In this document: piece after piece, positions 1 to 64,000 of the stretch | How the letters are laid out: each line of letters begins with the position of its first letter | Position numbering within the stretch: position 1 is the first letter of the stretch | Origin: Pyrinomonadaceae bacterium | GTDB lineage: Bacteria > Acidobacteriota > Blastocatellia > Pyrinomonadales > Pyrinomonadaceae | Direction of reading: 5' to 3' | Length of the DNA: 64,000 nt | NCBI GenBank assembly: GCA_036389555.1 | Contig: DASVPS010000281.1 | Coordinates: 7,943 to 71,942 of the forward strand | Notes under the pieces: generated by a model | Told to the model about the DNA's origin: nothing | Databases searched by the model: none | The model's input: the letters and a program-made list of their open reading frames with translations, nothing else | Position numbers and translations under genes: made by a program

Positions 1-87
1 GAAGAGAGCCTCAAACTCGAACTCGCCCGACGCCGCGCACGCACCCCCGAAGAGGCCGCCCGCATCCCGCCACCACCGACGAAGTAA
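1..87 (+). CDS. 3' end of an unidentified CDS entering from upstream (partial)
   Basis: Frame 1 is open from the window edge to TAA at 85-87 (...ARIPPPPTK*). Only 28 codons are visible, so no family can be assigned. Confidence 0.3.
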   Translation, partial: EESLKLELARRRARTPEEAARIPPPPTK

Positions 88-238
88 GGGATGAGGGATG
101 AAGGATGAGGGATGAATGAAGAGAAGTAAATGGTGAATCGTAAATCGTAAATAGAAAGAACTGGTTTTCTCTATTCACGATTTACGATTCACCATTTACG
201 GCTTTTGTTCATCCCTCATCCCTCATCCCTCATCCCTT
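86..238. repeat. Nested heptamer-word hairpin element (outer GGGATGA/TCATCCC arms, inner GTGAATC-GTAAATC/GATTTAC arms)
   Basis: The left half (GGGATGAGGGATGAAGGATGAGGGATG ... GTAAATGGTGAATCGTAAATCGTAAATAG) is the near reverse complement of the right half (CTATTCACGATTTACGATTCACCATTTAC ... TCATCCCTCATCCCTCATCCCTCATCCC). It lies between two convergent CDS ends. Confidence 0.85.
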
Positions 239-537
239 ATTTTCCCTGTGAGCATCAGCGCGACCATTTTGTAGTCGGCGGCGAAAGACCAGAGCGGGTG
301 CTTGAAGGTCGCGGGGCGGTTGTGTTCGATCAGGAAGTGGCTCGCCCACGCCGCCGCGTAGCCGGTGGCGAGTGCGACGGGCAGCCAGCGCCAGCGTCCG
401 GTCGCCACGAACGCGACGGCGAGGCCGGTGCTCGCGAGCGTGCCCGCCGCGTGCAGTCGGCGCGTGCCCGCGCGGCTGTGCTCGGCCAGATAATGCGGCC
501 AAAAGTCTGCGAAAGATTTCATCTCTGCTTGCGTCAT
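223..537 (-). CDS. DUF962 (Mpo1-like) small membrane protein
   Basis: 104-aa ORF. FADFWPHYLAEHS...GYAAAWASHFLIEHNRPATFKHPLWS fits the conserved pattern of short DUF962 proteins. The last codons and the stop lie inside the right arm of the hairpin element. Confidence 0.75.
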   Translation of the reverse strand: MTQAEMKSFADFWPHYLAEHSRAGTRRLHAAGTLASTGLAVAFVATGRWRWLPVALATGYAAAWASHFLIEHNRPATFKHPLWSFAADYKMVALMLTGKIRDEG

Positions 538-671
538 CTCTGGTTTCTCCGTCGCTTCTAAGTCGAAGGATAACTGCCCGCGCCCGACTCACTAACTGAC
601 TCACAACCCGCTTTGCCGCCCGACTCGCCGCCCGGCTCTCGCTCCACTCGCGGCTTGGCATGCTCCGCTGC

Positions 672-1802
672 CTACTCCGCTCCCGCCGAGAACAGACGTT
701 GATATTGATCCGGGCGCGCGGGGTCGAGACGCGCGAGTTGGAGGTTCTCTTCGACGTGCGTGCGGCGGCTCATGCCGACGAGGGCGGTGGTGATGCCGGG
801 TGTGGAGCGCGTGAACTGGATGGCGGTGAGCGCGTCCGAAGCGAGCGAGCCGAGCGGCTCGCGTATGTCTTCGGAGAGTCCGCGCGCCACCTTGCCCTGC
901 AAGATCGACGCGCTCGCGACGACCGTCACACCGAGAGCGCGCGCCGCTTCGAGCAGCGACACGTGCGCGCCCTGAAAAGTTTGGTTCGACAGCGTGAGGG
1001 CTTCGGGCATGGCGAGGTTGAAGGGGAGTTGGATGAAGCGGAAATGATGCCCTTCGCCCCCGGCCTCGCGCGCGAGTTTGAGCATGCGTTCGAGCGAATG
1101 ATAGCCGCGCTCCGCGGGCGCGACGCGGAAGCCGTTCCACGTCGCCACGCCGTAGTGTTTGATCTTGCCTTCGGCGACGCTCTGCTCCAGTTGCCCGAAG
1201 GCTGCGCCGAGGCGAGTCTCGAACTCTGCGGGCGAGACGACGCCGAGTTGCGTCTCAGGGTTGTGTATGTAGTACACGTCAATGGCCGCGAGGCGCAGGT
1301 TGCGGAGCGATTGATCGATCTGGTGCGCGAGATATTTCGGCGTCATGCAATGGCTGCCCGCCGCGATGTCGGACGACGAGGCGACGCCCGTCTTGATGAA
1401 AGTCTCTTCGATGTAGCGGCGCACGCCCTCCTGCCCGGCGGGCGGGTCTGTGTCGAAGGGGATGTAGCCGCCCTTCGTGCAGACGACGACCTCGTCGCGC
1501 GCGGCCGCGCCGCTTTCGAACAACCCCTGCAAGGCCGCGCCGATGGAGCGCTCGCTGCGCTGGAAACGATAGTTGGCCGCCGTGTCAACGACGTTCACGC
1601 CGAGTTCGATGGCGCGCGCGACCGTCTCGGTGTAGCGCGCGTCCGTTTCCGCGTCGGGCTTGCCGAGATACGTGCCGATGCCGAGCGAAGAGAGCCAGAG
1701 ATTTTGTTCCAGCCGGAAATGGTTGACGGCAACCGTCTCCTGCTGCAAACGCTCGCGGTAGCGCGTCGTCCCCTCTGTCGTGGCGTAGCCTGTGTTGGAC
1801 AT
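672..1802 (-). CDS. Aldo/keto reductase family oxidoreductase
   Basis: 376-aa ORF with LGIGTYLG, ELGVNVVDTAANY and SERSIGAAL motifs typical of the AKR fold. The long opposite-strand ORF 660-1940 is a GC shadow. Confidence 0.85.
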   Translation of the reverse strand: MSNTGYATTEGTTRYRERLQQETVAVNHFRLEQNLWLSSLGIGTYLGKPDAETDARYTETVARAIELGVNVVDTAANYRFQRSERSIGAALQGLFESGAAARDEVVVCTKGGYIPFDTDPPAGQEGVRRYIEETFIKTGVASSSDIAAGSHCMTPKYLAHQIDQSLRNLRLAAIDVYYIHNPETQLGVVSPAEFETRLGAAFGQLEQSVAEGKIKHYGVATWNGFRVAPAERGYHSLERMLKLAREAGGEGHHFRFIQLPFNLAMPEALTLSNQTFQGAHVSLLEAARALGVTVVASASILQGKVARGLSEDIREPLGSLASDALTAIQFTRSTPGITTALVGMSRRTHVEENLQLARLDPARPDQYQRLFSAGAE

Positions 1803-1827
1803 GAGTCAAACCTCCGGTTTGCCGTTT

Positions 1828-1914
1828 GCGGATTTCGGATTGCGGAATGCGGATTAAAGAAACGAACCGTCAATCAACCCGTTTTGCTTTCCAATCCGCA
1901 TTCCGCATTCCGCG
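1828..1914. repeat. Heptamer-word hairpin (GCGGA[AT]T x4 / AATCCGC-ATTCCGC x3)
   Basis: GCGGATTTCGGATTGCGGAATGCGGATT ... AATCCGCATTCCGCATTCCGCG. The 3' 15 nt of the left arm pair perfectly with the right arm. It lies immediately upstream of the AKR start. Confidence 0.75.
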
Positions 1915-2167
1915 TTACGTCTTGTCGAGTCTTTCCCTGAAGAACTTGAGCGTGCGTTGCCAGGCTGCGGCGTTGTAGGCTTGGGCGCGTGTGATCGTTC
2001 TTCATGCCATTAGTCTCTCATTATAAATCGGGATAGAGTTGGTCGTGTGGACAGACTATAAGCGTTGCGGGCGCGGCGCGGCAAGAATATTTCAGGGAAG
2101 CGCGGGCGGTATGCTAGGGTTTGAACTCCTGTTCATAGATCAGAATTGTATGAGGAAAGCATTCAAA

Positions 2168-2383
2168 CACCGCAGGCACAGAGGAGAGAAAGGATGAACG
2201 CGGAAGGATGAACGCGGAAGGAGAAGACAGAAGTCAGAATACAGGAATCAGAATTAACGGCGTCTCAGCTTCGCTACTGACTCCTGACTCCTGATTTCTG
2301 CATTCCCTCTTTTCGTTCATCGTTCCGCGTTCCTAATTCATCGTTTCCTCTGTGCCTCTCCGCGTCCTCTGTGTCTGCGGTGG
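2168..2383. repeat. ~215-bp nested imperfect palindrome built from several word modules
   Basis: The outer CACCGCAGGCACAGAGG pairs with CCTCTGTGTCTGCGGTG. AGGATGAACGCGGA x2 (a 14-mer, two heptads) faces CGTTCATCGTTCCGCGTTCC. The inner GTCAGAA-type words face CTGACTCCTGACTCCTGA. Confidence 0.8.
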
Positions 2384-2400
2384 TGAGCGGTTTTAGTTAT

Positions 2401-3990
2401 ATGAGCGACTCACAAGAAAAAGGAATCCTCGGCGAGAGAGAGAGGCTTGAGTTTGACGACGGCGTGCGCCCCTCTTCACTCGACATCTCGGACGAGGCGT
2501 TTGGCGAACTCGCCGCGCGCGCCGTCGAGTTGGTGTCGGACTATTTCCGTAGCGTCGCCGCGTCGCCGGTCTTGACGCAGACGTCTGCGGTCGAACTGGA
2601 CGCGCGGTTCGACGTGCCGCTGCCCGTCGCCGCAGACCCGCTCGATGAAGTGTTCGCGGATTGCCGACGCATCTTCGAGGGCAGCCGCCAGAGCGGACAC
2701 CCGCGCTTCTTCGGCTACGTTGCCTCGCCCTCGACGCCCGTGGGCGCGTTCGCAGACCTCATCGCCTCCGCGGTCAATCAAAACGTTCCCGCATGGCGTT
2801 CATCCCCGGCGGCGACGCACGTCGAACACACGGTCATCCGTTGGCTCGCTGCGCTCACGGGCTACGCGGAAGGCGCGAGCGGGTTGTTGACGAGCGGCGG
2901 TTCGATGGCGAACCTGAACGCGCTCTACGTCGCGCATCGCACGAAGGCGCGCGCCGCGGAGTCAGGCAACGTTGAGACGGGAGCGGGGCGTGATCTCGAC
3001 GTATCGCAGAAGGGTTTGTGGCACGCCGCGCGACCGGCGACCGTTTACGTCTCGGATCAGGCGCACATGTCAATCGCGAAGGCGGCGGACATTCTGGGAT
3101 TGGGGCGCGAGCAGGTGCGCGTCATCGAATCGGACGAGAATTTTCGTATGGACGTACGGCGTCTGCGCGAAAGGATCGAGAGCGACGTGAACGACAACTT
3201 TCAGCCGTGCTGCGTGGTGGCAAGTGCGGGCACGGTCAACACGGGCGCGGTCGATCCGCTCGACGAAATCGCGCGGGTGGCGCGCGAATACGACCTCTGG
3301 TTTCACGTTGACGGCGCATACGGCGCGCTGGCGGCGGTTGATCCTTCAAAGCGCGCTCGCATGGCCGGACTGGCCGCGGCCGATTCCCTCGCGCTCGACC
3401 CGCACAAGTGGCTCTACACGCCGATTGATTGCGGCTGCCTGCTCTTTCGCGATGTGGCACAGGTGCGCGCGGCGTGGGCTGGGAGCGAGGCCGACTACAT
3501 CAAAATTTTTGAAGATACGGAGGCGGAGTCGTTCGCCTTTTTCGACTACGGCGTGGAATTGTCGCGCCGCTTCCGCGCGCTGAAAATCTGGATGCTGCTG
3601 CGCTACTACGGCGCGCAGGCCATCAGCGCCGCGATCACGGAAGACAACGCGCTCGCCGCCTACCTCGCCGAGTGCGTCGAAGCGGCGGAAGATTTTGAAC
3701 TGCTCGCGCCGGTCGAGTTGAGCATCTGCTGTTTTCGTTACGTGCCGCCGGAGGCGCGGTACAGGCTCGCTGCGGCTAACGCCGCGGAGCGTGCGCGCGT
3801 CGAAGAAGAAGTGAACGAATTGAACGAGCGCATCCTGCGCGTGGTGCAGCGCGGCGGGGGCGCTTACGTGTCGAACGCCTCCCTGCGCGGACGGTTCGCC
3901 CTGCGCGCCTGCATCGTCAACTTTCGCACGACGCGCCGCGACATCGAAGCCACGCTCGACATCATCCGCGAGGCGGCGCGCGAGGTGTGA
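2401..3990 (+). CDS. Group II pyridoxal-phosphate-dependent (aromatic-amino-acid-type) decarboxylase
   Basis: Motifs SGGSMANL, HVDGAYGA and LDPHKWLYTPIDCG (PLP-lysine region). I place the start at ATG 2401 (MSDSQEK) because the longer ORF start at 2371 lies inside the upstream palindrome. Confidence 0.85.
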   Translation: MSDSQEKGILGERERLEFDDGVRPSSLDISDEAFGELAARAVELVSDYFRSVAASPVLTQTSAVELDARFDVPLPVAADPLDEVFADCRRIFEGSRQSGHPRFFGYVASPSTPVGAFADLIASAVNQNVPAWRSSPAATHVEHTVIRWLAALTGYAEGASGLLTSGGSMANLNALYVAHRTKARAAESGNVETGAGRDLDVSQKGLWHAARPATVYVSDQAHMSIAKAADILGLGREQVRVIESDENFRMDVRRLRERIESDVNDNFQPCCVVASAGTVNTGAVDPLDEIARVAREYDLWFHVDGAYGALAAVDPSKRARMAGLAAADSLALDPHKWLYTPIDCGCLLFRDVAQVRAAWAGSEADYIKIFEDTEAESFAFFDYGVELSRRFRALKIWMLLRYYGAQAISAAITEDNALAAYLAECVEAAEDFELLAPVELSICCFRYVPPEARYRLAAANAAERARVEEEVNELNERILRVVQRGGGAYVSNASLRGRFALRACIVNFRTTRRDIEATLDIIREAAREV

Positions 3991-4115
3991 AGAGAAAAAT
4001 AAGCTCACGCAAAGGCGCACAGGCGCGAAGAGAAATCACACAGGGTTCAAGCATTCAACAATCTTGAGTTTTCCTTCCAGAGTTTTCTTTTGCGCCTTTG
4101 CGTGAGACTTTCTTC
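3989..4115. repeat. Intergenic inverted repeat with CTCACGCAAAGGCGCA core
   Basis: CTCACGCAAAGGCGCA (4004-4019) is perfectly complementary to TGCGCCTTTGCGTGAG (4091-4106), with purine-rich GAAGAGAAA-type flanks. The same core word recurs at 36490-36561. Confidence 0.75.
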
Positions 4116-4150
4116 AGGGTTAGATTGAATCGTCGGAGAGGTCTGGAACC

Positions 4151-5026
4151 TTGAGCCAGCAATCGCACATGGAAGCAGCAGGCATCAATCTTTACGAACG
4201 CGAACTCGGCGCGGCGATCTCGCTCGCGCGCGCGGCGGGCGCGGCCGCGCTCGAACATTACGGCGGGCCGCTCAGCATCGTCCACAAGAGCGTCAATGAC
4301 GATCCGGTGACGCAGGCCGACCACGCGGCCAACGACGTGATCGTCGCGGGCTTGCAGCGCCAGTTTCCCGCCGACGGCCTGTTGTCCGAAGAGACGCTCG
4401 ACACGGTGCGCCGCCTGAGCATCTCGCGCGTCTGGATGATTGACCCGCTCGATGGCACGAAGGGTTTCATCGACGGCAACGGCGACTTCGCCGTCCAGAT
4501 CGGGTTGGTCGAAGAGGGCGCGCCCGTCCTCGGCGTCGTCTATCAACCAGTGCCCGATGTGTTGCACTACGCGGCGCGCGACGCGGGCGCGTGGGTCGTG
4601 AGGCCGGAGTCAGAGCCGGAACGTCTCGGCGTCTCAAGCGAGACGGAGTTTCGGCGGATGCGTCTGGCGGCGAGCCGCGATCATCACAGCCCGCGCATGT
4701 CTGCTGTGATGCGCACGCTCGGCCTGCGGGAAGAGATCAGGCGCGGCTCGGTCGGCATCAAGACGGGGCTGATCGCAGAGCGGCAGTGCGACCTGTACAT
4801 ACACCTCTCGCCGCGCACGAAGCACTGGGATACCTGCGCGCCCGAAGCGATCCTTACCGAAGCCGGGGGGCGGCTGACAGACCTCTGGGGCGAGCCGCTG
4901 CGCTACAACACGGAGGACGTGCAGAACCGCAACGGCATCGTGGCCGCCAACAGCGCGGCGCACCCGTACATCATCGCGCGCCTCGCGCCGCTGCTCGCGG
5001 AGTTCGGCCGCACGCGCGTCTCATAG
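4151..5026 (+). CDS. cysQ: 3'(2'),5'-bisphosphate nucleotidase, CysQ-type inositol monophosphatase family
   Basis: WMIDPLDGTKGFI and a downstream IMPase-fold pattern; DPLDGTK(E/G)F is the CysQ-type variant. The TTG start is about 9 nt after GGAGAGG, with ATG 4169 as an alternative. Confidence 0.7.
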   Translation: MSQQSHMEAAGINLYERELGAAISLARAAGAAALEHYGGPLSIVHKSVNDDPVTQADHAANDVIVAGLQRQFPADGLLSEETLDTVRRLSISRVWMIDPLDGTKGFIDGNGDFAVQIGLVEEGAPVLGVVYQPVPDVLHYAARDAGAWVVRPESEPERLGVSSETEFRRMRLAASRDHHSPRMSAVMRTLGLREEIRRGSVGIKTGLIAERQCDLYIHLSPRTKHWDTCAPEAILTEAGGRLTDLWGEPLRYNTEDVQNRNGIVAANSAAHPYIIARLAPLLAEFGRTRVS

Positions 5027-5061
5027 AGACCAGTGCTCAGTCGTCAATATTTTTTTGACAG

Positions 5062-7161
5062 TTGGCCGTCTCCGCGTTAGCATCTGCGGCGCGACCGTCA
5101 TCGTCTGCACACGCTGTCTACGGGCGCGACCTCACTCGCACTGCGCCGCTTACAAATTGCAACGTGAACCTCCGCGCCAAACTCTTAATTCTTTTCGTCG
5201 TCGGCAGCCTCGTGCCGTTGGTGCTCGTCGGCTTGCTCTACTATCGCAACAGCCTGAACCTCGTCGAAAGGATGCTGCGCGAGGAGTTTGAGGCGGAGGC
5301 CGCGCGCGTCGCGTATGACGTGGAGGCCTCCCTGCGCGAGCGCGAACTCGACTTGAGCGAACTGACGCAAACGAGCGCCGTGCGCGACTACGTGCGCGAC
5401 CTCGCCGCGGCGCAACCTGCGCCCGCGTCGAGCAACGCTTCGCCTGCGTCGAAGGAGCCGGCCGCGAGCGTGCCGGAGTCCATCCATGTAGCTCTCACCA
5501 ATTTCATTTCACACAATCGCGATTATTACTCGGCCGTCACGCTGGTCGGCGCATCGCAACCGGGGCGCGCCCTGATTCGGGTGGAGCCGCCTGATGTGAG
5601 CAGTTCGTCGCCGCGCGTGACCGGGGGCGACTTGCTGTCCGGCCAACTGCCCCTCGACGCGCGCGTCTGGACGACCTCCGAGCCGAAGCCCCTGCGCTCG
5701 AACGTGACGCGCGGCGCGAACGGCACGCCCTGCATCGTCTACACAGTGCCTCTCTTCTCGCCCGACAACGAACGCAGCCCGCGCTTCGCCCTTGTCGCCG
5801 AACTGAAGCTCGACGCGCTGCTGCAAGAGGCCGGGCATGGCTCGAACACCGCGACCTCTCCCGCAGGCGCATCCACGCGCGCGGGCAACACGGCGCAGTC
5901 CGCGCGCCTGTCGCTCGTTCTCGACAGGACGGGGCAGATCGTCCACCACACCAACCACGGTTTCAAGTATCAACCGGCGGGCGTCGCCATGCCTTACTTC
6001 GACGCCTTCACGCGCGCGATGCAGGCGGGCGGGAGCGGGACGGATTTCTACACCCTGCCGGCCGACGGCACGCGCTGGCTCGCCTCTTACAAGCCGGTCG
6101 CGGGCAGCGATCTCTCTGTGGCGGCCGCCGGAAATTACACGCGCGCCGTCGAGAGCCTCAACCGCAACGGGCTGATGACGCTTGCCCTCGCCCTGTTCGT
6201 CGCGCTCGCGGTCACGCTCTTCGTCTTCGTCATCGTCACGCGCGCCACGCGCCGCATCACGCGCGTCACAGAGGCGGCCGCCGCCATCGGCGCGGGCGAT
6301 CTCAACCAGCGCATCGAAGTCCAGTCGCACGACGAGACCCACGCGCTCGCCGAGGGCTTCAACCGGATGAGCGACCGCCTGCGCGAACTCATCGCGCGCG
6401 AGGCCGAGATGCGACAGTTCCAATCTTTCGTGCGCCTCTCGGCGATGCTCACGCACGATCTCAAAAATGCCATCACCGGCCTCTCCATGCTCGTCACGAA
6501 CATGGAGCGCCAGTTTCACCGCGCGGAGTTTCGCGAAGACGCCGTCTCTTCGCTGCGGCAGGCGACGGAAAAACTCGGCAGCCTCGTCGCGCGTCTGAGC
6601 GAGCCGGTGAAATCTCTGAGCGGCGAATACCGGCGCACGCCGCAGCCCTCCGATCTCATCCCCGTCATACGGCGCGTGCTGGCGACGACGGCCGAACCGC
6701 GCGCCGAGTTTTACGACATCCAGACGGAATTGCCCGACACGCTCGTCGCCCCGATTGATGCGGAGCGGATCGAGCGCGTGGTGGAAAATCTGATCGTCAA
6801 CGCCTTCGAGGCGATGGGCGGCCGGGGCGGGCGGCTCACCGTCGCCGCCGGTGAAGAGAGCGACACGCTGGTCTATTTCAGCGTCGAAGACACCGGGCCG
6901 GGAATGACCGAGGACTTCATGCGCACGCGCCTCTTCCGCGCCTTTGCCACGACGAAGAAGCGCGGCATCGGCCTCGGCCTCTACACCTGCCGCGAGATCG
7001 TCGAGTCGCACGGCGGGCGGCTCGAAGTTAAATCGAAGCTCGGGTCTGGCACACGCTTCCGCGTCGTGCTACCATCCATTCCGCTCATGGCCTCACATGC
7101 CCGCTCGGCCGAGAAGTCTTCGCACGCGAAGACGACCGCTAAGACGGGCACGGCCAGTTGA
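5062..7161 (+). CDS. Sensor histidine kinase with extracytoplasmic sensor domain and HAMP linker
   Basis: Two hydrophobic segments flank a ~330-aa region. There is a HAMP-like linker (IGAGDLNQRIEV...EGFNRMSDRL), an H-box HDLKNAITG, and ATPase boxes NLIVNAFEAM, DTGPGM and GIGLGLYTCREIV. The start is uncertain (TTG 5062 or GTG 5164). Confidence 0.85.
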   Translation: MAVSALASAARPSSSAHAVYGRDLTRTAPLTNCNVNLRAKLLILFVVGSLVPLVLVGLLYYRNSLNLVERMLREEFEAEAARVAYDVEASLRERELDLSELTQTSAVRDYVRDLAAAQPAPASSNASPASKEPAASVPESIHVALTNFISHNRDYYSAVTLVGASQPGRALIRVEPPDVSSSSPRVTGGDLLSGQLPLDARVWTTSEPKPLRSNVTRGANGTPCIVYTVPLFSPDNERSPRFALVAELKLDALLQEAGHGSNTATSPAGASTRAGNTAQSARLSLVLDRTGQIVHHTNHGFKYQPAGVAMPYFDAFTRAMQAGGSGTDFYTLPADGTRWLASYKPVAGSDLSVAAAGNYTRAVESLNRNGLMTLALALFVALAVTLFVFVIVTRATRRITRVTEAAAAIGAGDLNQRIEVQSHDETHALAEGFNRMSDRLRELIAREAEMRQFQSFVRLSAMLTHDLKNAITGLSMLVTNMERQFHRAEFREDAVSSLRQATEKLGSLVARLSEPVKSLSGEYRRTPQPSDLIPVIRRVLATTAEPRAEFYDIQTELPDTLVAPIDAERIERVVENLIVNAFEAMGGRGGRLTVAAGEESDTLVYFSVEDTGPGMTEDFMRTRLFRAFATTKKRGIGLGLYTCREIVESHGGRLEVKSKLGSGTRFRVVLPSIPLMASHARSAEKSSHAKTTAKTGTAS

Positions 7162-7295
7162 GCGCGTCCCTTTCGCTTCCAATAGTTAATTAAACATTGC
7201 GTCTGTGAGATTACTGTCCGGCGTGCGCGCACAAGAAAGCGCGTCACCGACGAAGGACGGGCTTTAATCTCCGCGCATGCAGGCACACACTTTCC

Positions 7296-8711
7296 ATGAG
7301 CGAACCCACGCCCGAACACACCCCGGACAAAGCGACCGTCCTTATCGTTGACGACGATCAGGTTCTACGGCGTCAACTCTTCTGGGCGCTCGACTCGGAG
7401 CACCACGTTCTCGAAGCCGACTCGCGCGCCGCGGCCATCGCGCAGTTGCAGACGGGGCGCGTGCAGGTCGTCCTGTGCGATCTACACCTGCCGCCAGACC
7501 TCGACGGCATCAGCGAAGGTCTCGCCGTCATCGAAGCGGCGCGCGCCGCGCGTCCGAGCATCCCCGTCATCGTCATCACCGGCAGCAACTCGCGGCAGAC
7601 CGCGCTCGAAGCCATTCGCTGCGGCGCATACGGCTTCTTCGAGAAACCTTTCAACGAGGCCGAAGTCACGCACATCGTCCGGCAGGCGGCGCGCGTGCGC
7701 CACCTCGAAGAAGAGAACCTGAAGCTGCGCGCCTCGCTCGAAGCCTGTCGCGGCTTCGGCCGTCTGCTCGGCAGTTCGCCCGCGCTCGAACGCATCATGA
7801 AACAGGCGCGCGCCGTCGCCTCTACGAGCGCCACCGTGCTGCTCGCGGGCGAGAACGGCACGGGCAAGGAAATGCTCGCGCGCGCCGTCCACGAAGAAAG
7901 CCCACGCTCGGAGGGGCCTTTCGTCGCCGTCAGTTGCGCCGCGCTGCCCGAAGAGTTGATCGAGTCGGAACTGTTCGGCCACGAGAAAGGGGCGTTCACC
8001 GGCGCGACGCAGGCGAGGATGGGTCGCTTCGAGTTGGCCGACCGCGGCACGCTCTTTCTCGACGAGATCGGCGAACTCACGCAGGCCGTGCAGGTGAAAC
8101 TCCTGCGCGTCCTGCAGGATCGCACCTTCGAGCGTCTCGGCGGCACGAAAACCCTCACGGTTGACATACGCCTCATCGCCGCCAGCAACCGCGATCTCGA
8201 ACTGGAGGTTGAAGAGGGGCGCTTCCGACGCGATCTCTTCTATCGCTTGAACGTCGTGCCGCTGCACCTGCCCGCCCTGCGCGAGCGGCGCGAAGACCTC
8301 CCCATCCTCGCCGCGCATTTCGCCGCGAAGGCCGCCGTCAAACACGGCCGACCGCCCGCCGCGCTCGACCCCGCGCTGCTCGAAGCCTTGCAGGAGTACG
8401 ACTGGCCGGGCAACGTCCGCGAACTCGAAAACCTGATGGAGCGGCTCGTCGTCTTAACCACCGGCTCGCGCCTCGGCACGGAGTTTCTGCCGGAGAAGAT
8501 GCTGCACATCCGCCGCCCGCCCGCCGCCTCCGATAACGGCCACGACGACGACGAAGCCACGCTCGAAGGCGCGATGCTCGCACTCAAACGCCGCCTCCTC
8601 ATCAACGCCATGCAGGCCGAAGGCGGCAATAAAGCCGCCGCCGCCAAACGCCTCGGCATTAGCCGCTCCTATTTTCATCGCCTCATCGGCGAACTGAACA
8701 TCAGCGCATAA
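7296..8711 (+). CDS. Sigma-54-dependent response regulator (NtrC family enhancer-binding protein)
   Basis: Receiver domain (LIVDDD, CDLHLPPDLDG), AAA+ sigma-54 interaction domain (GENGTGKE, ESELFGHEKGAFTGA) and a C-terminal HTH (AAAKRLGISRSYFHRLI). Confidence 0.9.
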   Translation: MSEPTPEHTPDKATVLIVDDDQVLRRQLFWALDSEHHVLEADSRAAAIAQLQTGRVQVVLCDLHLPPDLDGISEGLAVIEAARAARPSIPVIVITGSNSRQTALEAIRCGAYGFFEKPFNEAEVTHIVRQAARVRHLEEENLKLRASLEACRGFGRLLGSSPALERIMKQARAVASTSATVLLAGENGTGKEMLARAVHEESPRSEGPFVAVSCAALPEELIESELFGHEKGAFTGATQARMGRFELADRGTLFLDEIGELTQAVQVKLLRVLQDRTFERLGGTKTLTVDIRLIAASNRDLELEVEEGRFRRDLFYRLNVVPLHLPALRERREDLPILAAHFAAKAAVKHGRPPAALDPALLEALQEYDWPGNVRELENLMERLVVLTTGSRLGTEFLPEKMLHIRRPPAASDNGHDDDEATLEGAMLALKRRLLINAMQAEGGNKAAAAKRLGISRSYFHRLIGELNISA

Positions 8712-8851
8712 AGGGATGAGGGATGAACAAAAACCGTGAATCGTAAATCGTAAATCGTGAATAGAGAAGAACAGGATTTCTTCTATTCACGATTTACGAT
8801 TTACGATTCACTTTTCTTCATTCATCCCTCATCCCTCATCCCTCATCCCTT
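8711..8851. repeat. Nested heptamer-word hairpin, same architecture as 86-238
   Basis: GGGATGAGGGATGAAC ... CGTGAATCGTAAATCGTAAATCGTGAATAGAG // CTATTCACGATTTACGATTTACGATTCAC ... TCATCCCTCATCCCTCATCCCTCATCCC. It starts on the last base of the TAA stop of the upstream gene. Confidence 0.85.
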
Positions 8852-8979
8852 CCTCTGTCTTCTCCTGTCTACACGTGGCAGCCCCACTGTCCACTTTAGT
8901 TCACACTTGCGAGCCGTCAATTTAAGCCGCAGATGCGCAAGATCGGCGCAAAAGGCCGCTTTGCGTCGTTCGCGGCTTG

Positions 8980-8994
8980 TGGCACGTGGGTTGC
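8980..8994 (+). promoter_or_regulatory. Sigma-54 (-24/-12) promoter
   Basis: TGGCACGTGGGTTGC matches the consensus TGGCAC-N5-TTGC exactly. It lies ~75 nt upstream of the receiver gene and just downstream of the sigma-54 activator gene. Confidence 0.7.
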
Positions 8995-9068
8995 GATGTA
9001 TGCCGGGCGTAAGACAGTAAGTAAGTTGAAAAGTTTTAAGAGTTGATGGCAGGCATGCTCTCTCAAAG

Positions 9069-9488
9069 GTGCAGGTGGCGGAAAGGAACAAGGCGTTGAA
9101 ACCGAAACTTCTCATCGTTGACGACGAGACCGCCATCAGACAGCAACTCTACTGGACGCTCTGCGACGAGTACGACGTGACGACGGCGAGCGACTTTCCC
9201 TCGGCCATGCGCCACGCGACGCACTTCGAGCCGGTCATCTCGATCCTCGATTTGCACATGCCTCCGGTGCTTGATTCGCCCGAAGTCGGCCTGCGCATCC
9301 TGGACTATCTCAAGGAGCAGTGCCCGTCCACGAAGGTTTATATCGTCAGTTCCGATGAGAGCATCGAGACGAAGAAAGCCTGTTTCCGGCAGGGCGCGGA
9401 CGGTTTCCTCTCGAAGCCGTTAGATGTCGAACAGTTGCTCACGACCGTGCGCCATTCGACGCTCGCCGCGCGACTCGAAGCGGCCTGA
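9069..9488 (+). CDS. Stand-alone response-regulator receiver domain protein
   Basis: LLIVDDE, ILDLHMPP and SKPLD receiver motifs with no output domain. The ORF opens at GTG 9069; TTG 9096 (MKPKLLIVDD, preceded by AAGGA) is an equally plausible start. Confidence 0.8.
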   Translation: MQVAERNKALKPKLLIVDDETAIRQQLYWTLCDEYDVTTASDFPSAMRHATHFEPVISILDLHMPPVLDSPEVGLRILDYLKEQCPSTKVYIVSSDESIETKKACFRQGADGFLSKPLDVEQLLTTVRHSTLAARLEAA

Positions 9489-9530
9489 AAATTTTGAAAC
9501 GAAACGGGCTTTAATCTCATACATGGTTAG

Positions 9531-9749
9531 GTGGTGAGTTTTTTGAAAGCGTTATCGAACAATCTTGAAGAGAGACACGACGGTGAACTGACTCCCGCCG
9601 AAATACGCGGGGTGCTGCTTCAACTGGCGCGCAAGAAGATTTCCGAGCACGTCGCGCGCCCGGCCATCGACGCCCTCAACAAGATCATGTGCGACGCCGT
9701 AGCAGCCTCACACTTGCTACGCGCGGCGCAAGGCAAACACGGTCGCTGA
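9531..9749 (+). CDS. Hypothetical small protein (72 aa)
   Basis: Open frame with a GTG start downstream of the receiver gene. The composition is helical and protein-like, but no motif is recognised. Confidence 0.3.
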   Translation: MVSFLKALSNNLEERHDGELTPAEIRGVLLQLARKKISEHVARPAIDALNKIMCDAVAASHLLRAAQGKHGR

Positions 9750-9919
9750 TTGAACACTGTCCTCACGGTCGCTGGCGCGGCGGATTGACTTTCCCCCATC
9801 GCCGCCGCGCCGCAGCGAGTAGCTCTTTGAGAGATTTTACAAGTTCGGCTCTCGTCCCCTTCACGAGAGACCGTTGCGCTCCGCGCATTTACGGTATCCC
9901 TTCTGCCGCCGCCCGGAGC

Positions 9920-9978
9920 CGAAGCCCCCGCTTCCAAATTTGACTCATTCCCAGAGTCGCGGGGGCTTCATCTTTTTT
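9920..9978 (+). terminator. Putative intrinsic terminator (11-bp GC stem, long loop, U-tract)
   Basis: GAAGCCCCCGC (9920-9930) pairs with GCGGGGGCTTC (9958-9968) and is followed by ATCTTTTTTT. The 27-nt loop is long for a canonical terminator. Confidence 0.45.
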
Positions 9979-9980
9979 TG

Positions 9981-10065
9981 GAGAGGTCAGAGGTCAGAGG
10001 TTAGAGGTCAGTAAGAACAGCTTTTGTTTTTACTGACCTCTAACCTCTGACCTCTGACCTCTCTC
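9981..10065. repeat. Heptamer-word hairpin, GAGGTCA family (perfect 34-bp arms)
   Basis: GAGAGGTCAGAGGTCAGAGGTTAGAGGTCAGTAA ... TTACTGACCTCTAACCTCTGACCTCTGACCTCTC. The right arm is the exact reverse complement of the left. Confidence 0.9.
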
Positions 10066-10075
10066 GTTGTATAAT
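10047..10075 (+). promoter_or_regulatory. Possible sigma-70-type promoter (cTGACc-17-TATAAT)
   Basis: TATAAT at 10070-10075 is preceded by TG, and a TGAC-containing hexamer contributed by the hairpin arm sits 17 nt upstream. It lies ~75 nt upstream of ATG 10151. This is pattern match only. Confidence 0.3.
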
Positions 10076-10150
10076 AGTCACATGACAGCGCGCAGTGTCG
10101 GTCGCCCCGTGTGGGTGGGGACGCCCGCCCGCCCGTGCGCCGTGATTATT

Positions 10151-11554
10151 ATGAAATTTCTACATCTTGCGGACATACATCTCGGCTGCCGGCGCTACAA
10201 CGTGGAGGAGCGCACGACCGACTTCTTCCGCGCGTGGAGCGACGTGATCCAGCAGCACGCGCTGCCGAACGCCGTAGACTTCGTGCTTATCTGCGGCGAC
10301 TTCTTCAACTCGCGCAAAGTTGACCCGCAGGCGATGAACCACGCCATGATCGGCCTGAACATGTTGAAGGAGGCCGGCATCCCCGTCGTCGCCATCGAAG
10401 GCAATCACGACCAGCACGAGTCGGACGCCGTCAATCGTTTCAGTTGGATGCGCTCGCTTTCGCAGTGGGGCTATCTCATCCTGCTTGAGCCGGACACGCG
10501 CGACGGCTTTAATCTCGTCCCCTGGAACGAAGAGGAACGCAGCGGGTCCTACATAGACATCGCGGGCGCGCGCATCTTCGGCACACACTGGTTCGGCACT
10601 TCCACGAACGCCGCCGTCCCGCTCGTCGTGGACGCGCTCAGGCGCGCGCGCGGCGAAGGGTTGTTCAACATCCTGATGCTGCACACGGATGTGGAAGGCC
10701 AACTCAACCGCCCGAACATCCCCGCTCTCTCTATCTCGCGCATGAAGGAACTGCGCACGCTCGTCGATTACGTCGCGCTCGGCCACACGCATAAGCGTTT
10801 CGAGATCGAGGACTGGGCGTTCAACCCCGGCTCGCTCGAAGCCTGCACGATTGACGAATTCAAAGAGGAACGCGGCCTCTATCTCGTCGAAGTTGACGAA
10901 CAGAAGCGCATCACCGCCAACCACTCGCGCGATTACACCCAGCGCCCCTTTCAACGTCTCAACTTCGACGTGTCCGGCGCGCCCGACGCAGAGGTCGTAC
11001 ACGCGGGCGTCCTGGAAGTGATCCGCCTCGAAGCACGCGCGCACGAGCCGGAGCGCGACACATGCCCTGCGCCCATTATCGAGATCAACCTGCGCGGCCA
11101 CCTCGGTTTCAAAAACTCTCTGCTCGACATTCCGCGCATGCGCGAAGAGGCGCGCGCTTTGACCGGCGCGCTCCACATCATGATCAGCAACCGCAGCGTA
11201 CCCGTCGAATACGCAGTGGCCGCCGGTCTCGATTCGGACGCTTCGCGCCAAGTGCGCGAACGCCGCATCATCGAAGACCTCATCACGCGCGACATACGCT
11301 TTCGCGCACGCGCCCACGACATGGCCGCGCTCACGCTCGAAGCCAAACGCCTCGCGCTCGGCGACGAGTCGCCAGACAAAATCCTGAGTCTCATCGAACA
11401 ACAACTCGAACTCGCCGCCGAACACTCGAACGGCGCACCTTCAAACGGGGCGACGGCCGACGCCGCGCCCGCCGCGCCGAGTGCGGCCGACGAAGGGGAA
11501 CTCGTCGCCTCGGCCAGCGCGCTGCAAGCCATCGAACGAAACGCAGCAACGTAG
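10151..11554 (+). CDS. Calcineurin-like metallophosphoesterase, SbcD/Mre11-type DNA repair exonuclease family
   Basis: Ordered motifs MKFLHLADIHLG, GDFFNS, IEGNHD, LHTD and GHTH. There is no SbcC/Rad50-like partner adjacent. The start is set at ATG 10151 rather than the ORF opening at 10067. Confidence 0.75.
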   Translation: MKFLHLADIHLGCRRYNVEERTTDFFRAWSDVIQQHALPNAVDFVLICGDFFNSRKVDPQAMNHAMIGLNMLKEAGIPVVAIEGNHDQHESDAVNRFSWMRSLSQWGYLILLEPDTRDGFNLVPWNEEERSGSYIDIAGARIFGTHWFGTSTNAAVPLVVDALRRARGEGLFNILMLHTDVEGQLNRPNIPALSISRMKELRTLVDYVALGHTHKRFEIEDWAFNPGSLEACTIDEFKEERGLYLVEVDEQKRITANHSRDYTQRPFQRLNFDVSGAPDAEVVHAGVLEVIRLEARAHEPERDTCPAPIIEINLRGHLGFKNSLLDIPRMREEARALTGALHIMISNRSVPVEYAVAAGLDSDASRQVRERRIIEDLITRDIRFRARAHDMAALTLEAKRLALGDESPDKILSLIEQQLELAAEHSNGAPSNGATADAAPAAPSAADEGELVASASALQAIERNAAT

Positions 11555-11640
11555 TAGAGGTCAGAGGCCGGAGGTCAGAGATCAGTCGAACTACAAAAAC
11601 TGATTTTTACTCACCTCTCACCTCTTACCTCTAGCCTCTA
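11555..11640. repeat. Degenerate GAGGTCA-family heptamer hairpin
   Basis: TAGAGGTCAGAGGCCGGAGGTCAGAGATCAGT ... ACTCACCTCTCACCTCTTACCTCTAGCCTCTA. The 7-nt GAGG-NNN periodicity is conserved in both arms but base pairing is only partial. Confidence 0.65.
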
Positions 11641-11644
11641 TCCC

Positions 11645-12349
11645 ATGTCTGATTCTTCCGAGAGAGTGCGCGGCGTGAGCGAGTTGCCGCTGTTCCCGCT
11701 GCCGCTGGTGCTGTTTCCGGGCGTGCCTTTGCCGCTCCACATCTTCGAGGAGCGTTACCGCCGGATGCTCGCCGACGTGCGCGCGGGGAATAATTTGTTC
11801 GGACTCTCTTACTTCGACCTGAACACGGCGACCAACACGCGCCCGCCCGTCGGCCACGTCGGCTGCGCGGCCGAAGTCGTCGAGGCGCAACTGCTGCCCG
11901 ACGGGCGTTCCAACATTTTGACCGTCGGCCTCGTCCGCTACCGTGTCATCGAATACGTCGAAATGGGCGAGCCTTACCTCGTCGGCCGCGTCGAGTTTTT
12001 TGAAGACGAGCGCGAAGACGAAGAGTTGCTCGCGGCGCGCGCTCGTCAGGTCGCGGAAATCTTCACGCGCATCGCACGCGCCGTGCGCGTCCTGAACGAC
12101 GACCGCGCCAGCCTCCCAGATTTGCCCGACGCGGAACCCGAACGGCTCTCTTTCCTCGTCGCCGCCGCGATGGAACTTGACCCGGAGGCCAAGCAGTCTC
12201 TGCTCGAACTGCGCTCCAGCGCCGAGCGGCTCGAACGCATCTCGAATCTGCTCTCGAAAGTTGTGGGCAACTACGAAGAGCGCGCGCGCACGCATAAACT
12301 CGCCAAAGGCAACGGCCACGGCGGCAAGCACCCCAATCTCGACGAATGA
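11645..12349 (+). CDS. LON N-terminal (substrate-binding) domain protein
   Basis: LPLFPLPLVLFPGVPLPLHIFEERYRRM is the LON N-domain signature. The protein is 234 aa with no AAA+ or protease domain. Confidence 0.75.
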   Translation: MSDSSERVRGVSELPLFPLPLVLFPGVPLPLHIFEERYRRMLADVRAGNNLFGLSYFDLNTATNTRPPVGHVGCAAEVVEAQLLPDGRSNILTVGLVRYRVIEYVEMGEPYLVGRVEFFEDEREDEELLAARARQVAEIFTRIARAVRVLNDDRASLPDLPDAEPERLSFLVAAAMELDPEAKQSLLELRSSAERLERISNLLSKVVGNYEERARTHKLAKGNGHGGKHPNLDE

Positions 12350-13125
12350 CTCACGCGGGCGACGATCTCAAGCAATCCCGTTCGGACGGCGCGCGGCAGA
12401 CGATCCGCGTGCGGCTGCTCTATTTCGGCGCGGCGCGCGAAGCGACCGGGCGCGAAGCGGAGCAACTCGAAGTCGGCGCACCGGCCACGGCCGCGAGCGT
12501 CTTTGAGGAAGTCTTGAACGCGCATCCTTCGCTGCGGCGCTTCGGCCGCTCGCTCCTTGTCGCGGTCAACGAAGAGTATGCGGGGACGGGAGCAGAGGTG
12601 CGCGCGGGCGACGAGGTTGCGATCTTTCCGCCCGTCAGCGGCGGCGCGGGCGCAGAGAACGCCGAAACGCACGAGCGGAGCGCGGCGAAGGCGGAGGATT
12701 TTTTTGAACTCACGACCGACCCGATCAACGTCGGCGCGGTTGCGCGGCGCATCGTGCCCGCGCATTGCGGCGCGACCGTCACGCTCGACGGCTATGCGCG
12801 CCGGTTCACGCGCGGCCGCGGCGAGACGCTTTATCTCGTCTACGAAGCCTATGCGCCGATGGCCTTGAGCGAGATGCGCAGGCTCGGGCAAGGGGCGCAC
12901 GAAAAATTCGAGATCGCACACATCGGCATCGTGCATCGCACGGGGCGTCTGGAAATCGGCGAGACTTCGGTGGTCATCTCCGTGAGTGCGCCGCACCGTC
13001 GCGCGGCGTTTGAAGCCTGCGAGTGGGCGATCCGCGAACTCAAACGCACTGTCCCAATTTGGAAAAAGGAGTTTTTTGCCGGCGGCGAAGTTTGGGTTGA
13101 AGGCGAAGGCGCGCCGCCCGTTTAA
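12346..13125 (+). CDS. moaDE: Fused molybdopterin synthase subunits MoaD-MoaE
   Basis: The N-terminal ~100 aa form a MoaD/ThiS-like fold ending ...AIFPPVSGG, followed by a ~20-aa linker and then MoaE (FELTTDPINV..., HRTGRLEIGETSVVISVSAPHRRAAFEACEWAIRELKRTVPIWKKE). An ATGA overlaps the upstream gene. Confidence 0.85.
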   Translation: MTHAGDDLKQSRSDGARQTIRVRLLYFGAAREATGREAEQLEVGAPATAASVFEEVLNAHPSLRRFGRSLLVAVNEEYAGTGAEVRAGDEVAIFPPVSGGAGAENAETHERSAAKAEDFFELTTDPINVGAVARRIVPAHCGATVTLDGYARRFTRGRGETLYLVYEAYAPMALSEMRRLGQGAHEKFEIAHIGIVHRTGRLEIGETSVVISVSAPHRRAAFEACEWAIRELKRTVPIWKKEFFAGGEVWVEGEGAPPV

Positions 13126-13129
13126 GAAG

Positions 13130-13774
13130 ATGAAAAGTTTAGACAACCTGCTTGCGCGCAACCGCGCGTGGGCGGAAAAAATCAAAGCGGCCGATCCCGA
13201 TTTCTTCAATCATCTCTCGCAGCAACAGACGCCGGAATATCTCTGGATCGGTTGCTCGGATAGTCGCGTGCCCGCGAACGAAATCGTCGGCATGATGCCG
13301 GGTGAGTTGTTCGTTCACCGCAACGTCGCGAACGTCGTGGTGCACACAGACCTCAACTGCCTCTCCGTGATCCAGTACGCCGTGGACGTGCTCAAGGTGA
13401 AGCACATCATCGTGTGCGGCCACTACGGCTGCGGCGGCGTGCGCGCCGCGCTCAACAACGAAAAGCACGGGCTGATCGACAATTGGCTCCGGCACGTGCA
13501 GGACGTGAAGCACCAGCACGAGGCGGCGCTCGCCGCGCTCCCGGATGAAGGCGAGCGCCTTCGCAGGCTCTGCGAGTTGAACGTCATCGAGCAGGTCTTG
13601 AGCGTGAGCCGCACGACCATCGTGCAGAACGCCTGGGAGAGCGGGCAGGAATTGTCCGTCCACGGTTGGATTTATGGCCTCGACGACGGCCTCCTGCGCG
13701 AGTTGGACATCTGCATCACCTGTCAGGACGAACTCGCCGCGAAGTACAAAAGCGCCGTCGCCTCCCCGAACTGA
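13130..13774 (+). CDS. can: Beta-class (type II) carbonic anhydrase
   Basis: Colinear with Can-type enzymes: WIGCSDSRVPANEI, LFVHRNVANVV, HYGCGGV, LCELNVIEQV. Start at ATG 13130 (MKSLDNLL), 4 nt after the moaDE stop. Confidence 0.9.
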   Translation: MKSLDNLLARNRAWAEKIKAADPDFFNHLSQQQTPEYLWIGCSDSRVPANEIVGMMPGELFVHRNVANVVVHTDLNCLSVIQYAVDVLKVKHIIVCGHYGCGGVRAALNNEKHGLIDNWLRHVQDVKHQHEAALAALPDEGERLRRLCELNVIEQVLSVSRTTIVQNAWESGQELSVHGWIYGLDDGLLRELDICITCQDELAAKYKSAVASPN

Positions 13775-13808
13775 CTCGCCGTTCAAGAGGCGCACGCGCC
13801 CGTCAATC

Positions 13809-14757
13809 ATGTCCGAGACGACCGTCAACACCTCCGCCGAGGTAAACGGCGACAGCAGCAGCAGCAGCGGCGGCGGCGGAGCGGCGGCGGGCGAAACCGC
13901 CGCTTTGCCACTGCGCGTAGAGCCTTGCCCGAACTGCGGCGAAGAACTACGCGGGCGCTACTGCTCCAACTGCGGGGAGAAAAGCTTAGAGGGCGTAGAC
14001 TACTCGCTCGGCCGTTTCCTCGGCGAGGCGTTCAACATCCTGACGAACTTCGAGTCAAACGTCTTTCGCAGTTTCAAAGACCTCCTGTTGCACCCCGGCC
14101 GTCTCACCGCCGCCTACTTCCGCGGTCGCCGCAAGTCTTACCTGAAGCCGCTCCAACTGTTTGTCTTCTGCAACATCATCTTCTTTTTCGCGCAGTCATA
14201 CACGGGCTTCAGCAGCCTGACGACGCCGCTCTACGTTCACCTGAACATGCTGCCCTACAGCCAGCAGGCGCGCACGATGGTTGAACGCGAGTTGCAGGAG
14301 CGAAAGATCACTTACGACGAATACCGCCCACGCTTCGACGCGGCCATCGACGGTCAGGCCAAAACGCTCGTGATCGTGTTTGTGCCGCTCTTCGCGCTGT
14401 TGCTGCATGCTCTGTACTGGCGCAAGCGCCGCTACTACGTCGAGCATTCTAGTCTTTTCCACACACTTTTTTGCGTTTTTCCTGCTGCTCCTCCCGGCCG
14501 CGCATATCAGTCTGATCATCTTCTTGCGCAGCCTGTTTGCCATAGGGATCAGGCTGCGCGCGCTCGAACAGGATTTGACCGTGACGAGCTTGTTGCTGTT
14601 CTTATGCGGGGTTTATTTGTGGGTCGCGGCAGGCCGCGTGTACGGGCAGGGAAAGCTGACGACCACCGCCAAATGCCTGGTCATGATCGGCGGCATCATG
14701 GCCGTCGTCCAGCTTTATAGATTCATTCTCTTCTTCACCACCTTTTATACGCTTTGA
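13809..14757 (+). pseudogene. DUF3667 membrane protein with apparent frameshift near 14448
   Basis: The N-terminal zinc ribbon (CPNCGEELRGRYCSNCGE) and DUF3667-like body read in the frame of ATG 13809 up to ...RRYYVEH. The hydrophobic continuation LVFSTHFFAFFLLLLPAAHISLIIFL...FYTL* is in the +1 frame (ORF 14380-14757). Confidence 0.65.
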
Positions 14758-14864
14758 CCCTCCAGGCGCTCCCGGCGCAACTAAAAGCGGAAAATTTTGG
14801 AACTACTGCGGTCGCTCATCGTAATTATGACTGAAAGGTAATTCCGGTCAGCGGTCAGGAAATC

Positions 14865-15503
14865 ATGGTCAGCGCAATCACGAGGGAAGAGGTACGCGAG
14901 GCGATTCTCGACGCGACCGATCAACTGCTGGCGCGCTACGGCTATCGCAAGATGACGATGGACGACATCGCGCAGGAGGTCGGCATCGGCAAGGGGACGA
15001 TCTATCTCCACTTCGCGAGCAAGGAAGAGGTCACGCTGTCGCACGTTGACCGCATCGTCGAGAGACTGAAGGAGCGCCTGTGGGCTATCGCACGCACGGA
15101 TGCCGACGTGGCGATTCGTTTGCGCCTGATGCTGGTGGCGCGCGTGCTCTTTCGCTTCGACAGCGTGCAGCATTACACGCAGAGTTTGAACGACCTGCTG
15201 GCCGCCCTGCGCCCGAAGTTGCTGGCGCGGCGCGCGCGTTATTTTGAAGAGGAGGCGCGCGTCTTCGCCGAGGTACTGAACGAAGGCGGGCGCGCCGGAG
15301 TCTTCAACGCGGGCGACGCCCTCTCGACCGCGTTCACGTTGCTCCACGCCACCAACTCGCTTCTGCCCTACAGCCTGAGCACGACCGAACTCGGCGAGCG
15401 CGACGAGATCAAAGAAAAGACCGAGCACATCGCCGACCTGATCCTGAGCGGCTTACTCCGAAAACCCGACGCGCCCGCCCCGCCGCGGCGACGGCGACGC
15501 TGA
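14865..15503 (+). CDS. TetR/AcrR family transcriptional regulator
   Basis: N-terminal HTH region YRKMTMDDIAQEVGIGKGTIYLHFASKEEV. Confidence 0.85.
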   Translation: MVSAITREEVREAILDATDQLLARYGYRKMTMDDIAQEVGIGKGTIYLHFASKEEVTLSHVDRIVERLKERLWAIARTDADVAIRLRLMLVARVLFRFDSVQHYTQSLNDLLAALRPKLLARRARYFEEEARVFAEVLNEGGRAGVFNAGDALSTAFTLLHATNSLLPYSLSTTELGERDEIKEKTEHIADLILSGLLRKPDAPAPPRRRRR

Positions 15504-15571
15504 ACGAGCCTTGCGCCCATGCCATCCGCACGCCTCTCCCGGCTGCGGCGAGAACGAGCTTTGAACGCGCC

Positions 15572-17080
15572 ATGAGCGCATTCCAAACAAACGAGGATAA
15601 TCAAGAGATGAGAAATTTTTCGGCCATCATACATTCAACCGTCCGCGCCGCACTGTTGTTCGCCTGTCTCTCTGCGGTGGCGCAGGCGCAGTCGGCACAG
15701 CCCGCCGCGCCTGAGGCTCCGGCCACCCGGCGCGTCGCCGAGTTGGTGAAGATCATCAACTCGACGGATGCGGCGGCGACGAAGAAATTTATAGAGGAAA
15801 GCTACGGCGGCGAATTTGCCGGGATGCCGTTGAGCGCGCATCTGGGCTTTCTCGCGCAGGTGCGCGACCGCACGCGCGGCGTAGAGTTTCACAGTATTCA
15901 GGACAGCAAGGCGACGGAAGCGACCGCGCTCCTGCGCACGAAGTTGACGGGCGAGTGGATGGCGATCTTGGTGAGGGTTGAGGCGGACGCGCCCCACCGC
16001 ATCTTGGGCATCGGCTTGCGCCCGCCGAAACCTCCTGCGAGCGAAGGCGGCGCGCGGAAGTTGACCGACGCGGAGCGCGCGCGCGAACTCGAAGCCTACG
16101 TGCAGAAGTTGGCGCAGGCCGATGCGTTCTCCGGCACGGTGCTCTTGGCAAAGGACGGCAAGGTTCTCTTCGAGAAAGCTTACGGCGAGGCGAGCAAGGA
16201 TTTCCACGTCGCGAACCGCGTGGACACGAAGTTCAACCTCGGCTCGATGAACAAGATGTTCACGGCGGTCGCCATCGCCCAACTCGTCGAGCGCGGCAAG
16301 CTCTCGTTCGAAGACCCGCTCGCGAAGTTCCTCCCCGAATTCCCGTCAAAAGAAGCGGCGCAGAAGATCAAGATCAAGCACCTGCTCACGCACACGTCCG
16401 GTTTGGGAAGCTACTTCAATCGCAAGTTCATGGAATCCTCGCGGGCGCGCTTTCGCACCGTGGGCGAGATGATGACGCTCGCGGAGGGCGAGACGCTCGC
16501 CTTCGAGCCGGGCACGAAATGGGCTTACAGCAACACGGGAATGCTCGTGCTCGGAGCGGTCATCGAAAAAGTGACCGGGCAGAGTTATTTCGATTACGTG
16601 CGCGAAAACATCTACAAGCCCGCCGGGATGACCAACACGGACGCTTACGAACTAGACCTCGTGACTCCCAACCTCGCCGTCGGCTACCAGAAGGAGTTCA
16701 ACGAAGACGGCACAGTGCGCTTTCGCAACAACATCTTCCAGCACGTCATCCGCGGCGGCCCGGCGGGCGGCGGCTATTCCACCGTGGGCGATCTGTTGAA
16801 ATTCGACATGGCGCTGCGCGCCAACAAACTCGTCGGCGCGGAGTACGTACGTCAGTTGCTCTCGCCCAAGCCCGAACTCAACTCGCCGGAATACGGCTAC
16901 GGCTTCGGCATTGACACGAAGAACCGCATCGTCGGCCACAGCGGCGGCTTCGCAGGGATCAGTTCAAATCTCGACATGTTCCTCGACAGCGGCTACACCG
17001 CCATCGTCATGTCCAACTACGGCGGCGGCTCGCAATCCGTCAGCCGCAAGCTGCAGGAGTTGATCCTCGGCGCGCAGTAG
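15572..17080 (+). CDS. Secreted serine hydrolase, beta-lactamase / penicillin-binding-protein family
   Basis: Signal-peptide-like N-terminus (...ALLFACLSAVAQAQS), SxxK motif (GSMNK) and YxN motif (WAYSNTG). Start at 15572 or 15608. Confidence 0.8.
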   Translation: MSAFQTNEDNQEMRNFSAIIHSTVRAALLFACLSAVAQAQSAQPAAPEAPATRRVAELVKIINSTDAAATKKFIEESYGGEFAGMPLSAHLGFLAQVRDRTRGVEFHSIQDSKATEATALLRTKLTGEWMAILVRVEADAPHRILGIGLRPPKPPASEGGARKLTDAERARELEAYVQKLAQADAFSGTVLLAKDGKVLFEKAYGEASKDFHVANRVDTKFNLGSMNKMFTAVAIAQLVERGKLSFEDPLAKFLPEFPSKEAAQKIKIKHLLTHTSGLGSYFNRKFMESSRARFRTVGEMMTLAEGETLAFEPGTKWAYSNTGMLVLGAVIEKVTGQSYFDYVRENIYKPAGMTNTDAYELDLVTPNLAVGYQKEFNEDGTVRFRNNIFQHVIRGGPAGGGYSTVGDLLKFDMALRANKLVGAEYVRQLLSPKPELNSPEYGYGFGIDTKNRIVGHSGGFAGISSNLDMFLDSGYTAIVMSNYGGGSQSVSRKLQELILGAQ

Positions 17081-17140
17081 ACGGCCGCGCGCGCATTCAC
17101 AGGTCAGTTCTCTTACAGCCCGAACCGGGCGAAAATAAAA

Positions 17141-17175
17141 ACTCCCGCTCACGACGAGTGAGCGGGAGTTTTTGT
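17141..17175. terminator. Bidirectional intrinsic terminator between convergent genes
   Basis: ACTCCCGCTCAC-gacga-GTGAGCGGGAGT forms a perfect 12-bp stem. It is flanked by AAAATAAAA upstream and TTTTTGTTTG downstream. Confidence 0.85.
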
Positions 17176-17196
17176 TTGTGGCGAGTTATGAACGGC

Positions 17197-19758
<2,562 letters not shown>

Positions 19759-20170
19759 TAACAAACCTTTCGAGTACAATCTGGCGTCCGTCCTGAAGGG
19801 GGACGACTCTACTTGCTTCGCGCCCGGCACTCCACCCGCTAAAACGGTCTTCAAGTTTCCGCGTCGGCAGGGAGAAGCTGATGTCGCGGCGCGCTCACGA
19901 ACGGCGGAAGTCGAGTCCGCTCGGAGAGCCTGCAACGCCGTGTTTGAGAGACCTGAAAATTGATGTCTGACGGTACTTTTCCGGGTCGCTGAAGTACCGG
20001 ATTGAAGTACGACATATTGTAGCCCGAAACGCCCCTTTTCGCAACCACCGGAAGGGCGCAAAAGCCTTGTAAAATCAGGGTTTCGAGCGATTTTTCGGGG
20101 CGCAAAGCGGGGTTTGGCGCGGACACAATATATTGAGGCGCGGGTGGCCTTCCAAACGCACCCTGAAACG

Positions 20171-20914
20171 ATGAAATATCCGGGCAAAGATCGGCGCGCG
20201 CGCGAGCGTTTGAAGCTCTCGATGCCCGCGCGCGTGCAGGTTCGCGAGGACGCCGAAACCGAGTGGACGGAGGTGACGCGCCTCGCCGACTTGACGCCGT
20301 TTGGGGCGGGTTTTAGTCTCACGCGGCCGGTTGACCCTGGGCGGATAGTGCATCTGACGCTGCCGATGCCGCGCCAACTGCGTTGCTTCGATCACATCGA
20401 AGATCAATATCGCGTCTACGCGCTGGTGCGCTTCATGCGTGGGGAGTTTCCCGTGGGCGCGAGCGCGCCGGGTTTCAAGTTGGGCGTGGCCTTCATCGGC
20501 AAGCGTCCGCCGGACAGCTACCTGCTCGACCCGACCCGGCGGTACGAGGTGTTCGAGCCGGAGTCGGAAGGCGGTTTGTGGAAACTGCTGGAACAGCCGC
20601 CCGCTCCCGCCGGGCAGATCGAGAAGAAAGAGTCGCGCCTGAGCGTGCCTATCGAAGTGACCGTCGAACTCTACGACGAGAAGTGGAACATCACGGCGCG
20701 CGAGGATACCGTCACGGAGAACATCAGCCGGCGCGGCGCGGCCGTCTACACGTCGCTCAGGGCGGAGCGCGGAAGCTACGTGCGGCTGACGAGCGCGCGC
20801 TATCAAACTTCGGCCTTCGCCATCGTCCGCGCGCACCGCACGGGGAGCGACGGCATCCCGCGCTTTCATCTTGAGTTTATAGATCAGGAGTGGCCGCTTG
20901 AAGAATTCGGGTGA
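20171..20914 (+). CDS. Tandem PilZ-domain protein
   Basis: [17 protein letters not shown] ... DLTPFGAGF matches the PilZ RxxxR / DxSxxG pattern. A second PilZ-like half has [10 protein letters not shown]. Start taken at ATG 20171 (ORF opens at TTG 20114). Confidence 0.6.
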
Positions 20915-20915
20915 G

Positions 20916-21323
20916 ATGCGAAAGAAGCGTCGGAGCTTGGCGTTCCCGCGCGAGGTGCTGCTCGTCGAAATCGAGCGACACTGTGCGGACGCGAGTTGCA
21001 ACGCGCGCACGCGCGTCGGGCTGACGAAAGAAGAGGCGCGGCTCTACGACGGCTTCGAGTGTGAGCGTTGCGAACGCTGGCACGCGGATGGATTGACGGA
21101 GCGCGACATCCCGGATTGGTGGGAAGAGTTGACGGTGACGGGACTGGCGACGCTGCGCGGCAAATTGTCCGGCGAGGACGCGGCGCAGACGAACGAGGCG
21201 GGCGAGACGGGCAGCGGTGGAGTGGTCGCGCGCTTGAGCGAGGCGTGGCAGCATCAGGCGCGGCGCGAGGGGCGCGGTGCGGCCGTGGATGCGCCGGGGG
21301 ACGGGGGAGACGAGTCGCTTTGA
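20916..21323 (+). CDS. Hypothetical protein with Cys-rich (zinc-ribbon-like) segment
   Basis: ATG sits 1 nt after the PilZ gene stop. CADASCNAR...FECERCERW suggests metal binding. It is tightly packed before plsC. Confidence 0.45.
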   Translation: MRKKRRSLAFPREVLLVEIERHCADASCNARTRVGLTKEEARLYDGFECERCERWHADGLTERDIPDWWEELTVTGLATLRGKLSGEDAAQTNEAGETGSGGVVARLSEAWQHQARREGRGAAVDAPGDGGDESL

Positions 21324-21328
21324 GCCAG

Positions 21329-22009
21329 ATGGAAACGAGCGTCGTGCGGCGCGGTAAAAAGCCTTCCACGGGCGAGCGGCCGGATGAGCCTTACGTGCTG
21401 CCGCCGTGGGCGATTCGTCTGCTGCGTGCGGCGTTGCGCCTGCTCTTTAGAGTCCTGTGGCGGATGCGTTACGTGGGCGTGGAGAACGTGCCGGCCTCCG
21501 GCGGCGTCATCATCGCCGCGAACCATCAAACCTATCTCGATCCGTTCTGGCTCGGCGTCCCTGTGCCGCTCTATGCCCGCTTCCTCGCGTGGGACAAAGT
21601 TTTCGACTGGCCGGTGGCCGGAAAACTCATGCGACTGTTGGGCGCGTGGCCGCTGCAAGTGCAGAAGGGCGACCGCCGCGCCATCCGGCGTTCGCTGCAA
21701 TGGCTGCGCGGGGGCGGCGCGCTTGTCATCTTCCCGGAAGGCGGGCGCTCCTTTTCCGACGGCCGGATGCAGGAGTTCAAGGTGGGCGCGGCGCGGCTCG
21801 CGCTCGAAGCCAATGTGCCGATTCTGCCCATCACGATTCGCGGCGGCCACCGCGTCTGGCCGCGCGACTGGCGCTGGCCGCGCCTCGGCCGCGTCGAAAT
21901 CATCTACCACCCGCTCCAACACCTGACGCCGCTCCCCGGCGAAGACACACGCCAGACCGCGCGCCGCGAAACAGACAAACTCTACGAGATCATCCACTCC
22001 GCGCTTTAG
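21329..22009 (+). CDS. plsC: 1-acyl-sn-glycerol-3-phosphate acyltransferase family
   Basis: Acyltransferase HX4D motif (ANHQTYLDP) and FPEGGRS. Start at ATG 21329 (METSVV). Confidence 0.8.
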   Translation: METSVVRRGKKPSTGERPDEPYVLPPWAIRLLRAALRLLFRVLWRMRYVGVENVPASGGVIIAANHQTYLDPFWLGVPVPLYARFLAWDKVFDWPVAGKLMRLLGAWPLQVQKGDRRAIRRSLQWLRGGGALVIFPEGGRSFSDGRMQEFKVGAARLALEANVPILPITIRGGHRVWPRDWRWPRLGRVEIIYHPLQHLTPLPGEDTRQTARRETDKLYEIIHSAL

Positions 22010-22078
22010 CCGTAGGCAAAAAGATTAGCGCCGCACGGCGCGCCGCTAACATTGCAAGACGCGCCGCTGCGGTGAATC

Positions 22079-25000
22079 TTACTGTTTCGCCGCCGTGCGG
22101 GCGACGATGAGCGGTTGCGCTTCGAGTTCGCGGCGGTAAAAGACGCGCGGGCGTTGGGTCGCCATCCTCGTTAAATTCAAGCCGCGCTCGTCCTCGCCGG
22201 CCACTTCGATGAAAGAGAGAGCGAGGCCGACATCGCGCGCCTGTTTCAACTTCTGGAGTTGCATCGCGGGAACGCGCGTCGTCGCATAATCGAACCACTC
22301 GCGCACGAGTATCTCGCCGTTGCGCGGTTCGGCGTCGGCGGCCGAGCCTTTCAAGCCTTCCTCCACGAGCGCGTAGGTCAACAGGCCGTGCCCCACTTCC
22401 GACGCCTCCTGCGCCGCCTGAAAACTCTGCGCCGCCGTCAGGATGTACATGCCTTTCTCGTAGGCCAACTGCGCCAAGCCCTTCGAGTTCATCGGGCCGC
22501 GCCGTTTCTCCTCGGCTTCGAGCGCCTGCCCCGAGTTGCAGGCATCTATGACGAGCATCATCTGTGCGGCGGACACCGACTCGAAGGCCGCTTCCAACTC
22601 CTCATCCGAGATGCTCTGCGACAGCATGAGTTTGAGTCCGGCAGGGTCGAGGCGCGTGCGGCTGCCCGCGTAGCCGAGGTCGTGCGGGATGAGATAGAAC
22701 TTGTTGGCCTGCGCCGTGCCGTGCCCGGCGAAGTAGACGACGACTTGATCTTCGGGCTGCGCCTGCGCCGCGATTTTTGACAATCCGGCGAGGATGTTGG
22801 CCTTCGTCGCCTGCGCGTCGTAGAGCGAAGCGACTTCGATGCGCTCATAGCGTCCGAGCCGCGTCTGCTGCCGTTTCACTTCCTCTGCGAACTCGCGCGC
22901 ATCGGCCACGGCGTATTTCAGATCGTACTGCGAGTTGGCGTAAGCGTTGACGCCGACGGCCAGAATGTAGACCACGCCCGCGCGCTTCAAACTGTCTGCG
23001 CCCGTGACCAGCAGGGAATTGTCTTTGCTCTTCACGTTGTCGCGGTTGAAGCCGTAAGCGGTTAGGCGGTTCTCGCCCGCCACGACGGGGATGACGACTT
23101 CGAGCGTCGTGCCCGATTGGCCTTGCGCCAACACGTCGCCGCGCCAGGCCTTGACGAGCGTGCCGTTGCGAAACAGTCGCACGTCGCGCGCACCGCTGCC
23201 CGCCGGGTGCGATGCATCCGCCGCAGCCTCTCGCACTTCGATCTTGAGCTTTAGGTTGCGCGTGGCGAAGGCGGCGTTCGCGTGGGGAGCAGCAGCGGCG
23301 TCGGCCACAAGGATTTTAACCTCCGGCTGGCGTCGATCTTTTTGCGCGAAGTCCTGCGCGGCGACGGGTCGTTTACCCGAAGTGAGATCGGAGAGCAGCC
23401 CGGGGTAGAAAAATTCGTTGAAGAACCATTCGATGGGCGCGACGTTGAAAGTGTCTTCATCATAACGCCAGAGAATTTGATTCCAAGCGAAGGGCGAACC
23501 GTCGAACAATCCATCGGGCGTGACGACGAGCCAGTCCGCGCCGTCGAAGAGTGAGACGAGCGTGGCGAGTTGCCGTCCCTCTGTGGCGTCCCAGAGCATC
23601 GTGCTGCCGTCGTCGCCCGCAGAGGCGAGGAGGCGCGAGTCGGGGCTGAAGGCGAGCGAGTTGATGCTTCCCGTGTGGCCTTTCAGGGTGCGCAGTTCGC
23701 GCCCGGTGGCCGCTTCCCAGAGTTTGATCGTGTTGTCGGTGGCGGCCGCGGCGACCGTGCGCCCGTCGGTTGAGAAGGCGACGGCTTTGACTTCGCTCGT
23801 GTGTCCGGCGAGCGTGCGCAACTCACGCCCCGTGCCCGCGTCCCACAACTTGACGAGGCCGGTCGTGGTCATCTTCAAGTCTTTGTACAACTCCTTCATC
23901 AACTCTTCCGGGTTGGTGCGCCGCGCTTTCTTGAGGTCTAACGCGGCCGCCTGCATGGCGCGCATCATCGCCGCCTGATCGAAATTGCTCTTCGTCTCCG
24001 CGCCGCCCGTCAAGAGCAACTTGCCGTCCGCGCTAAAAGCCACCACGTTGACCTTGCTGCTGCCGCCCATGCCGCCGAAGTTGCCCGGCATGACCGCGGA
24101 CAGGCCGCCCGTCCCTGCGTAAGGGTTCTGCGCGGCGGCAAACCCGCCGAGCATGCCCGTCGGTTGCCCCGTGCTCGTGTCCCAGATCGTGACCGTCGGA
24201 TCGTTGAAATTCGTGACCGCCAGCCTGCGCCCGTCCGCGCTGAAAGTGAAGGAGTGAACCGCGCCGGGCATGAACGGGTTGCTGCGAGGAATGTTGAGGG
24301 TATGCGCCTCGCGCCCGGTCGCCGTGTCCCAGAGCTTAACCTGACTTCCGAGTCCGGTTGAGACGTTCGTCGTGCTGCCGCCGGGCGTCGCCCCGTTAAT
24401 GATGACGTTGACCTGCGGCATGCCGGATTTTTTAGAACCCTTCATGGCATCCTTCAACGCCTCCTGAGCTTTCTTCTGCATCTCCTTCTGGTCGGTGTCG
24501 GACGCGGCGTTGATGCCCTGTTGCCGGTTTTCGGGCGCGGCGGTTGTGCCTTTTTGAAAACGAGTCTCGGCGCGATAAGCGGTCGCCAGCAGACGCCCGT
24601 CGGGGCTGAAGTTAACGACCGTGGTTGCCGCCTCCTCCTGCGGAGACAGGCGGTGCAGACGACGCCCGTCGGCGGCGTCGTAGAGATCAACCTGACTGCC
24701 GTTCGTCTGCATCGAGGCCAGCAGCCGCCCGTCGCGACTGATGAGATTGAACGGCGTTTCGGCGGGCGTGGAGACGCGCAAGCCCCGCCCGTTCGCCAAA
24801 TCCCAGATCGTCCTGCCGCCCGCGAACAGGCGCGAGCCGTCCGCGCTGAAGGCCACCTGGTAAGCCATGTTGATGCGACCCGTGAGCCGTTGCGCGCGCT
24901 GTCCGGTGGCCGTGTCCCAGAGCGTGATGTCCGTGTCGAAACTGCTCGCCGCGAGCGTGCGCCCGTCCGCGCTGAAGGCCAGCGCGGTCACGCCGCCCTG

Positions 25001-26062
25001 CGGTGCGAATTTGCCGTAGCGGTAGGGAACTTCGAGCGTCCTGATTTCCGCGCCCGTCGCCGTGTCCCAGACCTTGACGCTCGTGCCGCCGGAAGCGAGC
25101 GCGAGCAGACGCCCGTCGCGACTGAAGGTGAACGCGCCGGGCGGCTTGTCCTGCGTCAACAGTTGGCGCGGCTTCCCGCCCTTCGCGCCGAAGTCCCACA
25201 ACTCAAGCTTACTCTTGTTGCCCGACGAATAATCGAGCGACGCGACGAGCATCCGGCCATCGGGCGCGAAGGCGAGCGCGGCCTGTCCCTGCGCCTTGAA
25301 ATCGTCGGGCGCGTTTGCCGTTTGTCCCGCCGCGCGCCCCGTCTCCAAATCCCAGAAGACGACGCTGCTCCGGTTGCCACGCGAGAAGTCGCGCGTGAGT
25401 CCGGCGAGTTGTTTGCCGTCGGGGCTGAGCGTAAAGGTGCTGGCAAAGCCGCCCGCCGCCGCGCTCAACAAACTCAACTCCGCCACTTGAATTTCGCTTC
25501 CCATCGCCACGTCCCACGTCCTGATCGCGTCGCCGAGCGAGACGAGGCGCGCGGCGTCGGGCGTGAAGGCCAGAAAGAAAACGCCCACGCCGGCCGAGAG
25601 TCCGCCGGACGGCGCGACGAGCGTTTTCAGTTCGCGCCCGGTCTGGACGTTCCAAATCTTGATCGCATTGTCGCGCCCGCCCGCCGCGAGCAGACGCCCG
25701 TCGCGACTGAAGGCCACGGCCGACACGCCCGTCAGGGAGGCGAGACCGAAGCCGCTCGACGCGCCGCCCGAGAGCGCGAGCGAACGCAGTTCGCGCCCGG
25801 TCGCCGCTTCCCACAACTTGATTTCGTTGCTGTTGAATGTCCACGTCGCCAGCAGGCGCGCGTCCGGGCTAAAGGTCATCCCCGTCGCGCCGAAAAGGGC
25901 ATAGCCCGATTGCAGCACGAGTTCGGGGCGCACGCCTTGTTTGTTTTGCGCCGCCTGACCGGAAACTGATGGGTGGAAACAAAGCGAGGCGAACAGGGTG
26001 GCGGCAACTAATTTGAAGAGGTAACGCGATGCGTCGCGCGCGGGCTGAACGTTCTGTTTCAT
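22079..26062 (-). CDS. Secreted multi-WD40-repeat protein with C-terminal caspase-like (peptidase C14) domain
   Basis: N-terminal signal peptide and more than 15 repeats of the FSPDGRLLA...IKLWD type. The C-terminal part has YILAVGVNAY, VVVYFAGHGTA (catalytic His) and LVIDACNSGQA (catalytic Cys). Confidence 0.85.
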   Translation of the reverse strand: MKQNVQPARDASRYLFKLVAATLFASLCFHPSVSGQAAQNKQGVRPELVLQSGYALFGATGMTFSPDARLLATWTFNSNEIKLWEAATGRELRSLALSGGASSGFGLASLTGVSAVAFSRDGRLLAAGGRDNAIKIWNVQTGRELKTLVAPSGGLSAGVGVFFLAFTPDAARLVSLGDAIRTWDVAMGSEIQVAELSLLSAAAGGFASTFTLSPDGKQLAGLTRDFSRGNRSSVVFWDLETGRAAGQTANAPDDFKAQGQAALAFAPDGRMLVASLDYSSGNKSKLELWDFGAKGGKPRQLLTQDKPPGAFTFSRDGRLLALASGGTSVKVWDTATGAEIRTLEVPYRYGKFAPQGGVTALAFSADGRTLAASSFDTDITLWDTATGQRAQRLTGRINMAYQVAFSADGSRLFAGGRTIWDLANGRGLRVSTPAETPFNLISRDGRLLASMQTNGSQVDLYDAADGRRLHRLSPQEEAATTVVNFSPDGRLLATAYRAETRFQKGTTAAPENRQQGINAASDTDQKEMQKKAQEALKDAMKGSKKSGMPQVNVIINGATPGGSTTNVSTGLGSQVKLWDTATGREAHTLNIPRSNPFMPGAVHSFTFSADGRRLAVTNFNDPTVTIWDTSTGQPTGMLGGFAAAQNPYAGTGGLSAVMPGNFGGMGGSSKVNVVAFSADGKLLLTGGAETKSNFDQAAMMRAMQAAALDLKKARRTNPEELMKELYKDLKMTTTGLVKLWDAGTGRELRTLAGHTSEVKAVAFSTDGRTVAAAATDNTIKLWEAATGRELRTLKGHTGSINSLAFSPDSRLLASAGDDGSTMLWDATEGRQLATLVSLFDGADWLVVTPDGLFDGSPFAWNQILWRYDEDTFNVAPIEWFFNEFFYPGLLSDLTSGKRPVAAQDFAQKDRRQPEVKILVADAAAAPHANAAFATRNLKLKIEVREAAADASHPAGSGARDVRLFRNGTLVKAWRGDVLAQGQSGTTLEVVIPVVAGENRLTAYGFNRDNVKSKDNSLLVTGADSLKRAGVVYILAVGVNAYANSQYDLKYAVADAREFAEEVKRQQTRLGRYERIEVASLYDAQATKANILAGLSKIAAQAQPEDQVVVYFAGHGTAQANKFYLIPHDLGYAGSRTRLDPAGLKLMLSQSISDEELEAAFESVSAAQMMLVIDACNSGQALEAEEKRRGPMNSKGLAQLAYEKGMYILTAAQSFQAAQEASEVGHGLLTYALVEEGLKGSAADAEPRNGEILVREWFDYATTRVPAMQLQKLKQARDVGLALSFIEVAGEDERGLNLTRMATQRPRVFYRRELEAQPLIVARTAAKQ

Positions 26063-26080
26063 GTCGGGAATCCTCGAAAG

Positions 26081-26178
26081 AGAACGATGAAGGTGGAGCG
26101 TTGAACGCGGAGCGTTGAACGAAAGAGAACTGTTTTTACTTAATCATTCATTGTTCATCGTTCATCGTATCCATTCAC
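26081..26178. repeat. Imperfect word-based hairpin (GATGAACG/CGTTCATC family)
   Basis: GAACGATGAAGGTGGAGCGTTGAACGCGGAGCGTTGAACG ... TTCATTGTTCATCGTTCATCG. The arms share words with 2168-2383 but pairing is only partial. Confidence 0.5.
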
Positions 26179-26300
26179 CGGCGGGTTGCGAATCGTTCAC
26201 AGGGGGCGTTGGGGAGATGCTCTATGCCAGACGTCTCAGGCGCACTCTAATAAGGCGAGGCCGCGCTGTCAAGATTTGGTGGGAGAGCGCGTGCAAGGGT

Positions 26301-27080
26301 TCAATCGCGGAGCGCGAGCACGCGCATCATCGCCTCGTGGACGAGGCCGTTCGAGGCCATGATGGGCGGCGCATAGACATGGAAGGGCGAACCGTCGTAG
26401 CGCGAGACACGCCCGCCCGCCTCTTCGATCAAGATCGTTCCGGCAGCCACGTCCCACGGGCGCAGGCCTTCTTCCCAGAAGCCGTCGAAGCGGCCGCAGG
26501 CGACGTAGGCCAGATCGAGCGCGGCCGAACCGTCGCGGCGCACGCCCTGCGCGTGCAGTATGAAGTTCTTGAAGTTGCGCACGAAGTTGTCGCGCCCGCG
26601 CACGTCGTAAGGGTAGCCCGTGCAGAGCAGCGCCTCGTTGAGGTCGCTGATTTCGGAGACGCGGATGCGCCGCCCGTTCAAGGTCGCGCCCGCGCCGCGC
26701 TCGGCGGCAAACAACTCGTCGCGCGTCGGGTCGTAGATCACGCCGATGATGAGTTCGCCCTCGCGTTCAAGCGCGATCGAGACGCAATAGCACGGGTAGC
26801 CGTGCGCGTAGTTCGTCGTCCCGTCGAGCGGGTCAACGATCCACTTGTAGGCGCTCGCCGCCGCGCCTTCATGTTCCGCCGTGCCCGACTCTTCGGCCAG
26901 TATCCCGTGGCGCGGATAGTAACTGCGTATGCGCTCGACGATCAGACGCTCGGCCGCCAGATCGGACTCGGTGACGAGATCGATGTCGCCCTTATGCGTC
27001 ACCTCAAGCGACGCACGCCCGAACCGCTCGGCCAACACGCGCCCCGCCTCGCGGGCTGTCTCGATGGCGAAATCTAACAA
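26301..27080 (-). CDS. suhB: Inositol monophosphatase family protein (SuhB-type)
   Basis: WIVDPLDGTTNYAHG and the downstream IMPase motifs (WDVAAG). Confidence 0.85.
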   Translation of the reverse strand: MLDFAIETAREAGRVLAERFGRASLEVTHKGDIDLVTESDLAAERLIVERIRSYYPRHGILAEESGTAEHEGAAASAYKWIVDPLDGTTNYAHGYPCYCVSIALEREGELIIGVIYDPTRDELFAAERGAGATLNGRRIRVSEISDLNEALLCTGYPYDVRGRDNFVRNFKNFILHAQGVRRDGSAALDLAYVACGRFDGFWEEGLRPWDVAAGTILIEEAGGRVSRYDGSPFHVYAPPIMASNGLVHEAMMRVLALRD

Positions 27081-27138
27081 AGCGAACTCCTGTCTCGGAT
27101 GATCGGTGACAAATTCTTTCCCCCTTGAGCGCGCGTGC

Positions 27139-27579
27139 TCAATCTTCGTAGACGTAAAACTCCGTCCGCTCGCCCTCTAAAAATTTCTCGACGAGCGGCC
27201 GCACTTCGTCTGCCCAATCCAGCCCCGCGTCAATCTTCGGCAACGCGACGCTCTTAACTTTATGCTTGATGCAGTAGCGCGCCAGCTTGCGCAAAGCCCG
27301 GTTCAGGAACGACGCGGAGACGTGTTCGGCGTCCGACAGCGCGGCCATAAAAATAATGCCGGGGCGGTTCTTCCCCGGCGCGACCACGAAGAGATCGCCC
27401 CCCTGAAACTTATTGCCGCGCGTGAACTGTCTGAGGTGCTGCTGCACCTCCGGCCACTTAGATGACACCTTCGACGCCGCGCCCGCGCCACCACCGCCCT
27501 CCGGCGCGCCCGTCACGACGCCGAGCGCGACGAACTCCGTGTTCGCGCGCAGAATATCACCTGAGATGAATTTGATCAT
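27139..27579 (-). CDS. Macro-domain-like protein (divergent)
   Basis: MIKFISGDIL...EFVA, WPEVQQ, and VKSVALPKIDAGLDWADVRPLVEKFL...VYVY are colinear with short Poa1p/DarG-type macro domains. The glycine-rich phosphate loop is not conserved. Confidence 0.45.
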   Translation of the reverse strand: MIKFISGDILRANTEFVALGVVTGAPEGGGGAGAASKVSSKWPEVQQHLRQFTRGNKFQGGDLFVVAPGKNRPGIIFMAALSDAEHVSASFLNRALRKLARYCIKHKVKSVALPKIDAGLDWADEVRPLVEKFLEGERTEFYVYED

Positions 27580-27597
27580 TTCGTCTATGCGGCGCGT

Positions 27598-28311
27598 TTA
27601 TTGGAAACGCTCTGCCACAGGAACATCAGCCTCTTCCAAACCCTTGGCGAATAATTCATAATCAGTGAAATCTTTGATGATGTGCTTCGCCCCTGCTTGA
27701 CGCAGCTTCGCTGCGGCGTCTCCATCACCTATACCTAAAAACGCGAAACCGAGACGGCCGGCAACTCGAACGTCCCATACTCCATCCCCTACGCTCACAA
27801 TCTTTTCAAATTCGCTTTGCCGATACTGCTCTAAAGCCTTCCGCGCCGCTACCTGTAAGATTTCCTCTCTCGACAAACCATCATCGGCATAAGCAGCGGC
27901 CATCCCATCGACTTCAACTCCAGCAGCCTTCAACTTCAATAAAGCCGAGCCGCGCCAACTGCCCGTAGCAATGGCAACAGCCCAGGTTGCATCTTGTTTC
28001 AATCTTTCCAGCGCCACTGAAGCTCCGGCTATTTCAGTAAAATTCAAGGCGTTGGCACGGTATTCCACATTCAATAAATCTACAAAGCGACTTTTGAATT
28101 TACTCAACTCTTTTTCTACAGGGTTACGCCTAAACCTTTCTTGAAATATGAACTGCGTAATCCCGGAATCGGTGGTGTGAGGATACTCAGCCCAATCCGT
28201 GCTGATTTCGGTAATACCGTGCGACTCTTCGAGGGCTTTTACAAAGCAGGCATCATCAATGTCATTCGTGTTCGTCAGCGTGCCATCGATGTCGAAAATT
28301 ACCAGTTTCAT
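27598..28311 (-). CDS. HAD-superfamily hydrolase
   Basis: MKLVIFDIDGTLT (DxDxT) and a downstream SVGDGVWD motif. GC is visibly lower than in neighbouring genes. Confidence 0.8.
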   Translation of the reverse strand: MKLVIFDIDGTLTNTNDIDDACFVKALEESHGITEISTDWAEYPHTTDSGITQFIFQERFRRNPVEKELSKFKSRFVDLLNVEYRANALNFTEIAGASVALERLKQDATWAVAIATGSWRGSALLKLKAAGVEVDGMAAAYADDGLSREEILQVAARKALEQYRQSEFEKIVSVGDGVWDVRVAGRLGFAFLGIGDGDAAAKLRQAGAKHIIKDFTDYELFAKGLEEADVPVAERFQ

Positions 28312-28439
28312 CTTGCACCCGTCCAACCTCATCCAAGAATATGACGCATAACGCCCGGCATCACCCGCGCCCCCACCCAACTATCATGAGAGGCACGCCG
28401 AAGGGGCGTCGGGTGCATGCCGTTGTTAGGCGGTGGCCG

Positions 28440-28982
28440 TTAGGAACTACCAGCCGTTTCCAAATGCGGTGCTAGAATTACCTCAACTTCCCGCTGAAAC
28501 TGACCCCATTCTTTCGTGTTTTGAGTTACACCTTCAAGTAAGTTACGGATTTGAGCCGCCGGTTCATAGCCAAATTGGTCGCACTCATCATAGATAGCTC
28601 TGCGAGCTTCTCTCGCTTCTGATTTCGATAGCTGTAAGACCCGCAATGCAAAGTGCGGGCGTTCACGACCTTTTATCATGTGCTCAGGCTCAGGTATGCA
28701 GCCATATTTGAACAAGACCTCACTTAAACCTTTGTGTCTTGTGTCCAGAATCAGGTCAACGTCATCCCAATTCTGTTTTTGTATTGAACCATGAAGGTAC
28801 GCGACAACCTTTGTCGAGTCGTGTAACGCTGCTCTCAAGCCACCCTTTAATTCTTCAACCACATCTGAGGGAATCTTGTCTTCGGCTCTATTCAGGGCTT
28901 CTACAATATCTACAATCTCATCAAGTGTGTTCATGGCCTTTTCCTGAAGGTAGCCGTCAATTTTAGATTCATTCGCGCTCAT
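28440..28982 (-). CDS. Hypothetical protein (180 aa), low GC
   Basis: Clean ORF with protein-like composition. LHGSIQKQNWDDVDLILD faintly resembles a GS...DxD nucleotidyltransferase motif, but I cannot support a family call. Confidence 0.5.
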   Translation of the reverse strand: MSANESKIDGYLQEKAMNTLDEIVDIVEALNRAEDKIPSDVVEELKGGLRAALHDSTKVVAYLHGSIQKQNWDDVDLILDTRHKGLSEVLFKYGCIPEPEHMIKGRERPHFALRVLQLSKSEAREARRAIYDECDQFGYEPAAQIRNLLEGVTQNTKEWGQFQREVEVILAPHLETAGSS

Positions 28983-29023
28983 AACACTTTCCTTTCGTCT
29001 TTAAGAAGCGAACCGCCTAACAT

Positions 29024-29898
29024 TCATTGTGCCGCACGAAGTTTGCGCGCGGCGAGTTTGAGCACTTCCTGCACCTGCGCGTCCCAATAAGGCCAGGAGT
29101 GCGAGCCGGGCAGTTGGCGATACTCGTGTGGGATTTTACGGCGGAGCAGGAGTTCCGAGAGCGCGCGGTTCGAGTTGATGAGAAAGTCTTCCGTGCCGCA
29201 GTCGAAGTAGATGAAGGGAAGCGCGGGGAAGCGTTCCGGCGGCAGGTCGGAGAAGAGTTTGAAGAGGTCGTTGGCGGCGCGCGTGGGGCTGTCCATTGCG
29301 CCGTAGGTGCGCGCGACGGAGGGGCGGACGAAGGAGATCAGGCCGGGATCGTTTGCGTCCCAGGAGGCCGCGCTGAACGCTCCGCTTAAAGACGCCGCGA
29401 GGATGAAGGTCTGCGGGTGTTTGACGCCGAACTTCAACGCGCCATAGCCGCCCATCGAAAGCCCTGCAACGGCACGCGCGTCGCGCGTCGAGAGCGCACG
29501 GTAACGCCGCTCCACGTCGGGGATCAACTCTTCGAGTATGTAAGTCTCAAACTTATCGGTCGGCACGGTCGCGCTATCCGTGTACCAACCGTCGCGGCCT
29601 TCGGGCGTGACGATGATGAAGCGATATGCGGCGGCGTGCGCGGCGAGGCGCGCGCGGTTGGAAATCCAGTCGCCCGCGCCGCCGCCAAGCCCGTGGAGCA
29701 AGTAGATGACCGGATACTTAACGGCGCGCGACTCCGGCGCGTCGTAGAGCGGCGGCAGCACGACGTTGTAAGGCAGCACCTTGCCGACGAGCTTGCTCTC
29801 GAACCTGACCGCCTCAACGCGCGCCGCGGGCTGTCGCTCTGCCTGCGCCTGACATGAAACAACCAGCAGCAGCGCGAAGCAGAGAGAGGCGACGCGCG
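29024..29898 (-). CDS. Secreted esterase (esterase D / putative-esterase alpha/beta hydrolase family)
   Basis: YPVIYLLHGLGGGAGDW and GLSMGGYGA (GxSxG). The proposed TTG start at 29898 gives the signal peptide MTGARVASLCFALLLVVSCQAQA. The longer ORF to 30139 overlaps the next gene and reads through a DNA tandem repeat. Confidence 0.75.
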
Positions 29899-29972
29899 CC
29901 CCCGTCAACGCGAAACGCGCCCCCGTCAACGCGAAACGCGCTCGCGTCAACGGAGAACACGCCCGCGTCAAC
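29889..29972. repeat. Four tandem 21-bp repeats with CGTCAAC (GTTGACG) core
   Basis: CCCCCGTCAACGCGAAACGCG occurs twice exactly (29889-29930). Two degenerate copies follow: CTCGCGTCAACGGAGAACACG and CCCGCGTCAACCTGAAACGCG. Confidence 0.85.
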
Positions 29973-30050
29973 CTGAAACGCGCGTGCGGTGGCCGTAAAA
30001 CTTTTTTCGTTCGCACTATTTCCACACTCCCATGCTCGCGCAACGCCGAG

Positions 30051-30437
30051 TCAGGCATTGCCGTGACCTTCTTGGATGTGCCGGTCGAGCATCGCCGCGA
30101 TCCGGTCGAGCCGCGCATCGGTCGCAGCCCCGCGGGCATTCGCCTCGGCTATTCTTTCGTCGGTGAGTGCTTGCGATTGAGCGATCCTTTCGTCGGTGCG
30201 CGTCTGCGATTGAGCGATCCTTTCATCGGTGCGTGCTTGCGACGCAGCGATTATCTCATCGGTGCGCGCCTGCGTCGCCGCCAGCCGTTCAAAGCTGCTC
30301 GTCACGATCTGGATGAACTCGCTCTGCGTCTCCGCTTGAAGCTGCACTATCCGGTTCGTCTCCGCGATCTGCGCCTCAAGATTAGCTTGGCTCTGTAAAA
30401 GAAACTCAATTGCGCGTTCCATCTCTTCGCCGGTCAT
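30051..30437 (-). CDS. Coiled-coil protein with 11-residue (33-bp) tandem repeats
   Basis: 128-aa ORF. AATQARTDEII / AASQARTDERI / AQSQTRTDERI / AQSQALTDERI are encoded by 33-bp DNA repeats at 30140-30271. Confidence 0.6.
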   Translation of the reverse strand: MTGEEMERAIEFLLQSQANLEAQIAETNRIVQLQAETQSEFIQIVTSSFERLAATQARTDEIIAASQARTDERIAQSQTRTDERIAQSQALTDERIAEANARGAATDARLDRIAAMLDRHIQEGHGNA

Positions 30438-30488
30438 AGTTCGTCACCTCTCTTTAGCTCAAACAATTCCGTCTCCTGCGGTGAGCAA

Positions 30489-32150
30489 TTATTGCGCGTC
30501 GAGCATGGGCACGTTGATGCCTTTGGTGCGGGCGGTCTCTTCCGCTTCGTCGTAGCCGGCATCGACGTGGCGTGCGACGCCGAGGCCGGGGTCGTTGGTG
30601 AGCACGCGGTTGAGGCGGCGCGCGGCTTCGGGCGTGCCGTCGGCGACGGAGACCTGACCGGCGTGGAGCGAGTAGCCGATGCCGACGCCGCCGCCGTGAT
30701 GGAAGGAGACCCACGATGCGCCGCTCGCGGTGTTCAAGAGCGCGTTCAGGATCGGCCAGTCGGCCACGGCGTCCGAACCGTCGCGCATCGCTTCCGTCTC
30801 GCGGAAAGGCGAGGCGACCGAACCCGTGTCGAGATGATCGCGGCCGATGGCGACCGGAGCTTTCAGGTCGCCGCGGCGGACGAGTTCGTTGATGGCCTCG
30901 CCCATTTCGGCGCGCTCGCCGTAGCCGAGCCAGCAGATGCGTGCGGGCAAACCCTGAAATTGTACGCGCTCGCGCGCGAGACGAAGCCAGCGGTTGAGAG
31001 TCGAGTCTTCGGGAAAGAGTTCGAGGGCGAGGTCGTCCGTGCGGCGGATGTCTTCGCGGTCGCCGGAGAGAGCCACCCAGCGAAACGGCCCCTTGCCTTC
31101 GCAGAACAGCGGGCGTATGTATTCGGGCACGAAGCCGGGAATCTCAAAGGCGTCGGAGCACCCTGCGTCGAAGGCGAACTTGCGTATGTTGTTGCCGTAG
31201 TCGAAGGCCACCGCGCCCGCGCGTTTGAGCGCGAGCATCGCTTCGACGTGCCGCGCCATCGATGCGGTCGAGCGCGCGACGTAGCCGCGCGCGTCCACCT
31301 GTCTCAACTCGTCCGCCGCTTCCAGACTCAACCCCGCGGGCACATAGCCGCCGAGCGGATCGTGCGCGCTCGTCTGATCCGTGACCGCGTCAACGACGAC
31401 GCCCCTGCGCACGATCTCCGGCAACACCTCCGCGCAGTTGCCGACGAGGCCGACGGAGACGGCGCGCCCCTGCTCGCGCGCGTCTTCGCAAATTCGCAGG
31501 GCGTCGTCGAGCGTGAGTGCGAGTCGGTCGCAGTAGCCCGTCTGCACGCGGCGTTCGATGCGCGCGCGGTCAACATCAACGCCGAGGAAGACAGCGCCGT
31601 TCATCGTCGCCGCGAGCGGCTGTGCGCCGCCCATGCCGCCCATGCCGCCGGAGACGACGAGACGCCCCGCGAGCGTCCCGCCGAAATGCCTGTCGGCCAT
31701 CGCCGCAAAGGTCTCGAAAGTGCCCTGCACGATCCCCTGCGTGCCGATGTAAATCCAAGAGCCGGCGGTCATCTGCCCGTACATCATCAGGCCGCGGCGT
31801 TCGAGTTCGTGGAAGTGCTCCCAGTTAGCCCACGCGCCGACGAGGTTCGAGTTGGCGATCAAAACGCGCGGCGCATATTCGTGCGTGCGAAAGACGGCGA
31901 CGGGTTTGCCGGACTGGACGAGCAGCGTCTCGTCGTTTTCCAATGTCTGCAACTCGCGCACGATGGCGTCGTAGGCCGCCCAGTTGCGCGCCGCGCGCCC
32001 CGTGCCGCCGTAGACGACCAGATCGTCCGGCCGCTCGGCGACCTCCGCGTCGAGGTTGTTCATCAGGCAGCGCAGCGCCGCCTCCTGATGCCAGCCCTTG
32101 CAATTCAACTGCGCGCCGCGCGGCGCGCTAATCGTTCTCCGAGTGCTCAC
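30489..32150 (-). CDS. hutU: Urocanate hydratase
   Basis: Colinear with HutU throughout ([26 protein letters not shown]..., [10 protein letters not shown]). GTG start at 32150. Confidence 0.95.
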
Positions 32151-32253
32151 TTTTAGATTCTTCCGCCCGGCGAATTACTTCGTCCCAGAACAAGTATTCA
32201 AGCTCTTCGTCAGCCGCCCTGCGGTCTTGTCACGTCCGGCTGAGATGAACCGT

Positions 32254-32421
32254 CTATTTAGCCTCTTTCAGCCCGCAACCTGTCAGAGCCTTCAAGGCTT
32301 TGATCGAGTGCGCCTTGAAATAGCCGCGCTCTCTGAGAAACAAAAGTGCTGCTTCGATGTCATCCTGCCCGGACAACATCTCACGACATGCAGGCAGTAT
32401 TGTTTCGAGGTCGCTGTTCAT
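32254..32421 (-). CDS. Possible small protein (55 aa)
   Basis: MNSDLETILPACREMLSGQDDIEAALLFLRERGYFKAHSIKALKALTGCGLKEAK*. It is below the ORF-track cutoff. The C-terminal GLKEAK resembles the L7/L12 C-terminal motif. Coding status is uncertain. Confidence 0.3.
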   Translation of the reverse strand: MNSDLETILPACREMLSGQDDIEAALLFLRERGYFKAHSIKALKALTGCGLKEAK

Positions 32422-32439
32422 GCGCGACTGCCGGGGCGG

Positions 32440-32745
32440 CTACTCGTTCTTAAAACTTCGCACGAAGTTGTCGAACCACCCGCCGCTCTGTCGCGACACC
32501 TCTTCCAGTTCGCCCTGGTCGAGCCAGATGCCGCCGCACTGCGCACAGCGATCTATGACGACCGACCCGCGCGCCTCTTCGACGAGCGTGCCGTGGCCGA
32601 GCGGGCACTGGCGTCCTTCCGCCAACCCGCGCGCCGCGGCTTCCGCCGCCATTTCCTCCCGCATCTTGTCCAGCAGTTCGCGCTCCTTGCGCCGGAAATA
32701 ATCCTCTTCAAGCGCCTTGCGCCGTTCGTCGAAAATCTCAGACAT
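32440..32745 (-). CDS. zf-TFIIB-type zinc-ribbon protein
   Basis: VVIDRCAQCGGIWLDQGELEEV is the characteristic second half of the TFIIB-type zinc-ribbon family. Start at ATG 32745 (MSEIFDERR). Confidence 0.65.
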   Translation of the reverse strand: MSEIFDERRKALEEDYFRRKERELLDKMREEMAAEAAARGLAEGRQCPLGHGTLVEEARGSVVIDRCAQCGGIWLDQGELEEVSRQSGGWFDNFVRSFKNE

Positions 32746-32959
32746 GATTCGTCTCTCCTCTGTGATGGATCGCGCGCACCTCGCGCGCCGGTGTAAAACT
32801 TGAACGCCATTGTAATAACAGAAAACGACGGTTGCACGCCACTCTCTCGCCTGCTTCGCTCCGTTCCCTCGCTTGCTTCGCCTCAGGCGAGCGCCTATCC
32901 TGTGTGTTCCCCCATACGCTTTTTCGAATCGCGCCAAACTTTCCCGGAGACTCAGTTAC

Positions 32960-33742
32960 ATGGCACTCAGCCCGCGCGCACGCATCCTGCTTCTGGCGTC
33001 TTCAATTCTGTTGGGCTTGACCGCCCTCGTCTGGTATCTCAGCAGCAAGCCGCGCTCGACGCCCGTCACGCCAATCTCTCAGCCGCCCGCGACGAGCGAA
33101 CTGACTCCTCCCGCGAACAACACTGTCGGCACGGCCGCTCAGCCCGGCGTGCCGCCGCAGACTACGGAGAGCGCGTCGCCGACGCCCGACGCTTCTGCGT
33201 CCGCGCAAGGCTCTCCGTCTCCGGCCATCACGCCGACGCCCTTTGTTAACAGCACGCCGCAAACGTCGCCCACGCCGCACGTCTCTGCCGACGCACACTC
33301 GACGAGTTCTGCGGCGGGTCTCCTGATCCCGGTCGCGGGCGTCCGTCCCGAACAACTGCAAGACACCTACACGCAATCGCGCAACGAAGGGCGCACGCAT
33401 AACGCCATAGACATCATGGCCGCGCGCAACACGCCCGTCGTTGCAGCTACAGACGGCCGCGTCATCAAACTCTTCCAGAGCGAGCGCGGCGGCATCACCC
33501 TCTATCAACTCGGCACAGACAACCGCACCGTCTACTACTATGCGCACCTCGAACGCTACGCCGACGGCATCGCCGAAAATCACTTCGCGCGCCGCGGCGA
33601 ACTGCTCGGCTACGTCGGCGACAGCGGCAACGCCGGGAAGGATAATTGCCACCTCCATTTCTCCATCTGGCTCGTCACAGACCCCAAACGCTTCTGGGAT
33701 GGCGAGAACATCAACCCCTACCCGCTGCTGACGAAACGATAA
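32960..33742 (+). CDS. M23 family metallopeptidase with N-terminal membrane anchor
   Basis: HNAIDIMA, GDSGNAG and CHLHFSIW (HxH) motifs. The N-terminal hydrophobic segment is ILLLASSILLGLTALVWYL. Start at ATG 32960. Confidence 0.85.
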   Translation: MALSPRARILLLASSILLGLTALVWYLSSKPRSTPVTPISQPPATSELTPPANNTVGTAAQPGVPPQTTESASPTPDASASAQGSPSPAITPTPFVNSTPQTSPTPHVSADAHSTSSAAGLLIPVAGVRPEQLQDTYTQSRNEGRTHNAIDIMAARNTPVVAATDGRVIKLFQSERGGITLYQLGTDNRTVYYYAHLERYADGIAENHFARRGELLGYVGDSGNAGKDNCHLHFSIWLVTDPKRFWDGENINPYPLLTKR

Positions 33743-33749
33743 GCAGACC

Positions 33750-33858
33750 GGAGTCAGAATTCAGAAGTCAGAAATCAGAAGAAAGAGCAATGGCTTTGAT
33801 TCTGACTCCCGTATTCTGAATTCTGTTTTCTCTCTTTCATCGTTTCTTTTTCATCCCT
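33750..33858. repeat. Word-based imperfect hairpin (GTCAGAA family) with trailing TTCATCG/TCATCCC words
   Basis: GGAGTCAGAATTCAGAAGTCAGAAATCAGAAG ... TTGATTCTGACTCCCGTATTCTGAATTCTG, followed by unpaired TTCATCG and TCATCCC words. Confidence 0.65.
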
Positions 33859-34040
33859 CGGCCGTCCGTTTATGGTGCGCGGGCGGGAGTGCGCGGGGCG
33901 CGCGAAACGCGAAAAGACGGTGATTATGCGCGGCCGGGGCGGTGGGAACGGATGTTGCTAACGGATGTGGGGATGCGCCGGATTCAACGGGCGCATGAGC
34001 GCGTAGGCGCGAAAGTTTTCCTAGAGGAGCTAAAGCCAGT

Positions 34041-35501
34041 ATGAAAAGAGTGTGGCGTGTGGCGGGCGGGACGATGTGCCTGTTCGCGGTGTTCATTTTC
34101 GGCGGTTGCCAGGCCGCACCCGTGTCAAACGGCAATACGGCCGCAGTGGCGACGCCCTCGCCCGCCGCGAGCGCGACGCCTGCCACAACAAGCAATGCGA
34201 GCGCGAACAATCTGCCGGTGACGTTGCCGGTGCTCGACGCCATGTTCGCTGACGAGAAATTCGCGGCCGACCTGAAGTCGGAGTTGCAACTGACGGACGA
34301 TCAGATCGAGCGTCTGCGCAAAGTCGCGCGCGAAGAGACTGGAAGTTTGCGTGAGACCGAGACGGGCGAACACAGCGGTACAACCACGGCCGCCGCGACG
34401 CGCGCCACCGAACAAATCAAGAGCGTGCTCGGCGAAGAGCGCGCGGCGCGCTTCTCCCAGTTTGTGAGCGCGCGTTGGGCGGGCGGCGAGGGCGGCACGA
34501 CGACTGCCTCCGGCAGTAAGCCGAACGCCGTGCCGACCGACACGCGCATCGTCGTCAACGCGCCCGCCTATCGCATGGACGTGTTCGAGAACGGCCAGCT
34601 CGTGAAGTCTTATCGCGTCGGCATCGGCTACCCGGAGTTCCCGCTCCCCGTCGGCCTGCGCAAGGCCAACACGATCATCTTCAACCCGACGTGGACGCCG
34701 CCCGACGAACCCTGGGTCGAATCGCCGACAAGCAAAGTGCGGGTCGGCGAGAAGGTTGACGCGGGCAGCCCGCTCAATCCACTCGGCCTCGTCAAAATTC
34801 CCATCGGCTTACCCTCGCTCATACACGGCGGCAAGTCTGCCGCCAAACTCGGCGGCTTCGCCTCGCACGGCTGCGTCGGCCTGACCAATCAGCAGGTGCA
34901 GGACGTGGCGCGCATGATGGCGAAGATCGGCGGGGCGCAGGTGACGGATGAAGACGTGGCGGCCTACGCGAAGAATCGCAAGGAGACGAAGGAAGTCAAA
35001 CTCGAACGACCTGTGCCCGTCGAACTGCGTTATGAAACCATCGTCGTCGAGGACGGCAAGCTCCACATCTACCGCGACGTGTACGACCGCGACTCGAACA
35101 CGGAGGCGAACCTGCGCGCCGTGCTCGAAGCGAACGGCGTCTCGTTCGACAGTCTGAGCGAGACGGAGCGCAGGCAGGTGTTGGACGCGCTCCGGCAGAT
35201 GGCGCGCGACGCGAAGGGCAACCCGGCCGACGGCACGCCCGAAGCTTCGCCGAGCGCAACGCCCGATGCGAATAATAAGAACGCTAACGCGAATAATAAG
35301 AACGCGAACGGAAACGCGAATAAGAATGCAAACAAAAAGACCGACGCCGAAAACGCGAAGGTGACGCGCACGGTCAAAGGCCAGAAAGAGATCGTCATCG
35401 AACTCGCCGCGCTGCGCGGCAAAGGCTACCCTGCGCCCGTCGCTCTGGACACGGGCGGCGCGACGAAAGACGCGGGCGGAAAGAAAGCGAAACGCAGTTA
35501 A
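34041..35501 (+). CDS. L,D-transpeptidase (YkuD domain) lipoprotein with low-complexity C-terminus
   Basis: Lipobox-like N-terminus (VFIFGGC) and a YkuD catalytic region IHGGKSAAKLGGFASHGCVGL. The C-terminal stretch is NNKNANANNKNANGNANKNANKK. Confidence 0.85.
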   Translation: MKRVWRVAGGTMCLFAVFIFGGCQAAPVSNGNTAAVATPSPAASATPATTSNASANNLPVTLPVLDAMFADEKFAADLKSELQLTDDQIERLRKVAREETGSLRETETGEHSGTTTAAATRATEQIKSVLGEERAARFSQFVSARWAGGEGGTTTASGSKPNAVPTDTRIVVNAPAYRMDVFENGQLVKSYRVGIGYPEFPLPVGLRKANTIIFNPTWTPPDEPWVESPTSKVRVGEKVDAGSPLNPLGLVKIPIGLPSLIHGGKSAAKLGGFASHGCVGLTNQQVQDVARMMAKIGGAQVTDEDVAAYAKNRKETKEVKLERPVPVELRYETIVVEDGKLHIYRDVYDRDSNTEANLRAVLEANGVSFDSLSETERRQVLDALRQMARDAKGNPADGTPEASPSATPDANNKNANANNKNANGNANKNANKKTDAENAKVTRTVKGQKEIVIELAALRGKGYPAPVALDTGGATKDAGGKKAKRS

Positions 35502-35504
35502 ACT

Positions 35505-36428
35505 TTAACGAAGTTCCGCGTTGCACGATGAGTTAATAAAGTTGCGCAACGCTTCATAATAAGGCGCGCCGCCAATCGTATTTGTGAGATTGTGCGGCGC
35601 GCCTTTGACTTCGTAGAACTGTTTCGGCGCGCGCGCCGCGTCGAAGAGGCGTCGGCCGAGGCGATAGGGAATGATCTCGTCGGCCTGACTGTGGATGAAA
35701 AGTTTCGGGCACGAGACCGACGCGATCTTCGAGAGCGAATCCATCTTCGTGCGAATGACGAAGCGCGGGACGAACGGCAAGACCTCTCCCGCCATGTCCG
35801 CGATTGAAGTGAAACTCGACTGCACGACGAGGCCGCACGCTTCCACCTTCGTCGCCAGATCAATCGCCACCGCGCCGCCGAGCGATTTCCCGAAGATGAC
35901 AATGTGTGCAGGCTTCGTCGCACGCGCCGTCGTCAGGTGATCCCACGCGGCGCGCGCGTCCATGTACAAACCCTCTTCCGAGGGGCGGCCTTCGCTCTTG
36001 CCGTAGCCGCGATAATCTATGATCAGGACGTTTGCGGGCAGCCGCACGAGTTCGTTGATGAAGTCGTAGCGATGCGAGATGTTGCCGCCGTTGCCGTGCA
36101 GGTAAAGGAGCGTCGTCTGCGTCTCCAGGGCTTCGAGCGCGCCGCCCGCTCGCCCGACGCGCGGCGTGGCGTACCAGCCATGCAGGCGCACGCCGTCGGC
36201 CGCCGTCAGTTGCACGTCTTCGATTCGCGCGACGATCTGCCCCTCGCGCGCACGCATCTCCGCGCGCTCCCAGACGCCCTCTGGATACTTCGCAGGGAAG
36301 TAGATGAAACTGTCCTCGAACAACATGACATACCCCACGAGGCACGCGCCGAGCAGCACACAGATGCGCGCCATGCGCCACCCGAAATCCTTGCTTGACC
36401 AGAAATTGATGACGAACCTTTTCAACAT
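35505..36428 (-). CDS. Alpha/beta hydrolase (S9/S33-like) with N-terminal membrane anchor
   Basis: LLYLHGNGGN, IDYRGYGKSEG, and the GxSxG nucleophile elbow in FGKSLGGAVA. Confidence 0.8.
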   Translation of the reverse strand: MLKRFVINFWSSKDFGWRMARICVLLGACLVGYVMLFEDSFIYFPAKYPEGVWERAEMRAREGQIVARIEDVQLTAADGVRLHGWYATPRVGRAGGALEALETQTTLLYLHGNGGNISHRYDFINELVRLPANVLIIDYRGYGKSEGRPSEEGLYMDARAAWDHLTTARATKPAHIVIFGKSLGGAVAIDLATKVEACGLVVQSSFTSIADMAGEVLPFVPRFVIRTKMDSLSKIASVSCPKLFIHSQADEIIPYRLGRRLFDAARAPKQFYEVKGAPHNLTNTIGGAPYYEALRNFINSSCNAELR

Positions 36429-36489
36429 GCGTTTTCAGCTTCGCATCAGCGCGAGAAGATTGAACGCCAGCCACGCTAAAAGTTGAAAT

Positions 36490-36561
36490 CTTTTCTTTGC
36501 GCCTCCAGCGCCTTTGCGTGAGATTAATTTCTCGCAAAGGCGCTGGAGGCGCAAAGAAAAG
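36490..36561. repeat. Perfect 29-bp-arm palindrome sharing the GCCTTTGCG(T)GAG word with 3989-4115
   Basis: CTTTTCTTTGCGCCTCCAGCGCCTTTGCG-(14 nt)-CGCAAAGGCGCTGGAGGCGCAAAGAAAAG. It lies just downstream of the hutH stop. Confidence 0.9.
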
Positions 36562-36576
36562 CATAAGGTAAACGGT

Positions 36577-38076
36577 TTAGAAATCGAACTCGCCCCGGCG
36601 GATGACGGCGGCGAGGCGCTCGATGTCGGGCGAGAGCGCGCGGTCGCGCGTGAGGCGCAGGGCGTGTGCGCGGACGATTTCGTAGGCGCGCCCGACGCCG
36701 ACGCCGGGTTTGAGCGGCGCGCGATATTCCAGTCCTTCGGCGGCGGCGAGCAGTTCGATGGCGAGGACGTATTCGGCGTTCGTCACCATTGAACGGAGTT
36801 TCGTGGCGGCGGTCATGCCCATCGAGACGTGATCCTCTTTGCCCGCGGAGGTCGGCAGGTTGTCCGTCGTCGCCGGATGCGCGAGCACTTTCATCTCGTT
36901 CAGGAGCGCGACGGCCGTCACCTGCGCGATCATGAAACCGGAAGACGTGCCGGGGTGCGCCGTGAGAAACGGGGGCAAGCCTTCGTTCATATCCGGGTTA
37001 ATGAGTCGTTCGATGCGCCGCTCGCTGATGTTCATCAGGTGCGTGAGGGCGATGGCCGCGAAGTCGAACTGGAGGGCGAGCGGCGCGCCGTGGAAGTTGC
37101 CGCCGGAGATGAGTTCGGCTGTGTCTGCAAAGACGAGCGGGTTATCGGTGGCCGCGCCCGTCTCGATTTCGACGGTGGCGCGCGCGTGTCGAAAACAGTC
37201 GCGCGCCGCGCCGTGGACTTGCGGCATGCAGCGCAAAGAGTAAGCGTCCTGCACGCGCGGATCGTTTTCAAGGTGCGACGCCCTGATCTCGCTCTCGCGC
37301 AGCAGCTCGCGCAGGTGCGCGGCCGCTTGCGTCTGGCCTGGATGGGGGCGCGCGTCGTGTATGCGCGCGTCGAAGGCGGCGGGCGTGCCGCGCAGGGCTT
37401 CGAGCGACATCGCGCCCGCCACGTCGGCCGCACGCGCGAGTTGCTCTGCGCGGCGGAGCGCGAGCGCGCCCACGGCCGCGAGCGCCTGCGTGCCGTTCAA
37501 GAGCGCGAGTCCTTCCTTCGCCTCCAACTCGACGGGGCGGATACGGGCGCGCGCCAGCGCCTCCGCGCTCGACATGCGCGCGCCTTCGTAGACGGATTCG
37601 CCCTCGCCGATCACTGCGAGCGCGAGGTGCGCGAGCGGCGCGAGGTCGCCGCTTGCGCCGACCGAACCCTTCTCCGGCACGACGGGCACGACATTGCGCT
37701 CCAACATCTCGATCAAAGTGTCGACGACTACGGCGCGCGCGCCGCTGTAGCCGAGCGCGAGGACGTTGGCGCGCAGGAGCATCATCGCGCGCGTCTCATC
37801 TGCCGCGAGCGGCGCGCCGACGCCGCACGAATGGCTGCGCACGAGATTCAACTGCAACTCGCGCAATTCCTCGCGCGGGATCGAATAATCCGACAACTTC
37901 CCGAAGCCCGTGTTGACGCCGTAAACCACGCGCCCCTCTGCCACGATGCGCTCGACCAAAGCCCTCGACGCCTCGACGCGCGCGCGCGCGCTGTCTGCGA
38001 GCCGCACGCGCTCCGCCCCGCGCGCCACCTCCGCGATCTGTTCGAGCGACAACGATTGTCCGTTCAATTCGAGCAT
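36577..38076 (-). CDS. hutH: Histidine ammonia-lyase
   Basis: MIO-forming GASGDLAPLAHLA motif, with full-length colinearity to HutH. Confidence 0.95.
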   Translation of the reverse strand: MLELNGQSLSLEQIAEVARGAERVRLADSARARVEASRALVERIVAEGRVVYGVNTGFGKLSDYSIPREELRELQLNLVRSHSCGVGAPLAADETRAMMLLRANVLALGYSGARAVVVDTLIEMLERNVVPVVPEKGSVGASGDLAPLAHLALAVIGEGESVYEGARMSSAEALARARIRPVELEAKEGLALLNGTQALAAVGALALRRAEQLARAADVAGAMSLEALRGTPAAFDARIHDARPHPGQTQAAAHLRELLRESEIRASHLENDPRVQDAYSLRCMPQVHGAARDCFRHARATVEIETGAATDNPLVFADTAELISGGNFHGAPLALQFDFAAIALTHLMNISERRIERLINPDMNEGLPPFLTAHPGTSSGFMIAQVTAVALLNEMKVLAHPATTDNLPTSAGKEDHVSMGMTAATKLRSMVTNAEYVLAIELLAAAEGLEYRAPLKPGVGVGRAYEIVRAHALRLTRDRALSPDIERLAAVIRRGEFDF

Positions 38077-38085
38077 GTAAAAACG

Positions 38086-38160
38086 GTAAATCGTGAATCG
38101 TAAATCGTGAATAGAGAAATCAGTTTACTTTCTATTCACGATTTACGATTCACGATTTAC
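38086..38160. repeat. Heptamer-word hairpin, GTAAATC/GTGAATC family only
   Basis: GTAAATCGTGAATCGTAAATCGTGAATAGAGAAA ... TTTCTATTCACGATTTACGATTCACGATTTAC. It is identical in kind to the inner module of 86-238 and 8711-8851. Confidence 0.9.
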
Positions 38161-38166
38161 TAATCT

Positions 38167-39243
38167 TCATGTAAGTGTTTCTTCCGCGACCGGCTCGCGG
38201 TCTGAGTGGCGGAGTTCGCCGGTGTCGGGTCGTTTCCATTCGCCGCTGAGGTTGCCGGTCAGGCTGCCGGTGTGGCCGGGTCGCGTGGTGCGTGTGCGCT
38301 GGCGCGCGCGCTTGGTGCGACGTTCGGTGACGCGGCGTTGTTTGGTGGCGCGCGAGAGCGTCGTCGTGACGGTGCGGATCGGGTGAAAGGAGAATTCGTG
38401 ATCCGGCAGCACCTCGCCCGTCGCCTGTTTCAGGCGCACGGTGGCGAAGGCGAAGATGAACACCACGGCGTTGAAGATGATGCCGAACATCAACATGAAT
38501 TCGCCGGAGAGCGATCCGATCCCCGCGCGCTGGACGAACATCTCGAAGCCGCGCGCGGGAAACGGGTGCAGGTAAACTTTGAGATTCCAACTCACCGCCA
38601 GCAGGATGAAAATCCACAGGTAGTTGCGGCGCAGGCGACGCCCGACGGCCTCCCACTCGCTGATGGTGAAGTGAGGCGTGCGCATGTCGGCCGCGAGGTG
38701 CTCAGCCCATTCCTGATCCGGCACGGCGCTCGGCGAGAGCAGTTGCGCAAAGTAGCCGGTCTCCAGCACGCGCACGCGGCTCGCCCAGATTTCGTAGTAG
38801 CGATAGCGGCGCGCTTCCATGAAGAGGAAGAAGGCGACGAGGATCGAGTTGATCGGGATGACGAAGTGCGGGTTCTCGGCGGAGCTGAAGGCGAAGGAGA
38901 GCGTTGCGCCCGCGGTCAGGACAGCCCAGTTGGTGGTCGTGTCGAGGCGGTTGCGCCAGGTGTTCGAGCGTTGCACCTCGCCGCGATAGAAATGCACCAT
39001 CGCCGTGTTGAATTCGGCGGGCGACAACTTGCGGCCGAGGAGCGTGAAAGAGTCTGGAGATTTGTCCGTGGGGGGAGAGGTGGCGGGGGCGGCAGTCTCT
39101 TTGGCTTGTGTGACGGGGCGGAAGCTGCCCGTGTGCTGGCGTTCGCCGCCGGAGAGTGAGCCGGTCGGTGTTCTGGGACGCATCTCAGGTTTCATCGTGT
39201 CGGTCGGTCGTCTTCCTTTGCGTGCGGTGCGTCGGCTTCGCAT
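38167..39243 (-). CDS. DUF2270 integral membrane protein
   Basis: VHFYRGEVQRSNTWRNRLDTTTNWAVLTAGATLSFAF...FLFMEARRYRYYEIWASRVR fits the DUF2270 pattern. The start is uncertain (39243, 39195 or 39183) and the ORF overlaps the alkA 3' end. Confidence 0.6.
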   Translation of the reverse strand: MRSRRTARKGRRPTDTMKPEMRPRTPTGSLSGGERQHTGSFRPVTQAKETAAPATSPPTDKSPDSFTLLGRKLSPAEFNTAMVHFYRGEVQRSNTWRNRLDTTTNWAVLTAGATLSFAFSSAENPHFVIPINSILVAFFLFMEARRYRYYEIWASRVRVLETGYFAQLLSPSAVPDQEWAEHLAADMRTPHFTISEWEAVGRRLRRNYLWIFILLAVSWNLKVYLHPFPARGFEMFVQRAGIGSLSGEFMLMFGIIFNAVVFIFAFATVRLKQATGEVLPDHEFSFHPIRTVTTTLSRATKQRRVTERRTKRARQRTRTTRPGHTGSLTGNLSGEWKRPDTGELRHSDREPVAEETLT

Positions 39244-40195
39244 CGCTTTGCTTGGATGATAACACGCGCTCTGGTTTAAGCGTGATAGTTCCGGCGCGCA
39301 TTCCCGCGAGGAAGTAGAGCGCGCTGTAAGATTCGAACCCGCCCCAACGCTTCGCGGCGAACGCGCGAATTTCGCGCTCGTTCATCGTCGTGCCCCCCTG
39401 GTAATACTTGACGACGACGCCGCGCAAGAACAGGTCTGCGGCGGGGAACACGTCGGGGCGACCGAAATGCAGCATCAAAACCCACTCCGCCGTCCAACGC
39501 CCGATGCCGCGCAAACTTGAGAGGCGCGCGATGACCGTCTCGTTGTCTTCTCGCTCAAGCGACGCCGAACTGAGTTCGCCCGCGGCGCACGCGCGCCCGA
39601 CTTCGACGATGCACGCCGCCTTCGCATTCGACAGGCCGAGCGCGCGCAACTCTTCGACGCTCGCCCGCGCCACCCGTTCGGCACGCGGAAAGGCAAAGTA
39701 AGTTTCGCCGTCCACCTCCAGACGTTCGCCGTAGCGCTCGACGACGCGACGCCTGAACGTGATCGCCACGCTCGTCGCGATCTGCTGCAAGAGGATCGAA
39801 GTGACCAGAGCCTCGAACAGCGAAGGCCAGCGGGGCAGGTGCAGCCCGTGATGTTCAACTTCGAGCCGCCGCATCACGGGGTCGCGCGCCAAACGCGCGC
39901 GCCAGAGCGCCAGGTCGTGTTCGAGGCTGAACATGCCGCGCACCACGCGCGCCGCTTCGTCCAGAATGTGCTGGGCGACGAATTGCTCCGGCGCGAGTTT
40001 GAGCCGGACTGAGACGCGAGCGCCCATGGCGTGCGGCTCGACGGAGAGCAGGAACAGCCGCTCCCCGAAATGAATCGCGCGTGCATAGCGGCCACGGGTG
40101 AAAGTGTCCACGGCCTCCACATCGGTGAAGCGCAGAAAGCGCGCGGTGGACGCAAAATCGAAGGGCGCGCGGGCGCGGAGGACGAGTTCGGACAT
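39185..40195 (-). CDS. alkA: DNA-3-methyladenine glycosylase II family (HhH-GPD)
   Basis: HhH-GPD region LSSLRGIGRWTAEWVLMLHFGRPDVFPAADL with the preceding helical bundle (LLQQIATSVAITFRRRV). Confidence 0.7.
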   Translation of the reverse strand: MSELVLRARAPFDFASTARFLRFTDVEAVDTFTRGRYARAIHFGERLFLLSVEPHAMGARVSVRLKLAPEQFVAQHILDEAARVVRGMFSLEHDLALWRARLARDPVMRRLEVEHHGLHLPRWPSLFEALVTSILLQQIATSVAITFRRRVVERYGERLEVDGETYFAFPRAERVARASVEELRALGLSNAKAACIVEVGRACAAGELSSASLEREDNETVIARLSSLRGIGRWTAEWVLMLHFGRPDVFPAADLFLRGVVVKYYQGGTTMNEREIRAFAAKRWGGFESYSALYFLAGMRAGTITLKPERVLSSKQSDAKPTHRTQRKTTDRHDET

Positions 40196-40313
40196 GCCGC
40201 GAAGTGTCGCAGAAACGGGCGCAGAGCGTCAAAGTCTGTTCGCTTGACAGCGGGCGCGGGCGTGCCTATAGTCAGTTTTTGTCTGCCGTTGATTGAAAGC
40301 GTCTGTGCGCGAT

Positions 40314-40808
40314 ATGTTTGAGCCTGAGACGGAGGAAGACGCCGACGCGCGCTGGATGCGCGTTGCCCTGGAAGCGGCGCGCGCCGCCGGACAGGAGCGC
40401 GACGAAGTGCCCATCGGCGCGTGTGTCGTCAGTTCCGCCGGGGAGCTTTTGGCCGTCGCGGGCAACCGCACGCGCACCGACTGCGACCCGACCGCGCACG
40501 CCGAAATCATCGCCCTGCGCGCGGCGGCACGACAAGTTGAAAATTACAGGCTCACGGGCGCGGTCGTCTACTCGACGATTGAGCCGTGCGCAATGTGCGC
40601 GGGCGCACTCGTGCAGGCGCGGGTGCGGCGTCTCGTCTACGGCGCGCGCGACGTACGCACGGGCGCGGTTGAATCGGTCTTCCGCATCTGCGACGCCAGT
40701 TCTTTGAATCATCGTATTGAATTAACGGCGGGCGTGCTCGACACGGAATGCCGCGAAGTGATGCAAGCATTCTTCCGCGCTCGCAGGAAAGCAGAGGTCA
40801 GAGGTTAG
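40314..40808 (+). CDS. tadA: tRNA adenosine(34) deaminase
   Basis: CDA-fold zinc motifs HAEIIALR and PCAMCAGAL. Start taken at ATG 40314 (ORF opens at TTG 40293). The last five codons and the stop lie in the hairpin arm. Confidence 0.9.
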   Translation: MFEPETEEDADARWMRVALEAARAAGQERDEVPIGACVVSSAGELLAVAGNRTRTDCDPTAHAEIIALRAAARQVENYRLTGAVVYSTIEPCAMCAGALVQARVRRLVYGARDVRTGAVESVFRICDASSLNHRIELTAGVLDTECREVMQAFFRARRKAEVRG

Positions 40809-40878
40809 AGGTCAGAGGTTAGTTAAAGACACACGAGTGATTTTTTAACTAACCTCTGACCTCCGACCTCTAACCTCT
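40793..40878. repeat. Heptamer-word hairpin, GAGGTCA/GAGGTTA family
   Basis: AGAGGTCAGAGGTTAGAGGTCAGAGGTTAGTTAAA ... TTTAACTAACCTCTGACCTCCGACCTCTAACCTCT. It overlaps the tadA 3' end and ends 10 nt before the tRNA. Confidence 0.9.
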
Positions 40879-40887
40879 CGCCTTTGC

Positions 40888-40977
40888 GGAGAGGTCGCAT
40901 AGTGGCTTAGTGCACCGGTCTCGAAAACCGGAGTGGGGGAAACTCCACCGTGGGTTCAAATCCCACCCTCTCCGCCA
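40888..40977 (+). tRNA. tRNA-Ser (anticodon CGA), CCA encoded
   Basis: The GGAGAGG acceptor stem pairs with CCTCTCC. Anticodon stem CCGGT/ACCGG with loop CTCGAAA, a long variable arm (GTGGGGGAAACTCCAC), T-arm GTGGGTTCAAATCCCAC, discriminator G and CCA. Confidence 0.9.
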
Positions 40978-40978
40978 C

Positions 40979-41030
40979 ATTTCTTCCAAGCTCAACTAGT
41001 CAGAATTTCTTCCAAGCTCAACCAATCAGA
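40979..41030. repeat. Tandem 26-bp duplication directly 3' of the tRNA
   Basis: ATTTCTTCCAAGCTCAACTAGTCAGA / ATTTCTTCCAAGCTCAACCAATCAGA, 24 of 26 positions identical. Confidence 0.85.
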
Positions 41031-41278
41031 AAATCGACGCGCTTGCCACCCTTCAAGCGCCTGGCGCCCCCTGGCGCGAACTCCGCGCGCGCGCTCCCCA
41101 AGATGAGGAGCTTTCCTCCTTCCAGTCATACGATCATCCCGGTAGTGGAATTGGGTGATGGGAAAGCTGTTGATGCCAGCAGAGCCATCACGGCGCATGA
41201 TGGAGACCGTTAGGTCGGCGGCACCATTCTATTAAGGAAGCGCGAATGGATTTTCAGGTGACGGGCAGATTCAGACAA

Positions 41279-42622
41279 TTATTGTGTCGCTTTTCCTAAC
41301 TCACTCTCGACCTCTTTGATCCAGTCGGGTATGTCCTCCTGCCGACCCTCACGTGCTTCTCTGATCAAGCGCAGATTACGCAAGGTCGTTCCCGGCGTCC
41401 ACTTCTCCCGCACCGAGGTGAGCGCGTGGCCGAGCGCATCCAGGGCGGCCTGTTCGTCCCTGCCGAGCACGGCGAGTTCGAGTTGCGTCGCATAGTCCCA
41501 GTAGTCGGGCTTGCCGGCGGCCACCCGCCGCTCGACCGCGTAGGAGACGACCGGGATGATCTTCTCGCGGCGCGGGTCGGGCGGCTCTTTGAGTTCCATC
41601 AGTGTAACGGCGTTGACGCCCGGATAGGCGTCGCGCCAGTCCGTCTCGAATCCCTTCAGGTAAGCACCGATGGCCTTGTCTAGAAAACCGCGCGCGGCGA
41701 TGCGCTCGCCTTTCTTCTGCGTCTCCTCCCAGCGGTCTTTGTAGACGCGCCCGAGGATGCCGTAGGTCTCGCTGCTCGGGCCTCTGCTCTCCAGCAAACG
41801 ATTCAATACCTGCTCAGCCTCTTCGCGCTGCCCCAGACGGTTGAGCGCGAGCGCCAACTGCTCCTGCACCATCACCGTCAACGCCAGAGGGCGCGGCATC
41901 TTCTGTACAAGTTCGACCATCTCCTGCCAGCCTTCGACCGAGCGGTACGAGAGGAAGAGGTCTATCACCACCCCCGACTCTAAATCACTCAGCGGCTCTA
42001 ACTCCGTCTCCATTGCCCGCACGGCATCGAGCCCCTGACTTCGCGCGACCGCGAGTTTTTCCTTCCTTTCGGCGGAATAGCGAACCTGCTCGCGGAACAC
42101 GTCCGTTTTTTCGTGAGAGACGTTGGGGTAGTCCTCCACCAGTTGATAGATCGGCGAGTCGGCGGCGGGTTCGTCCAGCGCCAGCCGGCGCGCCTCGGCG
42201 AGCCGCCCGGTCAACGTGCTCTTCGTCGCCGTAATGTCGGCTGGCGACCCATCCGGGTGTAGTTGGTAAGGGATCGCCCGCAGCGGTGCCACGTCGAAAG
42301 GCAGTTGGCTGCCGCCCTTCGAGAAGAGAAGGACGGTGCTCCACGGCCTTACAGCGTGGCGCAGCCCGAGTTCGTAAAAGACGTTTGCGTTGGCCGTGGT
42401 GAGGTCGGCGACGGCGTACTCGCAGAGGATGAGGCGCTCGAACATGGGCTTGTGGATGACGCCGCCGGTCATCTCCTCGTCAGCCCGAAGCGGCTCCATC
42501 CCGGCGTCGGCAATGGCCGGCGCGAGCAGGTTGTTGTAGACGGCATCGAAATCGACAATTGAGCCAGCGGCATCAGGCTTCCTGCCGAAGGGCATAAGGA
42601 CGAAGCAAAGTGGTTTAGTCAT
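41279..42622 (-). CDS. DUF4071 (MAP3K TRAFs-binding-domain-like)/TPR protein with N-terminal TIR-like / nucleoside 2-deoxyribosyltransferase-like domain
   Basis: The N-terminus CFVLMPFGRKPD...VDFDAVYNNLLAPAI...ADLTTANANVFYELGLRHA is the Rossmannoid module seen at the front of bacterial DUF4071 proteins. A helical-repeat body follows (LALALNRLGQREEAEQVLNRLL, YGILGRVYKDRW, DAYPGVNAVTL). Confidence 0.6.
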   Translation of the reverse strand: MTKPLCFVLMPFGRKPDAAGSIVDFDAVYNNLLAPAIADAGMEPLRADEEMTGGVIHKPMFERLILCEYAVADLTTANANVFYELGLRHAVRPWSTVLLFSKGGSQLPFDVAPLRAIPYQLHPDGSPADITATKSTLTGRLAEARRLALDEPAADSPIYQLVEDYPNVSHEKTDVFREQVRYSAERKEKLAVARSQGLDAVRAMETELEPLSDLESGVVIDLFLSYRSVEGWQEMVELVQKMPRPLALTVMVQEQLALALNRLGQREEAEQVLNRLLESRGPSSETYGILGRVYKDRWEETQKKGERIAARGFLDKAIGAYLKGFETDWRDAYPGVNAVTLMELKEPPDPRREKIIPVVSYAVERRVAAGKPDYWDYATQLELAVLGRDEQAALDALGHALTSVREKWTPGTTLRNLRLIREAREGRQEDIPDWIKEVESELGKATQ

Positions 42623-42687
42623 AAAGTCCTTTCTCGTGTCCTGAATCGCTGAGACTTTATTGTATCGTTCCAGCCATCGAACAGGAG

Positions 42688-42960
42688 ATGAGCTACAACG
42701 AAATTTGTTTTGTGATTATACCATTCGGTAATAAACCCGTCTGAGATCGAGCAGTTGATTTCGACAACATCTACGACACTGTTCTCGCTCCGGCAATTGC
42801 TGCGACGCCTCTAACGGAAGGCGGGCTGCGCCTCTCGGCTGTCATCGCATATCTCTGTGAACGTCCGCTGCGGGAAATAATTGACACCCACTTCCGACAG
42901 GGATTATCTTGCCTGAGTCTCACTCCTCGCTGGTTCCCTGACGAACGTCTTTCTCGTTAG
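42688..42960 (+). pseudogene. Truncated, stop-interrupted paralogue of the N-terminal domain of the 41279-42622 protein
   Basis: AGGAG-ATG, then MSYNEICFVIIPFGNKPV, in-frame TGA (42742-42744), then DRAVDFDNIYDTVLAPAIA... Compare CFVLMPFGRKPD / VDFDAVYNNLLAPAIA in the intact gene. Similarity is lost after ~50 codons, and a stop follows at 42958. Confidence 0.6.
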
Positions 42961-43105
42961 GATCACTTCACTTAAACGTGTTTCTCAAAGGAGCTTCCAC
43001 CATGCTTCGCACACCCTTCGTCAATCCCCAGGTTAAATCTCTCTTCCTTATTTCAGCATCTATCGCGGGTTAGCTGGGCGAGAACAAAGACGCGGGATTC
43101 GCACA

Positions 43106-43168
43106 GTGAGAACCATTGGCGTAGTCGGGGGCATCGAGCCTGAGACGACGGTTGACTACTATCGATTT
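43106..43168 (+). pseudogene. N-terminal fragment of an aspartate/glutamate racemase family gene
   Basis: VRTIGVVGGIEPETTVDYYR matches the conserved N-terminus (IGIIGGMGPEATxDYYR) of Asp/Glu racemases. The frame then degenerates and stops at 43258. Confidence 0.45.
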
Positions 43169-43287
43169 CCTGCTGGGCGTTGGTCTGCATCCGCTACCAA
43201 CGAATCTAAATTGCGAATGGGTCAAGTTTTTGATGCGCCGGACGTAGGCCGCCGGTAGCCGAGAGTCGGTCGGGAAAAGCGATCTAT

Positions 43288-46200
43288 ATGCACTTCTTTA
43301 TTGAACACACGCAATTGACGAGTCAGGCGAGCAGCGGCGATGGCTTCGGCCCTTCGTCCGCAGACTCGACCAACAAGTATGACGTGTCCGCCAATTTCCA
43401 GTTGGCGTCAGACGCCAAGGCTTTTGCTTGCCAGCCGGGGCATATCATCGTCACGGACTTTTTTGATGTGGCAACGGGTACTTTGGATCCGAACCTGGTG
43501 AACGTGATCCTGAAGCCGACGGCCGGGCTTGGGGTGGCCTTCCCCACGGTGAAATTTTACATCTACCGCGGCATCAAGCGTGACAGTTTCTTTACTGCCG
43601 GCAACTTCAACGCGGAAGACCCCAGCACGAACACTGATACGGTGCGCAAGATGTGGGAGGATTGGCATGCAAATGCCGCGAGCAGCCCGCCCCCGATTGC
43701 GCCGAGCGATCTGGGGTACGATGACACGCTCCCCGACACGGAACCCATCGAGAAGATTTTCAGCAACTCCCTCGTCACCATCTTTGGGACTCCGATCCGT
43801 GCGCGGCAGGTAGAAGAGGGCGAATGGATCGGCACTTTCGGCTTCAGCAAGAAAATCTGCTTTGAAGTGATTGTGGAAGCCGAGTTGCTCAACCTGAATC
43901 TGGAGTACGCTAAGAAATCCAATGCCCAGATCGACATCACCGCCATGACGGCAATTACCAGTCCCACGCCCGCGCAGCTCCACACCTTACGCTGCGAAAA
44001 GGAGAAAATCCTGGCCTATGTCGATCCGGCCGCCTTGTTCGGGATGCACTTCTCTGTCGGGGTTAAGGGATTTGGCCTGGCCGCAGCAGCCAAGCGTGAC
44101 ACCCTGGTGACGACGTTCCTCACCAATTTCAGCACCGCCACGCGCGTCTATATCGACATACGGAGCGATAAGGGATACTCCTACAATTTCTACGATAACT
44201 ATGGCGGGGGAGGAGCGAGCCCGAACCTGATTCAGATCAAGCCCGGATCAGCCCCAGCCTTCGTGGATCATGTTTACCTCAACCAGGGATGGCCGCTCTT
44301 TTCGCAAGCCGGTGTGACAGGGCCGGCTTCCAAGATCAACTTTGGTCTTCGCCTGCGCATAGACGACAACACCAAGCCGCTGTTGTTTGTAGAGAACAAA
44401 AGCTACCTGCCCAGCGGCAGCAAGAATTTCCTGGATCAGACGAAGCTCCTGAACGGCGCGGCGGTGGACTTGAGCAAGGCCTTTAACCTGAGATTGGATG
44501 GGAGCGGCGCGGCCGGTGCCAAGGTCTGCGTGTCCACCCACGTGCGGTTACAGTACCTAAAGCAAAATACAGGCGCTGTAGTGAACCCTCGCCTGCTGCA
44601 ATTCAACCACCACCTCGACACGGTGTTCGGGGGCATCGACCTGCCCATCGTCGGCTCCGTGGTCACATTCCAAGAGCTGCGCAATGAAAAGGTGGGCTTG
44701 GCCGAAGGCGCGGAGTTTGCCCATGTGCCGGATACAGGCATGTACTTCGACCCGGATGTGGTGCTGTTGTACAGCTCCTCCCGGGTTGCCCATCGTACCA
44801 ACCCCGATTCGTATCCGACCGCCGACTACGTCATCTCAACGCTCGACAACGTGGTGCGCAGCCCTGTCTTTCCGAGCGACATCGTGTTTAGCCGATGGTC
44901 TATCGTTGAGGGCGGCACCACGATCCACCTGATCGACCTCAGCTTGTATAAGAAGGGGGTAAAGAACACCTCGATTGACGGCATCTTCTTTCTGGGTCTG
45001 AAGCGCGACGAGTTGACCCGGCTACAGGCCACTACAGGGTTCGGCCCCGTCCATCAGCGGTTCCTGGTCTTCGAGGAGGCGGCCGACCAACTGGACGACA
45101 ACGGCATTCCTTATAAGAAATTTGAGGTGAAGGTGCAGGGACTGGATACGGCCGGCCAGCGCATTTTGGTGGCGCCCAACCCGGCGGTGCATGTGTTTGG
45201 GGCAGGCGCGAACATGTTCTGCTCAAGCGACTTTACCAGCTTCGTGAACTTGCCGGATGTGCCTCCCGATCCTGGGATGATGAAGCAGTGGAAGCTTGTG
45301 TTTGCCGGGACGTACCAGCGAGGAGATGCCTCGGTGGATGCAGTGGAACCTACGGGTAGAATCACGGTCAGTGACATCGGGAACGACTTTGGCTCAAGCA
45401 GTCCAAGAATAAGGTTGCGGGGTCGTTTATTCTTTCCAATCGATGCGGCTGGCGATACAACCCCCAGCACCAGAAGAACCAGTTATCCCCTGGTGGTGGT
45501 TGTGCATGCGAATGGAAGCCTCTTCACGGAATATGATTCGTTGGGGAAACACCTCGCACAAAATGGCTTCATAGTGTCGGTGATCGACCTGTTGATTTCC
45601 AGGTCCAGGGCTAAGCTGATTCCCGTCGGGGGCATACCTGTCGCCACGCATTTCGTGGAGGGTTCGGCGCCAATACTTGTGGTCAACCTGCCTACGAGCG
45701 AAGTTTTTCGGTTTGATACTTCGACAGGCACCACTACTCTGCTGCCATTGACTGCGGGCGTGGACTTCGACATCGACCCTACCCCGCCACTGTCAATCGA
45801 ATTCACCACAGGACCGCGAAACTTTCATCACCTCGCATCACGTGGCCGTGCAAATGTCATCTTCAAGCATCTCGAAGTGCTCGCGCACAGGTTCGGGGCG
45901 CAAGTAGAGGACAACATCGGCTTGATCGGGCATAGCCGGGGAGGGGAGGCCGTGGTGCGTGCTCCGGCTGTGATTGGGGTATCAAGCCCACCTGCCAGTT
46001 TGAATAATATCAACGCGATCATTTCCCTGGCGCCGACCGACCGTTATGAGAAAGAAAATCTAACTGAGGACATCCCCTATTTTGTTATGTACGGGTCGCG
46101 CGACGGGGATGTGTCTGGCGCTCGGGAAAACCGAAGAAAGCATCTGACGCCGGCACAGCCCACCGTACATTCAGGGAGCGGGGCTTTTTCGCTCTATGAC

Positions 46201-47031
46201 CGTGCCAACAACGACACCGTCAAGTCCATGGCCTTCGTTTATGGTGCCAGTCACAATGGGTTTATTACCACCGCCCGTGGGAGGGAACGCGACGTTAGTA
46301 ACCTCAGCGAAAGAATCCAAAAGGCGGCGGTACGTTCCTACATGAATGCCTTCATGCGGCAACACCTGCTCGGAGAGGCGATTTGGAGAAGCTATTTCAC
46401 CGGAGAGTTTATCCCGGGCTCGGTGGGCACGAACAAGATTTTCCCGCAATACAAGGAGATGGCGGCTGCCAACTTCCGAACCATGGACGACTTCGAGGAC
46501 ACAGCCGTAGATGACCCGGCCATCAGCTCGTCGGGTGAAGCGGTGACCCACAGTCGAGGCGGCACGGGACTGGAAGAGGGTTTCCTGAATCCGTTCGCGC
46601 CCACCATCGATGTAGATTCCCCGCATGAAACCTTTGGCTTGAAAGTCAGTGGCTGGGTGGCAAGCGACACCCTTGCCTTCACGGTCACCACCAACGCTGC
46701 CGGCCAAAATGTGGACGCATTCAGTCACCTGAGCTTTCGTATCACGCAGGTCGCGCGCAAAACCAATTCCAGCATCGACAGTTTGAGCGTGGTGGTCGAG
46801 GACACGCTATCGCAGCGATTTGCCGCACCTTTGGGCAGAACCGTTCCTGCTCCAGATCGCAGACCTGATTTGTCCAACTTGACCAAGTCTGCTCTCATGA
46901 CAGTCCGCATCCCCCTTGCCACTTACAGAGATAATGGGGTGGATCTGACCAAGGTGAGATTGGTGCAGTTTGAATTTCCGACAGCGGGAGCCGGCAACAT
47001 AGAGATCGATGACGTCGAATTCACCCAGTGA
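43288..47031 (+). CDS. Giant protein A (1247 aa): unknown ~700-aa N-region, alpha/beta-hydrolase (chlorophyllase/PAF-AH/cutinase-like) domain, C-terminal beta-sandwich-like tail
   Basis: Uninterrupted ORF with no signal peptide. Hydrolase signatures are YPLVVVVHANG, IGLIGHSRGGEAV (Ser ~883), YGSRDGDV (Asp ~939/941) and GASHNGF (His ~989). The terminal ...VRLVQFEFPTAGAGNIEIDDVEFTQ resembles ends of carbohydrate-binding / galactose-binding-like modules. Confidence 0.8.
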   Translation: MHFFIEHTQLTSQASSGDGFGPSSADSTNKYDVSANFQLASDAKAFACQPGHIIVTDFFDVATGTLDPNLVNVILKPTAGLGVAFPTVKFYIYRGIKRDSFFTAGNFNAEDPSTNTDTVRKMWEDWHANAASSPPPIAPSDLGYDDTLPDTEPIEKIFSNSLVTIFGTPIRARQVEEGEWIGTFGFSKKICFEVIVEAELLNLNLEYAKKSNAQIDITAMTAITSPTPAQLHTLRCEKEKILAYVDPAALFGMHFSVGVKGFGLAAAAKRDTLVTTFLTNFSTATRVYIDIRSDKGYSYNFYDNYGGGGASPNLIQIKPGSAPAFVDHVYLNQGWPLFSQAGVTGPASKINFGLRLRIDDNTKPLLFVENKSYLPSGSKNFLDQTKLLNGAAVDLSKAFNLRLDGSGAAGAKVCVSTHVRLQYLKQNTGAVVNPRLLQFNHHLDTVFGGIDLPIVGSVVTFQELRNEKVGLAEGAEFAHVPDTGMYFDPDVVLLYSSSRVAHRTNPDSYPTADYVISTLDNVVRSPVFPSDIVFSRWSIVEGGTTIHLIDLSLYKKGVKNTSIDGIFFLGLKRDELTRLQATTGFGPVHQRFLVFEEAADQLDDNGIPYKKFEVKVQGLDTAGQRILVAPNPAVHVFGAGANMFCSSDFTSFVNLPDVPPDPGMMKQWKLVFAGTYQRGDASVDAVEPTGRITVSDIGNDFGSSSPRIRLRGRLFFPIDAAGDTTPSTRRTSYPLVVVVHANGSLFTEYDSLGKHLAQNGFIVSVIDLLISRSRAKLIPVGGIPVATHFVEGSAPILVVNLPTSEVFRFDTSTGTTTLLPLTAGVDFDIDPTPPLSIEFTTGPRNFHHLASRGRANVIFKHLEVLAHRFGAQVEDNIGLIGHSRGGEAVVRAPAVIGVSSPPASLNNINAIISLAPTDRYEKENLTEDIPYFVMYGSRDGDVSGARENRRKHLTPAQPTVHSGSGAFSLYDRANNDTVKSMAFVYGASHNGFITTARGRERDVSNLSERIQKAAVRSYMNAFMRQHLLGEAIWRSYFTGEFIPGSVGTNKIFPQYKEMAAANFRTMDDFEDTAVDDPAISSSGEAVTHSRGGTGLEEGFLNPFAPTIDVDSPHETFGLKVSGWVASDTLAFTVTTNAAGQNVDAFSHLSFRITQVARKTNSSIDSLSVVVEDTLSQRFAAPLGRTVPAPDRRPDLSNLTKSALMTVRIPLATYRDNGVDLTKVRLVQFEFPTAGAGNIEIDDVEFTQ

Positions 47032-47042
47032 GGTCAACGACG

Positions 47043-47426
47043 ATGAGTACCTACAGCCTTCGCGCCGCCGAAGTCGTCTCGCAATACGACGAAACGAACT
47101 TGAACATGATCGACATCACCATCACGTTCGAAGATGGCAAGTTCATGGTCGGTGCGCTGTCATATCAAGTGACGGCAAGTGACGGTTCCAACACTGCGGA
47201 AAGCTTTATGGCATCCGTTTCCCCGAATGGAAAGGAACTCCATGCCTTTTTCACAACCGATGCGTTTGACGGGATGTCCGGCCTTGTCACCTTCGAGTTC
47301 TCTTACGGCGAACCCATCGGCACCATTGAGAATGTAGACGTTCCGGCCATTCTCACGCCCTTGCCGACATTCCTCGCCGCCCTCAATTTCCCCGACGCCG
47401 ACAATGCCTGGTTGGCCGCCTTATGA
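47043..47426 (+). CDS. Small strongly acidic protein (~127 aa) between giant proteins A and B
   Basis: ATG 47043 lies 9 nt after GAGG. The alternative GTG 47028 overlaps the stop of protein A (GTGA). The sequence is beta-rich with very few K/R, and no family is recognised. Confidence 0.65.
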   Translation: MSTYSLRAAEVVSQYDETNLNMIDITITFEDGKFMVGALSYQVTASDGSNTAESFMASVSPNGKELHAFFTTDAFDGMSGLVTFEFSYGEPIGTIENVDVPAILTPLPTFLAALNFPDADNAWLAAL

Positions 47427-50400
47427 TCGATCCTCAAAACAGGGATTCCTTATGACTACGCCGTTTTATCCGCCTCTCTCAAGACTCATCGACGCCAGTG
47501 CCATCCCGGGCGACTTTCAGGACTTAGAAGACCTCGCCCAGGACGGCATCGATCTCATCCTTGGCAAGGTCTTCTACAAAGACCTCGTCACCGACGTGTC
47601 CACCGACGGCGTGACCCGTTACTACAGCCTCACCATCCTCACACAGGAACTCAAGCTGCCGCTCCTGGGGTCTGGGATGAATTTGGTCTTCTTCCATGGC
47701 GCCACCACGGGCTTCTCCGAGTTTCCCATCATTTTCGATTGGCGGTGGGAGGTGTACAAGTACATTTCCCGTCTGGAAGAAGGAGGGTTTTCCGCGCTCC
47801 CAGAGGCGTTCGTGGACATACTCCTGGAGTTGGCGGACATAGAGGATCGCAGCGCCTTCATCGGACAGATCGTCGAGGTCTTTCTGAACGATGGCACCAA
47901 TGCTTATCAAGACTTCCTCACCAACCTCATCGCCAGGATCGAGGACTACGACGACGGCAGCGACCCGGGCATCACCACCGAGATCACGAACATCACTACC
48001 CAACTCGGTATCATCCAGACCGAGGTGGACAGCCTGTTGACTGGTTCCAACCTCTACAGCATCGGCTACCTCTACGAGAACTATCAGGAGAACGGCACGC
48101 TGCAGGCCGCAGTGACCTCCATCGAGACCTCTATCGACACCCTCTCCGAGAATTTTCAAATCGACATAGACCTTCTGGGCGACTTCATACACTCGGCTCT
48201 GGGCAACCTCGGCGACCTCGACGAGAAGTTCGACAAACTCGCATGGCTCTTCCAGAGCTGGTTTGACGGCATCACCAAGCAGGACTTCTATGACCTCGTC
48301 GTGCCGCAGTTTTCCCTGGCACTTGAGAACATCAACGCCGCCCTGCAATTCCCGCGCAACTGGCTGCTGCCTGTGGTCGAAGACCCCGTGGCTTCCGGTA
48401 ACTGGGTGGAAGACCCAGACCCCAACAAGATGGCGGCCGTCGTCTTCACTATCGGCACCCTCAAAGTCTCGACCAAGAAGGGCTTTGAGTTTGAGAACCA
48501 GTCCAGCTTCAGCTTTGACCGAGCCATGATCGGCAAGACCGGAATCTTGCTGCAGTTCGACGGCCTGAAGGTGGACATGAGCAAGGCTTCCAACATCTCT
48601 GAGGCCGATGCCGACGGGCGGCCGGAAGACTTCATGGGGATGTATGCGGAAAGCGCCACCGTCACCCTGCCCGCTAAATGGTTCAAGGAGCCTGACGGCA
48701 CCAATGCCGAAATCTTCGGCGAGAAGCTGCTGATCGGAACCGGCGGCGTCTCCGGCAGGATCGGCCTGCGCGCGCTCGGCGGCGACAACATGTTCTGGGT
48801 GAAGCTCGGCGAAAGCTCCGGCTTCGAGTTGGGCTTCAGCAGCTTCGACATCCTCTTCAAGCAAAACAAGGTCGAGTCTTCCAACATCTCGGCCGCGATG
48901 AAGATCGCCAGGTTCGTCTATCCGGCAGGCCACGCCGACGCCGGGCAACCCGTCGAGATCGGCGTCACCGGCCACATCCACGACGATGGCGACTTCAACC
49001 TGACTGCTTCCACCGAGCCGCCCTTTCCCATTGAGTTGGAGGATGTGTTCGTCTACCACATTCGCAGCCTGGAACTGGGTCGCGACGACGACCAGTACTA
49101 CCTCGGCACCTCCGGCAAAATAGAATTCCAGGGCTTCCTGAAGGACACCTTAAAGCTGGGTGCCATCGAGGTGGAGAAGCTGCGTATCTACAGCGATGGC
49201 AGCATCGAGTTTGAGGGTGGGTCGATCAACCTTGTCGAGCCTATCGTGCTTCCGCTCGGCCCCGTGGAGATCACGGTCACCGCCATCCACTATGGGTCGC
49301 ACCAGAAGGAAGTGAGCGGCGTCATGCGCAAGTTCAACTACTTCGGTTTCGACGGGGGCGTCAGCGTAGACCCGCTCGGCATCGAAGTGCGGGGCGACGG
49401 CGTGAAGTACTACTACTGCACGGACGACCTGCCGAACAAGCCTTCCCCTTATCTTCATATCCAGACCCTCTACCTCGACCTGACGATCCCGGCCTCTTCG
49501 CCGGCTGTGATCCTGAACGGGTGGATCTCGATCCCGGAACCCGGCATCTCGCCCGAATACGCGGGCGGTATCAAGCTACAGATCCCGCAGGCCAAGATCG
49601 CCGGCGGCGCGGACATGAAGCTGATTCCACGCTATCCTGCCTTCATCGTGGATGCGAGCATCGAACTGCCCGCGCCCATCCCTCTCGGCCCAATCGCCAT
49701 CTACGGTTTCCGTGGCCTGATCGGGTATCGCTACGTGGCGGAGAAGGAAGCCATCGGACTGCAATCCGGCGTGCATAGCTGGTACGACTATTACAAGCAC
49801 CCGCCCCGTGGCATTCACGTAACCAAATTCAGCGGCCCCGACCGCACCAAGACCTCCGGGACACCATTCTCGCTGGGCGCGGGGGCGAGCCTCGGCACCT
49901 CGCCGGACAACGGCACGATCCTGAACATCAAGGCCATGATCCTGCTGTCTATCCCCTCCTTATTCATGATCGACGGGCGGGCGGCGGTGCTCAGCGCCCG
50001 CTTGGGACTAGAGGACACCAAGGAACCGCCTTTCTTTGCCTTCATCGCCGTGGGCGACAACTCGCTTGAGTTCGGCTTCGGCGCCGACTTCAAGATGCCC
50101 ACGAGCAGCGGTGACATCATCACCCTGTTCGCCGAGGTGCAAGCCGGGTTCTTCTTTAACGACTCCTCCAAGTGGTACGTCAACTTCGGCACGAAGACGA
50201 ACCCCATCACCGCCAAGATCATCCGCATCCTCACGATCAAGAGCTACCTCATGCTCAGCGCCAAGGGCATCGAGGCGGGTGCGCGCGGTGAGTTGAGCTT
50301 CAAACGCAGCTACGGCCCCATCAAGGTCAATGCCTGGGCTTACATCGAACTGGGCGGCAAGATCAGCTTCGAGCGCCCGCAGTTCGGAGCGTACATGGCC

Positions 50401-53400
50401 GCAGGGGTCGGCGCCGACATCGACATCAAGATCGTGAGCCTGTATGCCTCCTTCGATGTGCTCTTCGGCGTTGAGGGAGCCAAGCCATTCAAGATATATG
50501 GTGAATTCAAGCTGTGCGTGAAGATCAGTATCTTCTGGGTCTTCTCGTTCAAGTTCTGCGGCAACCTTTCCATCGCCTGGGAGTTCAACTCGACGGTGGA
50601 TCGCACGCCGGTGAACCCCATGCTCAACGCGAGCAGCGCCACCTCTATCAGCGAACTGGTCAAGGGCGTGAACATGCTCTCCAATGAGACCTTCGGGTTG
50701 GCCTTCCTGGGGACTGGCATCCCGGCCAACCGGCCGACGGCCGTGTTGCAGAAGATTATCCCTCTGGATACATACATCGACTTCAAGAGCGAGAAGGGTT
50801 TGATCCCGAATGCCGTGAGCGCCGTCATCGGCGGCGTCACCAACCCGCCCCTGCGCTATGAAGACCTGGTTCCGCCCGACAAGATCATTCGCGGCAAGGA
50901 GGTGCGGCAGGTGAAGCACCAGTACTCCGTGACGAGCGTGGAGATCAAGTCCTGGAACCCCAGCACCAATAGTTGGCAGGATTACAATCCCTGGAAGGCG
51001 CTCTACCCTTCCGACCCCGCTCTGGATGCTCTGCGCGCCGGGCAGTTCCAGAAGACGGACGGGCAGTACAACACCATTCGCCTCCTCGGCACCTCTCCCT
51101 TCTCTTACACAGAGCAGGGTCAGCCGGGCTGGTACATCCCCGAACAGAACGGCCTCACACCCGGAGTGCTGTTCTGCCAGGGGGAGGCCAGGGTGGAGCG
51201 TTGTGCGGATTTTCTGGAGAAGCCCCTGGGTCATCGCTACTTCTGCCCGGACGACAACAGCCTGTTCTACTCCAACCAAGTCGCCTTCCTGTTGCTCGAT
51301 CATCAACCGTCCGGGTTTGCGGAGATCGTAGCCGCGCCTAATGTGTTCGGATTTGCCCGTTCGCTGCGCATCCGAAACACCCACCGGCTTCAGGTGCGTT
51401 TGCCGCATCCGTCCGTGCTGATCACCCTGCGTATGACTACACAGGCGCAGCGCGTGCGGGTGAACTACTTTGCCTCCCTGCAAGATGACGATGCCATGCA
51501 GGTCGGGTACGGCCACCCTGACCCCGGGGCGGCCGATCCCCTGGCTCCGCATTCGGTGGTGGTGCTCCGCTCAGACCTGAACCAGCCATTGGTCTACGAC
51601 CAGCCGACGTGGCTTCCCGTGACACGGATCGAGGTCGAGCCTATCACCGCCAACGAAGCCCAAATCACGGCGCTGGAAAACCAGATCGCGGCCATCGAGC
51701 ACCAGAACAACCTGATCGCTCTCAGGCTCGCGGAGGGGCAACTTCAGGACACCCGTCCCCTGGAGGCCGAGTTGGAGAAACTGCGCTCCGAGGACTGCGA
51801 ACGCCGCGACACGCAGACCGGCGGTGTCGTCGCAGGCAGTTCGGCGACCTTCGTGAACCAATACACCAACCCCGACCTGACACTTCGTAGCGCCTCTGTC
51901 TTCAATGAGACCACCCAAACCTACGCCTATGCCGTCGGTCGCACCGAACAGCGCGCGGTGGTGATCAAGACCGCCCTCGGCGGCGAGACGGAATGGTGCA
52001 GGCACCTTGAGATCAGCTCCGCACCGCTCAGCTTCTATGAGATCGTCCAACTGGAGGGCAAGGATGGTCTCGGCTATGTGATCAGCGGCTACGACGGAAA
52101 GCGCTTCTTCCTGGTGTGCATCGATACCGAAGGCCGCGAGCGTTGGAGCAAGGAAATTGCCACGCTGGATGCAGACCCGCAAGCGTTGGTGCTGTCCACG
52201 CCCGCTAAGGATGGCTTCTACTTCATCTACTCCGACAGGAACGAACTGGATGCCAGGCTGATGCCGAAGGTGCTCCGGTTCGCCGCCGATGGGACGTTGC
52301 TCATCTCGAGGCAATTGGAGACACCCGAGACTCGCCACCAGGGATTCGTGGTGAACACGGCCGGCGTACACGCCGAAGGTCTGACCGTGGCTGGCAGGCT
52401 GTTGACGTCCACTGGCCTCAAGAGCAGCCCCACCATCGGCAGGAGACCAGCCGGACGGACGCGGCTCGCCTCCGAAGGGCTAACGCTTGGCATCGTCGTT
52501 GACCTCCGCGCCGACCTCCATGTCACGGCGGCCTGGTCTTACGACAACATGACCATCCAGAGCATCGCCGTCTTCGGGGCGGGCAGGTACGTGCTCTCCG
52601 CTTACCACTACGACATCAACGGCATCATGCTCTTCCAGCGCGGGCTATCCACTGTGGATTCCTTCTATGAGGTGCCGCTCACACGCGACATGCAATCGGT
52701 GTTATGCACGAGCGCGGACGGGTTCTACCTCTCCACGCATAACCAGACCCTCGGCCAGGTGTCCAGATTCGACTTGAGGTTCAACGCTGTCTGGACTAAA
52801 GGGATGATTCTGGAAGATAACGAGTTGGGCATCCGTGCCATCTCCTACAACCAGCAGGAATCGCTGCTCAGCTTCACCACACTGGATGTGCCGCTTCTCG
52901 GCGTGTCCGGCCCAGACCTGGATACCTGCATCTCGCTGGAGAAGCCGAGAATCGTGTTGAAGCAGCATGCCCTGAAGTATGGCAGCCTGGGCGTCAGGGC
53001 GGAACTCTTCAGGTTGATCTCGACGCAAACTCAGGGCAAGTGGAGCGACATACGCCCGCAGCGGGTCATGGTCTGCGCCCCCCTCGACCCGACAAAGACC
53101 GCGTGCAACACCCTGCTCCATCAGATTTGCTGGCTGTCGCTGGAGGACTACCAGTACAACATCTTCATCCCCGGACAACCCGCCATAGAAGAGGACACGC
53201 AGGCGACGATCTCCGGCTTGACCGATTACATCCAGCCCATCTGGCGGCCTGACACCTCCTACGCCGTGAGGATCGCGCTCAAAGACCTTGTGGATGACGA
53301 CCCGGCAGCAGCCGGGGATTTCAGCTATGCGTTCGGGTTCACCACGGGCGGCCCGGTCGGTTACTTCCACACCCACCCCAACGCGGACTACGGTGATCCA

Positions 53401-54591
53401 GACCACCCAGACCAGTCGCCCTTGACCTCTCTTCGCCAGTACCTCGACTACGGGCGCTCCTATCCGAACGCCGACGGCAACCTGCTGGGCGCCAAGCCGC
53501 TGTTCTATGATTCGGAGGTGACCAAGATCGACTTGTTTTTCCAGAAGGCATGGGCACGCCATTTCTTTCACGAATGGCCGGCCTACAACGGCCAGCCCGC
53601 AGCGGTCGGCCGCATCAAGATCGTGATCAAAGACCCTGCGGAGGGAACCAGCATCGTGAACCCACCCTATCTGGACTACGACCCGGCCGACACCATTCAC
53701 GTCAACATCCCACAGACGGTGGAGTCCTGGCAGGACGACACAGACCCGTTGGTGCCGCCCGTGTACCAGCAATACCAGCACTTGCTGGAATCGCAGACTT
53801 GCGTGCTGTATGGCGGCCTGACCATCAAGCCCAAGTCCGAGTACACGCAGGTGTTTCCCAAGCACCTCAAGCCGAGCAAGGTCTACACCGCGCTGGTGAA
53901 TAACCTCTATGACATGGACGGGGACGGGAACTTCGATGAGTTGAACGAGGTGCGTGAGGTACACAAATTCGTATTTCAGACTTCGCGCTACAAGGACTTC
54001 GCCGCGCAGATCAATAGCTGCCTGCTGAGCGACGGCGAGGGGGCGAGCCTGGTAACGCGCCCGGCGATCTTCAGCGTGCGCAAGGGTCTGACGCCGGTTG
54101 AGGTCGTTGCCGCTTATGCCAACGTGTCAGGTGCCGCCAACACCCTCGCTGATGGCCTGTCCACTCAATATCAGCACCGGTTCGACCGTCTGATCGAGGG
54201 CATCTTTGCGCTCTCGCCGCTGGAGGCCGCGCAGACCACAGAGTTCAACCTGATACGGAACACCAACGACAGCGACAAAATCGTGGCCGTGCTCATACGG
54301 AACCCGGAGCCTTTCAACAACCCGCGCATGCCGCTGGAAGACGTGCAGGACACCGTGACCGTGCTGGACGGAGCCGGCAACCCTGCTCCGGGCTACCGAG
54401 TCTTGTTTTCGAAGGATTATTCCCAACTGATCGTCATGCACAACAGCCTGGAGATCAACGGCCCCTGGGACATCCGCTTCCAATACAAGCTCTGGGACGG
54501 CTCCGCATATGTGGTGCCCGGCACACCCGATTACAGCACCGATCTTGTCGGCACGGTCGTGGTTAGTGGGCTGGACTTCGCGAGTTTTTGA
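47404..54591 (+). CDS. Giant protein B (2395 aa from ATG 47404; 2379 aa if ATG 47452): uncharacterised, with central coiled coil and propeller-like module
   Basis: Single uninterrupted 7.2-kb ORF. Acidic helical N-region, a long beta-rich middle, and a coiled coil (QITALENQIAAIEHQNNLIALRLAEGQLQ). A ~385-aa module at nt 51847-53085 is homologous to the N-terminus of protein C. No signal peptide, Walker A or HExxH motif was seen. Confidence 0.8.
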   Translation: MPGWPPYDRSSKQGFLMTTPFYPPLSRLIDASAIPGDFQDLEDLAQDGIDLILGKVFYKDLVTDVSTDGVTRYYSLTILTQELKLPLLGSGMNLVFFHGATTGFSEFPIIFDWRWEVYKYISRLEEGGFSALPEAFVDILLELADIEDRSAFIGQIVEVFLNDGTNAYQDFLTNLIARIEDYDDGSDPGITTEITNITTQLGIIQTEVDSLLTGSNLYSIGYLYENYQENGTLQAAVTSIETSIDTLSENFQIDIDLLGDFIHSALGNLGDLDEKFDKLAWLFQSWFDGITKQDFYDLVVPQFSLALENINAALQFPRNWLLPVVEDPVASGNWVEDPDPNKMAAVVFTIGTLKVSTKKGFEFENQSSFSFDRAMIGKTGILLQFDGLKVDMSKASNISEADADGRPEDFMGMYAESATVTLPAKWFKEPDGTNAEIFGEKLLIGTGGVSGRIGLRALGGDNMFWVKLGESSGFELGFSSFDILFKQNKVESSNISAAMKIARFVYPAGHADAGQPVEIGVTGHIHDDGDFNLTASTEPPFPIELEDVFVYHIRSLELGRDDDQYYLGTSGKIEFQGFLKDTLKLGAIEVEKLRIYSDGSIEFEGGSINLVEPIVLPLGPVEITVTAIHYGSHQKEVSGVMRKFNYFGFDGGVSVDPLGIEVRGDGVKYYYCTDDLPNKPSPYLHIQTLYLDLTIPASSPAVILNGWISIPEPGISPEYAGGIKLQIPQAKIAGGADMKLIPRYPAFIVDASIELPAPIPLGPIAIYGFRGLIGYRYVAEKEAIGLQSGVHSWYDYYKHPPRGIHVTKFSGPDRTKTSGTPFSLGAGASLGTSPDNGTILNIKAMILLSIPSLFMIDGRAAVLSARLGLEDTKEPPFFAFIAVGDNSLEFGFGADFKMPTSSGDIITLFAEVQAGFFFNDSSKWYVNFGTKTNPITAKIIRILTIKSYLMLSAKGIEAGARGELSFKRSYGPIKVNAWAYIELGGKISFERPQFGAYMAAGVGADIDIKIVSLYASFDVLFGVEGAKPFKIYGEFKLCVKISIFWVFSFKFCGNLSIAWEFNSTVDRTPVNPMLNASSATSISELVKGVNMLSNETFGLAFLGTGIPANRPTAVLQKIIPLDTYIDFKSEKGLIPNAVSAVIGGVTNPPLRYEDLVPPDKIIRGKEVRQVKHQYSVTSVEIKSWNPSTNSWQDYNPWKALYPSDPALDALRAGQFQKTDGQYNTIRLLGTSPFSYTEQGQPGWYIPEQNGLTPGVLFCQGEARVERCADFLEKPLGHRYFCPDDNSLFYSNQVAFLLLDHQPSGFAEIVAAPNVFGFARSLRIRNTHRLQVRLPHPSVLITLRMTTQAQRVRVNYFASLQDDDAMQVGYGHPDPGAADPLAPHSVVVLRSDLNQPLVYDQPTWLPVTRIEVEPITANEAQITALENQIAAIEHQNNLIALRLAEGQLQDTRPLEAELEKLRSEDCERRDTQTGGVVAGSSATFVNQYTNPDLTLRSASVFNETTQTYAYAVGRTEQRAVVIKTALGGETEWCRHLEISSAPLSFYEIVQLEGKDGLGYVISGYDGKRFFLVCIDTEGRERWSKEIATLDADPQALVLSTPAKDGFYFIYSDRNELDARLMPKVLRFAADGTLLISRQLETPETRHQGFVVNTAGVHAEGLTVAGRLLTSTGLKSSPTIGRRPAGRTRLASEGLTLGIVVDLRADLHVTAAWSYDNMTIQSIAVFGAGRYVLSAYHYDINGIMLFQRGLSTVDSFYEVPLTRDMQSVLCTSADGFYLSTHNQTLGQVSRFDLRFNAVWTKGMILEDNELGIRAISYNQQESLLSFTTLDVPLLGVSGPDLDTCISLEKPRIVLKQHALKYGSLGVRAELFRLISTQTQGKWSDIRPQRVMVCAPLDPTKTACNTLLHQICWLSLEDYQYNIFIPGQPAIEEDTQATISGLTDYIQPIWRPDTSYAVRIALKDLVDDDPAAAGDFSYAFGFTTGGPVGYFHTHPNADYGDPDHPDQSPLTSLRQYLDYGRSYPNADGNLLGAKPLFYDSEVTKIDLFFQKAWARHFFHEWPAYNGQPAAVGRIKIVIKDPAEGTSIVNPPYLDYDPADTIHVNIPQTVESWQDDTDPLVPPVYQQYQHLLESQTCVLYGGLTIKPKSEYTQVFPKHLKPSKVYTALVNNLYDMDGDGNFDELNEVREVHKFVFQTSRYKDFAAQINSCLLSDGEGASLVTRPAIFSVRKGLTPVEVVAAYANVSGAANTLADGLSTQYQHRFDRLIEGIFALSPLEAAQTTEFNLIRNTNDSDKIVAVLIRNPEPFNNPRMPLEDVQDTVTVLDGAGNPAPGYRVLFSKDYSQLIVMHNSLEINGPWDIRFQYKLWDGSAYVVPGTPDYSTDLVGTVVVSGLDFASF

Positions 54592-54621
54592 GGCCAAGTT
54601 ACCCGAAAGAATCTCAAGCAT

Positions 54622-57600
54622 ATGACCTTCGTCAATCAATATATAAACCCTCCGCTCACCCTCGGAAACGCCGCCACCTTCCTGGAGGACAAAGACCCCT
54701 TTCTCTATGCGGTGGGGCATGCCGGCAGGCAGGCTGTGGTGATCAAGACCAGGACCGATGGCTCCACCGTCTGGGCGCATGGGTTGATGATCGGGCAGTT
54801 GGAATTACGGTTTTACGACATCGTGCAACTGCGTGGCACCAAAGGCATCTGCTATGTGATCAGCGCCTACAGTGGCGAGCAGTTCTATCTGGTGTGCATT
54901 GATACGGCCGGGCAGCAGTTGTGGATGGCGGAAGTGTTTACGCGCGATGCCGATCTGCATGTCTTCATGGTGGCGAATGCCAGACGAGACGGATTCTACC
55001 TTGCCTACTCCGACAAGAACGATCTGGACAGCAGCCTCAGCCCCAAGGTGCTGCACATGGATGCAGACGGGAGCTTGCTGGCCGAGCGGCAGCTCTTTGT
55101 TCTCGATGAGAAGCACAATGGCTTTGTTTTGAACACCATTGGCGCGCACGCGGAAGGTCTCATCGTGGCTGGCCGCCTGATCGCGAATCCCTCTATCGGA
55201 TGCACGATGGTCTTGAAGGAAGACCTGACAGGGGAAGTGGTCATGGCCTATCCCGGCATGACCATCCAGAACATGTTGGTCTATTCCGCCGAGCGCTACG
55301 TTGTCTCCGCCTACAGTAATGCCGACGATAGCGTAGTCCTGATGCAGGAAGGCTTCGGCACCCCGGACGAGTACCTTGTGGTTCCCAAGTCTGCGAACAT
55401 GGATTCCGTGCTCTGCTTCGCGTCCAAGGGCTTCCTGCTGTCGGTGTTGAATCCGTCGAGGGGCGAATTGTATTTCGTAGACCATGATGGACAGGTGCAG
55501 TGGCGCAAAGGCACCGTGATCGATAACAACGCGCTGGGCGTGCGTTCGATGTCTTACGAGCCGGCGCTGGATCGCGTCAGCTTCACCACCGTTGACGTGT
55601 CGCTCCTCGGACTGACGGGGTCGGATTTCGATCCCTGCATCGTGTATCCGATCTCTCACGAAGCGTTCCGCCGCCAGCCGCTCAAGGCGTACCGTCTGCA
55701 GGCTCGCACGGAGGAGTTCAAGGTCTCACTTGAGGGATCGAAAGGGGAGTGGCAGAAGATCGAGACGCGGCCTGTGCCGGTGTGCGACCCGAAGGGGGAC
55801 GTTAAGGATGAGCCGCCGTTGCAAGTGGATCGAAATGCGTTACTTCAAAGTCCGCACTTGTACCTGCAAGCGGCCGGCTCCCTGGGGGCGGACAGCACAA
55901 AGGGAATTCACCTGCGCTGGCTCCTGAAGCGCGCGCTGGCTACACACCTGCCCAAGGCCAACTACGCCGTCCCCTTCGTGAACTTCAACAAGCCCGAAGA
56001 CTTTGTACGCATTTACCGCGCTTCCTACTCGGCTCGCGTGCGTTCGGTGGACTTCAGAGAGAAGCCCCAACTGCTGAACCCTTACGAATGGGTCTATCAG
56101 AGCGCCGGGGAACTCTTCTATTTGTACTTCCTGAATCGTGCGCGGTATGACCAGGTTCGAGCCGGCATTGACCCTGCCCTAGACCCACAGGGATTCCTCA
56201 CTGCCTACGGGAATGCTCTGCTGGAACTGGAGCACAAGACCAAGCTGGCCTTTGCTGTTCAGTTCCTCTTTACGTTCCTCAACTCAGCCAGCGTGGTAGA
56301 CCTGGAATTGCGGAGCGTGGAAGAAAACAAATTCACCGCACCACGCGCCGTGAGCCTCCGGCAGCACTACGTGACGCAGCAACTCAACCAGAAGAAGCTG
56401 TTCAGCGAGAACATACGCAGCGTCCGCTTCAGGGCTAGTCAAGCCGTACTCATGCAGGTGTCGTTTGAGTTTTATGCCGACTACCTCTCTGCCTCTCTGG
56501 AGCAGGGCGGATGGAAGTTCATCGGGGAATACGCGCTCACCAAGGACAATGTGGTGGCCTTCCAAAGACTGGAACCCACGCCGGGGAGCGTCCATGGCAA
56601 CTGGCTGCGCTATAACGACGGCGCTCATGTCAACATCGACAACTACCGGCAGAAGTGGGACTCCGGCGCACTGCCTCCAGAGAACCGCATCCGGGAAACC
56701 GTGAAGAAGTACATCGCACTCAGCGACGACCCCACCAACCCCGAAGCGAAGGAGTTGATCTTCTACAACGACCCTGCCGCCACGCCCATTCCCGGTTTTG
56801 AGCCGGAGGAGGACTTCGACCCATCCGATAACCAGTTCGAACTCTCCAACTTGTTCTTACTACAGATCGCCTCACTGGACTATCACATTGCCCGCATGCT
56901 CGGTCTGGGAACGCTCGACCTGAGCGTTGACATCATGGCAGGGTCATATGTGTACCTTGCGGAATACATCACGCTCGCAGACCTTCAGGATGGATTGGGT
57001 GCGCGACGGGTTCAGCACCTCTACATGTCGCTTCCGACCTCGTTGCAGGATCAGCGCCGTCCCCTCCCCGTCGATCTCAAAGAGCCGGTTCCGGGTGTGA
57101 TCTTCGGCCCCGACACGGAAGCCCCGGCCGTGCTCACCGATAGCGATGGTTACTCGCAGGACGGGCATACGCGCTACCTCTCGCTGTTTCACGAACCCTT
57201 GCCCGAAGAACCCGTAGACGCCCCGTTCTTCCAGCCCGCCTTCCTCTTCGTCAGCGCCGAACGCACCCTGCCTGTGTACGCGGGCATCGAGTATCGTCAA
57301 ACCGGAGCGCCGGATTGGGTGAAGCCAGAGTTGCCTTTCGATCCGGCCTGGCTAAATGTGGATGCCACCGTGAGCGACGACTTCAAGCAGGAGACCCGGC
57401 ACGTTGTCATCCCCGATCCCCTCTATCCTGTGTTCGTCCACCGTGAGCGACAGACCGGCTGGCACGACTACAGCTCCTACGGCATCAACTGGTTCAGCCG
57501 GGCTACCGCAAGCGCCGTGGTGCAGTCCATAGAGACCAACATCATACCCAACAACCTGCTGCTGCCGCCCACCAACGTGAACGCCCTCCTGGTGGTGCGG

Positions 57601-60510
57601 GAGCAGCCCCTTTTCCTGACCTCGGCCGCAGAGCAGGCCGCGCTTGCAGCGATCACCACCGCCGACAAGACTTTTATACGCCTCACCTGGGACTACAACC
57701 ACGGGCAAGAGCTAATCGATTACCACCGCGAGATCAATGGCGAACTCCTCTCCGGCTACGCGGAACTGCCGGATGCCCAAGAGCTGTTCGCCGAAGACAT
57801 CGAGATCTATTTCCGCGACAGCATCCCCAACGCCGTAGGCGGTCAGGTCGTGTCGGTGACCAATGACGCGAATCCGATCTTGGCCGTCGTGACCACGGGC
57901 GAGTATGTATTCGACAGCATGGGCACCGATCCTGTGACCGGTCTACCCGTCGAAAGTCTCATTCCCGATCTGCCGGTTGCGCTGGAGCCGAACTTCATCG
58001 GCGGGCTGCTCGTCGTGGACGGGATCAACTACCCGATCCATGCCATCGACAACAGCGGAATCTACCCCAAGTTCACCGTCTTCAAAGTGGACGTCGACGG
58101 CAATGCGGTGGGCTTGGATACCAGCATTCCCCCTTCGGAACTGAGCGCCCCACCCGTGAACGGCCTCTTCACCGCCGTGGAGAACATGGCCGCCACCGCC
58201 AATTGGGGAGCCGGTAACCCGCTTGGCCTACTCGCCCACGTGGAGCCGACCACCATCCACCGCGAAGAAGTCCACGTGCGTCAACCCGATGGCACCATCG
58301 ACACGCACGTCCACAAGTTCCGGGGTGTGTACCGTAACGCGCTCATCGAGGCTGTGCTGGAAGACCACGACGCTGACGAGGCCGATGGCGTGGACCCGAG
58401 CGACACGCCACGCATCCATCAAGGCTTGTACAAGCTCACCTTCACGGGCTTTGCCATGCCGCAGCATTCGCAGGCAGGCGGGTCAGGCCATCGGATCGAG
58501 TTCAACAATGGCGTGTTGCGTATCCACACGACGGCCTCGCCCACCGGGGCGCGTAAGGAACTTACCGTGGTGCGTACAGAGAACATCGGCACCTCAAGCG
58601 ACCTCGTGTTGTACGCGGCCGACACCAGCTTCGTCGTGGGCGACCCCACCTATGACGCCATCCCGCTCGGAGTGCAGTCCGTAAACTACTACCCCGGTTA
58701 CCGCGCTTACCTGTTCGCGGACGCGCCGCACAACCTGACGGAGGCCAACACCTTGCCGAGCGGTGATGCCCACGTGCGCTACACCATCTTCGGTCTCCGC
58801 TGCCACGATTCTGCGCTCGGGTACTACTCGAAGATGTCGGTGCCTGCCCTCATGTTTGCACAGGCTGTGAGTGAGCCACAGCAGCCCAGGCTGCCCGAAG
58901 GCGGCGTCTATGCCACACGTCCCGATTTCTACGGCAAGTCCACCTTCACCTTCACGACCCTCTTCGAGCATGCGCCTTATTGCGTACAATACCTGCGCGC
59001 CAGCGACATCCAGATTTTGCGTGCGCTCTACACCACGGACGACGGGGGCAACCCGGCAACATGGACTGTGGAACGCATACAGGAGGAGATTTTCGGCAAC
59101 GGTGCAGACGAGTGGTTCGACGACCGCTGGCGCAATCTGACGGGACTAAACTACACCTATCCGTCCAACCCCTCCAACAACGGGCGCTTTGAGGAGTTGC
59201 CGGCGGGCGGGACGGCGCTACCGCTGCCCAACAACCCCAAGTTCTTCGCGGCCGTGAATGCTTTCATCGACAGCCACAATGCCTTCTATGGCACCTCGAT
59301 CCCGCACCTGATTACCATCTCCTCCTTGCATCAGGTGGTGATCCCTGCCTCTGCCGTCAACGCAGAGCTTCAGGTCAAGGACTTCCTCCGAGAGACCATC
59401 CAGAACTGCTTCCTCCCCCTCACGGAGATTCCGATCATCTACCAGCACATCAAGGGCTTGAGCTACGAGCCAATCCCCAAGAAGCAAGTGGTGCGCGACC
59501 GCAACGGCGTGCTGTTGTCTCCCGGTCATCCGGATTTCGACATGGCGCCGATGGTCAAGAAGGTGGGACCCGACCCATCCGCCGCTCCGCCGAAAGTGCT
59601 GAACGAGACGCAGTTCACCGACTTCAATCTGGACGGAGCTTCAAATGCTCATTACTTCTACGCGGTCAGGGAATTCAACCTCAAGATGCAGGCCGGCGCG
59701 TTCAGCCCCGTCCTCGGGCCGGTTCACATGGTTAACGCCGCCCCGCCGCGTGCGCCGGAGGTGATCAAGGTCACGCCGATTCTGGAGCAACGCGATCTGG
59801 ACATCGCGCCCGCCATCGAACTTCGCATCAATGGCTACCTGGCGGTGCAGCACATCAAGACGCTTCAGGTCTATCGCGCTACGAACGGCCTCGACGCACG
59901 CTCGGTACGCACCATGACCAAGCTGCCCGAGATCGACGTGGAGGCCACAGGAATGGCCTCCGACACCGTCTGGCTGATCAGGGACGATTTTTCAGACCTC
60001 GGCTACGTGCCCTATGGCGACCCGCTCTTCTACGTGCTCACTGTGTCGCGTGCTGTAGAGTACCTTGATCGCGAAGGCATTCTGGTCGCGGACGTCGTGC
60101 CTTCCGAACCGTCCAAGATGGTGCTCACTAACATCGTGGAGAACTACAATCCCGACCCGCCCAAGCTGAAATACTATTCGACTCCGGTGAATGGAAGCGG
60201 TGAGTTGGAGCAGGTCACGCTTGTCTGGGACAAGAAGGTTCACAACGGGAAATACCACCTTTACCAGCGCAACGCCGATGGCAACTGGATCGAGATCGCG
60301 ATGGTGCAGGATAACTCTGCCCGGGTCGTGCTGGCCTTGGCCTCCTCGTCCCTTGGCAGTGGCACGCTTCAGGTGCAGGATGGCAGCGGTAATCCCATCT
60401 ACCATCACTTCAAGGTGGTCTCAGAGAACTTCGCCGGCATGATCAGCCGAGACGAGGAGATTCTCACCATTCACCAGCCCGCGCTCTGGGAGGACATCTC
60501 TACCCTGTAG
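54622..60510 (+). CDS. Giant protein C (1962 aa): N-terminal propeller-like module paralogous to protein B, long unknown middle, FN3-like C-terminal repeats
   Basis: Uninterrupted 5.9-kb ORF starting 30 nt after B. MTFVNQYINPPLTL... aligns with TFVNQYTNPDLTL... inside B. The C-terminal segments APPRAPEVIKVTP...VYRATNG and PDPPKLKYY...VTLVWDKKVHNGKYHLYQRNADGNWIEI look like fibronectin-III-type sandwiches. Confidence 0.8.
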   Translation: MTFVNQYINPPLTLGNAATFLEDKDPFLYAVGHAGRQAVVIKTRTDGSTVWAHGLMIGQLELRFYDIVQLRGTKGICYVISAYSGEQFYLVCIDTAGQQLWMAEVFTRDADLHVFMVANARRDGFYLAYSDKNDLDSSLSPKVLHMDADGSLLAERQLFVLDEKHNGFVLNTIGAHAEGLIVAGRLIANPSIGCTMVLKEDLTGEVVMAYPGMTIQNMLVYSAERYVVSAYSNADDSVVLMQEGFGTPDEYLVVPKSANMDSVLCFASKGFLLSVLNPSRGELYFVDHDGQVQWRKGTVIDNNALGVRSMSYEPALDRVSFTTVDVSLLGLTGSDFDPCIVYPISHEAFRRQPLKAYRLQARTEEFKVSLEGSKGEWQKIETRPVPVCDPKGDVKDEPPLQVDRNALLQSPHLYLQAAGSLGADSTKGIHLRWLLKRALATHLPKANYAVPFVNFNKPEDFVRIYRASYSARVRSVDFREKPQLLNPYEWVYQSAGELFYLYFLNRARYDQVRAGIDPALDPQGFLTAYGNALLELEHKTKLAFAVQFLFTFLNSASVVDLELRSVEENKFTAPRAVSLRQHYVTQQLNQKKLFSENIRSVRFRASQAVLMQVSFEFYADYLSASLEQGGWKFIGEYALTKDNVVAFQRLEPTPGSVHGNWLRYNDGAHVNIDNYRQKWDSGALPPENRIRETVKKYIALSDDPTNPEAKELIFYNDPAATPIPGFEPEEDFDPSDNQFELSNLFLLQIASLDYHIARMLGLGTLDLSVDIMAGSYVYLAEYITLADLQDGLGARRVQHLYMSLPTSLQDQRRPLPVDLKEPVPGVIFGPDTEAPAVLTDSDGYSQDGHTRYLSLFHEPLPEEPVDAPFFQPAFLFVSAERTLPVYAGIEYRQTGAPDWVKPELPFDPAWLNVDATVSDDFKQETRHVVIPDPLYPVFVHRERQTGWHDYSSYGINWFSRATASAVVQSIETNIIPNNLLLPPTNVNALLVVREQPLFLTSAAEQAALAAITTADKTFIRLTWDYNHGQELIDYHREINGELLSGYAELPDAQELFAEDIEIYFRDSIPNAVGGQVVSVTNDANPILAVVTTGEYVFDSMGTDPVTGLPVESLIPDLPVALEPNFIGGLLVVDGINYPIHAIDNSGIYPKFTVFKVDVDGNAVGLDTSIPPSELSAPPVNGLFTAVENMAATANWGAGNPLGLLAHVEPTTIHREEVHVRQPDGTIDTHVHKFRGVYRNALIEAVLEDHDADEADGVDPSDTPRIHQGLYKLTFTGFAMPQHSQAGGSGHRIEFNNGVLRIHTTASPTGARKELTVVRTENIGTSSDLVLYAADTSFVVGDPTYDAIPLGVQSVNYYPGYRAYLFADAPHNLTEANTLPSGDAHVRYTIFGLRCHDSALGYYSKMSVPALMFAQAVSEPQQPRLPEGGVYATRPDFYGKSTFTFTTLFEHAPYCVQYLRASDIQILRALYTTDDGGNPATWTVERIQEEIFGNGADEWFDDRWRNLTGLNYTYPSNPSNNGRFEELPAGGTALPLPNNPKFFAAVNAFIDSHNAFYGTSIPHLITISSLHQVVIPASAVNAELQVKDFLRETIQNCFLPLTEIPIIYQHIKGLSYEPIPKKQVVRDRNGVLLSPGHPDFDMAPMVKKVGPDPSAAPPKVLNETQFTDFNLDGASNAHYFYAVREFNLKMQAGAFSPVLGPVHMVNAAPPRAPEVIKVTPILEQRDLDIAPAIELRINGYLAVQHIKTLQVYRATNGLDARSVRTMTKLPEIDVEATGMASDTVWLIRDDFSDLGYVPYGDPLFYVLTVSRAVEYLDREGILVADVVPSEPSKMVLTNIVENYNPDPPKLKYYSTPVNGSGELEQVTLVWDKKVHNGKYHLYQRNADGNWIEIAMVQDNSARVVLALASSSLGSGTLQVQDGSGNPIYHHFKVVSENFAGMISRDEEILTIHQPALWEDISTL

Positions 60511-60775
60511 TGAAAGTATGTGGGGATTCTCGCCCCGGCAGTTTTACACAGTCATCAATCTTAAGAGCCTTAGAGTCAATCGAAAGCTGCTTAGCGAAGT
60601 GCACTCGAAGAACTTTTGCGCTTCAAAATAATCTATGCAACACAGCCCGGAAGGGGTAGTGTTGTAAAGATTAGTATAGCCACAAATATTAGTGGCGAGA
60701 GGATGGCTATGGCCTCAATATCCGATGTGGTCAGAAAGTCTTTGCAATGCTAGCTGGATTCCTTAGATCACGCGA

Positions 60776-60790
60776 GGGCACAACAACTGC
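60776..60790 (+). promoter_or_regulatory. Possible sigma-54-type promoter (weak match)
   Basis: GGGCAC-AACAA-CTGC has the GG-N10-GC spacing and 9 of 10 consensus positions of TGGCAC-N5-TTGC. It lies 30 nt upstream of TTG 60820, which is very close to the start codon. Confidence 0.25.
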
Positions 60791-60819
60791 GTCAACAATA
60801 CAAAAGGAGTCTGAGGATT

Positions 60820-63006
60820 TTGAAAAGTAGCACGTCACGCGCTCTCGTCATCGGGCGCGCGTTGAGAAACTTCGCCCGGTTAAGCAATAGGCAGCGCTCC
60901 TCCACGCGGATATTATCAATTCTCGCAGGCCTCATGCTCTCTCTGTTGTGGGCGGCGTCGGCTGCGAAGGGTCAAGCGGTGCCGCCCGCTAATTTCAAAG
61001 TCGCCTTCATGGGCGACCAGTCTCTGGGCGGGAATGCCGTAGCCGTCCTGAATCTGATCAAGGCCGAGGGCACGCAGGCCGTCCTGCACTCGGGGGATTT
61101 TGACTACTTCGATAACCCCGCCGCCTGGGAGGCACAAATCAACGGAGTGCTCGGCGCTGATTTCCCCTACTTTGCGACCATCGGTAATCACGATATGGCC
61201 GCGTGGAGAGGGGCAGGAGGGTATCAGCAATACTTGGTGAACCGATTCAATCGCTTAGGCGTGAGTTGGGAGGGAGACCTGGGGGTACAGTCGTCCTTCC
61301 ACTACAAGGGCATCTTTTTCGTTCTCACCGCCCCCGGGCTTGCCGGTTTCGATAGCGGAGCCTCAGGCCTCTACATCAGGGATCGGCTCGCGGCGGATCG
61401 CTCTCTGTGGAGCGTGTCCAGTTGGCATACGAACATGAGGTTGATGCAGGCGGGCGGGAAGCCGGATGAGGCCGGGTGGGGAGTGTATGAGGAGTCGCGA
61501 AAAGGCGGCGCGATTATCGCCACCGCGCACGAACACTCTTACAGCCGCACACACCTTCTCAGCAGCATGTTGAACCAGACTGTGGCGAGCACCTCTAACA
61601 CTCTGACCCTGACTAAAGGCCACAGCTTTGCATTCGTCTCCGGGTTGGGCGGGCACAGCGTCCGCCCACAACTCCTCTCCGGCGACTGGTGGGCTCACAT
61701 CTACGCCTCCACCTGTTTGGCTAATGACCCCGTGTGCCGGCCGGGTGCGACACATGGCGCGCTCTTCGGCGTCTTCAATGTTGATGGGCGACCCGACAAG
61801 GCGTTTTTTTACTTCAAGGACATCAACGGGCGGGTGGTGGATAGTTTTACGGTGCTGAGCGGCGTGGAGATACCACTGGCCGTCAGTGAGTTCCGCCTGC
61901 GCGGTTCCGGCGGCGCGAGCGACGAATTCGTAGAAATCTATAACGGCAGTGATTCGGACTTGACCGTTAATTCCTTCGACGGCTCCGCCGGGTTCGCGCT
62001 TGCCGCCTCCGACGGGACAATGCGCTTCCACATCCCGAACGGCACGCTGATCCCCGCACGCGGGCACTATCTCGGCGTCAACTCCAACGGCTACTCACTC
62101 GGCTCGTATGCGCCGAGCGACACAGCTTATACCGCAGACATTCCAGACGGTGCCGGCCTCGCGCTCTTCAACACCGCGAATCCGGCGAACTTCACTCTCG
62201 CCAACAGGCTCGATGCCGTGGGTTCGACCGCTGAAAGCAATCCGCTCTACAGGGAAGGGACGGGCTATCCTGTGATTGCGCCCGCCGACATCCAATACAG
62301 CTATTACCGTGACATGCGGGCGGGCGTGCAGACAGACACGAACAACAACGCAGACGATTTGCAACTGGTATCGATCTCCGGGTTTGTCGGCCAGACGCAA
62401 ACCAAACTCGGCGCGCCCGGCCCCGAGAATCTGACCAGCCCCGTGCAGCGCAACGCGCAGGTGAAAAGCTCGCTCGTCGATCCTCAATGCGCCGGGTTCG
62501 GCTCGATAGCGAGCGCCTGCGCGCGAGTGCGTACGGCTGAAGGCGCGAACCCGCAAAATGCCGCGTTCGGCACCTTGCGCATCCGGCGCAAGTTCACCAA
62601 CAAGACCGGCGCGCCGGTCACGCGCTTGCGCTTCCGCGTGGTGGATATCACGACGACGCCTGAACCGGGCGTGGCCGACCTGCGCGTCTTGGGCGGAACA
62701 GGGAGTTTCGACGTGACCGATACGAACGGCGGCACTGTAACCATCCAGCGCCTGACGCTGGAGCAGCCGCCCACACAACCGAACGGCGGCGGCTTCAACT
62801 CAACGGTGTCGGCGGGCACCATCAGGCTCGGAGCGCCGCTCATTGAGAACAACTCGATCAACGTAGAGTTTCTCTTAGGCGTCATGCAAAACGGGAACTT
62901 CCGCTTCCTCCTCAACGTCGAAGCGTTGACCGCCCCGGCGACAGACCCACCCGGCGCGACCGGGGCTGCCGGTATGAAGGCTGCGGGCAGCAGGAAGCGC
63001 AAGTAG
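60820..63006 (+). CDS. Secreted calcineurin-like metallophosphoesterase fused to a lamin-tail domain (LTD) and C-terminal beta-rich region
   Basis: TTG start after AAGGAG and a signal peptide (...LLWAASAAKGQA). Phosphoesterase motifs FMGDQS, HSGDFDY and TIGNHD. LTD signature SEFRLRGSGGASDEFVEIYNGSDSDL. Confidence 0.75.
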   Translation: MKSSTSRALVIGRALRNFARLSNRQRSSTRILSILAGLMLSLLWAASAAKGQAVPPANFKVAFMGDQSLGGNAVAVLNLIKAEGTQAVLHSGDFDYFDNPAAWEAQINGVLGADFPYFATIGNHDMAAWRGAGGYQQYLVNRFNRLGVSWEGDLGVQSSFHYKGIFFVLTAPGLAGFDSGASGLYIRDRLAADRSLWSVSSWHTNMRLMQAGGKPDEAGWGVYEESRKGGAIIATAHEHSYSRTHLLSSMLNQTVASTSNTLTLTKGHSFAFVSGLGGHSVRPQLLSGDWWAHIYASTCLANDPVCRPGATHGALFGVFNVDGRPDKAFFYFKDINGRVVDSFTVLSGVEIPLAVSEFRLRGSGGASDEFVEIYNGSDSDLTVNSFDGSAGFALAASDGTMRFHIPNGTLIPARGHYLGVNSNGYSLGSYAPSDTAYTADIPDGAGLALFNTANPANFTLANRLDAVGSTAESNPLYREGTGYPVIAPADIQYSYYRDMRAGVQTDTNNNADDLQLVSISGFVGQTQTKLGAPGPENLTSPVQRNAQVKSSLVDPQCAGFGSIASACARVRTAEGANPQNAAFGTLRIRRKFTNKTGAPVTRLRFRVVDITTTPEPGVADLRVLGGTGSFDVTDTNGGTVTIQRLTLEQPPTQPNGGGFNSTVSAGTIRLGAPLIENNSINVEFLLGVMQNGNFRFLLNVEALTAPATDPPGATGAAGMKAAGSRKRK

Positions 63007-63209
63007 AAGCCAGGATGGTTTGCGCACTGCGTAAATCAAAACAATTTGACAATCGGGAAAAGCGGAGCGCATCATGCGGCCGCTCGAATGTTTCGTGGGC
63101 TGAACCTTAGAGTCTCTGCGCACCCTTGCCTCTGACGCTCGGCCTCAACATACATGCCCACGTCGGCGACGCAATCCGTCTTTACAACCTTTCAAACGAG
63201 GAGACACAC

Positions 63210-63719
63210 ATGCTCACGCCGCGAAGACTAATCTCCTGCGCGCTCTTTTTAATGACCACTTTCGCTGCGACCTCCGCGCAGACTACTGAGGTCGGAAGAC
63301 AAAGGACGGCCGCCACGACGAACATCGCCCCGGCCGCGGCCTCCAGGACGCACAGCGAAGCACTCGGTTCTCAGGGCAGTGATACAACCCCCGCAGGCAT
63401 GGTCGCTTTCTTCTCGCCGACCACGACCGCGTGCCCTGCGGGTTGGGTCGCGCAAAACGCCCCGCGCGGGCGTCTGATTCTGGGCGTGACCAGCGCCTCC
63501 AGAGTCGGGGTAACATTCGGCCTGCCGATGGGCGACAGGACGCCGCCGATCCACTCGCACACGTATTCGGCCGACGTCAAAATGAGTTCCAAGTCGCTAC
63601 AGGCCGGCAAAGGTAACAACAAAGACGGCGCGAAGGCCAAGACCTACAAGATTAACAAATCCACGGACGCGGCTACGCTGGAACTCCCGTTCTACCAGTT
63701 AGTCATCTGTCAAAAATAG
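63210..63719 (+). CDS. Small secreted protein with CPAGW motif
   Basis: ATG 63210 follows GAGGAG. Signal peptide LISCALFLMTTFAATSAQT. The motif is VAFFSPTTTACPAGWV...RGRLILG. It is paralogous to the next ORF. Confidence 0.65.
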   Translation: MLTPRRLISCALFLMTTFAATSAQTTEVGRQRTAATTNIAPAAASRTHSEALGSQGSDTTPAGMVAFFSPTTTACPAGWVAQNAPRGRLILGVTSASRVGVTFGLPMGDRTPPIHSHTYSADVKMSSKSLQAGKGNNKDGAKAKTYKINKSTDAATLELPFYQLVICQK

Positions 63720-63735
63720 TAGCGAGGAGGACGCA

Positions 63736-64000
63736 ATGTTAATGTCGAAAGCACAGGTCGGATCGAGAGCGTGGATGCGGGCTTTGCTGGGTTTCCTTGC
63801 GGCGATAGGGATTTTATGTGTGACGACGCGGCAAGCTCAGCTTCAGACATCCGGCGACCCTTACCCGACCAACTCAATCGCCTACTTCTCTACGGGTCAA
63901 TGCCCCGCAGGGTGGTCGCCTTATGCCCCCGCCAACGGGCTGTTCATCGTCCCGACACCCAGAGGGGGAACGAACGGGCAAATCTTCGGGACGCCGCTCG
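63736..64000 (+). CDS. Small secreted CPAGW-motif protein, paralogue of 63210-63719 (partial, runs off window)
   Basis: ATG 63736 follows GAGGAGG. Signal peptide ALLGFLAAIGILCVTT. The motif is IAYFSTGQCPAGWSPY...NGLFIV. Confidence 0.6.
   Translation, partial: MLMSKAQVGSRAWMRALLGFLAAIGILCVTTRQAQLQTSGDPYPTNSIAYFSTGQCPAGWSPYAPANGLFIVPTPRGGTNGQIFGTPL

Follow-up and report, generated by a model that had tools for sequence, protein, structure and literature searches.

Hairpin-forming heptad repeats abutting gene 3′ ends in a Pyrinomonadaceae genome and its relatives

The DNA analysed here (the window, 64,000 nt) comes from a Pyrinomonadaceae MAG (Acidobacteriota), a soil acidobacterium. Its spacers, adjoining genes for an Mpo1-like protein, a PLP-decarboxylase, an M23 peptidase, HutH, TadA and a tRNA-Ser among others, carry the long inverted repeats collected in Table 1. 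The initial annotation had pointed to twelve of them, and an inverted repeat was indeed present at all 12 coordinates. It had also described arms built of tandem heptamers in most copies. This held at ten sites (86, 1828, 2168, 8711, 9981, 11555, 26081, 33750, 38086 and 40793), where Tandem Repeats Finder returned a period of 7, or of 14 (two heptads), for both arms, but not at 3989-4115 and 36490-36561, which have in common an 8-nt word (CTTTGCGC/GCGCAAAG) and are no heptad arrays. Other details proved accurate as well: the 14-mer equal to two heptads (GGATGAACGCGGAA, 100% matches between its copies at 2190-2222), the unequal number of units in the two arms of one element (8711), and the near-perfect copies, with arm identities of 97% over 39 nt (9981), 100% over 30 nt (38086) and 94% over 36 nt (36490).

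Table 1. Inverted-repeat elements of the window, their modules and their gene context (z, RNA folding score)
Position	Element or module	z	Context
86..238	Nested palindrome	-16.9	Between convergent genes; upstream stop TAA (83-85) 1 nt away; right arm contains stop of Mpo1-like gene (223-225, -)
87-115 / 209-237	Outer arms of 86..238, GGGATGA x4		
126-200	Inner module of 86..238, GTRAATC family, core GTAAATAGA..TCTATTCAC		
1828..1914	GCGGAWT-arm hairpin	-5.5	26 nt upstream of aldo-keto reductase gene start (-); adjoins stop of short putative ORF 1915-2005(-)
2168..2383	Composite 216-nt hairpin, outermost part a non-periodic stem	-10.5	Divergent gap
2190-2222 / 2313-2345	14-mer of 2168..2383, x2.4		
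2222-2254 / 2277-2294	Inner GTCAGAA-type heptads of 2168..2383		
3989..4115	8-nt-word hairpin (CTCACGCAAAGGCGC / GCGCCTTTGCGTGAG)	-5.0	Begins at stop codon of PLP-decarboxylase gene
8711..8851	Nested palindrome, outer GGGATGA arms of 2 vs 4 units	-15.2	Starts at sigma-54 response regulator stop
8731-8811	Inner GTRAATC-family module of 8711..8851		
9981..10065	GAGGTYA x4 hairpin	-13.6	Directly after T-run of canonical intrinsic terminator; right arm contains -35-like hexamer of predicted promoter (10047-10075)
11555..11640	Degenerate GAGGTYA-family hairpin	-5.3	Fills spacer from metallophosphoesterase stop to 4 nt before next gene start
26081..26178	Weak degenerate member, GGAGCGTTGAACGC x2 vs ATCGTTC x3.7	-1.9	
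33733..33858	GTCAGAA/TTCAGAA hairpin		7 nt past M23 peptidase stop
36490..36561	Near-perfect 8-nt-word palindrome (CTTTGCGCC...)	-14.2	15 nt past hutH stop
38086..38160	Perfect GTRAATC-family hairpin	-13.2	Fills DUF2270->hutH spacer: stop, 6 nt, hairpin, CGTTTTTAC, hutH ATG
40793..40878	GAGGTYA x4 hairpin	-12.0	Overlaps stop (40806-40808) of tadA (40293-40808, +); 9 nt upstream of tRNA-Ser(CGA) 40888-40977

The window contains 18 period-7 arrays with a length of 18 nt or more; 200 dinucleotide shuffles gave a mean of 0.48 and a maximum of 2. Strict pairing of an array with a reverse-complement array was seen 6 times in the window and never in the shuffles, and array counts for periods 8-12 were 0-1. 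These numbers are in excess over chance. RNA folding yielded z values of -5 to -17 at ten sites. The other two, 26081 (8/200 shuffles fold equally well) and 33750 (z -2.6), are weak or degenerate within the limits given. The elements have a common anatomy: on either side of a core palindrome of some 30 nt, specific to the family (GTGAATAGA-loop-TCTATTCAC or GGTYAGTWAAGA-loop-TTTTWACTRACC, for instance), the core-proximal stem heptad is repeated in 2-5 tandem copies. Arms measure 25-45 bp, with 0-3 mismatches per 20-39 bp in most copies, and the purine-rich arm comes first in almost all elements. At least six unrelated words occur side by side in one genome. The initial suggestion of a structured-repeat class is supported, with word families that recur between elements.

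Placement was analysed in 233.7 kb from 9 syntenic genomes. Among the 95 arrays counted, 90 are intergenic or at gene edges, though 87% of this DNA is coding; these figures and those that follow pool orthologous, non-independent sites, representing some 10-15 independent spacers. The median distance to the upstream stop was 5.5 nt and that to the next start 120 nt, with 33/38 arrays nearer to the stop. Arrays occupied 38/121 tandem and 6/16 convergent gaps, but only 1/21 divergent ones (Fisher p = 0.008). The earlier description of copies in every orientation was overstated: orientations are not used equally, and arrays track gene 3′ ends; in the window, only 2168-2383 lies in a divergent gap, and 40793-40878 overlaps the tadA stop instead. 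Moreover, 12/38 reach to 25 nt or less from the next start codon, and the tRNA-Ser/tRNA-Ser spacer (105 nt) is filled to 5-7 nt on each side in three relatives (L135, L140 and L141). The elements thus appear to occupy transcribed spacers directly 3′ of stop codons or tRNA 3′ ends and, judging by the spacing, the filled operon and tRNA spacers would be co-transcribed.

One could see in them ordinary intrinsic terminators, their stems lengthened by 7-nt slippage and nothing about them dispersed or mobile. A stable hairpin so close to the stop codon, the avoidance of divergent gaps and the copies between convergent genes all fit such an origin, as do the T4-5 tracts which follow the hutH-site and M23-site hairpins and are conserved across genomes. 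However, clear at some sites, the U-tract is absent at others, with a mean of only 3.6 T in the 10 nt past the stem; the stems are long, AT-rich and periodic, and many lie in operons or tRNA clusters. A consensus terminator scan gave no excess, site 9981 is already preceded by a canonical terminator, and unrelated loci share words and cores, whose variants are genome-wide. In particular, no room is left for a promoter where the hairpin reaches the next start codon or a tRNA. Since about a third of the copies are of this kind and U-tracts are mostly weak, these are not classical terminators; we judge this origin unlikely, and a simple terminator role does not fit the copies in operon and tRNA-tRNA spacers.

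Orthologous spacers were compared among the relatives, as had been recommended, and both presence/absence and heptad copy-number variation were found. The DUF2270->hutH spacer contains a heptad hairpin in 8/9 genomes with differing words (GTRAATC, GTGACGG, GTAAATG or GGTCAAT), each matched by its complement. Hairpins persist at the same spacer down to 85% HutH identity while their content turns over quickly, and the M23->YkuD and tRNA-Ser/tRNA-Ser spacers likewise combine a conserved position with a turnover of words. At the M23 site, the last M23 codons (GAAACGAT) pair with a downstream ATCGTTTC, followed by a T5 run; the same outer stem comes with other modules in relatives, namely GTGGTYA (L134), GGGATGA (L135) and GTAAATG (L136, L137). 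Further sites of the window vary in similar ways. The 3989..4115 hairpin is kept and expanded in L120 and L121 and absent in L123; that at 9981 retains its position and loop in L119 and L120, with more degenerate arms; the 11555 spacer shows a co-varying version in L119 (GAGGCCG words) and 300 unrelated nt in L120. L134 and L137 keep the 36490 palindrome, L135 has a degenerate version, and in L136 a 99-aa ORF takes its place. Orthologues of 40793..40878 are alignable in L134, L136, L137 and L141. Alignment of the GAGGTYA family (8 copies, 7 genomes) revealed 25/36 invariant pairs, unalignable loops and CG<->UA swaps between partner arms. Two earlier proposals are supported here: growth by heptads, as copy number shifts in 7-nt steps, and compensatory change in the partner arm, as seen from the matching complements at the hutH spacer and the GAGGTYA swaps.

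Turnover also affects whole modules. The GTRAATC core module stands alone at the hutH spacer in the window genome and L134, lies within GTGACRA arms in L138 and L141, and within GGGATGA arms only in the window genome, at two further loci. At one of these, the s54RR->RR spacer (8711..8851), L119 and L120 keep the outer arms and lack the module. Whole modules of about 90 nt can thus be lost, or come to lie nested at the apex of another hairpin. Similarly, the convergent hydrolase/YkuD gap holds a ~90-nt hairpin in L136 and L137 and measures 3-5 nt in the window genome, L134 and L135; no target-site duplication was observed between filled and empty versions of this site, the one clean insertion polymorphism. 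Modules nested or absent at orthologous sites support the mobile or copying component suggested initially. The genes called in ~230 kb include neither a transposase nor another gene for mobilisation. In addition, word variants are genome-wide: the window genome, L134 and L138 have AATCGT (5 loci), L136, L137 and L141 have AATGGT (7 loci), and no genome has both at the sampled loci.

Alternatively, the arrays may be a functionless mutational by-product of heptamer slippage and palindrome-correcting template switching in tolerant spacers, persisting only for want of much harm to the cell. Many bacteria have an excess of heptamer simple-sequence repeats, which has been ascribed to polymerase slippage (PMC4692102, citing Mrazek 2007), and direct-only arrays exist in many phyla; arm mismatches without G:U strand bias, unequal arms and some degenerate copies point the same way. 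This is the most credible of the alternatives, though still doubtful: the DUF2270->hutH spacer retains a hairpin in nearly all genomes while all else in it changes, arms are far more conserved than loops, and arrays abut stop codons tightly instead of spreading across the gap. Identical cores also recur at separate loci, for which local slippage cannot be the source.

The conservation of words beyond the needs of pairing and the strict 7-nt period could also point to a sequence-specific protein that binds along the arrays, one unit per 7 nt, the hairpin form being secondary. Candidates would be a nucleoid protein or a cold-shock-domain RNA-binding protein, as cold-shock proteins bind ~7 nt per domain (PMC4679880), and genome-wide shifts of variants would be expected if words co-evolved with the binding factor. 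Nevertheless, the many unrelated words within one genome, the swapping of different words at one spacer, and the complement that nearly always accompanies an array in the Pyrinomonadaceae lineage make such binding arrays very improbable.

Taken together, the observed anatomy, excess over chance, 3′-end placement, same-spacer persistence and rapid turnover are best explained, with slightly better than even confidence, by short palindromic heptad-repeat elements that form several related families and are dispersed in Pyrinomonadaceae chromosomes. Units of 7 nt would be gained or lost through replication slippage, and correction at the DNA level, possibly by intrastrand template switching or gene conversion between arms, would keep the arms near-perfectly complementary. 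Resident hairpins would receive copies of whole modules at their apex and lose inner or outer ones, resulting in nested composites and genome-specific word variants. Transcripts would then carry very stable hairpins at cistron boundaries, and the elements probably function there as RNA hairpins; by analogy with REP/BIME and cyanobacterial STRR, they could act as a 3′ exonuclease barrier, an RNase III processing site or a leaky terminator. G:U mismatches in the arms number 23 on the sense versus 22 on the antisense strand, a lack of wobble bias toward the sense strand that offers no positive evidence for selection on the RNA. An element acting purely at the DNA level is a conceivable alternative to the RNA role.

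Among known systems, the elements are best read as REP/STRR-like dispersed palindromic repeat families, with a presumed function of that kind. REP, BIME and REPIN sequences are extragenic palindromes at gene 3′ ends and in operons, supposed to act in mRNA stabilisation or termination (PMC3733652, PMC3116915). Our elements resemble them in being extragenic, at 3′ ends or operon-internal, in their genome-specific families and in their mosaic arrangement. However, a REP is a short imperfect palindrome of 20-40 nt, in contrast to the much longer arms of tandem heptads seen here. No common GTAG or CGTC tag was present in the flanks of the 28 hairpins inspected, and no RAYT (Y1 transposase) among the genes called in ~230 kb, a sample in which a single-copy gene is easily missed.

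With MITEs such as Correia elements and the cyanobacterial Nezha, they share short length, lack of coding capacity, insertion inside repeats and presence/absence polymorphism, the last found here between relatives. The small dispersed repeats of Nostoc, which Elhai et al. reportedly described in 2008, are likewise said to be short, non-coding, polymorphic in presence and inserted in other repeats. Unlike MITEs, the present elements have no known parent insertion sequence and no known terminal inverted repeats distinct from their body, and the hydrolase/YkuD site shows no duplication. Integron attC sites, which have R/L boxes and lie 3′ of promoterless cassette ORFs arrayed next to intI, do not fit the gene context: the elements are surrounded by housekeeping genes, encoded on both strands, whose synteny is conserved. 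The TAACTGA repeats of Beggiatoaceae and cyanobacteria form 169 direct sets versus 1 inverted, mostly just upstream of starts (PMC4679880). Both kinds are heptamers that abound between genes, have stop codons within the unit and are found in more than one phylum, but TAACTGA repeats are direct and precede starts, whereas the Pyrinomonadaceae elements are inverted and follow stops.

STRRs, with words such as CCCCAAT, are found in filamentous cyanobacteria, where they are said to extend helix P12 of RNase P RNA as well (described by Vioque in 1997). These short tandemly repeated repetitive heptamers include copies able to form a hairpin, located upstream of hoxW and between hupS and hupL, for which roles in transcript stability or translational coupling were proposed (PMC2670836). 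The Pyrinomonadaceae sequences, sampled over 233.7 kb, offer the same features: 7-nt units repeated head to tail at least 2-3 times, many intergenic loci, and inverted arrays forming intercistronic hairpins. Differences are the host, an acidobacterium, the words themselves, the almost constant pairing of an array with its complement and the nesting of several families in one hairpin. The lineage specificity that had been suggested is not supported: many phyla have heptad arrays and also heptad hairpins, with published cases in cyanobacteria (PMC2670836) and Xanthomonas (PMC4692102). Pyrinomonadaceae instead add a new lineage to these poorly understood heptamer-repeat hairpins.

In X. campestris, 70 convergent-pair cases were reported among 186 arrays of GGGAATC heptamers (Rehm et al. 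2015); position and type are conserved between species and length varies (PMC4692102). Both systems have AT-richer intergenic arrays in a GC-rich genome, convergent pairs amounting to inverted repeats, and a G3+N4 word (GGGATGA in the window). The Xanthomonas arrays consist of one dominant G-rich word, read as quadruplex-forming, whereas most of the words found here cannot form quadruplexes: only GGGATGA has the G3 run that would allow this with 4 or more units, unlike GAGGTYA, GTRAATC, GCGGAWT and GTCAGAA. The Xanthomonas study described neither nested modules nor core palindromes (PMC4692102). As in Xanthomonas, convergent array pairs of the Pyrinomonadaceae are fixed in place and vary in length among relatives.

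The initial annotation had placed inverted repeats at twelve sites of the window, and all twelve were found. Its description of the arms as tandem heptamers held for ten sites, where Tandem Repeats Finder gave a period of 7, or of 14 (2 x 7), in both arms; the two others, 3989 and 36490 (sites are named by their start), are built on a common 8-nt word. Words and coordinates are collected in the table.

Repeat elements and other features of the window (window coordinates unless a locus is named)
Feature	Position	Strand	Description
Heptad hairpin	86		GGGATGA; inner GTRAATC
Heptad hairpin	1828-1914		GCGGAWT
Heptad hairpin	2168		14-mer GGATGAACGCGGAA; inner GTCAGAA/TTCAGAA
Heptad hairpin	8711		GGGATGA; inner GTRAATC
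Heptad hairpin	9981		GAGGTYA
Heptad hairpin	11555		GAGGTYA
Heptad hairpin	26081		degenerate relative of the 14-mer
Heptad hairpin	33750		GTCAGAA/TTCAGAA
Heptad hairpin	38086		GTRAATC
Heptad hairpin	40793		GAGGTYA
8-nt-word palindrome	3989-4115		CTTTGCGC/GCGCAAAG
8-nt-word palindrome	36490-36561		same words
8-nt-word palindrome	L134 11528-11587		same family
8-nt-word palindrome	L121 1322-1590		same family
Putative short ORF	1915-2005	-	about 30 aa
Candidate small RNA	9750-9980	+	about 230 nt, noncoding
Predicted sigma-70-like promoter	10047-10075	+	CTGACC, 17-nt spacer, TATAAT; 10/12 matches
Bidirectional terminator	17133-17177		A-tract, GC stem, T-tract
WD40/caspase gene	22079-26062	-	1327 aa
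Low-GC3 gene pair	27598-28982	-	GC3 0.49 and 0.43
21-nt repeat	29895-29983		4.2 copies
33-nt repeat	30154-30274		3.7 copies
Probable genomic island	40979-60510
26-nt direct repeat	40979-41031		within the probable island
MAP3K_TRAF_bd/TPR-S gene	41279-42622	-	weak PADLOC TIR-effector match

The sites have a GC content of 32-52% and the window one of 61%. Counting period-7 arrays with a length of 18 nt or more gave eighteen in the window, against a mean of 0.48 in dinucleotide shuffles. Strict pairs of an array and its reverse-complement array occurred six times, and never in shuffles; periods of 8-12 gave 0-1 arrays. Folding z-scores ranged from -5 to -17 at ten sites and were weak at sites 26081 (-1.9) and 33750 (-2.6). 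The heptad palindromes of the window are a real feature, lying among ordinary chromosomal genes. The nearest homologues of its HutH all carry a Pyrinomonadaceae (Acidobacteriota) annotation. Exact-protein matching gave nothing for the sigma-54 regulator; with hutH it led to a JGI metagenome contig of the same organism (L133). An Rfam scan at gathering thresholds matched a tRNA alone and gave no family for the hairpins, while a permissive scan of 9700-10100 returned nothing but sub-threshold look-alikes of miRNA precursors, as generic long hairpins do. Integron attC sites, CRISPR and triplex BoxC/PIT elements (PMC4666352) were considered and put aside because of context or sequence. What sets REP and REPIN elements apart is their tag, GTAG or CGTC, and their partner gene, RAYT (PMC3733652, PMC3116915).

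The 8-nt-word palindromes form a family separate from the heptad families. Unlike these, they carry the pyrimidine-rich arm first in four of five occurrences, the exception being window 3989-4115. Depending on the genome, they are conserved, expanded (as in L121, a related locus), degenerate or replaced.

Placement was surveyed over 233.7 kb, with tool-made gene calls in eight relatives and our own annotation of the window. Although 87% of this DNA is coding, 90 of 95 heptad arrays lie outside gene bodies. Among gaps of at least 30 nt, arrays were present in 38/121 tandem, 6/16 convergent and 1/21 divergent ones (tandem and convergent versus divergent, Fisher p = 0.008, with orthologous sites pooled, which corresponds to an effective sample of about 10-15 spacers). 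Tandem-gap arrays lie at a median of 5.5 nt from the upstream stop and 120 nt from the next start, with the stop nearer in 33 of the 38 cases. At 9 of the 12 window sites an upstream stop lies within 15 nt; one such stop belongs to the putative short ORF directly adjoining hairpin 1828-1914, an ORF that may be a gene remnant. Several copies (sites 86/223, 3989, 8711 and 40793) overlap or supply the stop codon, and the outer stem in the M23-YkuD spacer (site 33750) consists of the last codons paired with their downstream complement.

Such positions recall ordinary terminators, and clear T4-5 runs do follow the stems at some sites. However, the mean T content of the 10 nt past the stems is 3.6, and a canonical terminator already precedes site 9981. 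In 12 of the 38 tandem-gap cases the hairpin ends at most 25 nt before the next start codon: the hutH ATG lies 9 nt past the stem in the window, a geometry kept in relatives, and the Lon-N gene starts 4 nt past its hairpin. Relatives have tadA, tRNA-Ser(CGA) and tRNA-Ser(GGA) in this order, and in three of them (L135, L140, L141) a GGGATGA hairpin fills the 105-nt spacer between the tRNAs to 5-7 nt from each. Consensus promoter and terminator scans, uninformative here, showed no excess of terminator-like sites. That the elements are ordinary terminators therefore appears quite improbable; the simplest reading makes them portions of transcripts where one cistron borders on the next, with co-transcription inferred from spacing.

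The window does hold a canonical terminator, in the gap where the beta-lactamase-family gene and gyrA converge; here the C-rich arm leads, the reverse of the heptad palindromes. The candidate small RNA preceding site 9981 has no Rfam match, and its end is formed by a canonical intrinsic terminator (stem GAAGCCCCCGC/GCGGGGGCTTC and T7). It is near-identical in the related loci L119 and L120, while the arms of the adjoining hairpin diverge. The predicted promoter has its -35 hexamer within the 3' arm of this hairpin, and its TATAAT and flank are kept in the same two relatives. The idea that arms generally carry promoters was dropped because a 7-nt spacing generally lacks a proper -35/-10 distance.

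Orthologous spacers were compared, as the initial annotation had proposed, in related loci around the histidine kinase gene (L119-L123) and around hutH (L134-L141, HutH identity 77-92%). The hutH UPGMA tree, with the window as W, is (L140,(L139,((L136,L137),(L138,(L141,(L134,(W,L135))))))). The DUF2270-hutH spacer (site 38086) carries a heptad hairpin in eight of nine genomes; words differ between genomes and both arms are consistent within each. The word is GTRAATC in the window, GTGAATC/GTCAATC in L134, GTGACGG in L135, GTAAATG in L136, GGTCAAT in L137 and, with unequal arms, GTGATAG in L139. Nested hairpins occur in L138 (outer GTGACRA, inner GTRAATC) and L141 (outer GTGACGA, inner GTGAATG), and the most distant genome, L140, has a direct GGGATGA array without hairpin.

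Other spacers behave similarly. Between M23 and YkuD, an outer stem and a T5 run are conserved among the window and L134-L137, around an interior of GTCAGAA (window), GTGGTYA (L134), GGGATGA (L135) or GTAAATG (L136, L137). In the s54RR-RR spacer (site 8711), L119 and L120 retain the outer GGGATGA arms, and the window alone has the inner GTRAATC module. The convergent hydrolase/YkuD gap measures 3-5 nt in the window, L134 and L135 and holds a hairpin of about 90 nt in L136 and L137, with no target-site duplication visible between filled and empty genomes. In the MPE-LonN spacer (site 11555), co-varying hairpins are present in the window (GAGGTCA) and L119 (GAGGCCG), and L120 has 300 unrelated nt.

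Beyond the heptad, GTRAATC copies agree in their core, GTGAATAGA-loop-TCTATTCAC, and in having flanks of the type AAAARCC/GGYTTTT. Similarity is as high among the three window paralogues as between them and the L134 and L138 orthologues (82% mean column identity). In relatives this core is confined to the hutH spacer; the window has it also in the apex of two GGGATGA hairpins, which points to copying within the window lineage. The variant AATCGT occurs at five loci in the window, L134 and L138, and AATGGT at seven loci in L136, L137 and L141; no genome has both.

Formal covariation was limited to the alignable GAGGTYA family, since the arms at the hutH site cannot be aligned base to base. In eight copies from seven genomes, 25 of 36 pairs are invariant and variation is nearly all at the Y position, as CG-UA swaps; loops are not alignable. 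Most copies show 0-3 arm mismatches in 20-39 bp. A bias of G:U wobbles toward the sense strand, which would betray RNA-level selection, was absent from these mismatches (23 in the sense strand versus 22 in the antisense strand). This gives no specific argument for RNA-level selection, and a DNA-level process that keeps the arms symmetrical is plausible. It is also here that a neutral mutational by-product has to be considered; we hold that reading unlikely. On balance, and with modest confidence, we favour dispersed palindromic heptad-repeat families at cistron 3' boundaries. The elements would grow by 7-nt slippage, a DNA-level copying process would keep them symmetrical and spread them, and they would probably act as RNA hairpins, in 3' protection, processing or leaky termination.

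The purine-rich arm comes first in 31 of 32 heptad palindromes and at 35 of 40 independent pattern-derived loci. To read a polarity relative to transcription into such counts (26/27 purine-rich 5' arms) is mistaken, since an inverted repeat shows the same 5' arm on both strands; purine-first is thus an intrinsic rule. Because a stop codon has the form T-purine-purine and 7 cannot be divided by 3, the arm encountered first, whichever side one comes from, closes more frames: on average 2.28 of 3 are closed by first arms, 1.66 by letter-shuffled first arms and 0.97 by 3' arms. TGA is present in 34% of words versus 20% of shuffled words. This is suggestive only: closed frames could keep ribosomes off the hairpin or take the harm out of insertions close to gene ends, and the richness in stop codons could also stem from a common ancestry of the words. 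GAGG/CCTC words also resemble Shine-Dalgarno and anti-Shine-Dalgarno sequences, a likeness not applicable to all families.

Heptamer tandem repeats have been known in cyanobacteria since 1990, and as a general excess in bacteria since 2007. The STRR heptamers of cyanobacteria make hairpins in the hupS-hupL spacer as well as upstream of hoxW, for which roles in transcript stability or translational coupling were suggested (PMC2670836). Xanthomonas has 186 GGGAATC arrays with 70 cases of convergent pairs, variable in length and conserved in position and type between species (PMC4692102). The same source, where it cites Mrazek 2007, relates an excess of heptamer simple-sequence repeats in bacteria, with polymerase slippage as proposed cause. 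The TAACTGA repeats of Beggiatoaceae differ in being direct and upstream of start codons (PMC4679880). Literature searches found no published report of heptad hairpins in Acidobacteria. With these precedents, heptamer-repeat hairpins as a kind are already known and unexplained; new here, as far as checked, are the lineage, the multi-family nesting and the turnover pattern.

An exact scan for three tandem GAGGTYA words in 185,579 species genomes gave at least 118 loci in many phyla. Among the matches listed, hairpin pairs were present at 22/39 Acidobacteriota loci (12/18 in Pyrinomonadaceae) versus 14/79 of other phyla (p = 4e-5). Planctomycetota, Verrucomicrobiota, Nitrospirota, Desulfobacterota, Bacteroidota and Cyanobacteria are among these other phyla with pairs, and many remaining loci had direct arrays only. 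Some 8-kb loci of other phyla are crowded with heptad arrays of many words: 26 in a Binatia MAG (L095), 15 in an Akkermansiaceae MAG (L008), and 12 and 11 in L005 and L046. GCGGATT and GTCAGAA are among the words recurring between phyla. A bolder reading, which we regard as quite unlikely, supposes a copy-and-insert process not described so far, carried out either by a single-strand DNA enzyme specific for hairpins or by template switching during replication. It would insert complete heptad palindromes at the apex of hairpins already in place and keep the arms perfect; at work in several phyla, it would be what really lies behind the bacterial heptamer excess.

With their many syntenic MAGs at graded degrees of divergence, Pyrinomonadaceae allow one spacer to be traced from genome to genome. 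The comparison yielded these constraints: the two arms evolve in concert, words shift genome-wide, whole modules are nested and lost, placement is stop-adjacent and the purine-rich arm comes first. They allow tests between slippage alone, mobile elements, RNA elements and protein-binding arrays, the last of which we consider very unlikely. Present in about one third of sizable non-divergent spacers, heptad elements are expected to mislead programs that predict terminators or sRNAs, and short-read assemblies are likely to break at them.

Other features of the window were observed. Relatives have tRNA-Ser(CGA), tRNA-Ser(GGA), yggT and dnaX in order; the second tRNA is absent from the window and from a metagenome contig of the same organism (L133). 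In its place the window has a stretch with, besides the MAP3K_TRAF_bd/TPR-S gene, four ORFs of 1247, 132, 2395 and 1962 aa without Pfam or PADLOC match; this tRNA-Ser stretch, with its giant unknown proteins, is probably a genomic island. The low-GC3 pair (neighbours about 0.8) encodes a HAD-family hydrolase and a product without Pfam match, and looks like a recent horizontal acquisition. Two tandem repeats are unrelated to the heptad elements: the 33-nt one lies in the spacer from hutU to an esterase gene, immediately past the hutU stop, and the 21-nt one within the esterase gene. In the 1327-aa protein, several WD40 beta-propellers are joined to a caspase domain (Peptidase_C14) at the C terminus.

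Follow-up and report, generated by a model that had tools for sequence, protein, structure and literature searches.

A conserved cassette of three giant proteins and a small partner: a candidate Sec-independent effector-delivery complex in a Pyrinomonadaceae bacterium

What is encoded by three giant genes and one small gene that follow each other over about 17 kb of a Pyrinomonadaceae genome? The window, as the term is used here, is the whole stretch of 64,000 nucleotides that was analysed (contig DASVPS010000281.1 of assembly GCA_036389555.1). An earlier note, made from its sequence alone, had described the genes as an operon that could be placed in no described system and had suggested a multi-subunit toxin, effector-delivery or surface complex. 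The genes are called A, S, B and C below (Table 1).

Gene layout, distribution and genomic context

The ORF list and a reading of the junctions confirmed four co-directional, tightly spaced ORFs in the order A-S-B-C and support a single compact four-gene unit. The stop codon of A (TGA, 47029-47031) overlaps a GTG at 47028, and an ATG at 47043 lies 11 nt further on, with GAGG at 47030-47033. The S reading frame (47028-47426, stop codon 47424-47426) accordingly encodes 132 aa from the GTG or 127 aa from the ATG. For the junction between S and B, the earlier note had offered either a 23-nt overlap or a 25-nt gap. The B reading frame (47404-54591) would encode 2395 aa from an alternative ATG at 47404. 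B most likely starts at ATG 47452, leaving the 25-nt gap downstream of S, since a homologue with 86% identity (P0002) starts there and gene callers on an identical contig agree (S, 127 aa; B, 2379 aa); the overlap is less likely. At the third junction the stop codon of B (54589-54591) is separated from the ATG of C (54622) by 30 nt, as had been read before. Scans for promoters and terminators gave scores no better than those of shuffled sequence. The genes are not chance reading frames, since each protein has about 90-125 full-length homologues.

Table 1. Features of the cassette in the window. Residue numbers for the parts of B are counted from 47404, not 47452.
Feature	Position	Strand	Size or residues	Remarks
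Gene A	43288..47031	+	1247 aa	ORF list; putative cargo/effector protein, first gene of the conserved order
A N-domain	43288..45267	+	aa 1-660	Conserved, without named family; constant part of the polymorphic protein
A Ser-hydrolase domain	45385..46467	+	aa ~700-1060	Alpha/beta-hydrolase, PAF-AH / chlorophyllase / 'protein-asparaginase' type
A nucleophile elbow GHSRG	45928-45942	+	aa 881-885	Motif scan
A C-terminal domain	46585..47028	+	aa ~1100-1247	Aligns with 9xg1_A residues ~560-666
Gene S	47043..47426	+	127 aa	pI 4.05; partner specific to hydrolase-type A
Gene B	47452..54591	+	2379 aa from ATG 47452	Giant scaffold (putative)
B N-terminal domain	47452..48963	+	aa 17-520	Candidate docking module for A and S
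B beta-meander	48754..50583	+	aa 451-1060	AF2 tile, mean pLDDT 76
B coiled-coil segment	51655..51792	+	aa ~1418-1463	AF2 helices at tile residues 979-1024
B inserted beta-propeller-like module	51847..53082	+	aa 1482-1893	Paralogue of the C N-terminus
B C-terminal conserved domain	53110..54588	+	aa 1903-2395	34-54% identity to Bacteroidota B homologues
Gene C	54622..60510	+	1962 aa	ORF list; putative targeting subunit
C N-terminal variable module	54625..55791	+	aa 2-390	Beta-propeller-like, SBBP/CylK type
C conserved core	55837..60507	+	aa 406-1962	Beta-sandwich domain chain with interspersed helical segments

The same arrangement was sought in other genomes, and 76 of the 86 loci examined, which come from several phyla, keep the order A-(partner)-B-C. 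Relatives of B occur in 259 species genomes, mostly of Bacteroidota. Close copies of the cassette (70-86% identity) sit amid unrelated flanks, which indicates that it moves as a unit. Some genomes carry two cassettes (L037/L058 and L043/L045) that differ in the length of A or in the partner gene that follows it, and some Flavobacterium loci have tail-fibre-like genes inside the cassette (Phage_fiber_rpt/DUF5907, Gp53-like_C). By tblastn, A had no match in plasmids and the B core none in 50,697 phage genomes; B and C occur together on just 1 of 2.9 million IMG/VR contigs. The suggestion that the cassette sits in an island has circumstantial support from the adjoining tRNA-Ser, the lower GC and a decayed gene remnant, as well as from the unrelated flanks of the close copies. 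Neither an integrase nor an att-like direct repeat of the 3' end of the tRNA-Ser was found in the window. A lysis cassette or secretion apparatus is not conserved nearby. The secreted proteins encoded downstream, which the earlier note had counted among its hints, are not conserved with the cassette and thus do not belong to it.

Family searches returned little. B, C and S had no match in Pfam, NCBIfam, PHROGs, PADLOC or the PDB sequences, and A gave nothing in Pfam, NCBIfam, PHROGs or PADLOC except sub-threshold hydrolase matches. The only real match from PDB sequence searches with single sequences and profiles of all four proteins was that of the A hydrolase to 9xg1. Likewise, the PADLOC-DB defence models matched none of A, S, B and C. 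The motif scan agreed with the earlier reading in finding neither Walker A nor HExxH in the four proteins. They also lack a signal-peptide-like N-terminus and TM helices; the absence of signal peptides, previously noted for the giant proteins, extends to about 300 homologues, in which no T9SS C-terminal domain or TM helix was found either. Literature searches retrieved no description of the cassette, only the unrelated TANFOR class, and a search on DUF6603 found no mention. Judged by these searches, the cassette is uncharacterised and, as the earlier note had supposed, matches no described system: models for Tc, RHS, eCIS/T6SS, adhesins and defence were all negative. As far as named families go, the note's figure of more than 4000 unassigned residues still holds in essence.

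An exchangeable enzyme and its co-varying partner

Searches with A identified 90 homologues. Short homologues from Bacteroidota share only the N-domain (~52% query coverage; 24% identity to the 712-aa protein of L001). A profile of the N-domain retrieved 1408 clusters at 50% identity, and this domain had no match in the PDB or Pfam. Between close relatives the N-domain is 80-84% identical, versus 51-59% for the hydrolase half. A motif scan of all four proteins found a single GxSxG elbow, GHSRG, at residues 881-885 of A. Although the Pfam families PAF-AH_p_II and Chlorophyllase scored only 15-16 bits against A, under their curated cut-offs, the hydrolase matched PDB entry 9xg1_A with an E-value of 1.3e-6 as a single sequence and of 4.5e-10 with the family profile, including the C-terminal domain. 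The alignment is in register at the GHSRGG elbow, the Asp motif DGDVS and the His motif HN(G/Y)F. GxSxG, Asp and His are all aligned with a solved homologue, which bears out the alpha/beta-hydrolase domain that had been recognised in A. The domain that follows is probably a beta-sandwich accompanying the hydrolase.

Other members of the family carry other tails. Behind the common N-domain we found at least five unrelated classes, with chlorophyllase/PAF-AH hydrolase, Peptidase_C15, Astacin, He_PIG and DUF3289 as the types seen; a constant N-terminus with unrelated, exchangeable C-terminal enzymes is a mark of polymorphic toxins. A motif, SxxHxNGxAxD...HNxHLH, was observed in the tails of 16 of the 31 short A homologues. 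Their assignment to LAS/M15 peptidases was rejected: Pfam and PDB profile searches were negative and no HMM confirms the metallopeptidase-like motif, so the likeness is one of motif only. Some loci have a subtilase, either fused to A or encoded beside it, that could act as a processing protease.

Gene S follows the type of the A tail. It is present in 12 of 12 loci where A has a hydrolase-type tail and in none with another tail type, while non-hydrolase tails have downstream gene clusters of their own (9/42, 16/21, 27 and 19). S and the other partners therefore show the other mark of polymorphic toxins, a co-varying small gene directly downstream. Such co-variation between partner and tail is the classic pattern of an effector with its immunity protein or adaptor, and S would be either an immunity protein or an adaptor/chaperone for hydrolase-type A. 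S has relatives at 58% (L002), 39% (L004), 30% (L003) and 31% (L086) identity and matched nothing in Pfam or the PDB. Its relatives share an FFT(T/V)DAF motif and an invariant extreme C-terminal tail, D-A-D-N-x-W-L; a tail so strongly conserved is unusual for an immunity protein. Identities between the window and L002 are 70% for A and 58% for S, versus 86% for B and 83% for C, a comparison by which A and S have diverged faster than B and C.

Candidate scaffold B and targeting arm C

Gene B, with 125 homologues, is assembled from several parts. Its N-terminal domain alone is common to P0120 (46% identity), a protein encoded behind an A(hydrolase)+S pair in which the B-type N-domain is fused to a bona fide DUF6603 domain (E 5e-121). 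For the beta-meander, AF2 predicts about 38 consecutive long antiparallel strands in a barrel-like or belt-like arrangement. The best Foldseek matches of this tile in the PDB were LptD, SlpA, PapC/FimD, SprA and the ApoB100 beta-belt; their probabilities reached 0.99-1.0, their TM-scores only 0.1-0.2 and their identities 6-9%. A coiled coil in B had been proposed, and is corroborated by long AF2 helices at ~1418-1463 and by the B family profile, whose only matches in the PDB were coiled-coil proteins. The propeller-like module said to be duplicated in B and C is indeed present in both: B 1482-1893 and C 2-390 are 42% identical (E 1e-90), the duplication is also visible at the DNA level, and a profile of the C module resembles the CylK propeller (E 0.007). 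The insert is missing from the B homologues of Flavobacterium, L003 and L004; by this comparison it is a swappable module that varies between lineages. A few other B homologues have matches to Laminin_G_3 or DUF1508 somewhere in the protein. An hhalign comparison of the B and C families found no relationship between the two cores.

The search with C gave 93 matches, mostly full-length homologues, among them a protein from a Pyrinomonadaceae MAG (P0121) that is 100% identical. C always follows B in the loci examined. In homologues, VWA, Big_1/Invasin_D3, Filamin or BspA-type LRR domains stand in place of its N-terminus, and in P0137 (1595 aa, 79% identity) the module is missing altogether. This suggests that the C N-terminus and the B insert are swappable binding modules, of types typical of extracellular recognition. 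Conservation of C starts at LQSPHLYLQAAGS. The AF2 model of C aa 406-1605 (mean pLDDT 86.6) consists of beta-sandwich arrays. The earlier note had seen FN3-like repeats at the end of C; the model, which covers 406-1605 and ends before C 1606-1962, has beta-sandwiches with FN3/Ig-type matches and so bears on the claim only in part. Against the PDB, Foldseek returned generic FN3/Ig/macroglobulin arrays, with probabilities below 0.3 for the large matches, and against BFVD it returned phage minor-tail and tip-attachment-J proteins (E 4e-8, TM 0.09). With TM-scores of 0.2 or less, the likenesses of the B and C models are generic and do not indicate homology. Two sequence matches were rejected as chance since both vanish with family profiles: those of B to barstar (E >0.02) and that of C 406-492, as a single sequence, to the Tc subunit YenA2 (E 0.3).

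Proposed function, rival readings and known systems

We give about even odds to the reading that the cassette encodes a new Sec-independent polymorphic effector-delivery complex, similar to Tc toxins in logic and not homologous to them. Under this proposal, the four proteins would be the subunits of one complex, whose task is to bring a polymorphic enzyme to a target outside the cell. A would be the cargo, in which a constant N-domain of ~650 aa for loading or docking is fused to an exchangeable enzyme, here a predicted Ser-Asp-His alpha/beta-hydrolase related to PAF-AH-type lipases/esterases and the 'protein-asparaginase'. S, a small acidic cytoplasmic partner, would either neutralise A in the producer or hand it to B via the invariant C-terminal tail. 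B may serve as scaffold or conduit. Its N-terminal domain would be used for docking, its sheet of ~600 residues could form a giant barrel or shell and its coiled coil would mediate oligomerisation; the exchangeable binding module and the conserved C-terminal domain complete the protein. C would be the targeting arm, an exchangeable N-terminal binder on a conserved beta-sandwich stalk. The modular swaps and the co-varying partner observed in this conserved gene set fit the complex that the earlier note had suggested; that the proteins assemble, leave the cell, bind a target and translocate is the part that we infer. More tentatively, and at clearly less than even odds, B could be a giant self-inserting beta-barrel or shell conduit and C a fibre-like targeting arm that bears exchangeable receptor binders, with more than 1400 polymorphic cargo proteins (at 50% identity) loaded through the 650-aa N-domain and aided by tail-specific adaptor or immunity partners, which together would define a new class of translocation or toxin delivery. 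Such a machine, present in hundreds of species, most of them Bacteroidota, and passed from phylum to phylum, would have no structural kinship with Tc toxins, CDI, T6SS, eCIS and T9SS.

Several observations count against delivery. A signal peptide, T9SS domain or TM helix is absent from about 300 homologues, and the predicted models gave no structural match to a translocation device, the Foldseek TM-scores being only 0.1-0.2. In addition, four loci have CHAT, EAD, NACHT or TPR-S neighbours, as might be expected of a defence island. An unlikely alternative is a role in intracellular conflict or in defence against phages, in which B and C would be giant sensors or scaffolds that recognise invader proteins through their propeller, VWA or LRR modules, and the A enzyme an abortive-infection effector restrained by S. 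The conflict-type neighbours at the four cassettes are MAP3K_TRAF_bd with TPR-S, EAD1-nSTAND/NACHT with EAD1-trypsin, CHAT, and TPR-CHAT. The cassette is also mobile and patchily distributed, it lacks signal peptides, and VWA, LRR and propeller modules are found as intracellular sensors in immune systems, where effector-like enzymes are typical. However, most of the 86 loci have no such neighbours (Bacteroidota flanks were not systematically annotated), no PADLOC model matched, and the proteins lack Walker A as well as any NTPase, nuclease or other signalling domain; moreover, the Ig-like, invasin, filamin and He_PIG domains and the tail-fibre-like accessory genes point outside the cell. The adhesin-type variable modules on C would also suit a surface or released structural or adhesive complex for adhesion, predation or substrate capture. 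This complex would translocate no toxin, S would be an assembly chaperone, and the A enzyme would work extracellularly on polymers or the cell envelope. The beta-sandwich stalk of the C core resembles fibrillar adhesins and phage fibres, B matches SlpA/S-layer-like and ApoB-belt-like structures, the conserved S tail is docking-like, and the carriers are mostly surface-active Bacteroidota. Nevertheless, a polymorphic A with tail-specific partners, and the more rapid divergence seen in A and S, mark antagonistic effectors and not housekeeping enzymes of the surface, and the proteins have no signal peptide, sortase or T9SS sorting signal or SLH domain; we regard a purely structural role as rather improbable.

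An origin from phage is very unlikely. In that case the cassette would be what is left of a prophage or tailocin, or a module of one, with B and C as giant tail-tip or fibre proteins and A as a virion-associated lytic enzyme. The BFVD matches of C are phage proteins, and some Flavobacterium loci contain Phage_fiber_rpt, Gp53-like_C, Phage_tail_APC and CHAP genes. However, those matches (TM about 0.09) reflect generic FN3 arrays, neither the 50,697 phage genomes (tblastn) nor PHROGs gave a match, and a single contig among the 2.9 million of IMG/VR carries B and C, versus 259 species genomes. Capsid, terminase, tube and sheath genes are absent near the cassette in the loci with Pfam-called flanks, the flanks of 80 genome loci being unannotated. 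Similarly, no sheath, tube, baseplate or spike gene of an eCIS, T6SS or tailocin was found among the Pfam-annotated neighbours in the window and the called-gene loci (the flanks of the 80 genome loci were clustered, not annotated), in line with the earlier note, which had seen no sheath, tube or baseplate genes nearby. That the cassette belongs, as a divergent branch, to the Tc (ABC) toxins or to the RHS family is hardly credible, even though three giant subunits without signal peptides, a polymorphic enzyme payload and the weak YenA2 match recall these toxins. No Pfam or NCBIfam match to VRP1, TcA_TcB_BD, RHS/YD or SpvB was obtained in A, B or C, the YenA2 match was lost with the profile, and Tc structures were absent among the Foldseek matches of the models (B 440-1500, C 406-1605). 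The payload is on A, beside a non-RHS N-domain. The YD-repeat motif had one isolated match in A and none in B or C, and Foldseek gave teneurin/YD shells a probability of only ~0.05; Pfam, motif scan and Foldseek thus agree with the earlier statement that YD/RHS repeats are missing.

If the delivery complex proposed above is real, soil, freshwater, marine and host-associated Bacteroidota hold a large unnoticed arsenal. Some of its carriers belong to genera that include pathogens of fish or plants or commensals of roots, and Chloroflexota, Acidobacteriota and Planctomycetota have shared in its exchange. The few bacterial machines known to translocate toxins would be joined by one of new architecture, and more than 5000 'hypothetical protein' residues per locus, as well as the DUF6603-related families, would gain a function. 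The complex would also provide a naturally modular scaffold of swappable binders and enzyme cargo, a property for which Tc toxins and eCIS have been of interest to engineers. Should the role be defence or adhesion instead, a conserved ~630-kDa gene set without recognisable domains is still a clear structural and genetic target. Cultivable carriers include Flavobacterium sp. Root901 and Root186, Chryseobacterium sp. Leaf201, F. akiainvivens, and Kordia and Tenacibaculum species.

Several known systems resemble parts of the cassette. A shares the alpha/beta-hydrolase core, GHSRGG elbow, Asp and His motifs and C-terminal beta domain with the 'protein-asparaginase' 9xg1 and with PAF-acetylhydrolase/chlorophyllase, but it is a distant relative with an extra 650-aa N-domain and no secretion signal. 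TANFOR toxins, polymorphic toxins of Bacteroidetes that are widespread in Flavobacteriia, similarly combine a constant N-terminus, a variable C-terminal toxin and a cognate downstream gene. The TANFOR domain has ~147 residues, most toxins that contain it have a signal peptide, and their export via T9SS has been hypothesised (PMC7073777). A, in contrast, has no match to TIGR02542 (NCBIfam), no signal peptide and a 650-aa N-domain, and its linkage to the giant genes B and C is constant. B homologues match DUF6603 (PF20248) weakly in the beta-meander region (E 1e-6 to 2e-7; P0031 and P0102 reach 28-30 bits where the cut-off is 27, and the matches span no more than profile positions 3-144), whereas B itself has no Pfam match. 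The B core resembles LptD, SprA, PapC/FimD, SlpA and ApoB100 in its long up-and-down strands over ~600 residues, which in B are joined by short turns on both sides, and SlpA also has an associated coiled coil. Unlike outer-membrane barrels, B and 119 of its homologues have no signal peptide, and the similarity is local only (TM 0.1-0.2); without a signal peptide, B cannot be a BAM-inserted outer-membrane protein. C is comparable to phage tail-tip and fibre proteins (protein J, actinophage minor tail) and to eCIS/tailocin fibres in its FN3/Ig-like chain with an exchangeable distal binder, but the cassette has no sequence homology to phage proteins and no sheath, tube or baseplate, and is almost absent from viral contigs.

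The closest parallel for the cassette as a whole is the Tc (ABC) toxins of Photorhabdus and Yersinia (TcA/TcB/TcC). The two show no similarity in sequence, or in fold as far as the models of B 440-1500 and C 406-1605 reach, and the cassette has neither RHS/YD repeats nor TcA channel domains. Its payload is placed on a novel 650-aa N-domain in the first gene, that of Tc toxins on the RHS cocoon. The cassette also has an extra small partner gene that co-varies with the payload, and its phyla (Bacteroidota, Chloroflexota, Acidobacteriota) are not those of the Tc carriers. Nevertheless, each is an operon whose giant subunits lack signal peptides, with a polymorphic enzymatic payload and exchangeable receptor-binding modules on a conserved scaffold, and the division into binding, conduit and cargo that we propose from the genes of the cassette follows the same logic as that of the Tc toxins.

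Gene layout and genomic setting

Our analysis bears out the description, made in the earlier note, of four co-directional, tightly spaced genes (A, S, B and C), with gaps of 11, 25 and 30 nt at the A/S, S/B and B/C junctions as read directly. In the case of B, ATG 47452 is most likely the start, rather than the alternative ATG 47404, because an 86%-identical homologue begins at the same point and because the gene callers' output for the identical public contig gives an S of 127 aa and a B of 2379 aa. S is acidic (pI 4.05). A motif scan of all four proteins found neither Walker A nor HExxH, and none has a signal peptide, as had been noted for the three giant ones, or a TM helix.

The window is chromosomal DNA, since gyrA and ordinary metabolic genes are present elsewhere in it. 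An MAG of the Pyrinomonadaceae (Acidobacteriota) encodes a protein 100% identical to C. GC content is 0.55-0.60 in the cassette versus 0.61-0.66 in much of the flanks. A tRNA-Ser gene lies upstream; a long imperfect palindrome of AGAGGTCAGAGGTT-type units is found directly 5′ of it and a 26-nt tandem duplication directly 3′. A MAP3K_TRAF_bd/TPR-S gene of conflict-system type faces the cassette and is adjoined, on the opposite strand, by a frameshifted paralogue remnant that reads 'MSYNEICFVIIPFGNKP*' then 'DRAVDFDNIYDTVLAPAIAAT' versus 'MTKPLCFVLMPFGRKPDAAGSIVDFDAVYNNLLAPAIA' in the intact gene. The remnant is a sign of gene turnover at this site. Based on the tRNA, the remnant and the lower GC, horizontal acquisition of the cassette is likely; however, neither an integrase nor an att-like repeat was found within the window, so that the proposed island is not demonstrated as a classical integrative one. 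The Metallophos and lamin-tail-domain (LTD) gene downstream of C is not kept beside related cassettes and, judged by this lack of conservation, is not part of the system.

Elsewhere in the window, the layout of a WD40-caspase protein typifies conflict or programmed-death systems of bacteria, and two long ORFs overlap on opposite strands.

Features of the window and of other loci carrying cassette relatives (L numbers; positions within the locus)
Feature	Position	Strand	Details
ORF, 426 aa	660-1940		No Pfam match
Two WD40 propellers and C-terminal caspase (Peptidase_C14) domain, 1327 aa	22079-26062	-	
Overlapping ORFs, 553 and 554 aa	30489-32156	both	+ strand ORF scanned, no Pfam match
Palindrome	40791-40887		
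tRNA-Ser(CGA)	40888-40977		
Tandem duplication	40979-41030		
MAP3K_TRAF_bd + TPR-S protein, 447 aa	41279-42622	-	
MAP3K_TRAF_bd/TPR-S remnant	~42685-42810	+	
A, 1247 aa	43288-47031	+	Mechanical ORF list, junctions read directly
S, 127 aa	47043-47426	+	ORF list, junction reading; GTG 47028 would add 5 codons
B, 2379 aa (most likely start)	47452-54591	+	ORF list, junction reading
C, 1962 aa	54622-60510	+	Mechanical ORF list, junction reading
Metallophos + LTD protein, 728 aa	60820-63006	+	690 aa as called on identical contigs
CHAP-domain protein and two small genes	L001 272-1533		Flavobacterium CP100437; upstream of cassette
Gp53-like_C, Phage_tail_APC, DUF5977 genes	L001 23260-26901		Flavobacterium CP100437; downstream of cassette
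Conflict-type neighbour regions	L002 1-5201; L091 1214-4138; L088 3816-6995		
A N-domain behind Peptidase_S8 subtilase	L088 10001-21847		
Front end with other back end	L086 1-19935		Coral metagenome

Modular construction of the four proteins

Only the first ~650 residues of A are common to all homologues. This N-domain forms 1408 clusters at 50% identity, and the tails behind it are unrelated: a chlorophyllase/PAF-AH-type hydrolase in the window, and Peptidase_C15, Astacin, He_PIG or DUF3289 elsewhere. In close relatives of A the N-domain is 80-84% identical versus 51-59% for the hydrolase half. The alpha/beta-hydrolase domain recognised earlier in A was confirmed by the sole real match of our PDB sequence searches (single sequences and family profiles), in which the C-terminal half of A aligns with 9xg1, a 'protein-asparaginase' (E 4.5e-10), and both the GHSRGG elbow and the motifs holding Asp and His are in register. 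Among 31 short A homologues, 16 have tails with the invariant residues SxxHxNGxAxD...HNxHLH, which recall LAS metallopeptidases, although no HMM supports that. Where A is only ~700 aa long, a separate ~1100-aa protein (clusters 3 and 6) follows, with no Pfam match. In a further subset of loci, a subtilase is fused ahead of the N-domain or encoded upstream. The homologue P0391 and 15 others are giant Peptidase_S8/N-domain fusions of 1.9-2.8 kaa, often with a Peptidase_C15-like C-terminus; a B homologue comes directly after P0391, and five Bacteroidota loci encode the subtilase separately, upstream of A.

What is encoded between A and B changes in step with the tail type of A. S accompanies the hydrolase tail in 12/12 loci and no other tail type; for other tails, the partner genes form clusters of their own. 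The extreme C-terminus of S bears an invariant D-A-D-N-x-W-L, and S is always directly upstream of B, even with a WG-repeat protein gene inserted between A and S.

The first ~400 residues of C are exchangeable, being a propeller in the window and VWA, Big_1/Invasin_D3, Filamin or BspA-type LRR modules elsewhere, and are missing from a 79%-identical relative. This propeller resembles that of CylK (beta-propeller profile, E 0.007) and is paralogous, at 42% identity, to an insertion in B that is lacking in Bacteroidota homologues; the reported duplication of a propeller-like module thus holds. The N-domain of B (aa 21-520, numbered from ATG 47404, as throughout for B) has a 46%-identical counterpart in a protein with a bona fide DUF6603 domain, and this protein also sits after an A(hydrolase)+S pair. 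This recurrence suggests that the N-domain is the part of B working with A and S. Locus L086 has a variant system: A(hydrolase), S and the full-DUF6603 protein precede two proteins of 987 and 2141 aa, neither of them similar to C by BLAST, and the front end (A, S and the B N-domain) is thus able to combine with another back end. In some Flavobacterium loci, tail-fibre-like genes occur within the cassette, with Phage_fiber_rpt/DUF5907 before B and Gp53-like_C after C. The CHAP and tail-type genes around the L001 cassette may serve as accessories, for fibres or lysis, in one Flavobacterium sub-lineage.

AlphaFold2 models were made of B aa 440-1500 (mean pLDDT 76) and C aa 406-1605 (mean pLDDT 86.6). 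The B model is dominated by ~38 consecutive long antiparallel strands (451-1060), which we read as a predicted beta-sheet of very large size, with up-and-down strands and resembling a barrel or a belt; mixed beta domains follow, then long helices at ~1418-1463. Its top Foldseek matches in the PDB were LptD, SlpA, the ushers PapC/FimD, SprA and the ApoB100 beta-belt, with high probabilities yet TM-scores of just 0.1-0.2, and at such scores homology was not accepted; YD/teneurin shells had a probability of ~0.05. In the C model, beta-sandwich domains follow one another in a chain that also includes some helical segments, and Foldseek returned generic FN3/Ig/macroglobulin arrays from the PDB and phage minor-tail and tip-attachment-J proteins from BFVD (TM ~0.09). 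No relationship was found between the B and C cores.

Conservation and mobility of the cassette

The protein collection contains 125 homologues of B, 90 of A and 93 matches to C, a few of the latter being B proteins caught through the common propeller. Scanning one genome per species, we found B relatives in 259 genomes; the best 80 are nearly all Bacteroidota (Flavobacterium, Chryseobacterium, Crocinitomicaceae, Kordia, Tenacibaculum, Mesonia and others), and one is a Planctomycetia MAG. The closest full cassettes are metagenomic, including one in a Chloroflexia MAG. ORFs were called and clustered in 85 fetched loci and the window, and the order of A N-domain gene, variable middle gene(s), B and C is kept in 76 of these 86, so that the proposed check on gene order in other genomes came out positive, with the middle gene variable.

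The cassettes of the window, L002 and L091 are 70-86% identical and have completely different flanks; judged from these unlike surroundings, the four genes travel together. Between the window and L002, A (70% identity) and S (58%) have diverged faster than B (86%) and C (83%). Some genomes hold two cassettes (L037/L058 and L043/L045). The cassette copies at L002, L091 and L088 also lie beside conflict-type genes (EAD1-nSTAND/NACHT, EAD1-trypsin, CHAT and TPR-CHAT), with flanks otherwise unrelated.

Proposed function and relation to known systems

The gene set, its conservation, the module swaps and the partner co-variation are established here. From the combination of a loading domain that stays constant, an exchangeable enzyme and a tail-specific partner gene, from the giant, conserved scaffolds whose binding modules can be exchanged, and from mobility, multiple copies per genome and the faster divergence of A and S, we infer, with about even confidence, a Sec-independent polymorphic effector complex that has its own apparatus for delivery or targeting. 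A would be the cargo, S its immunity protein or a loading adaptor, B a scaffold or conduit and C a targeting arm. Once assembled, the complex would leave the cell, perhaps through lysis, bind a target and translocate A. Tc toxins and tailocins leave the cell by lysis.

A defence or conflict system would explain why CHAT, EAD-NACHT and TPR-S genes adjoin the cassette at four loci and why export signals are missing; modules of the VWA, LRR and propeller types can act as sensors inside the cell. Nevertheless, we consider it unlikely, as the cassette has no NTPase or nuclease and no PADLOC match, and carries Ig, invasin, filamin and tail-fibre modules. The architecture of C would suit a purely structural or adhesive surface complex, but effector-partner co-variation does not, which leaves that explanation improbable. 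Near-absence from phage and viral collections makes a prophage or tailocin origin very doubtful: tblastn found no match to the B core among 50,697 phage genomes, and B and C occur together on only 1 of 2.9 million IMG/VR contigs. Among 72,556 plasmids, A likewise had no tblastn match.

Coming back to an effector complex, comparison with described families gave little. S, B and C had no match in Pfam, NCBIfam, PHROGs or PADLOC, and A had only sub-threshold PAF-AH/chlorophyllase matches there. Searched as a single sequence, C weakly matched YenA2, a Tc subunit (E 0.3); this match was rejected because it vanished once the family profile was used. All membership tests for Tc, RHS, eCIS and T6SS were negative, and the confident full-length matches to a characterised system that would have spoken against a novel cassette were looked for among these and not found; Tc or RHS membership is accordingly extremely improbable. 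Our literature search returned no paper that treats, in this context, the four proteins, DUF6603 or any of the accessory DUFs. Within the libraries searched, the cassette belongs to no known kind of system, and its function is proposed from comparative genomics alone. TANFOR, the sole class of polymorphic toxins found described as specific to Bacteroidetes, has an N-terminal domain of ~147 residues and, in most members, a signal peptide (PMC7073777); in contrast, the N-domain of A has ~650 residues and no signal peptide. The delivery logic of Tc toxins, despite the negative membership tests, parallels the roles proposed for A, S, B and C.
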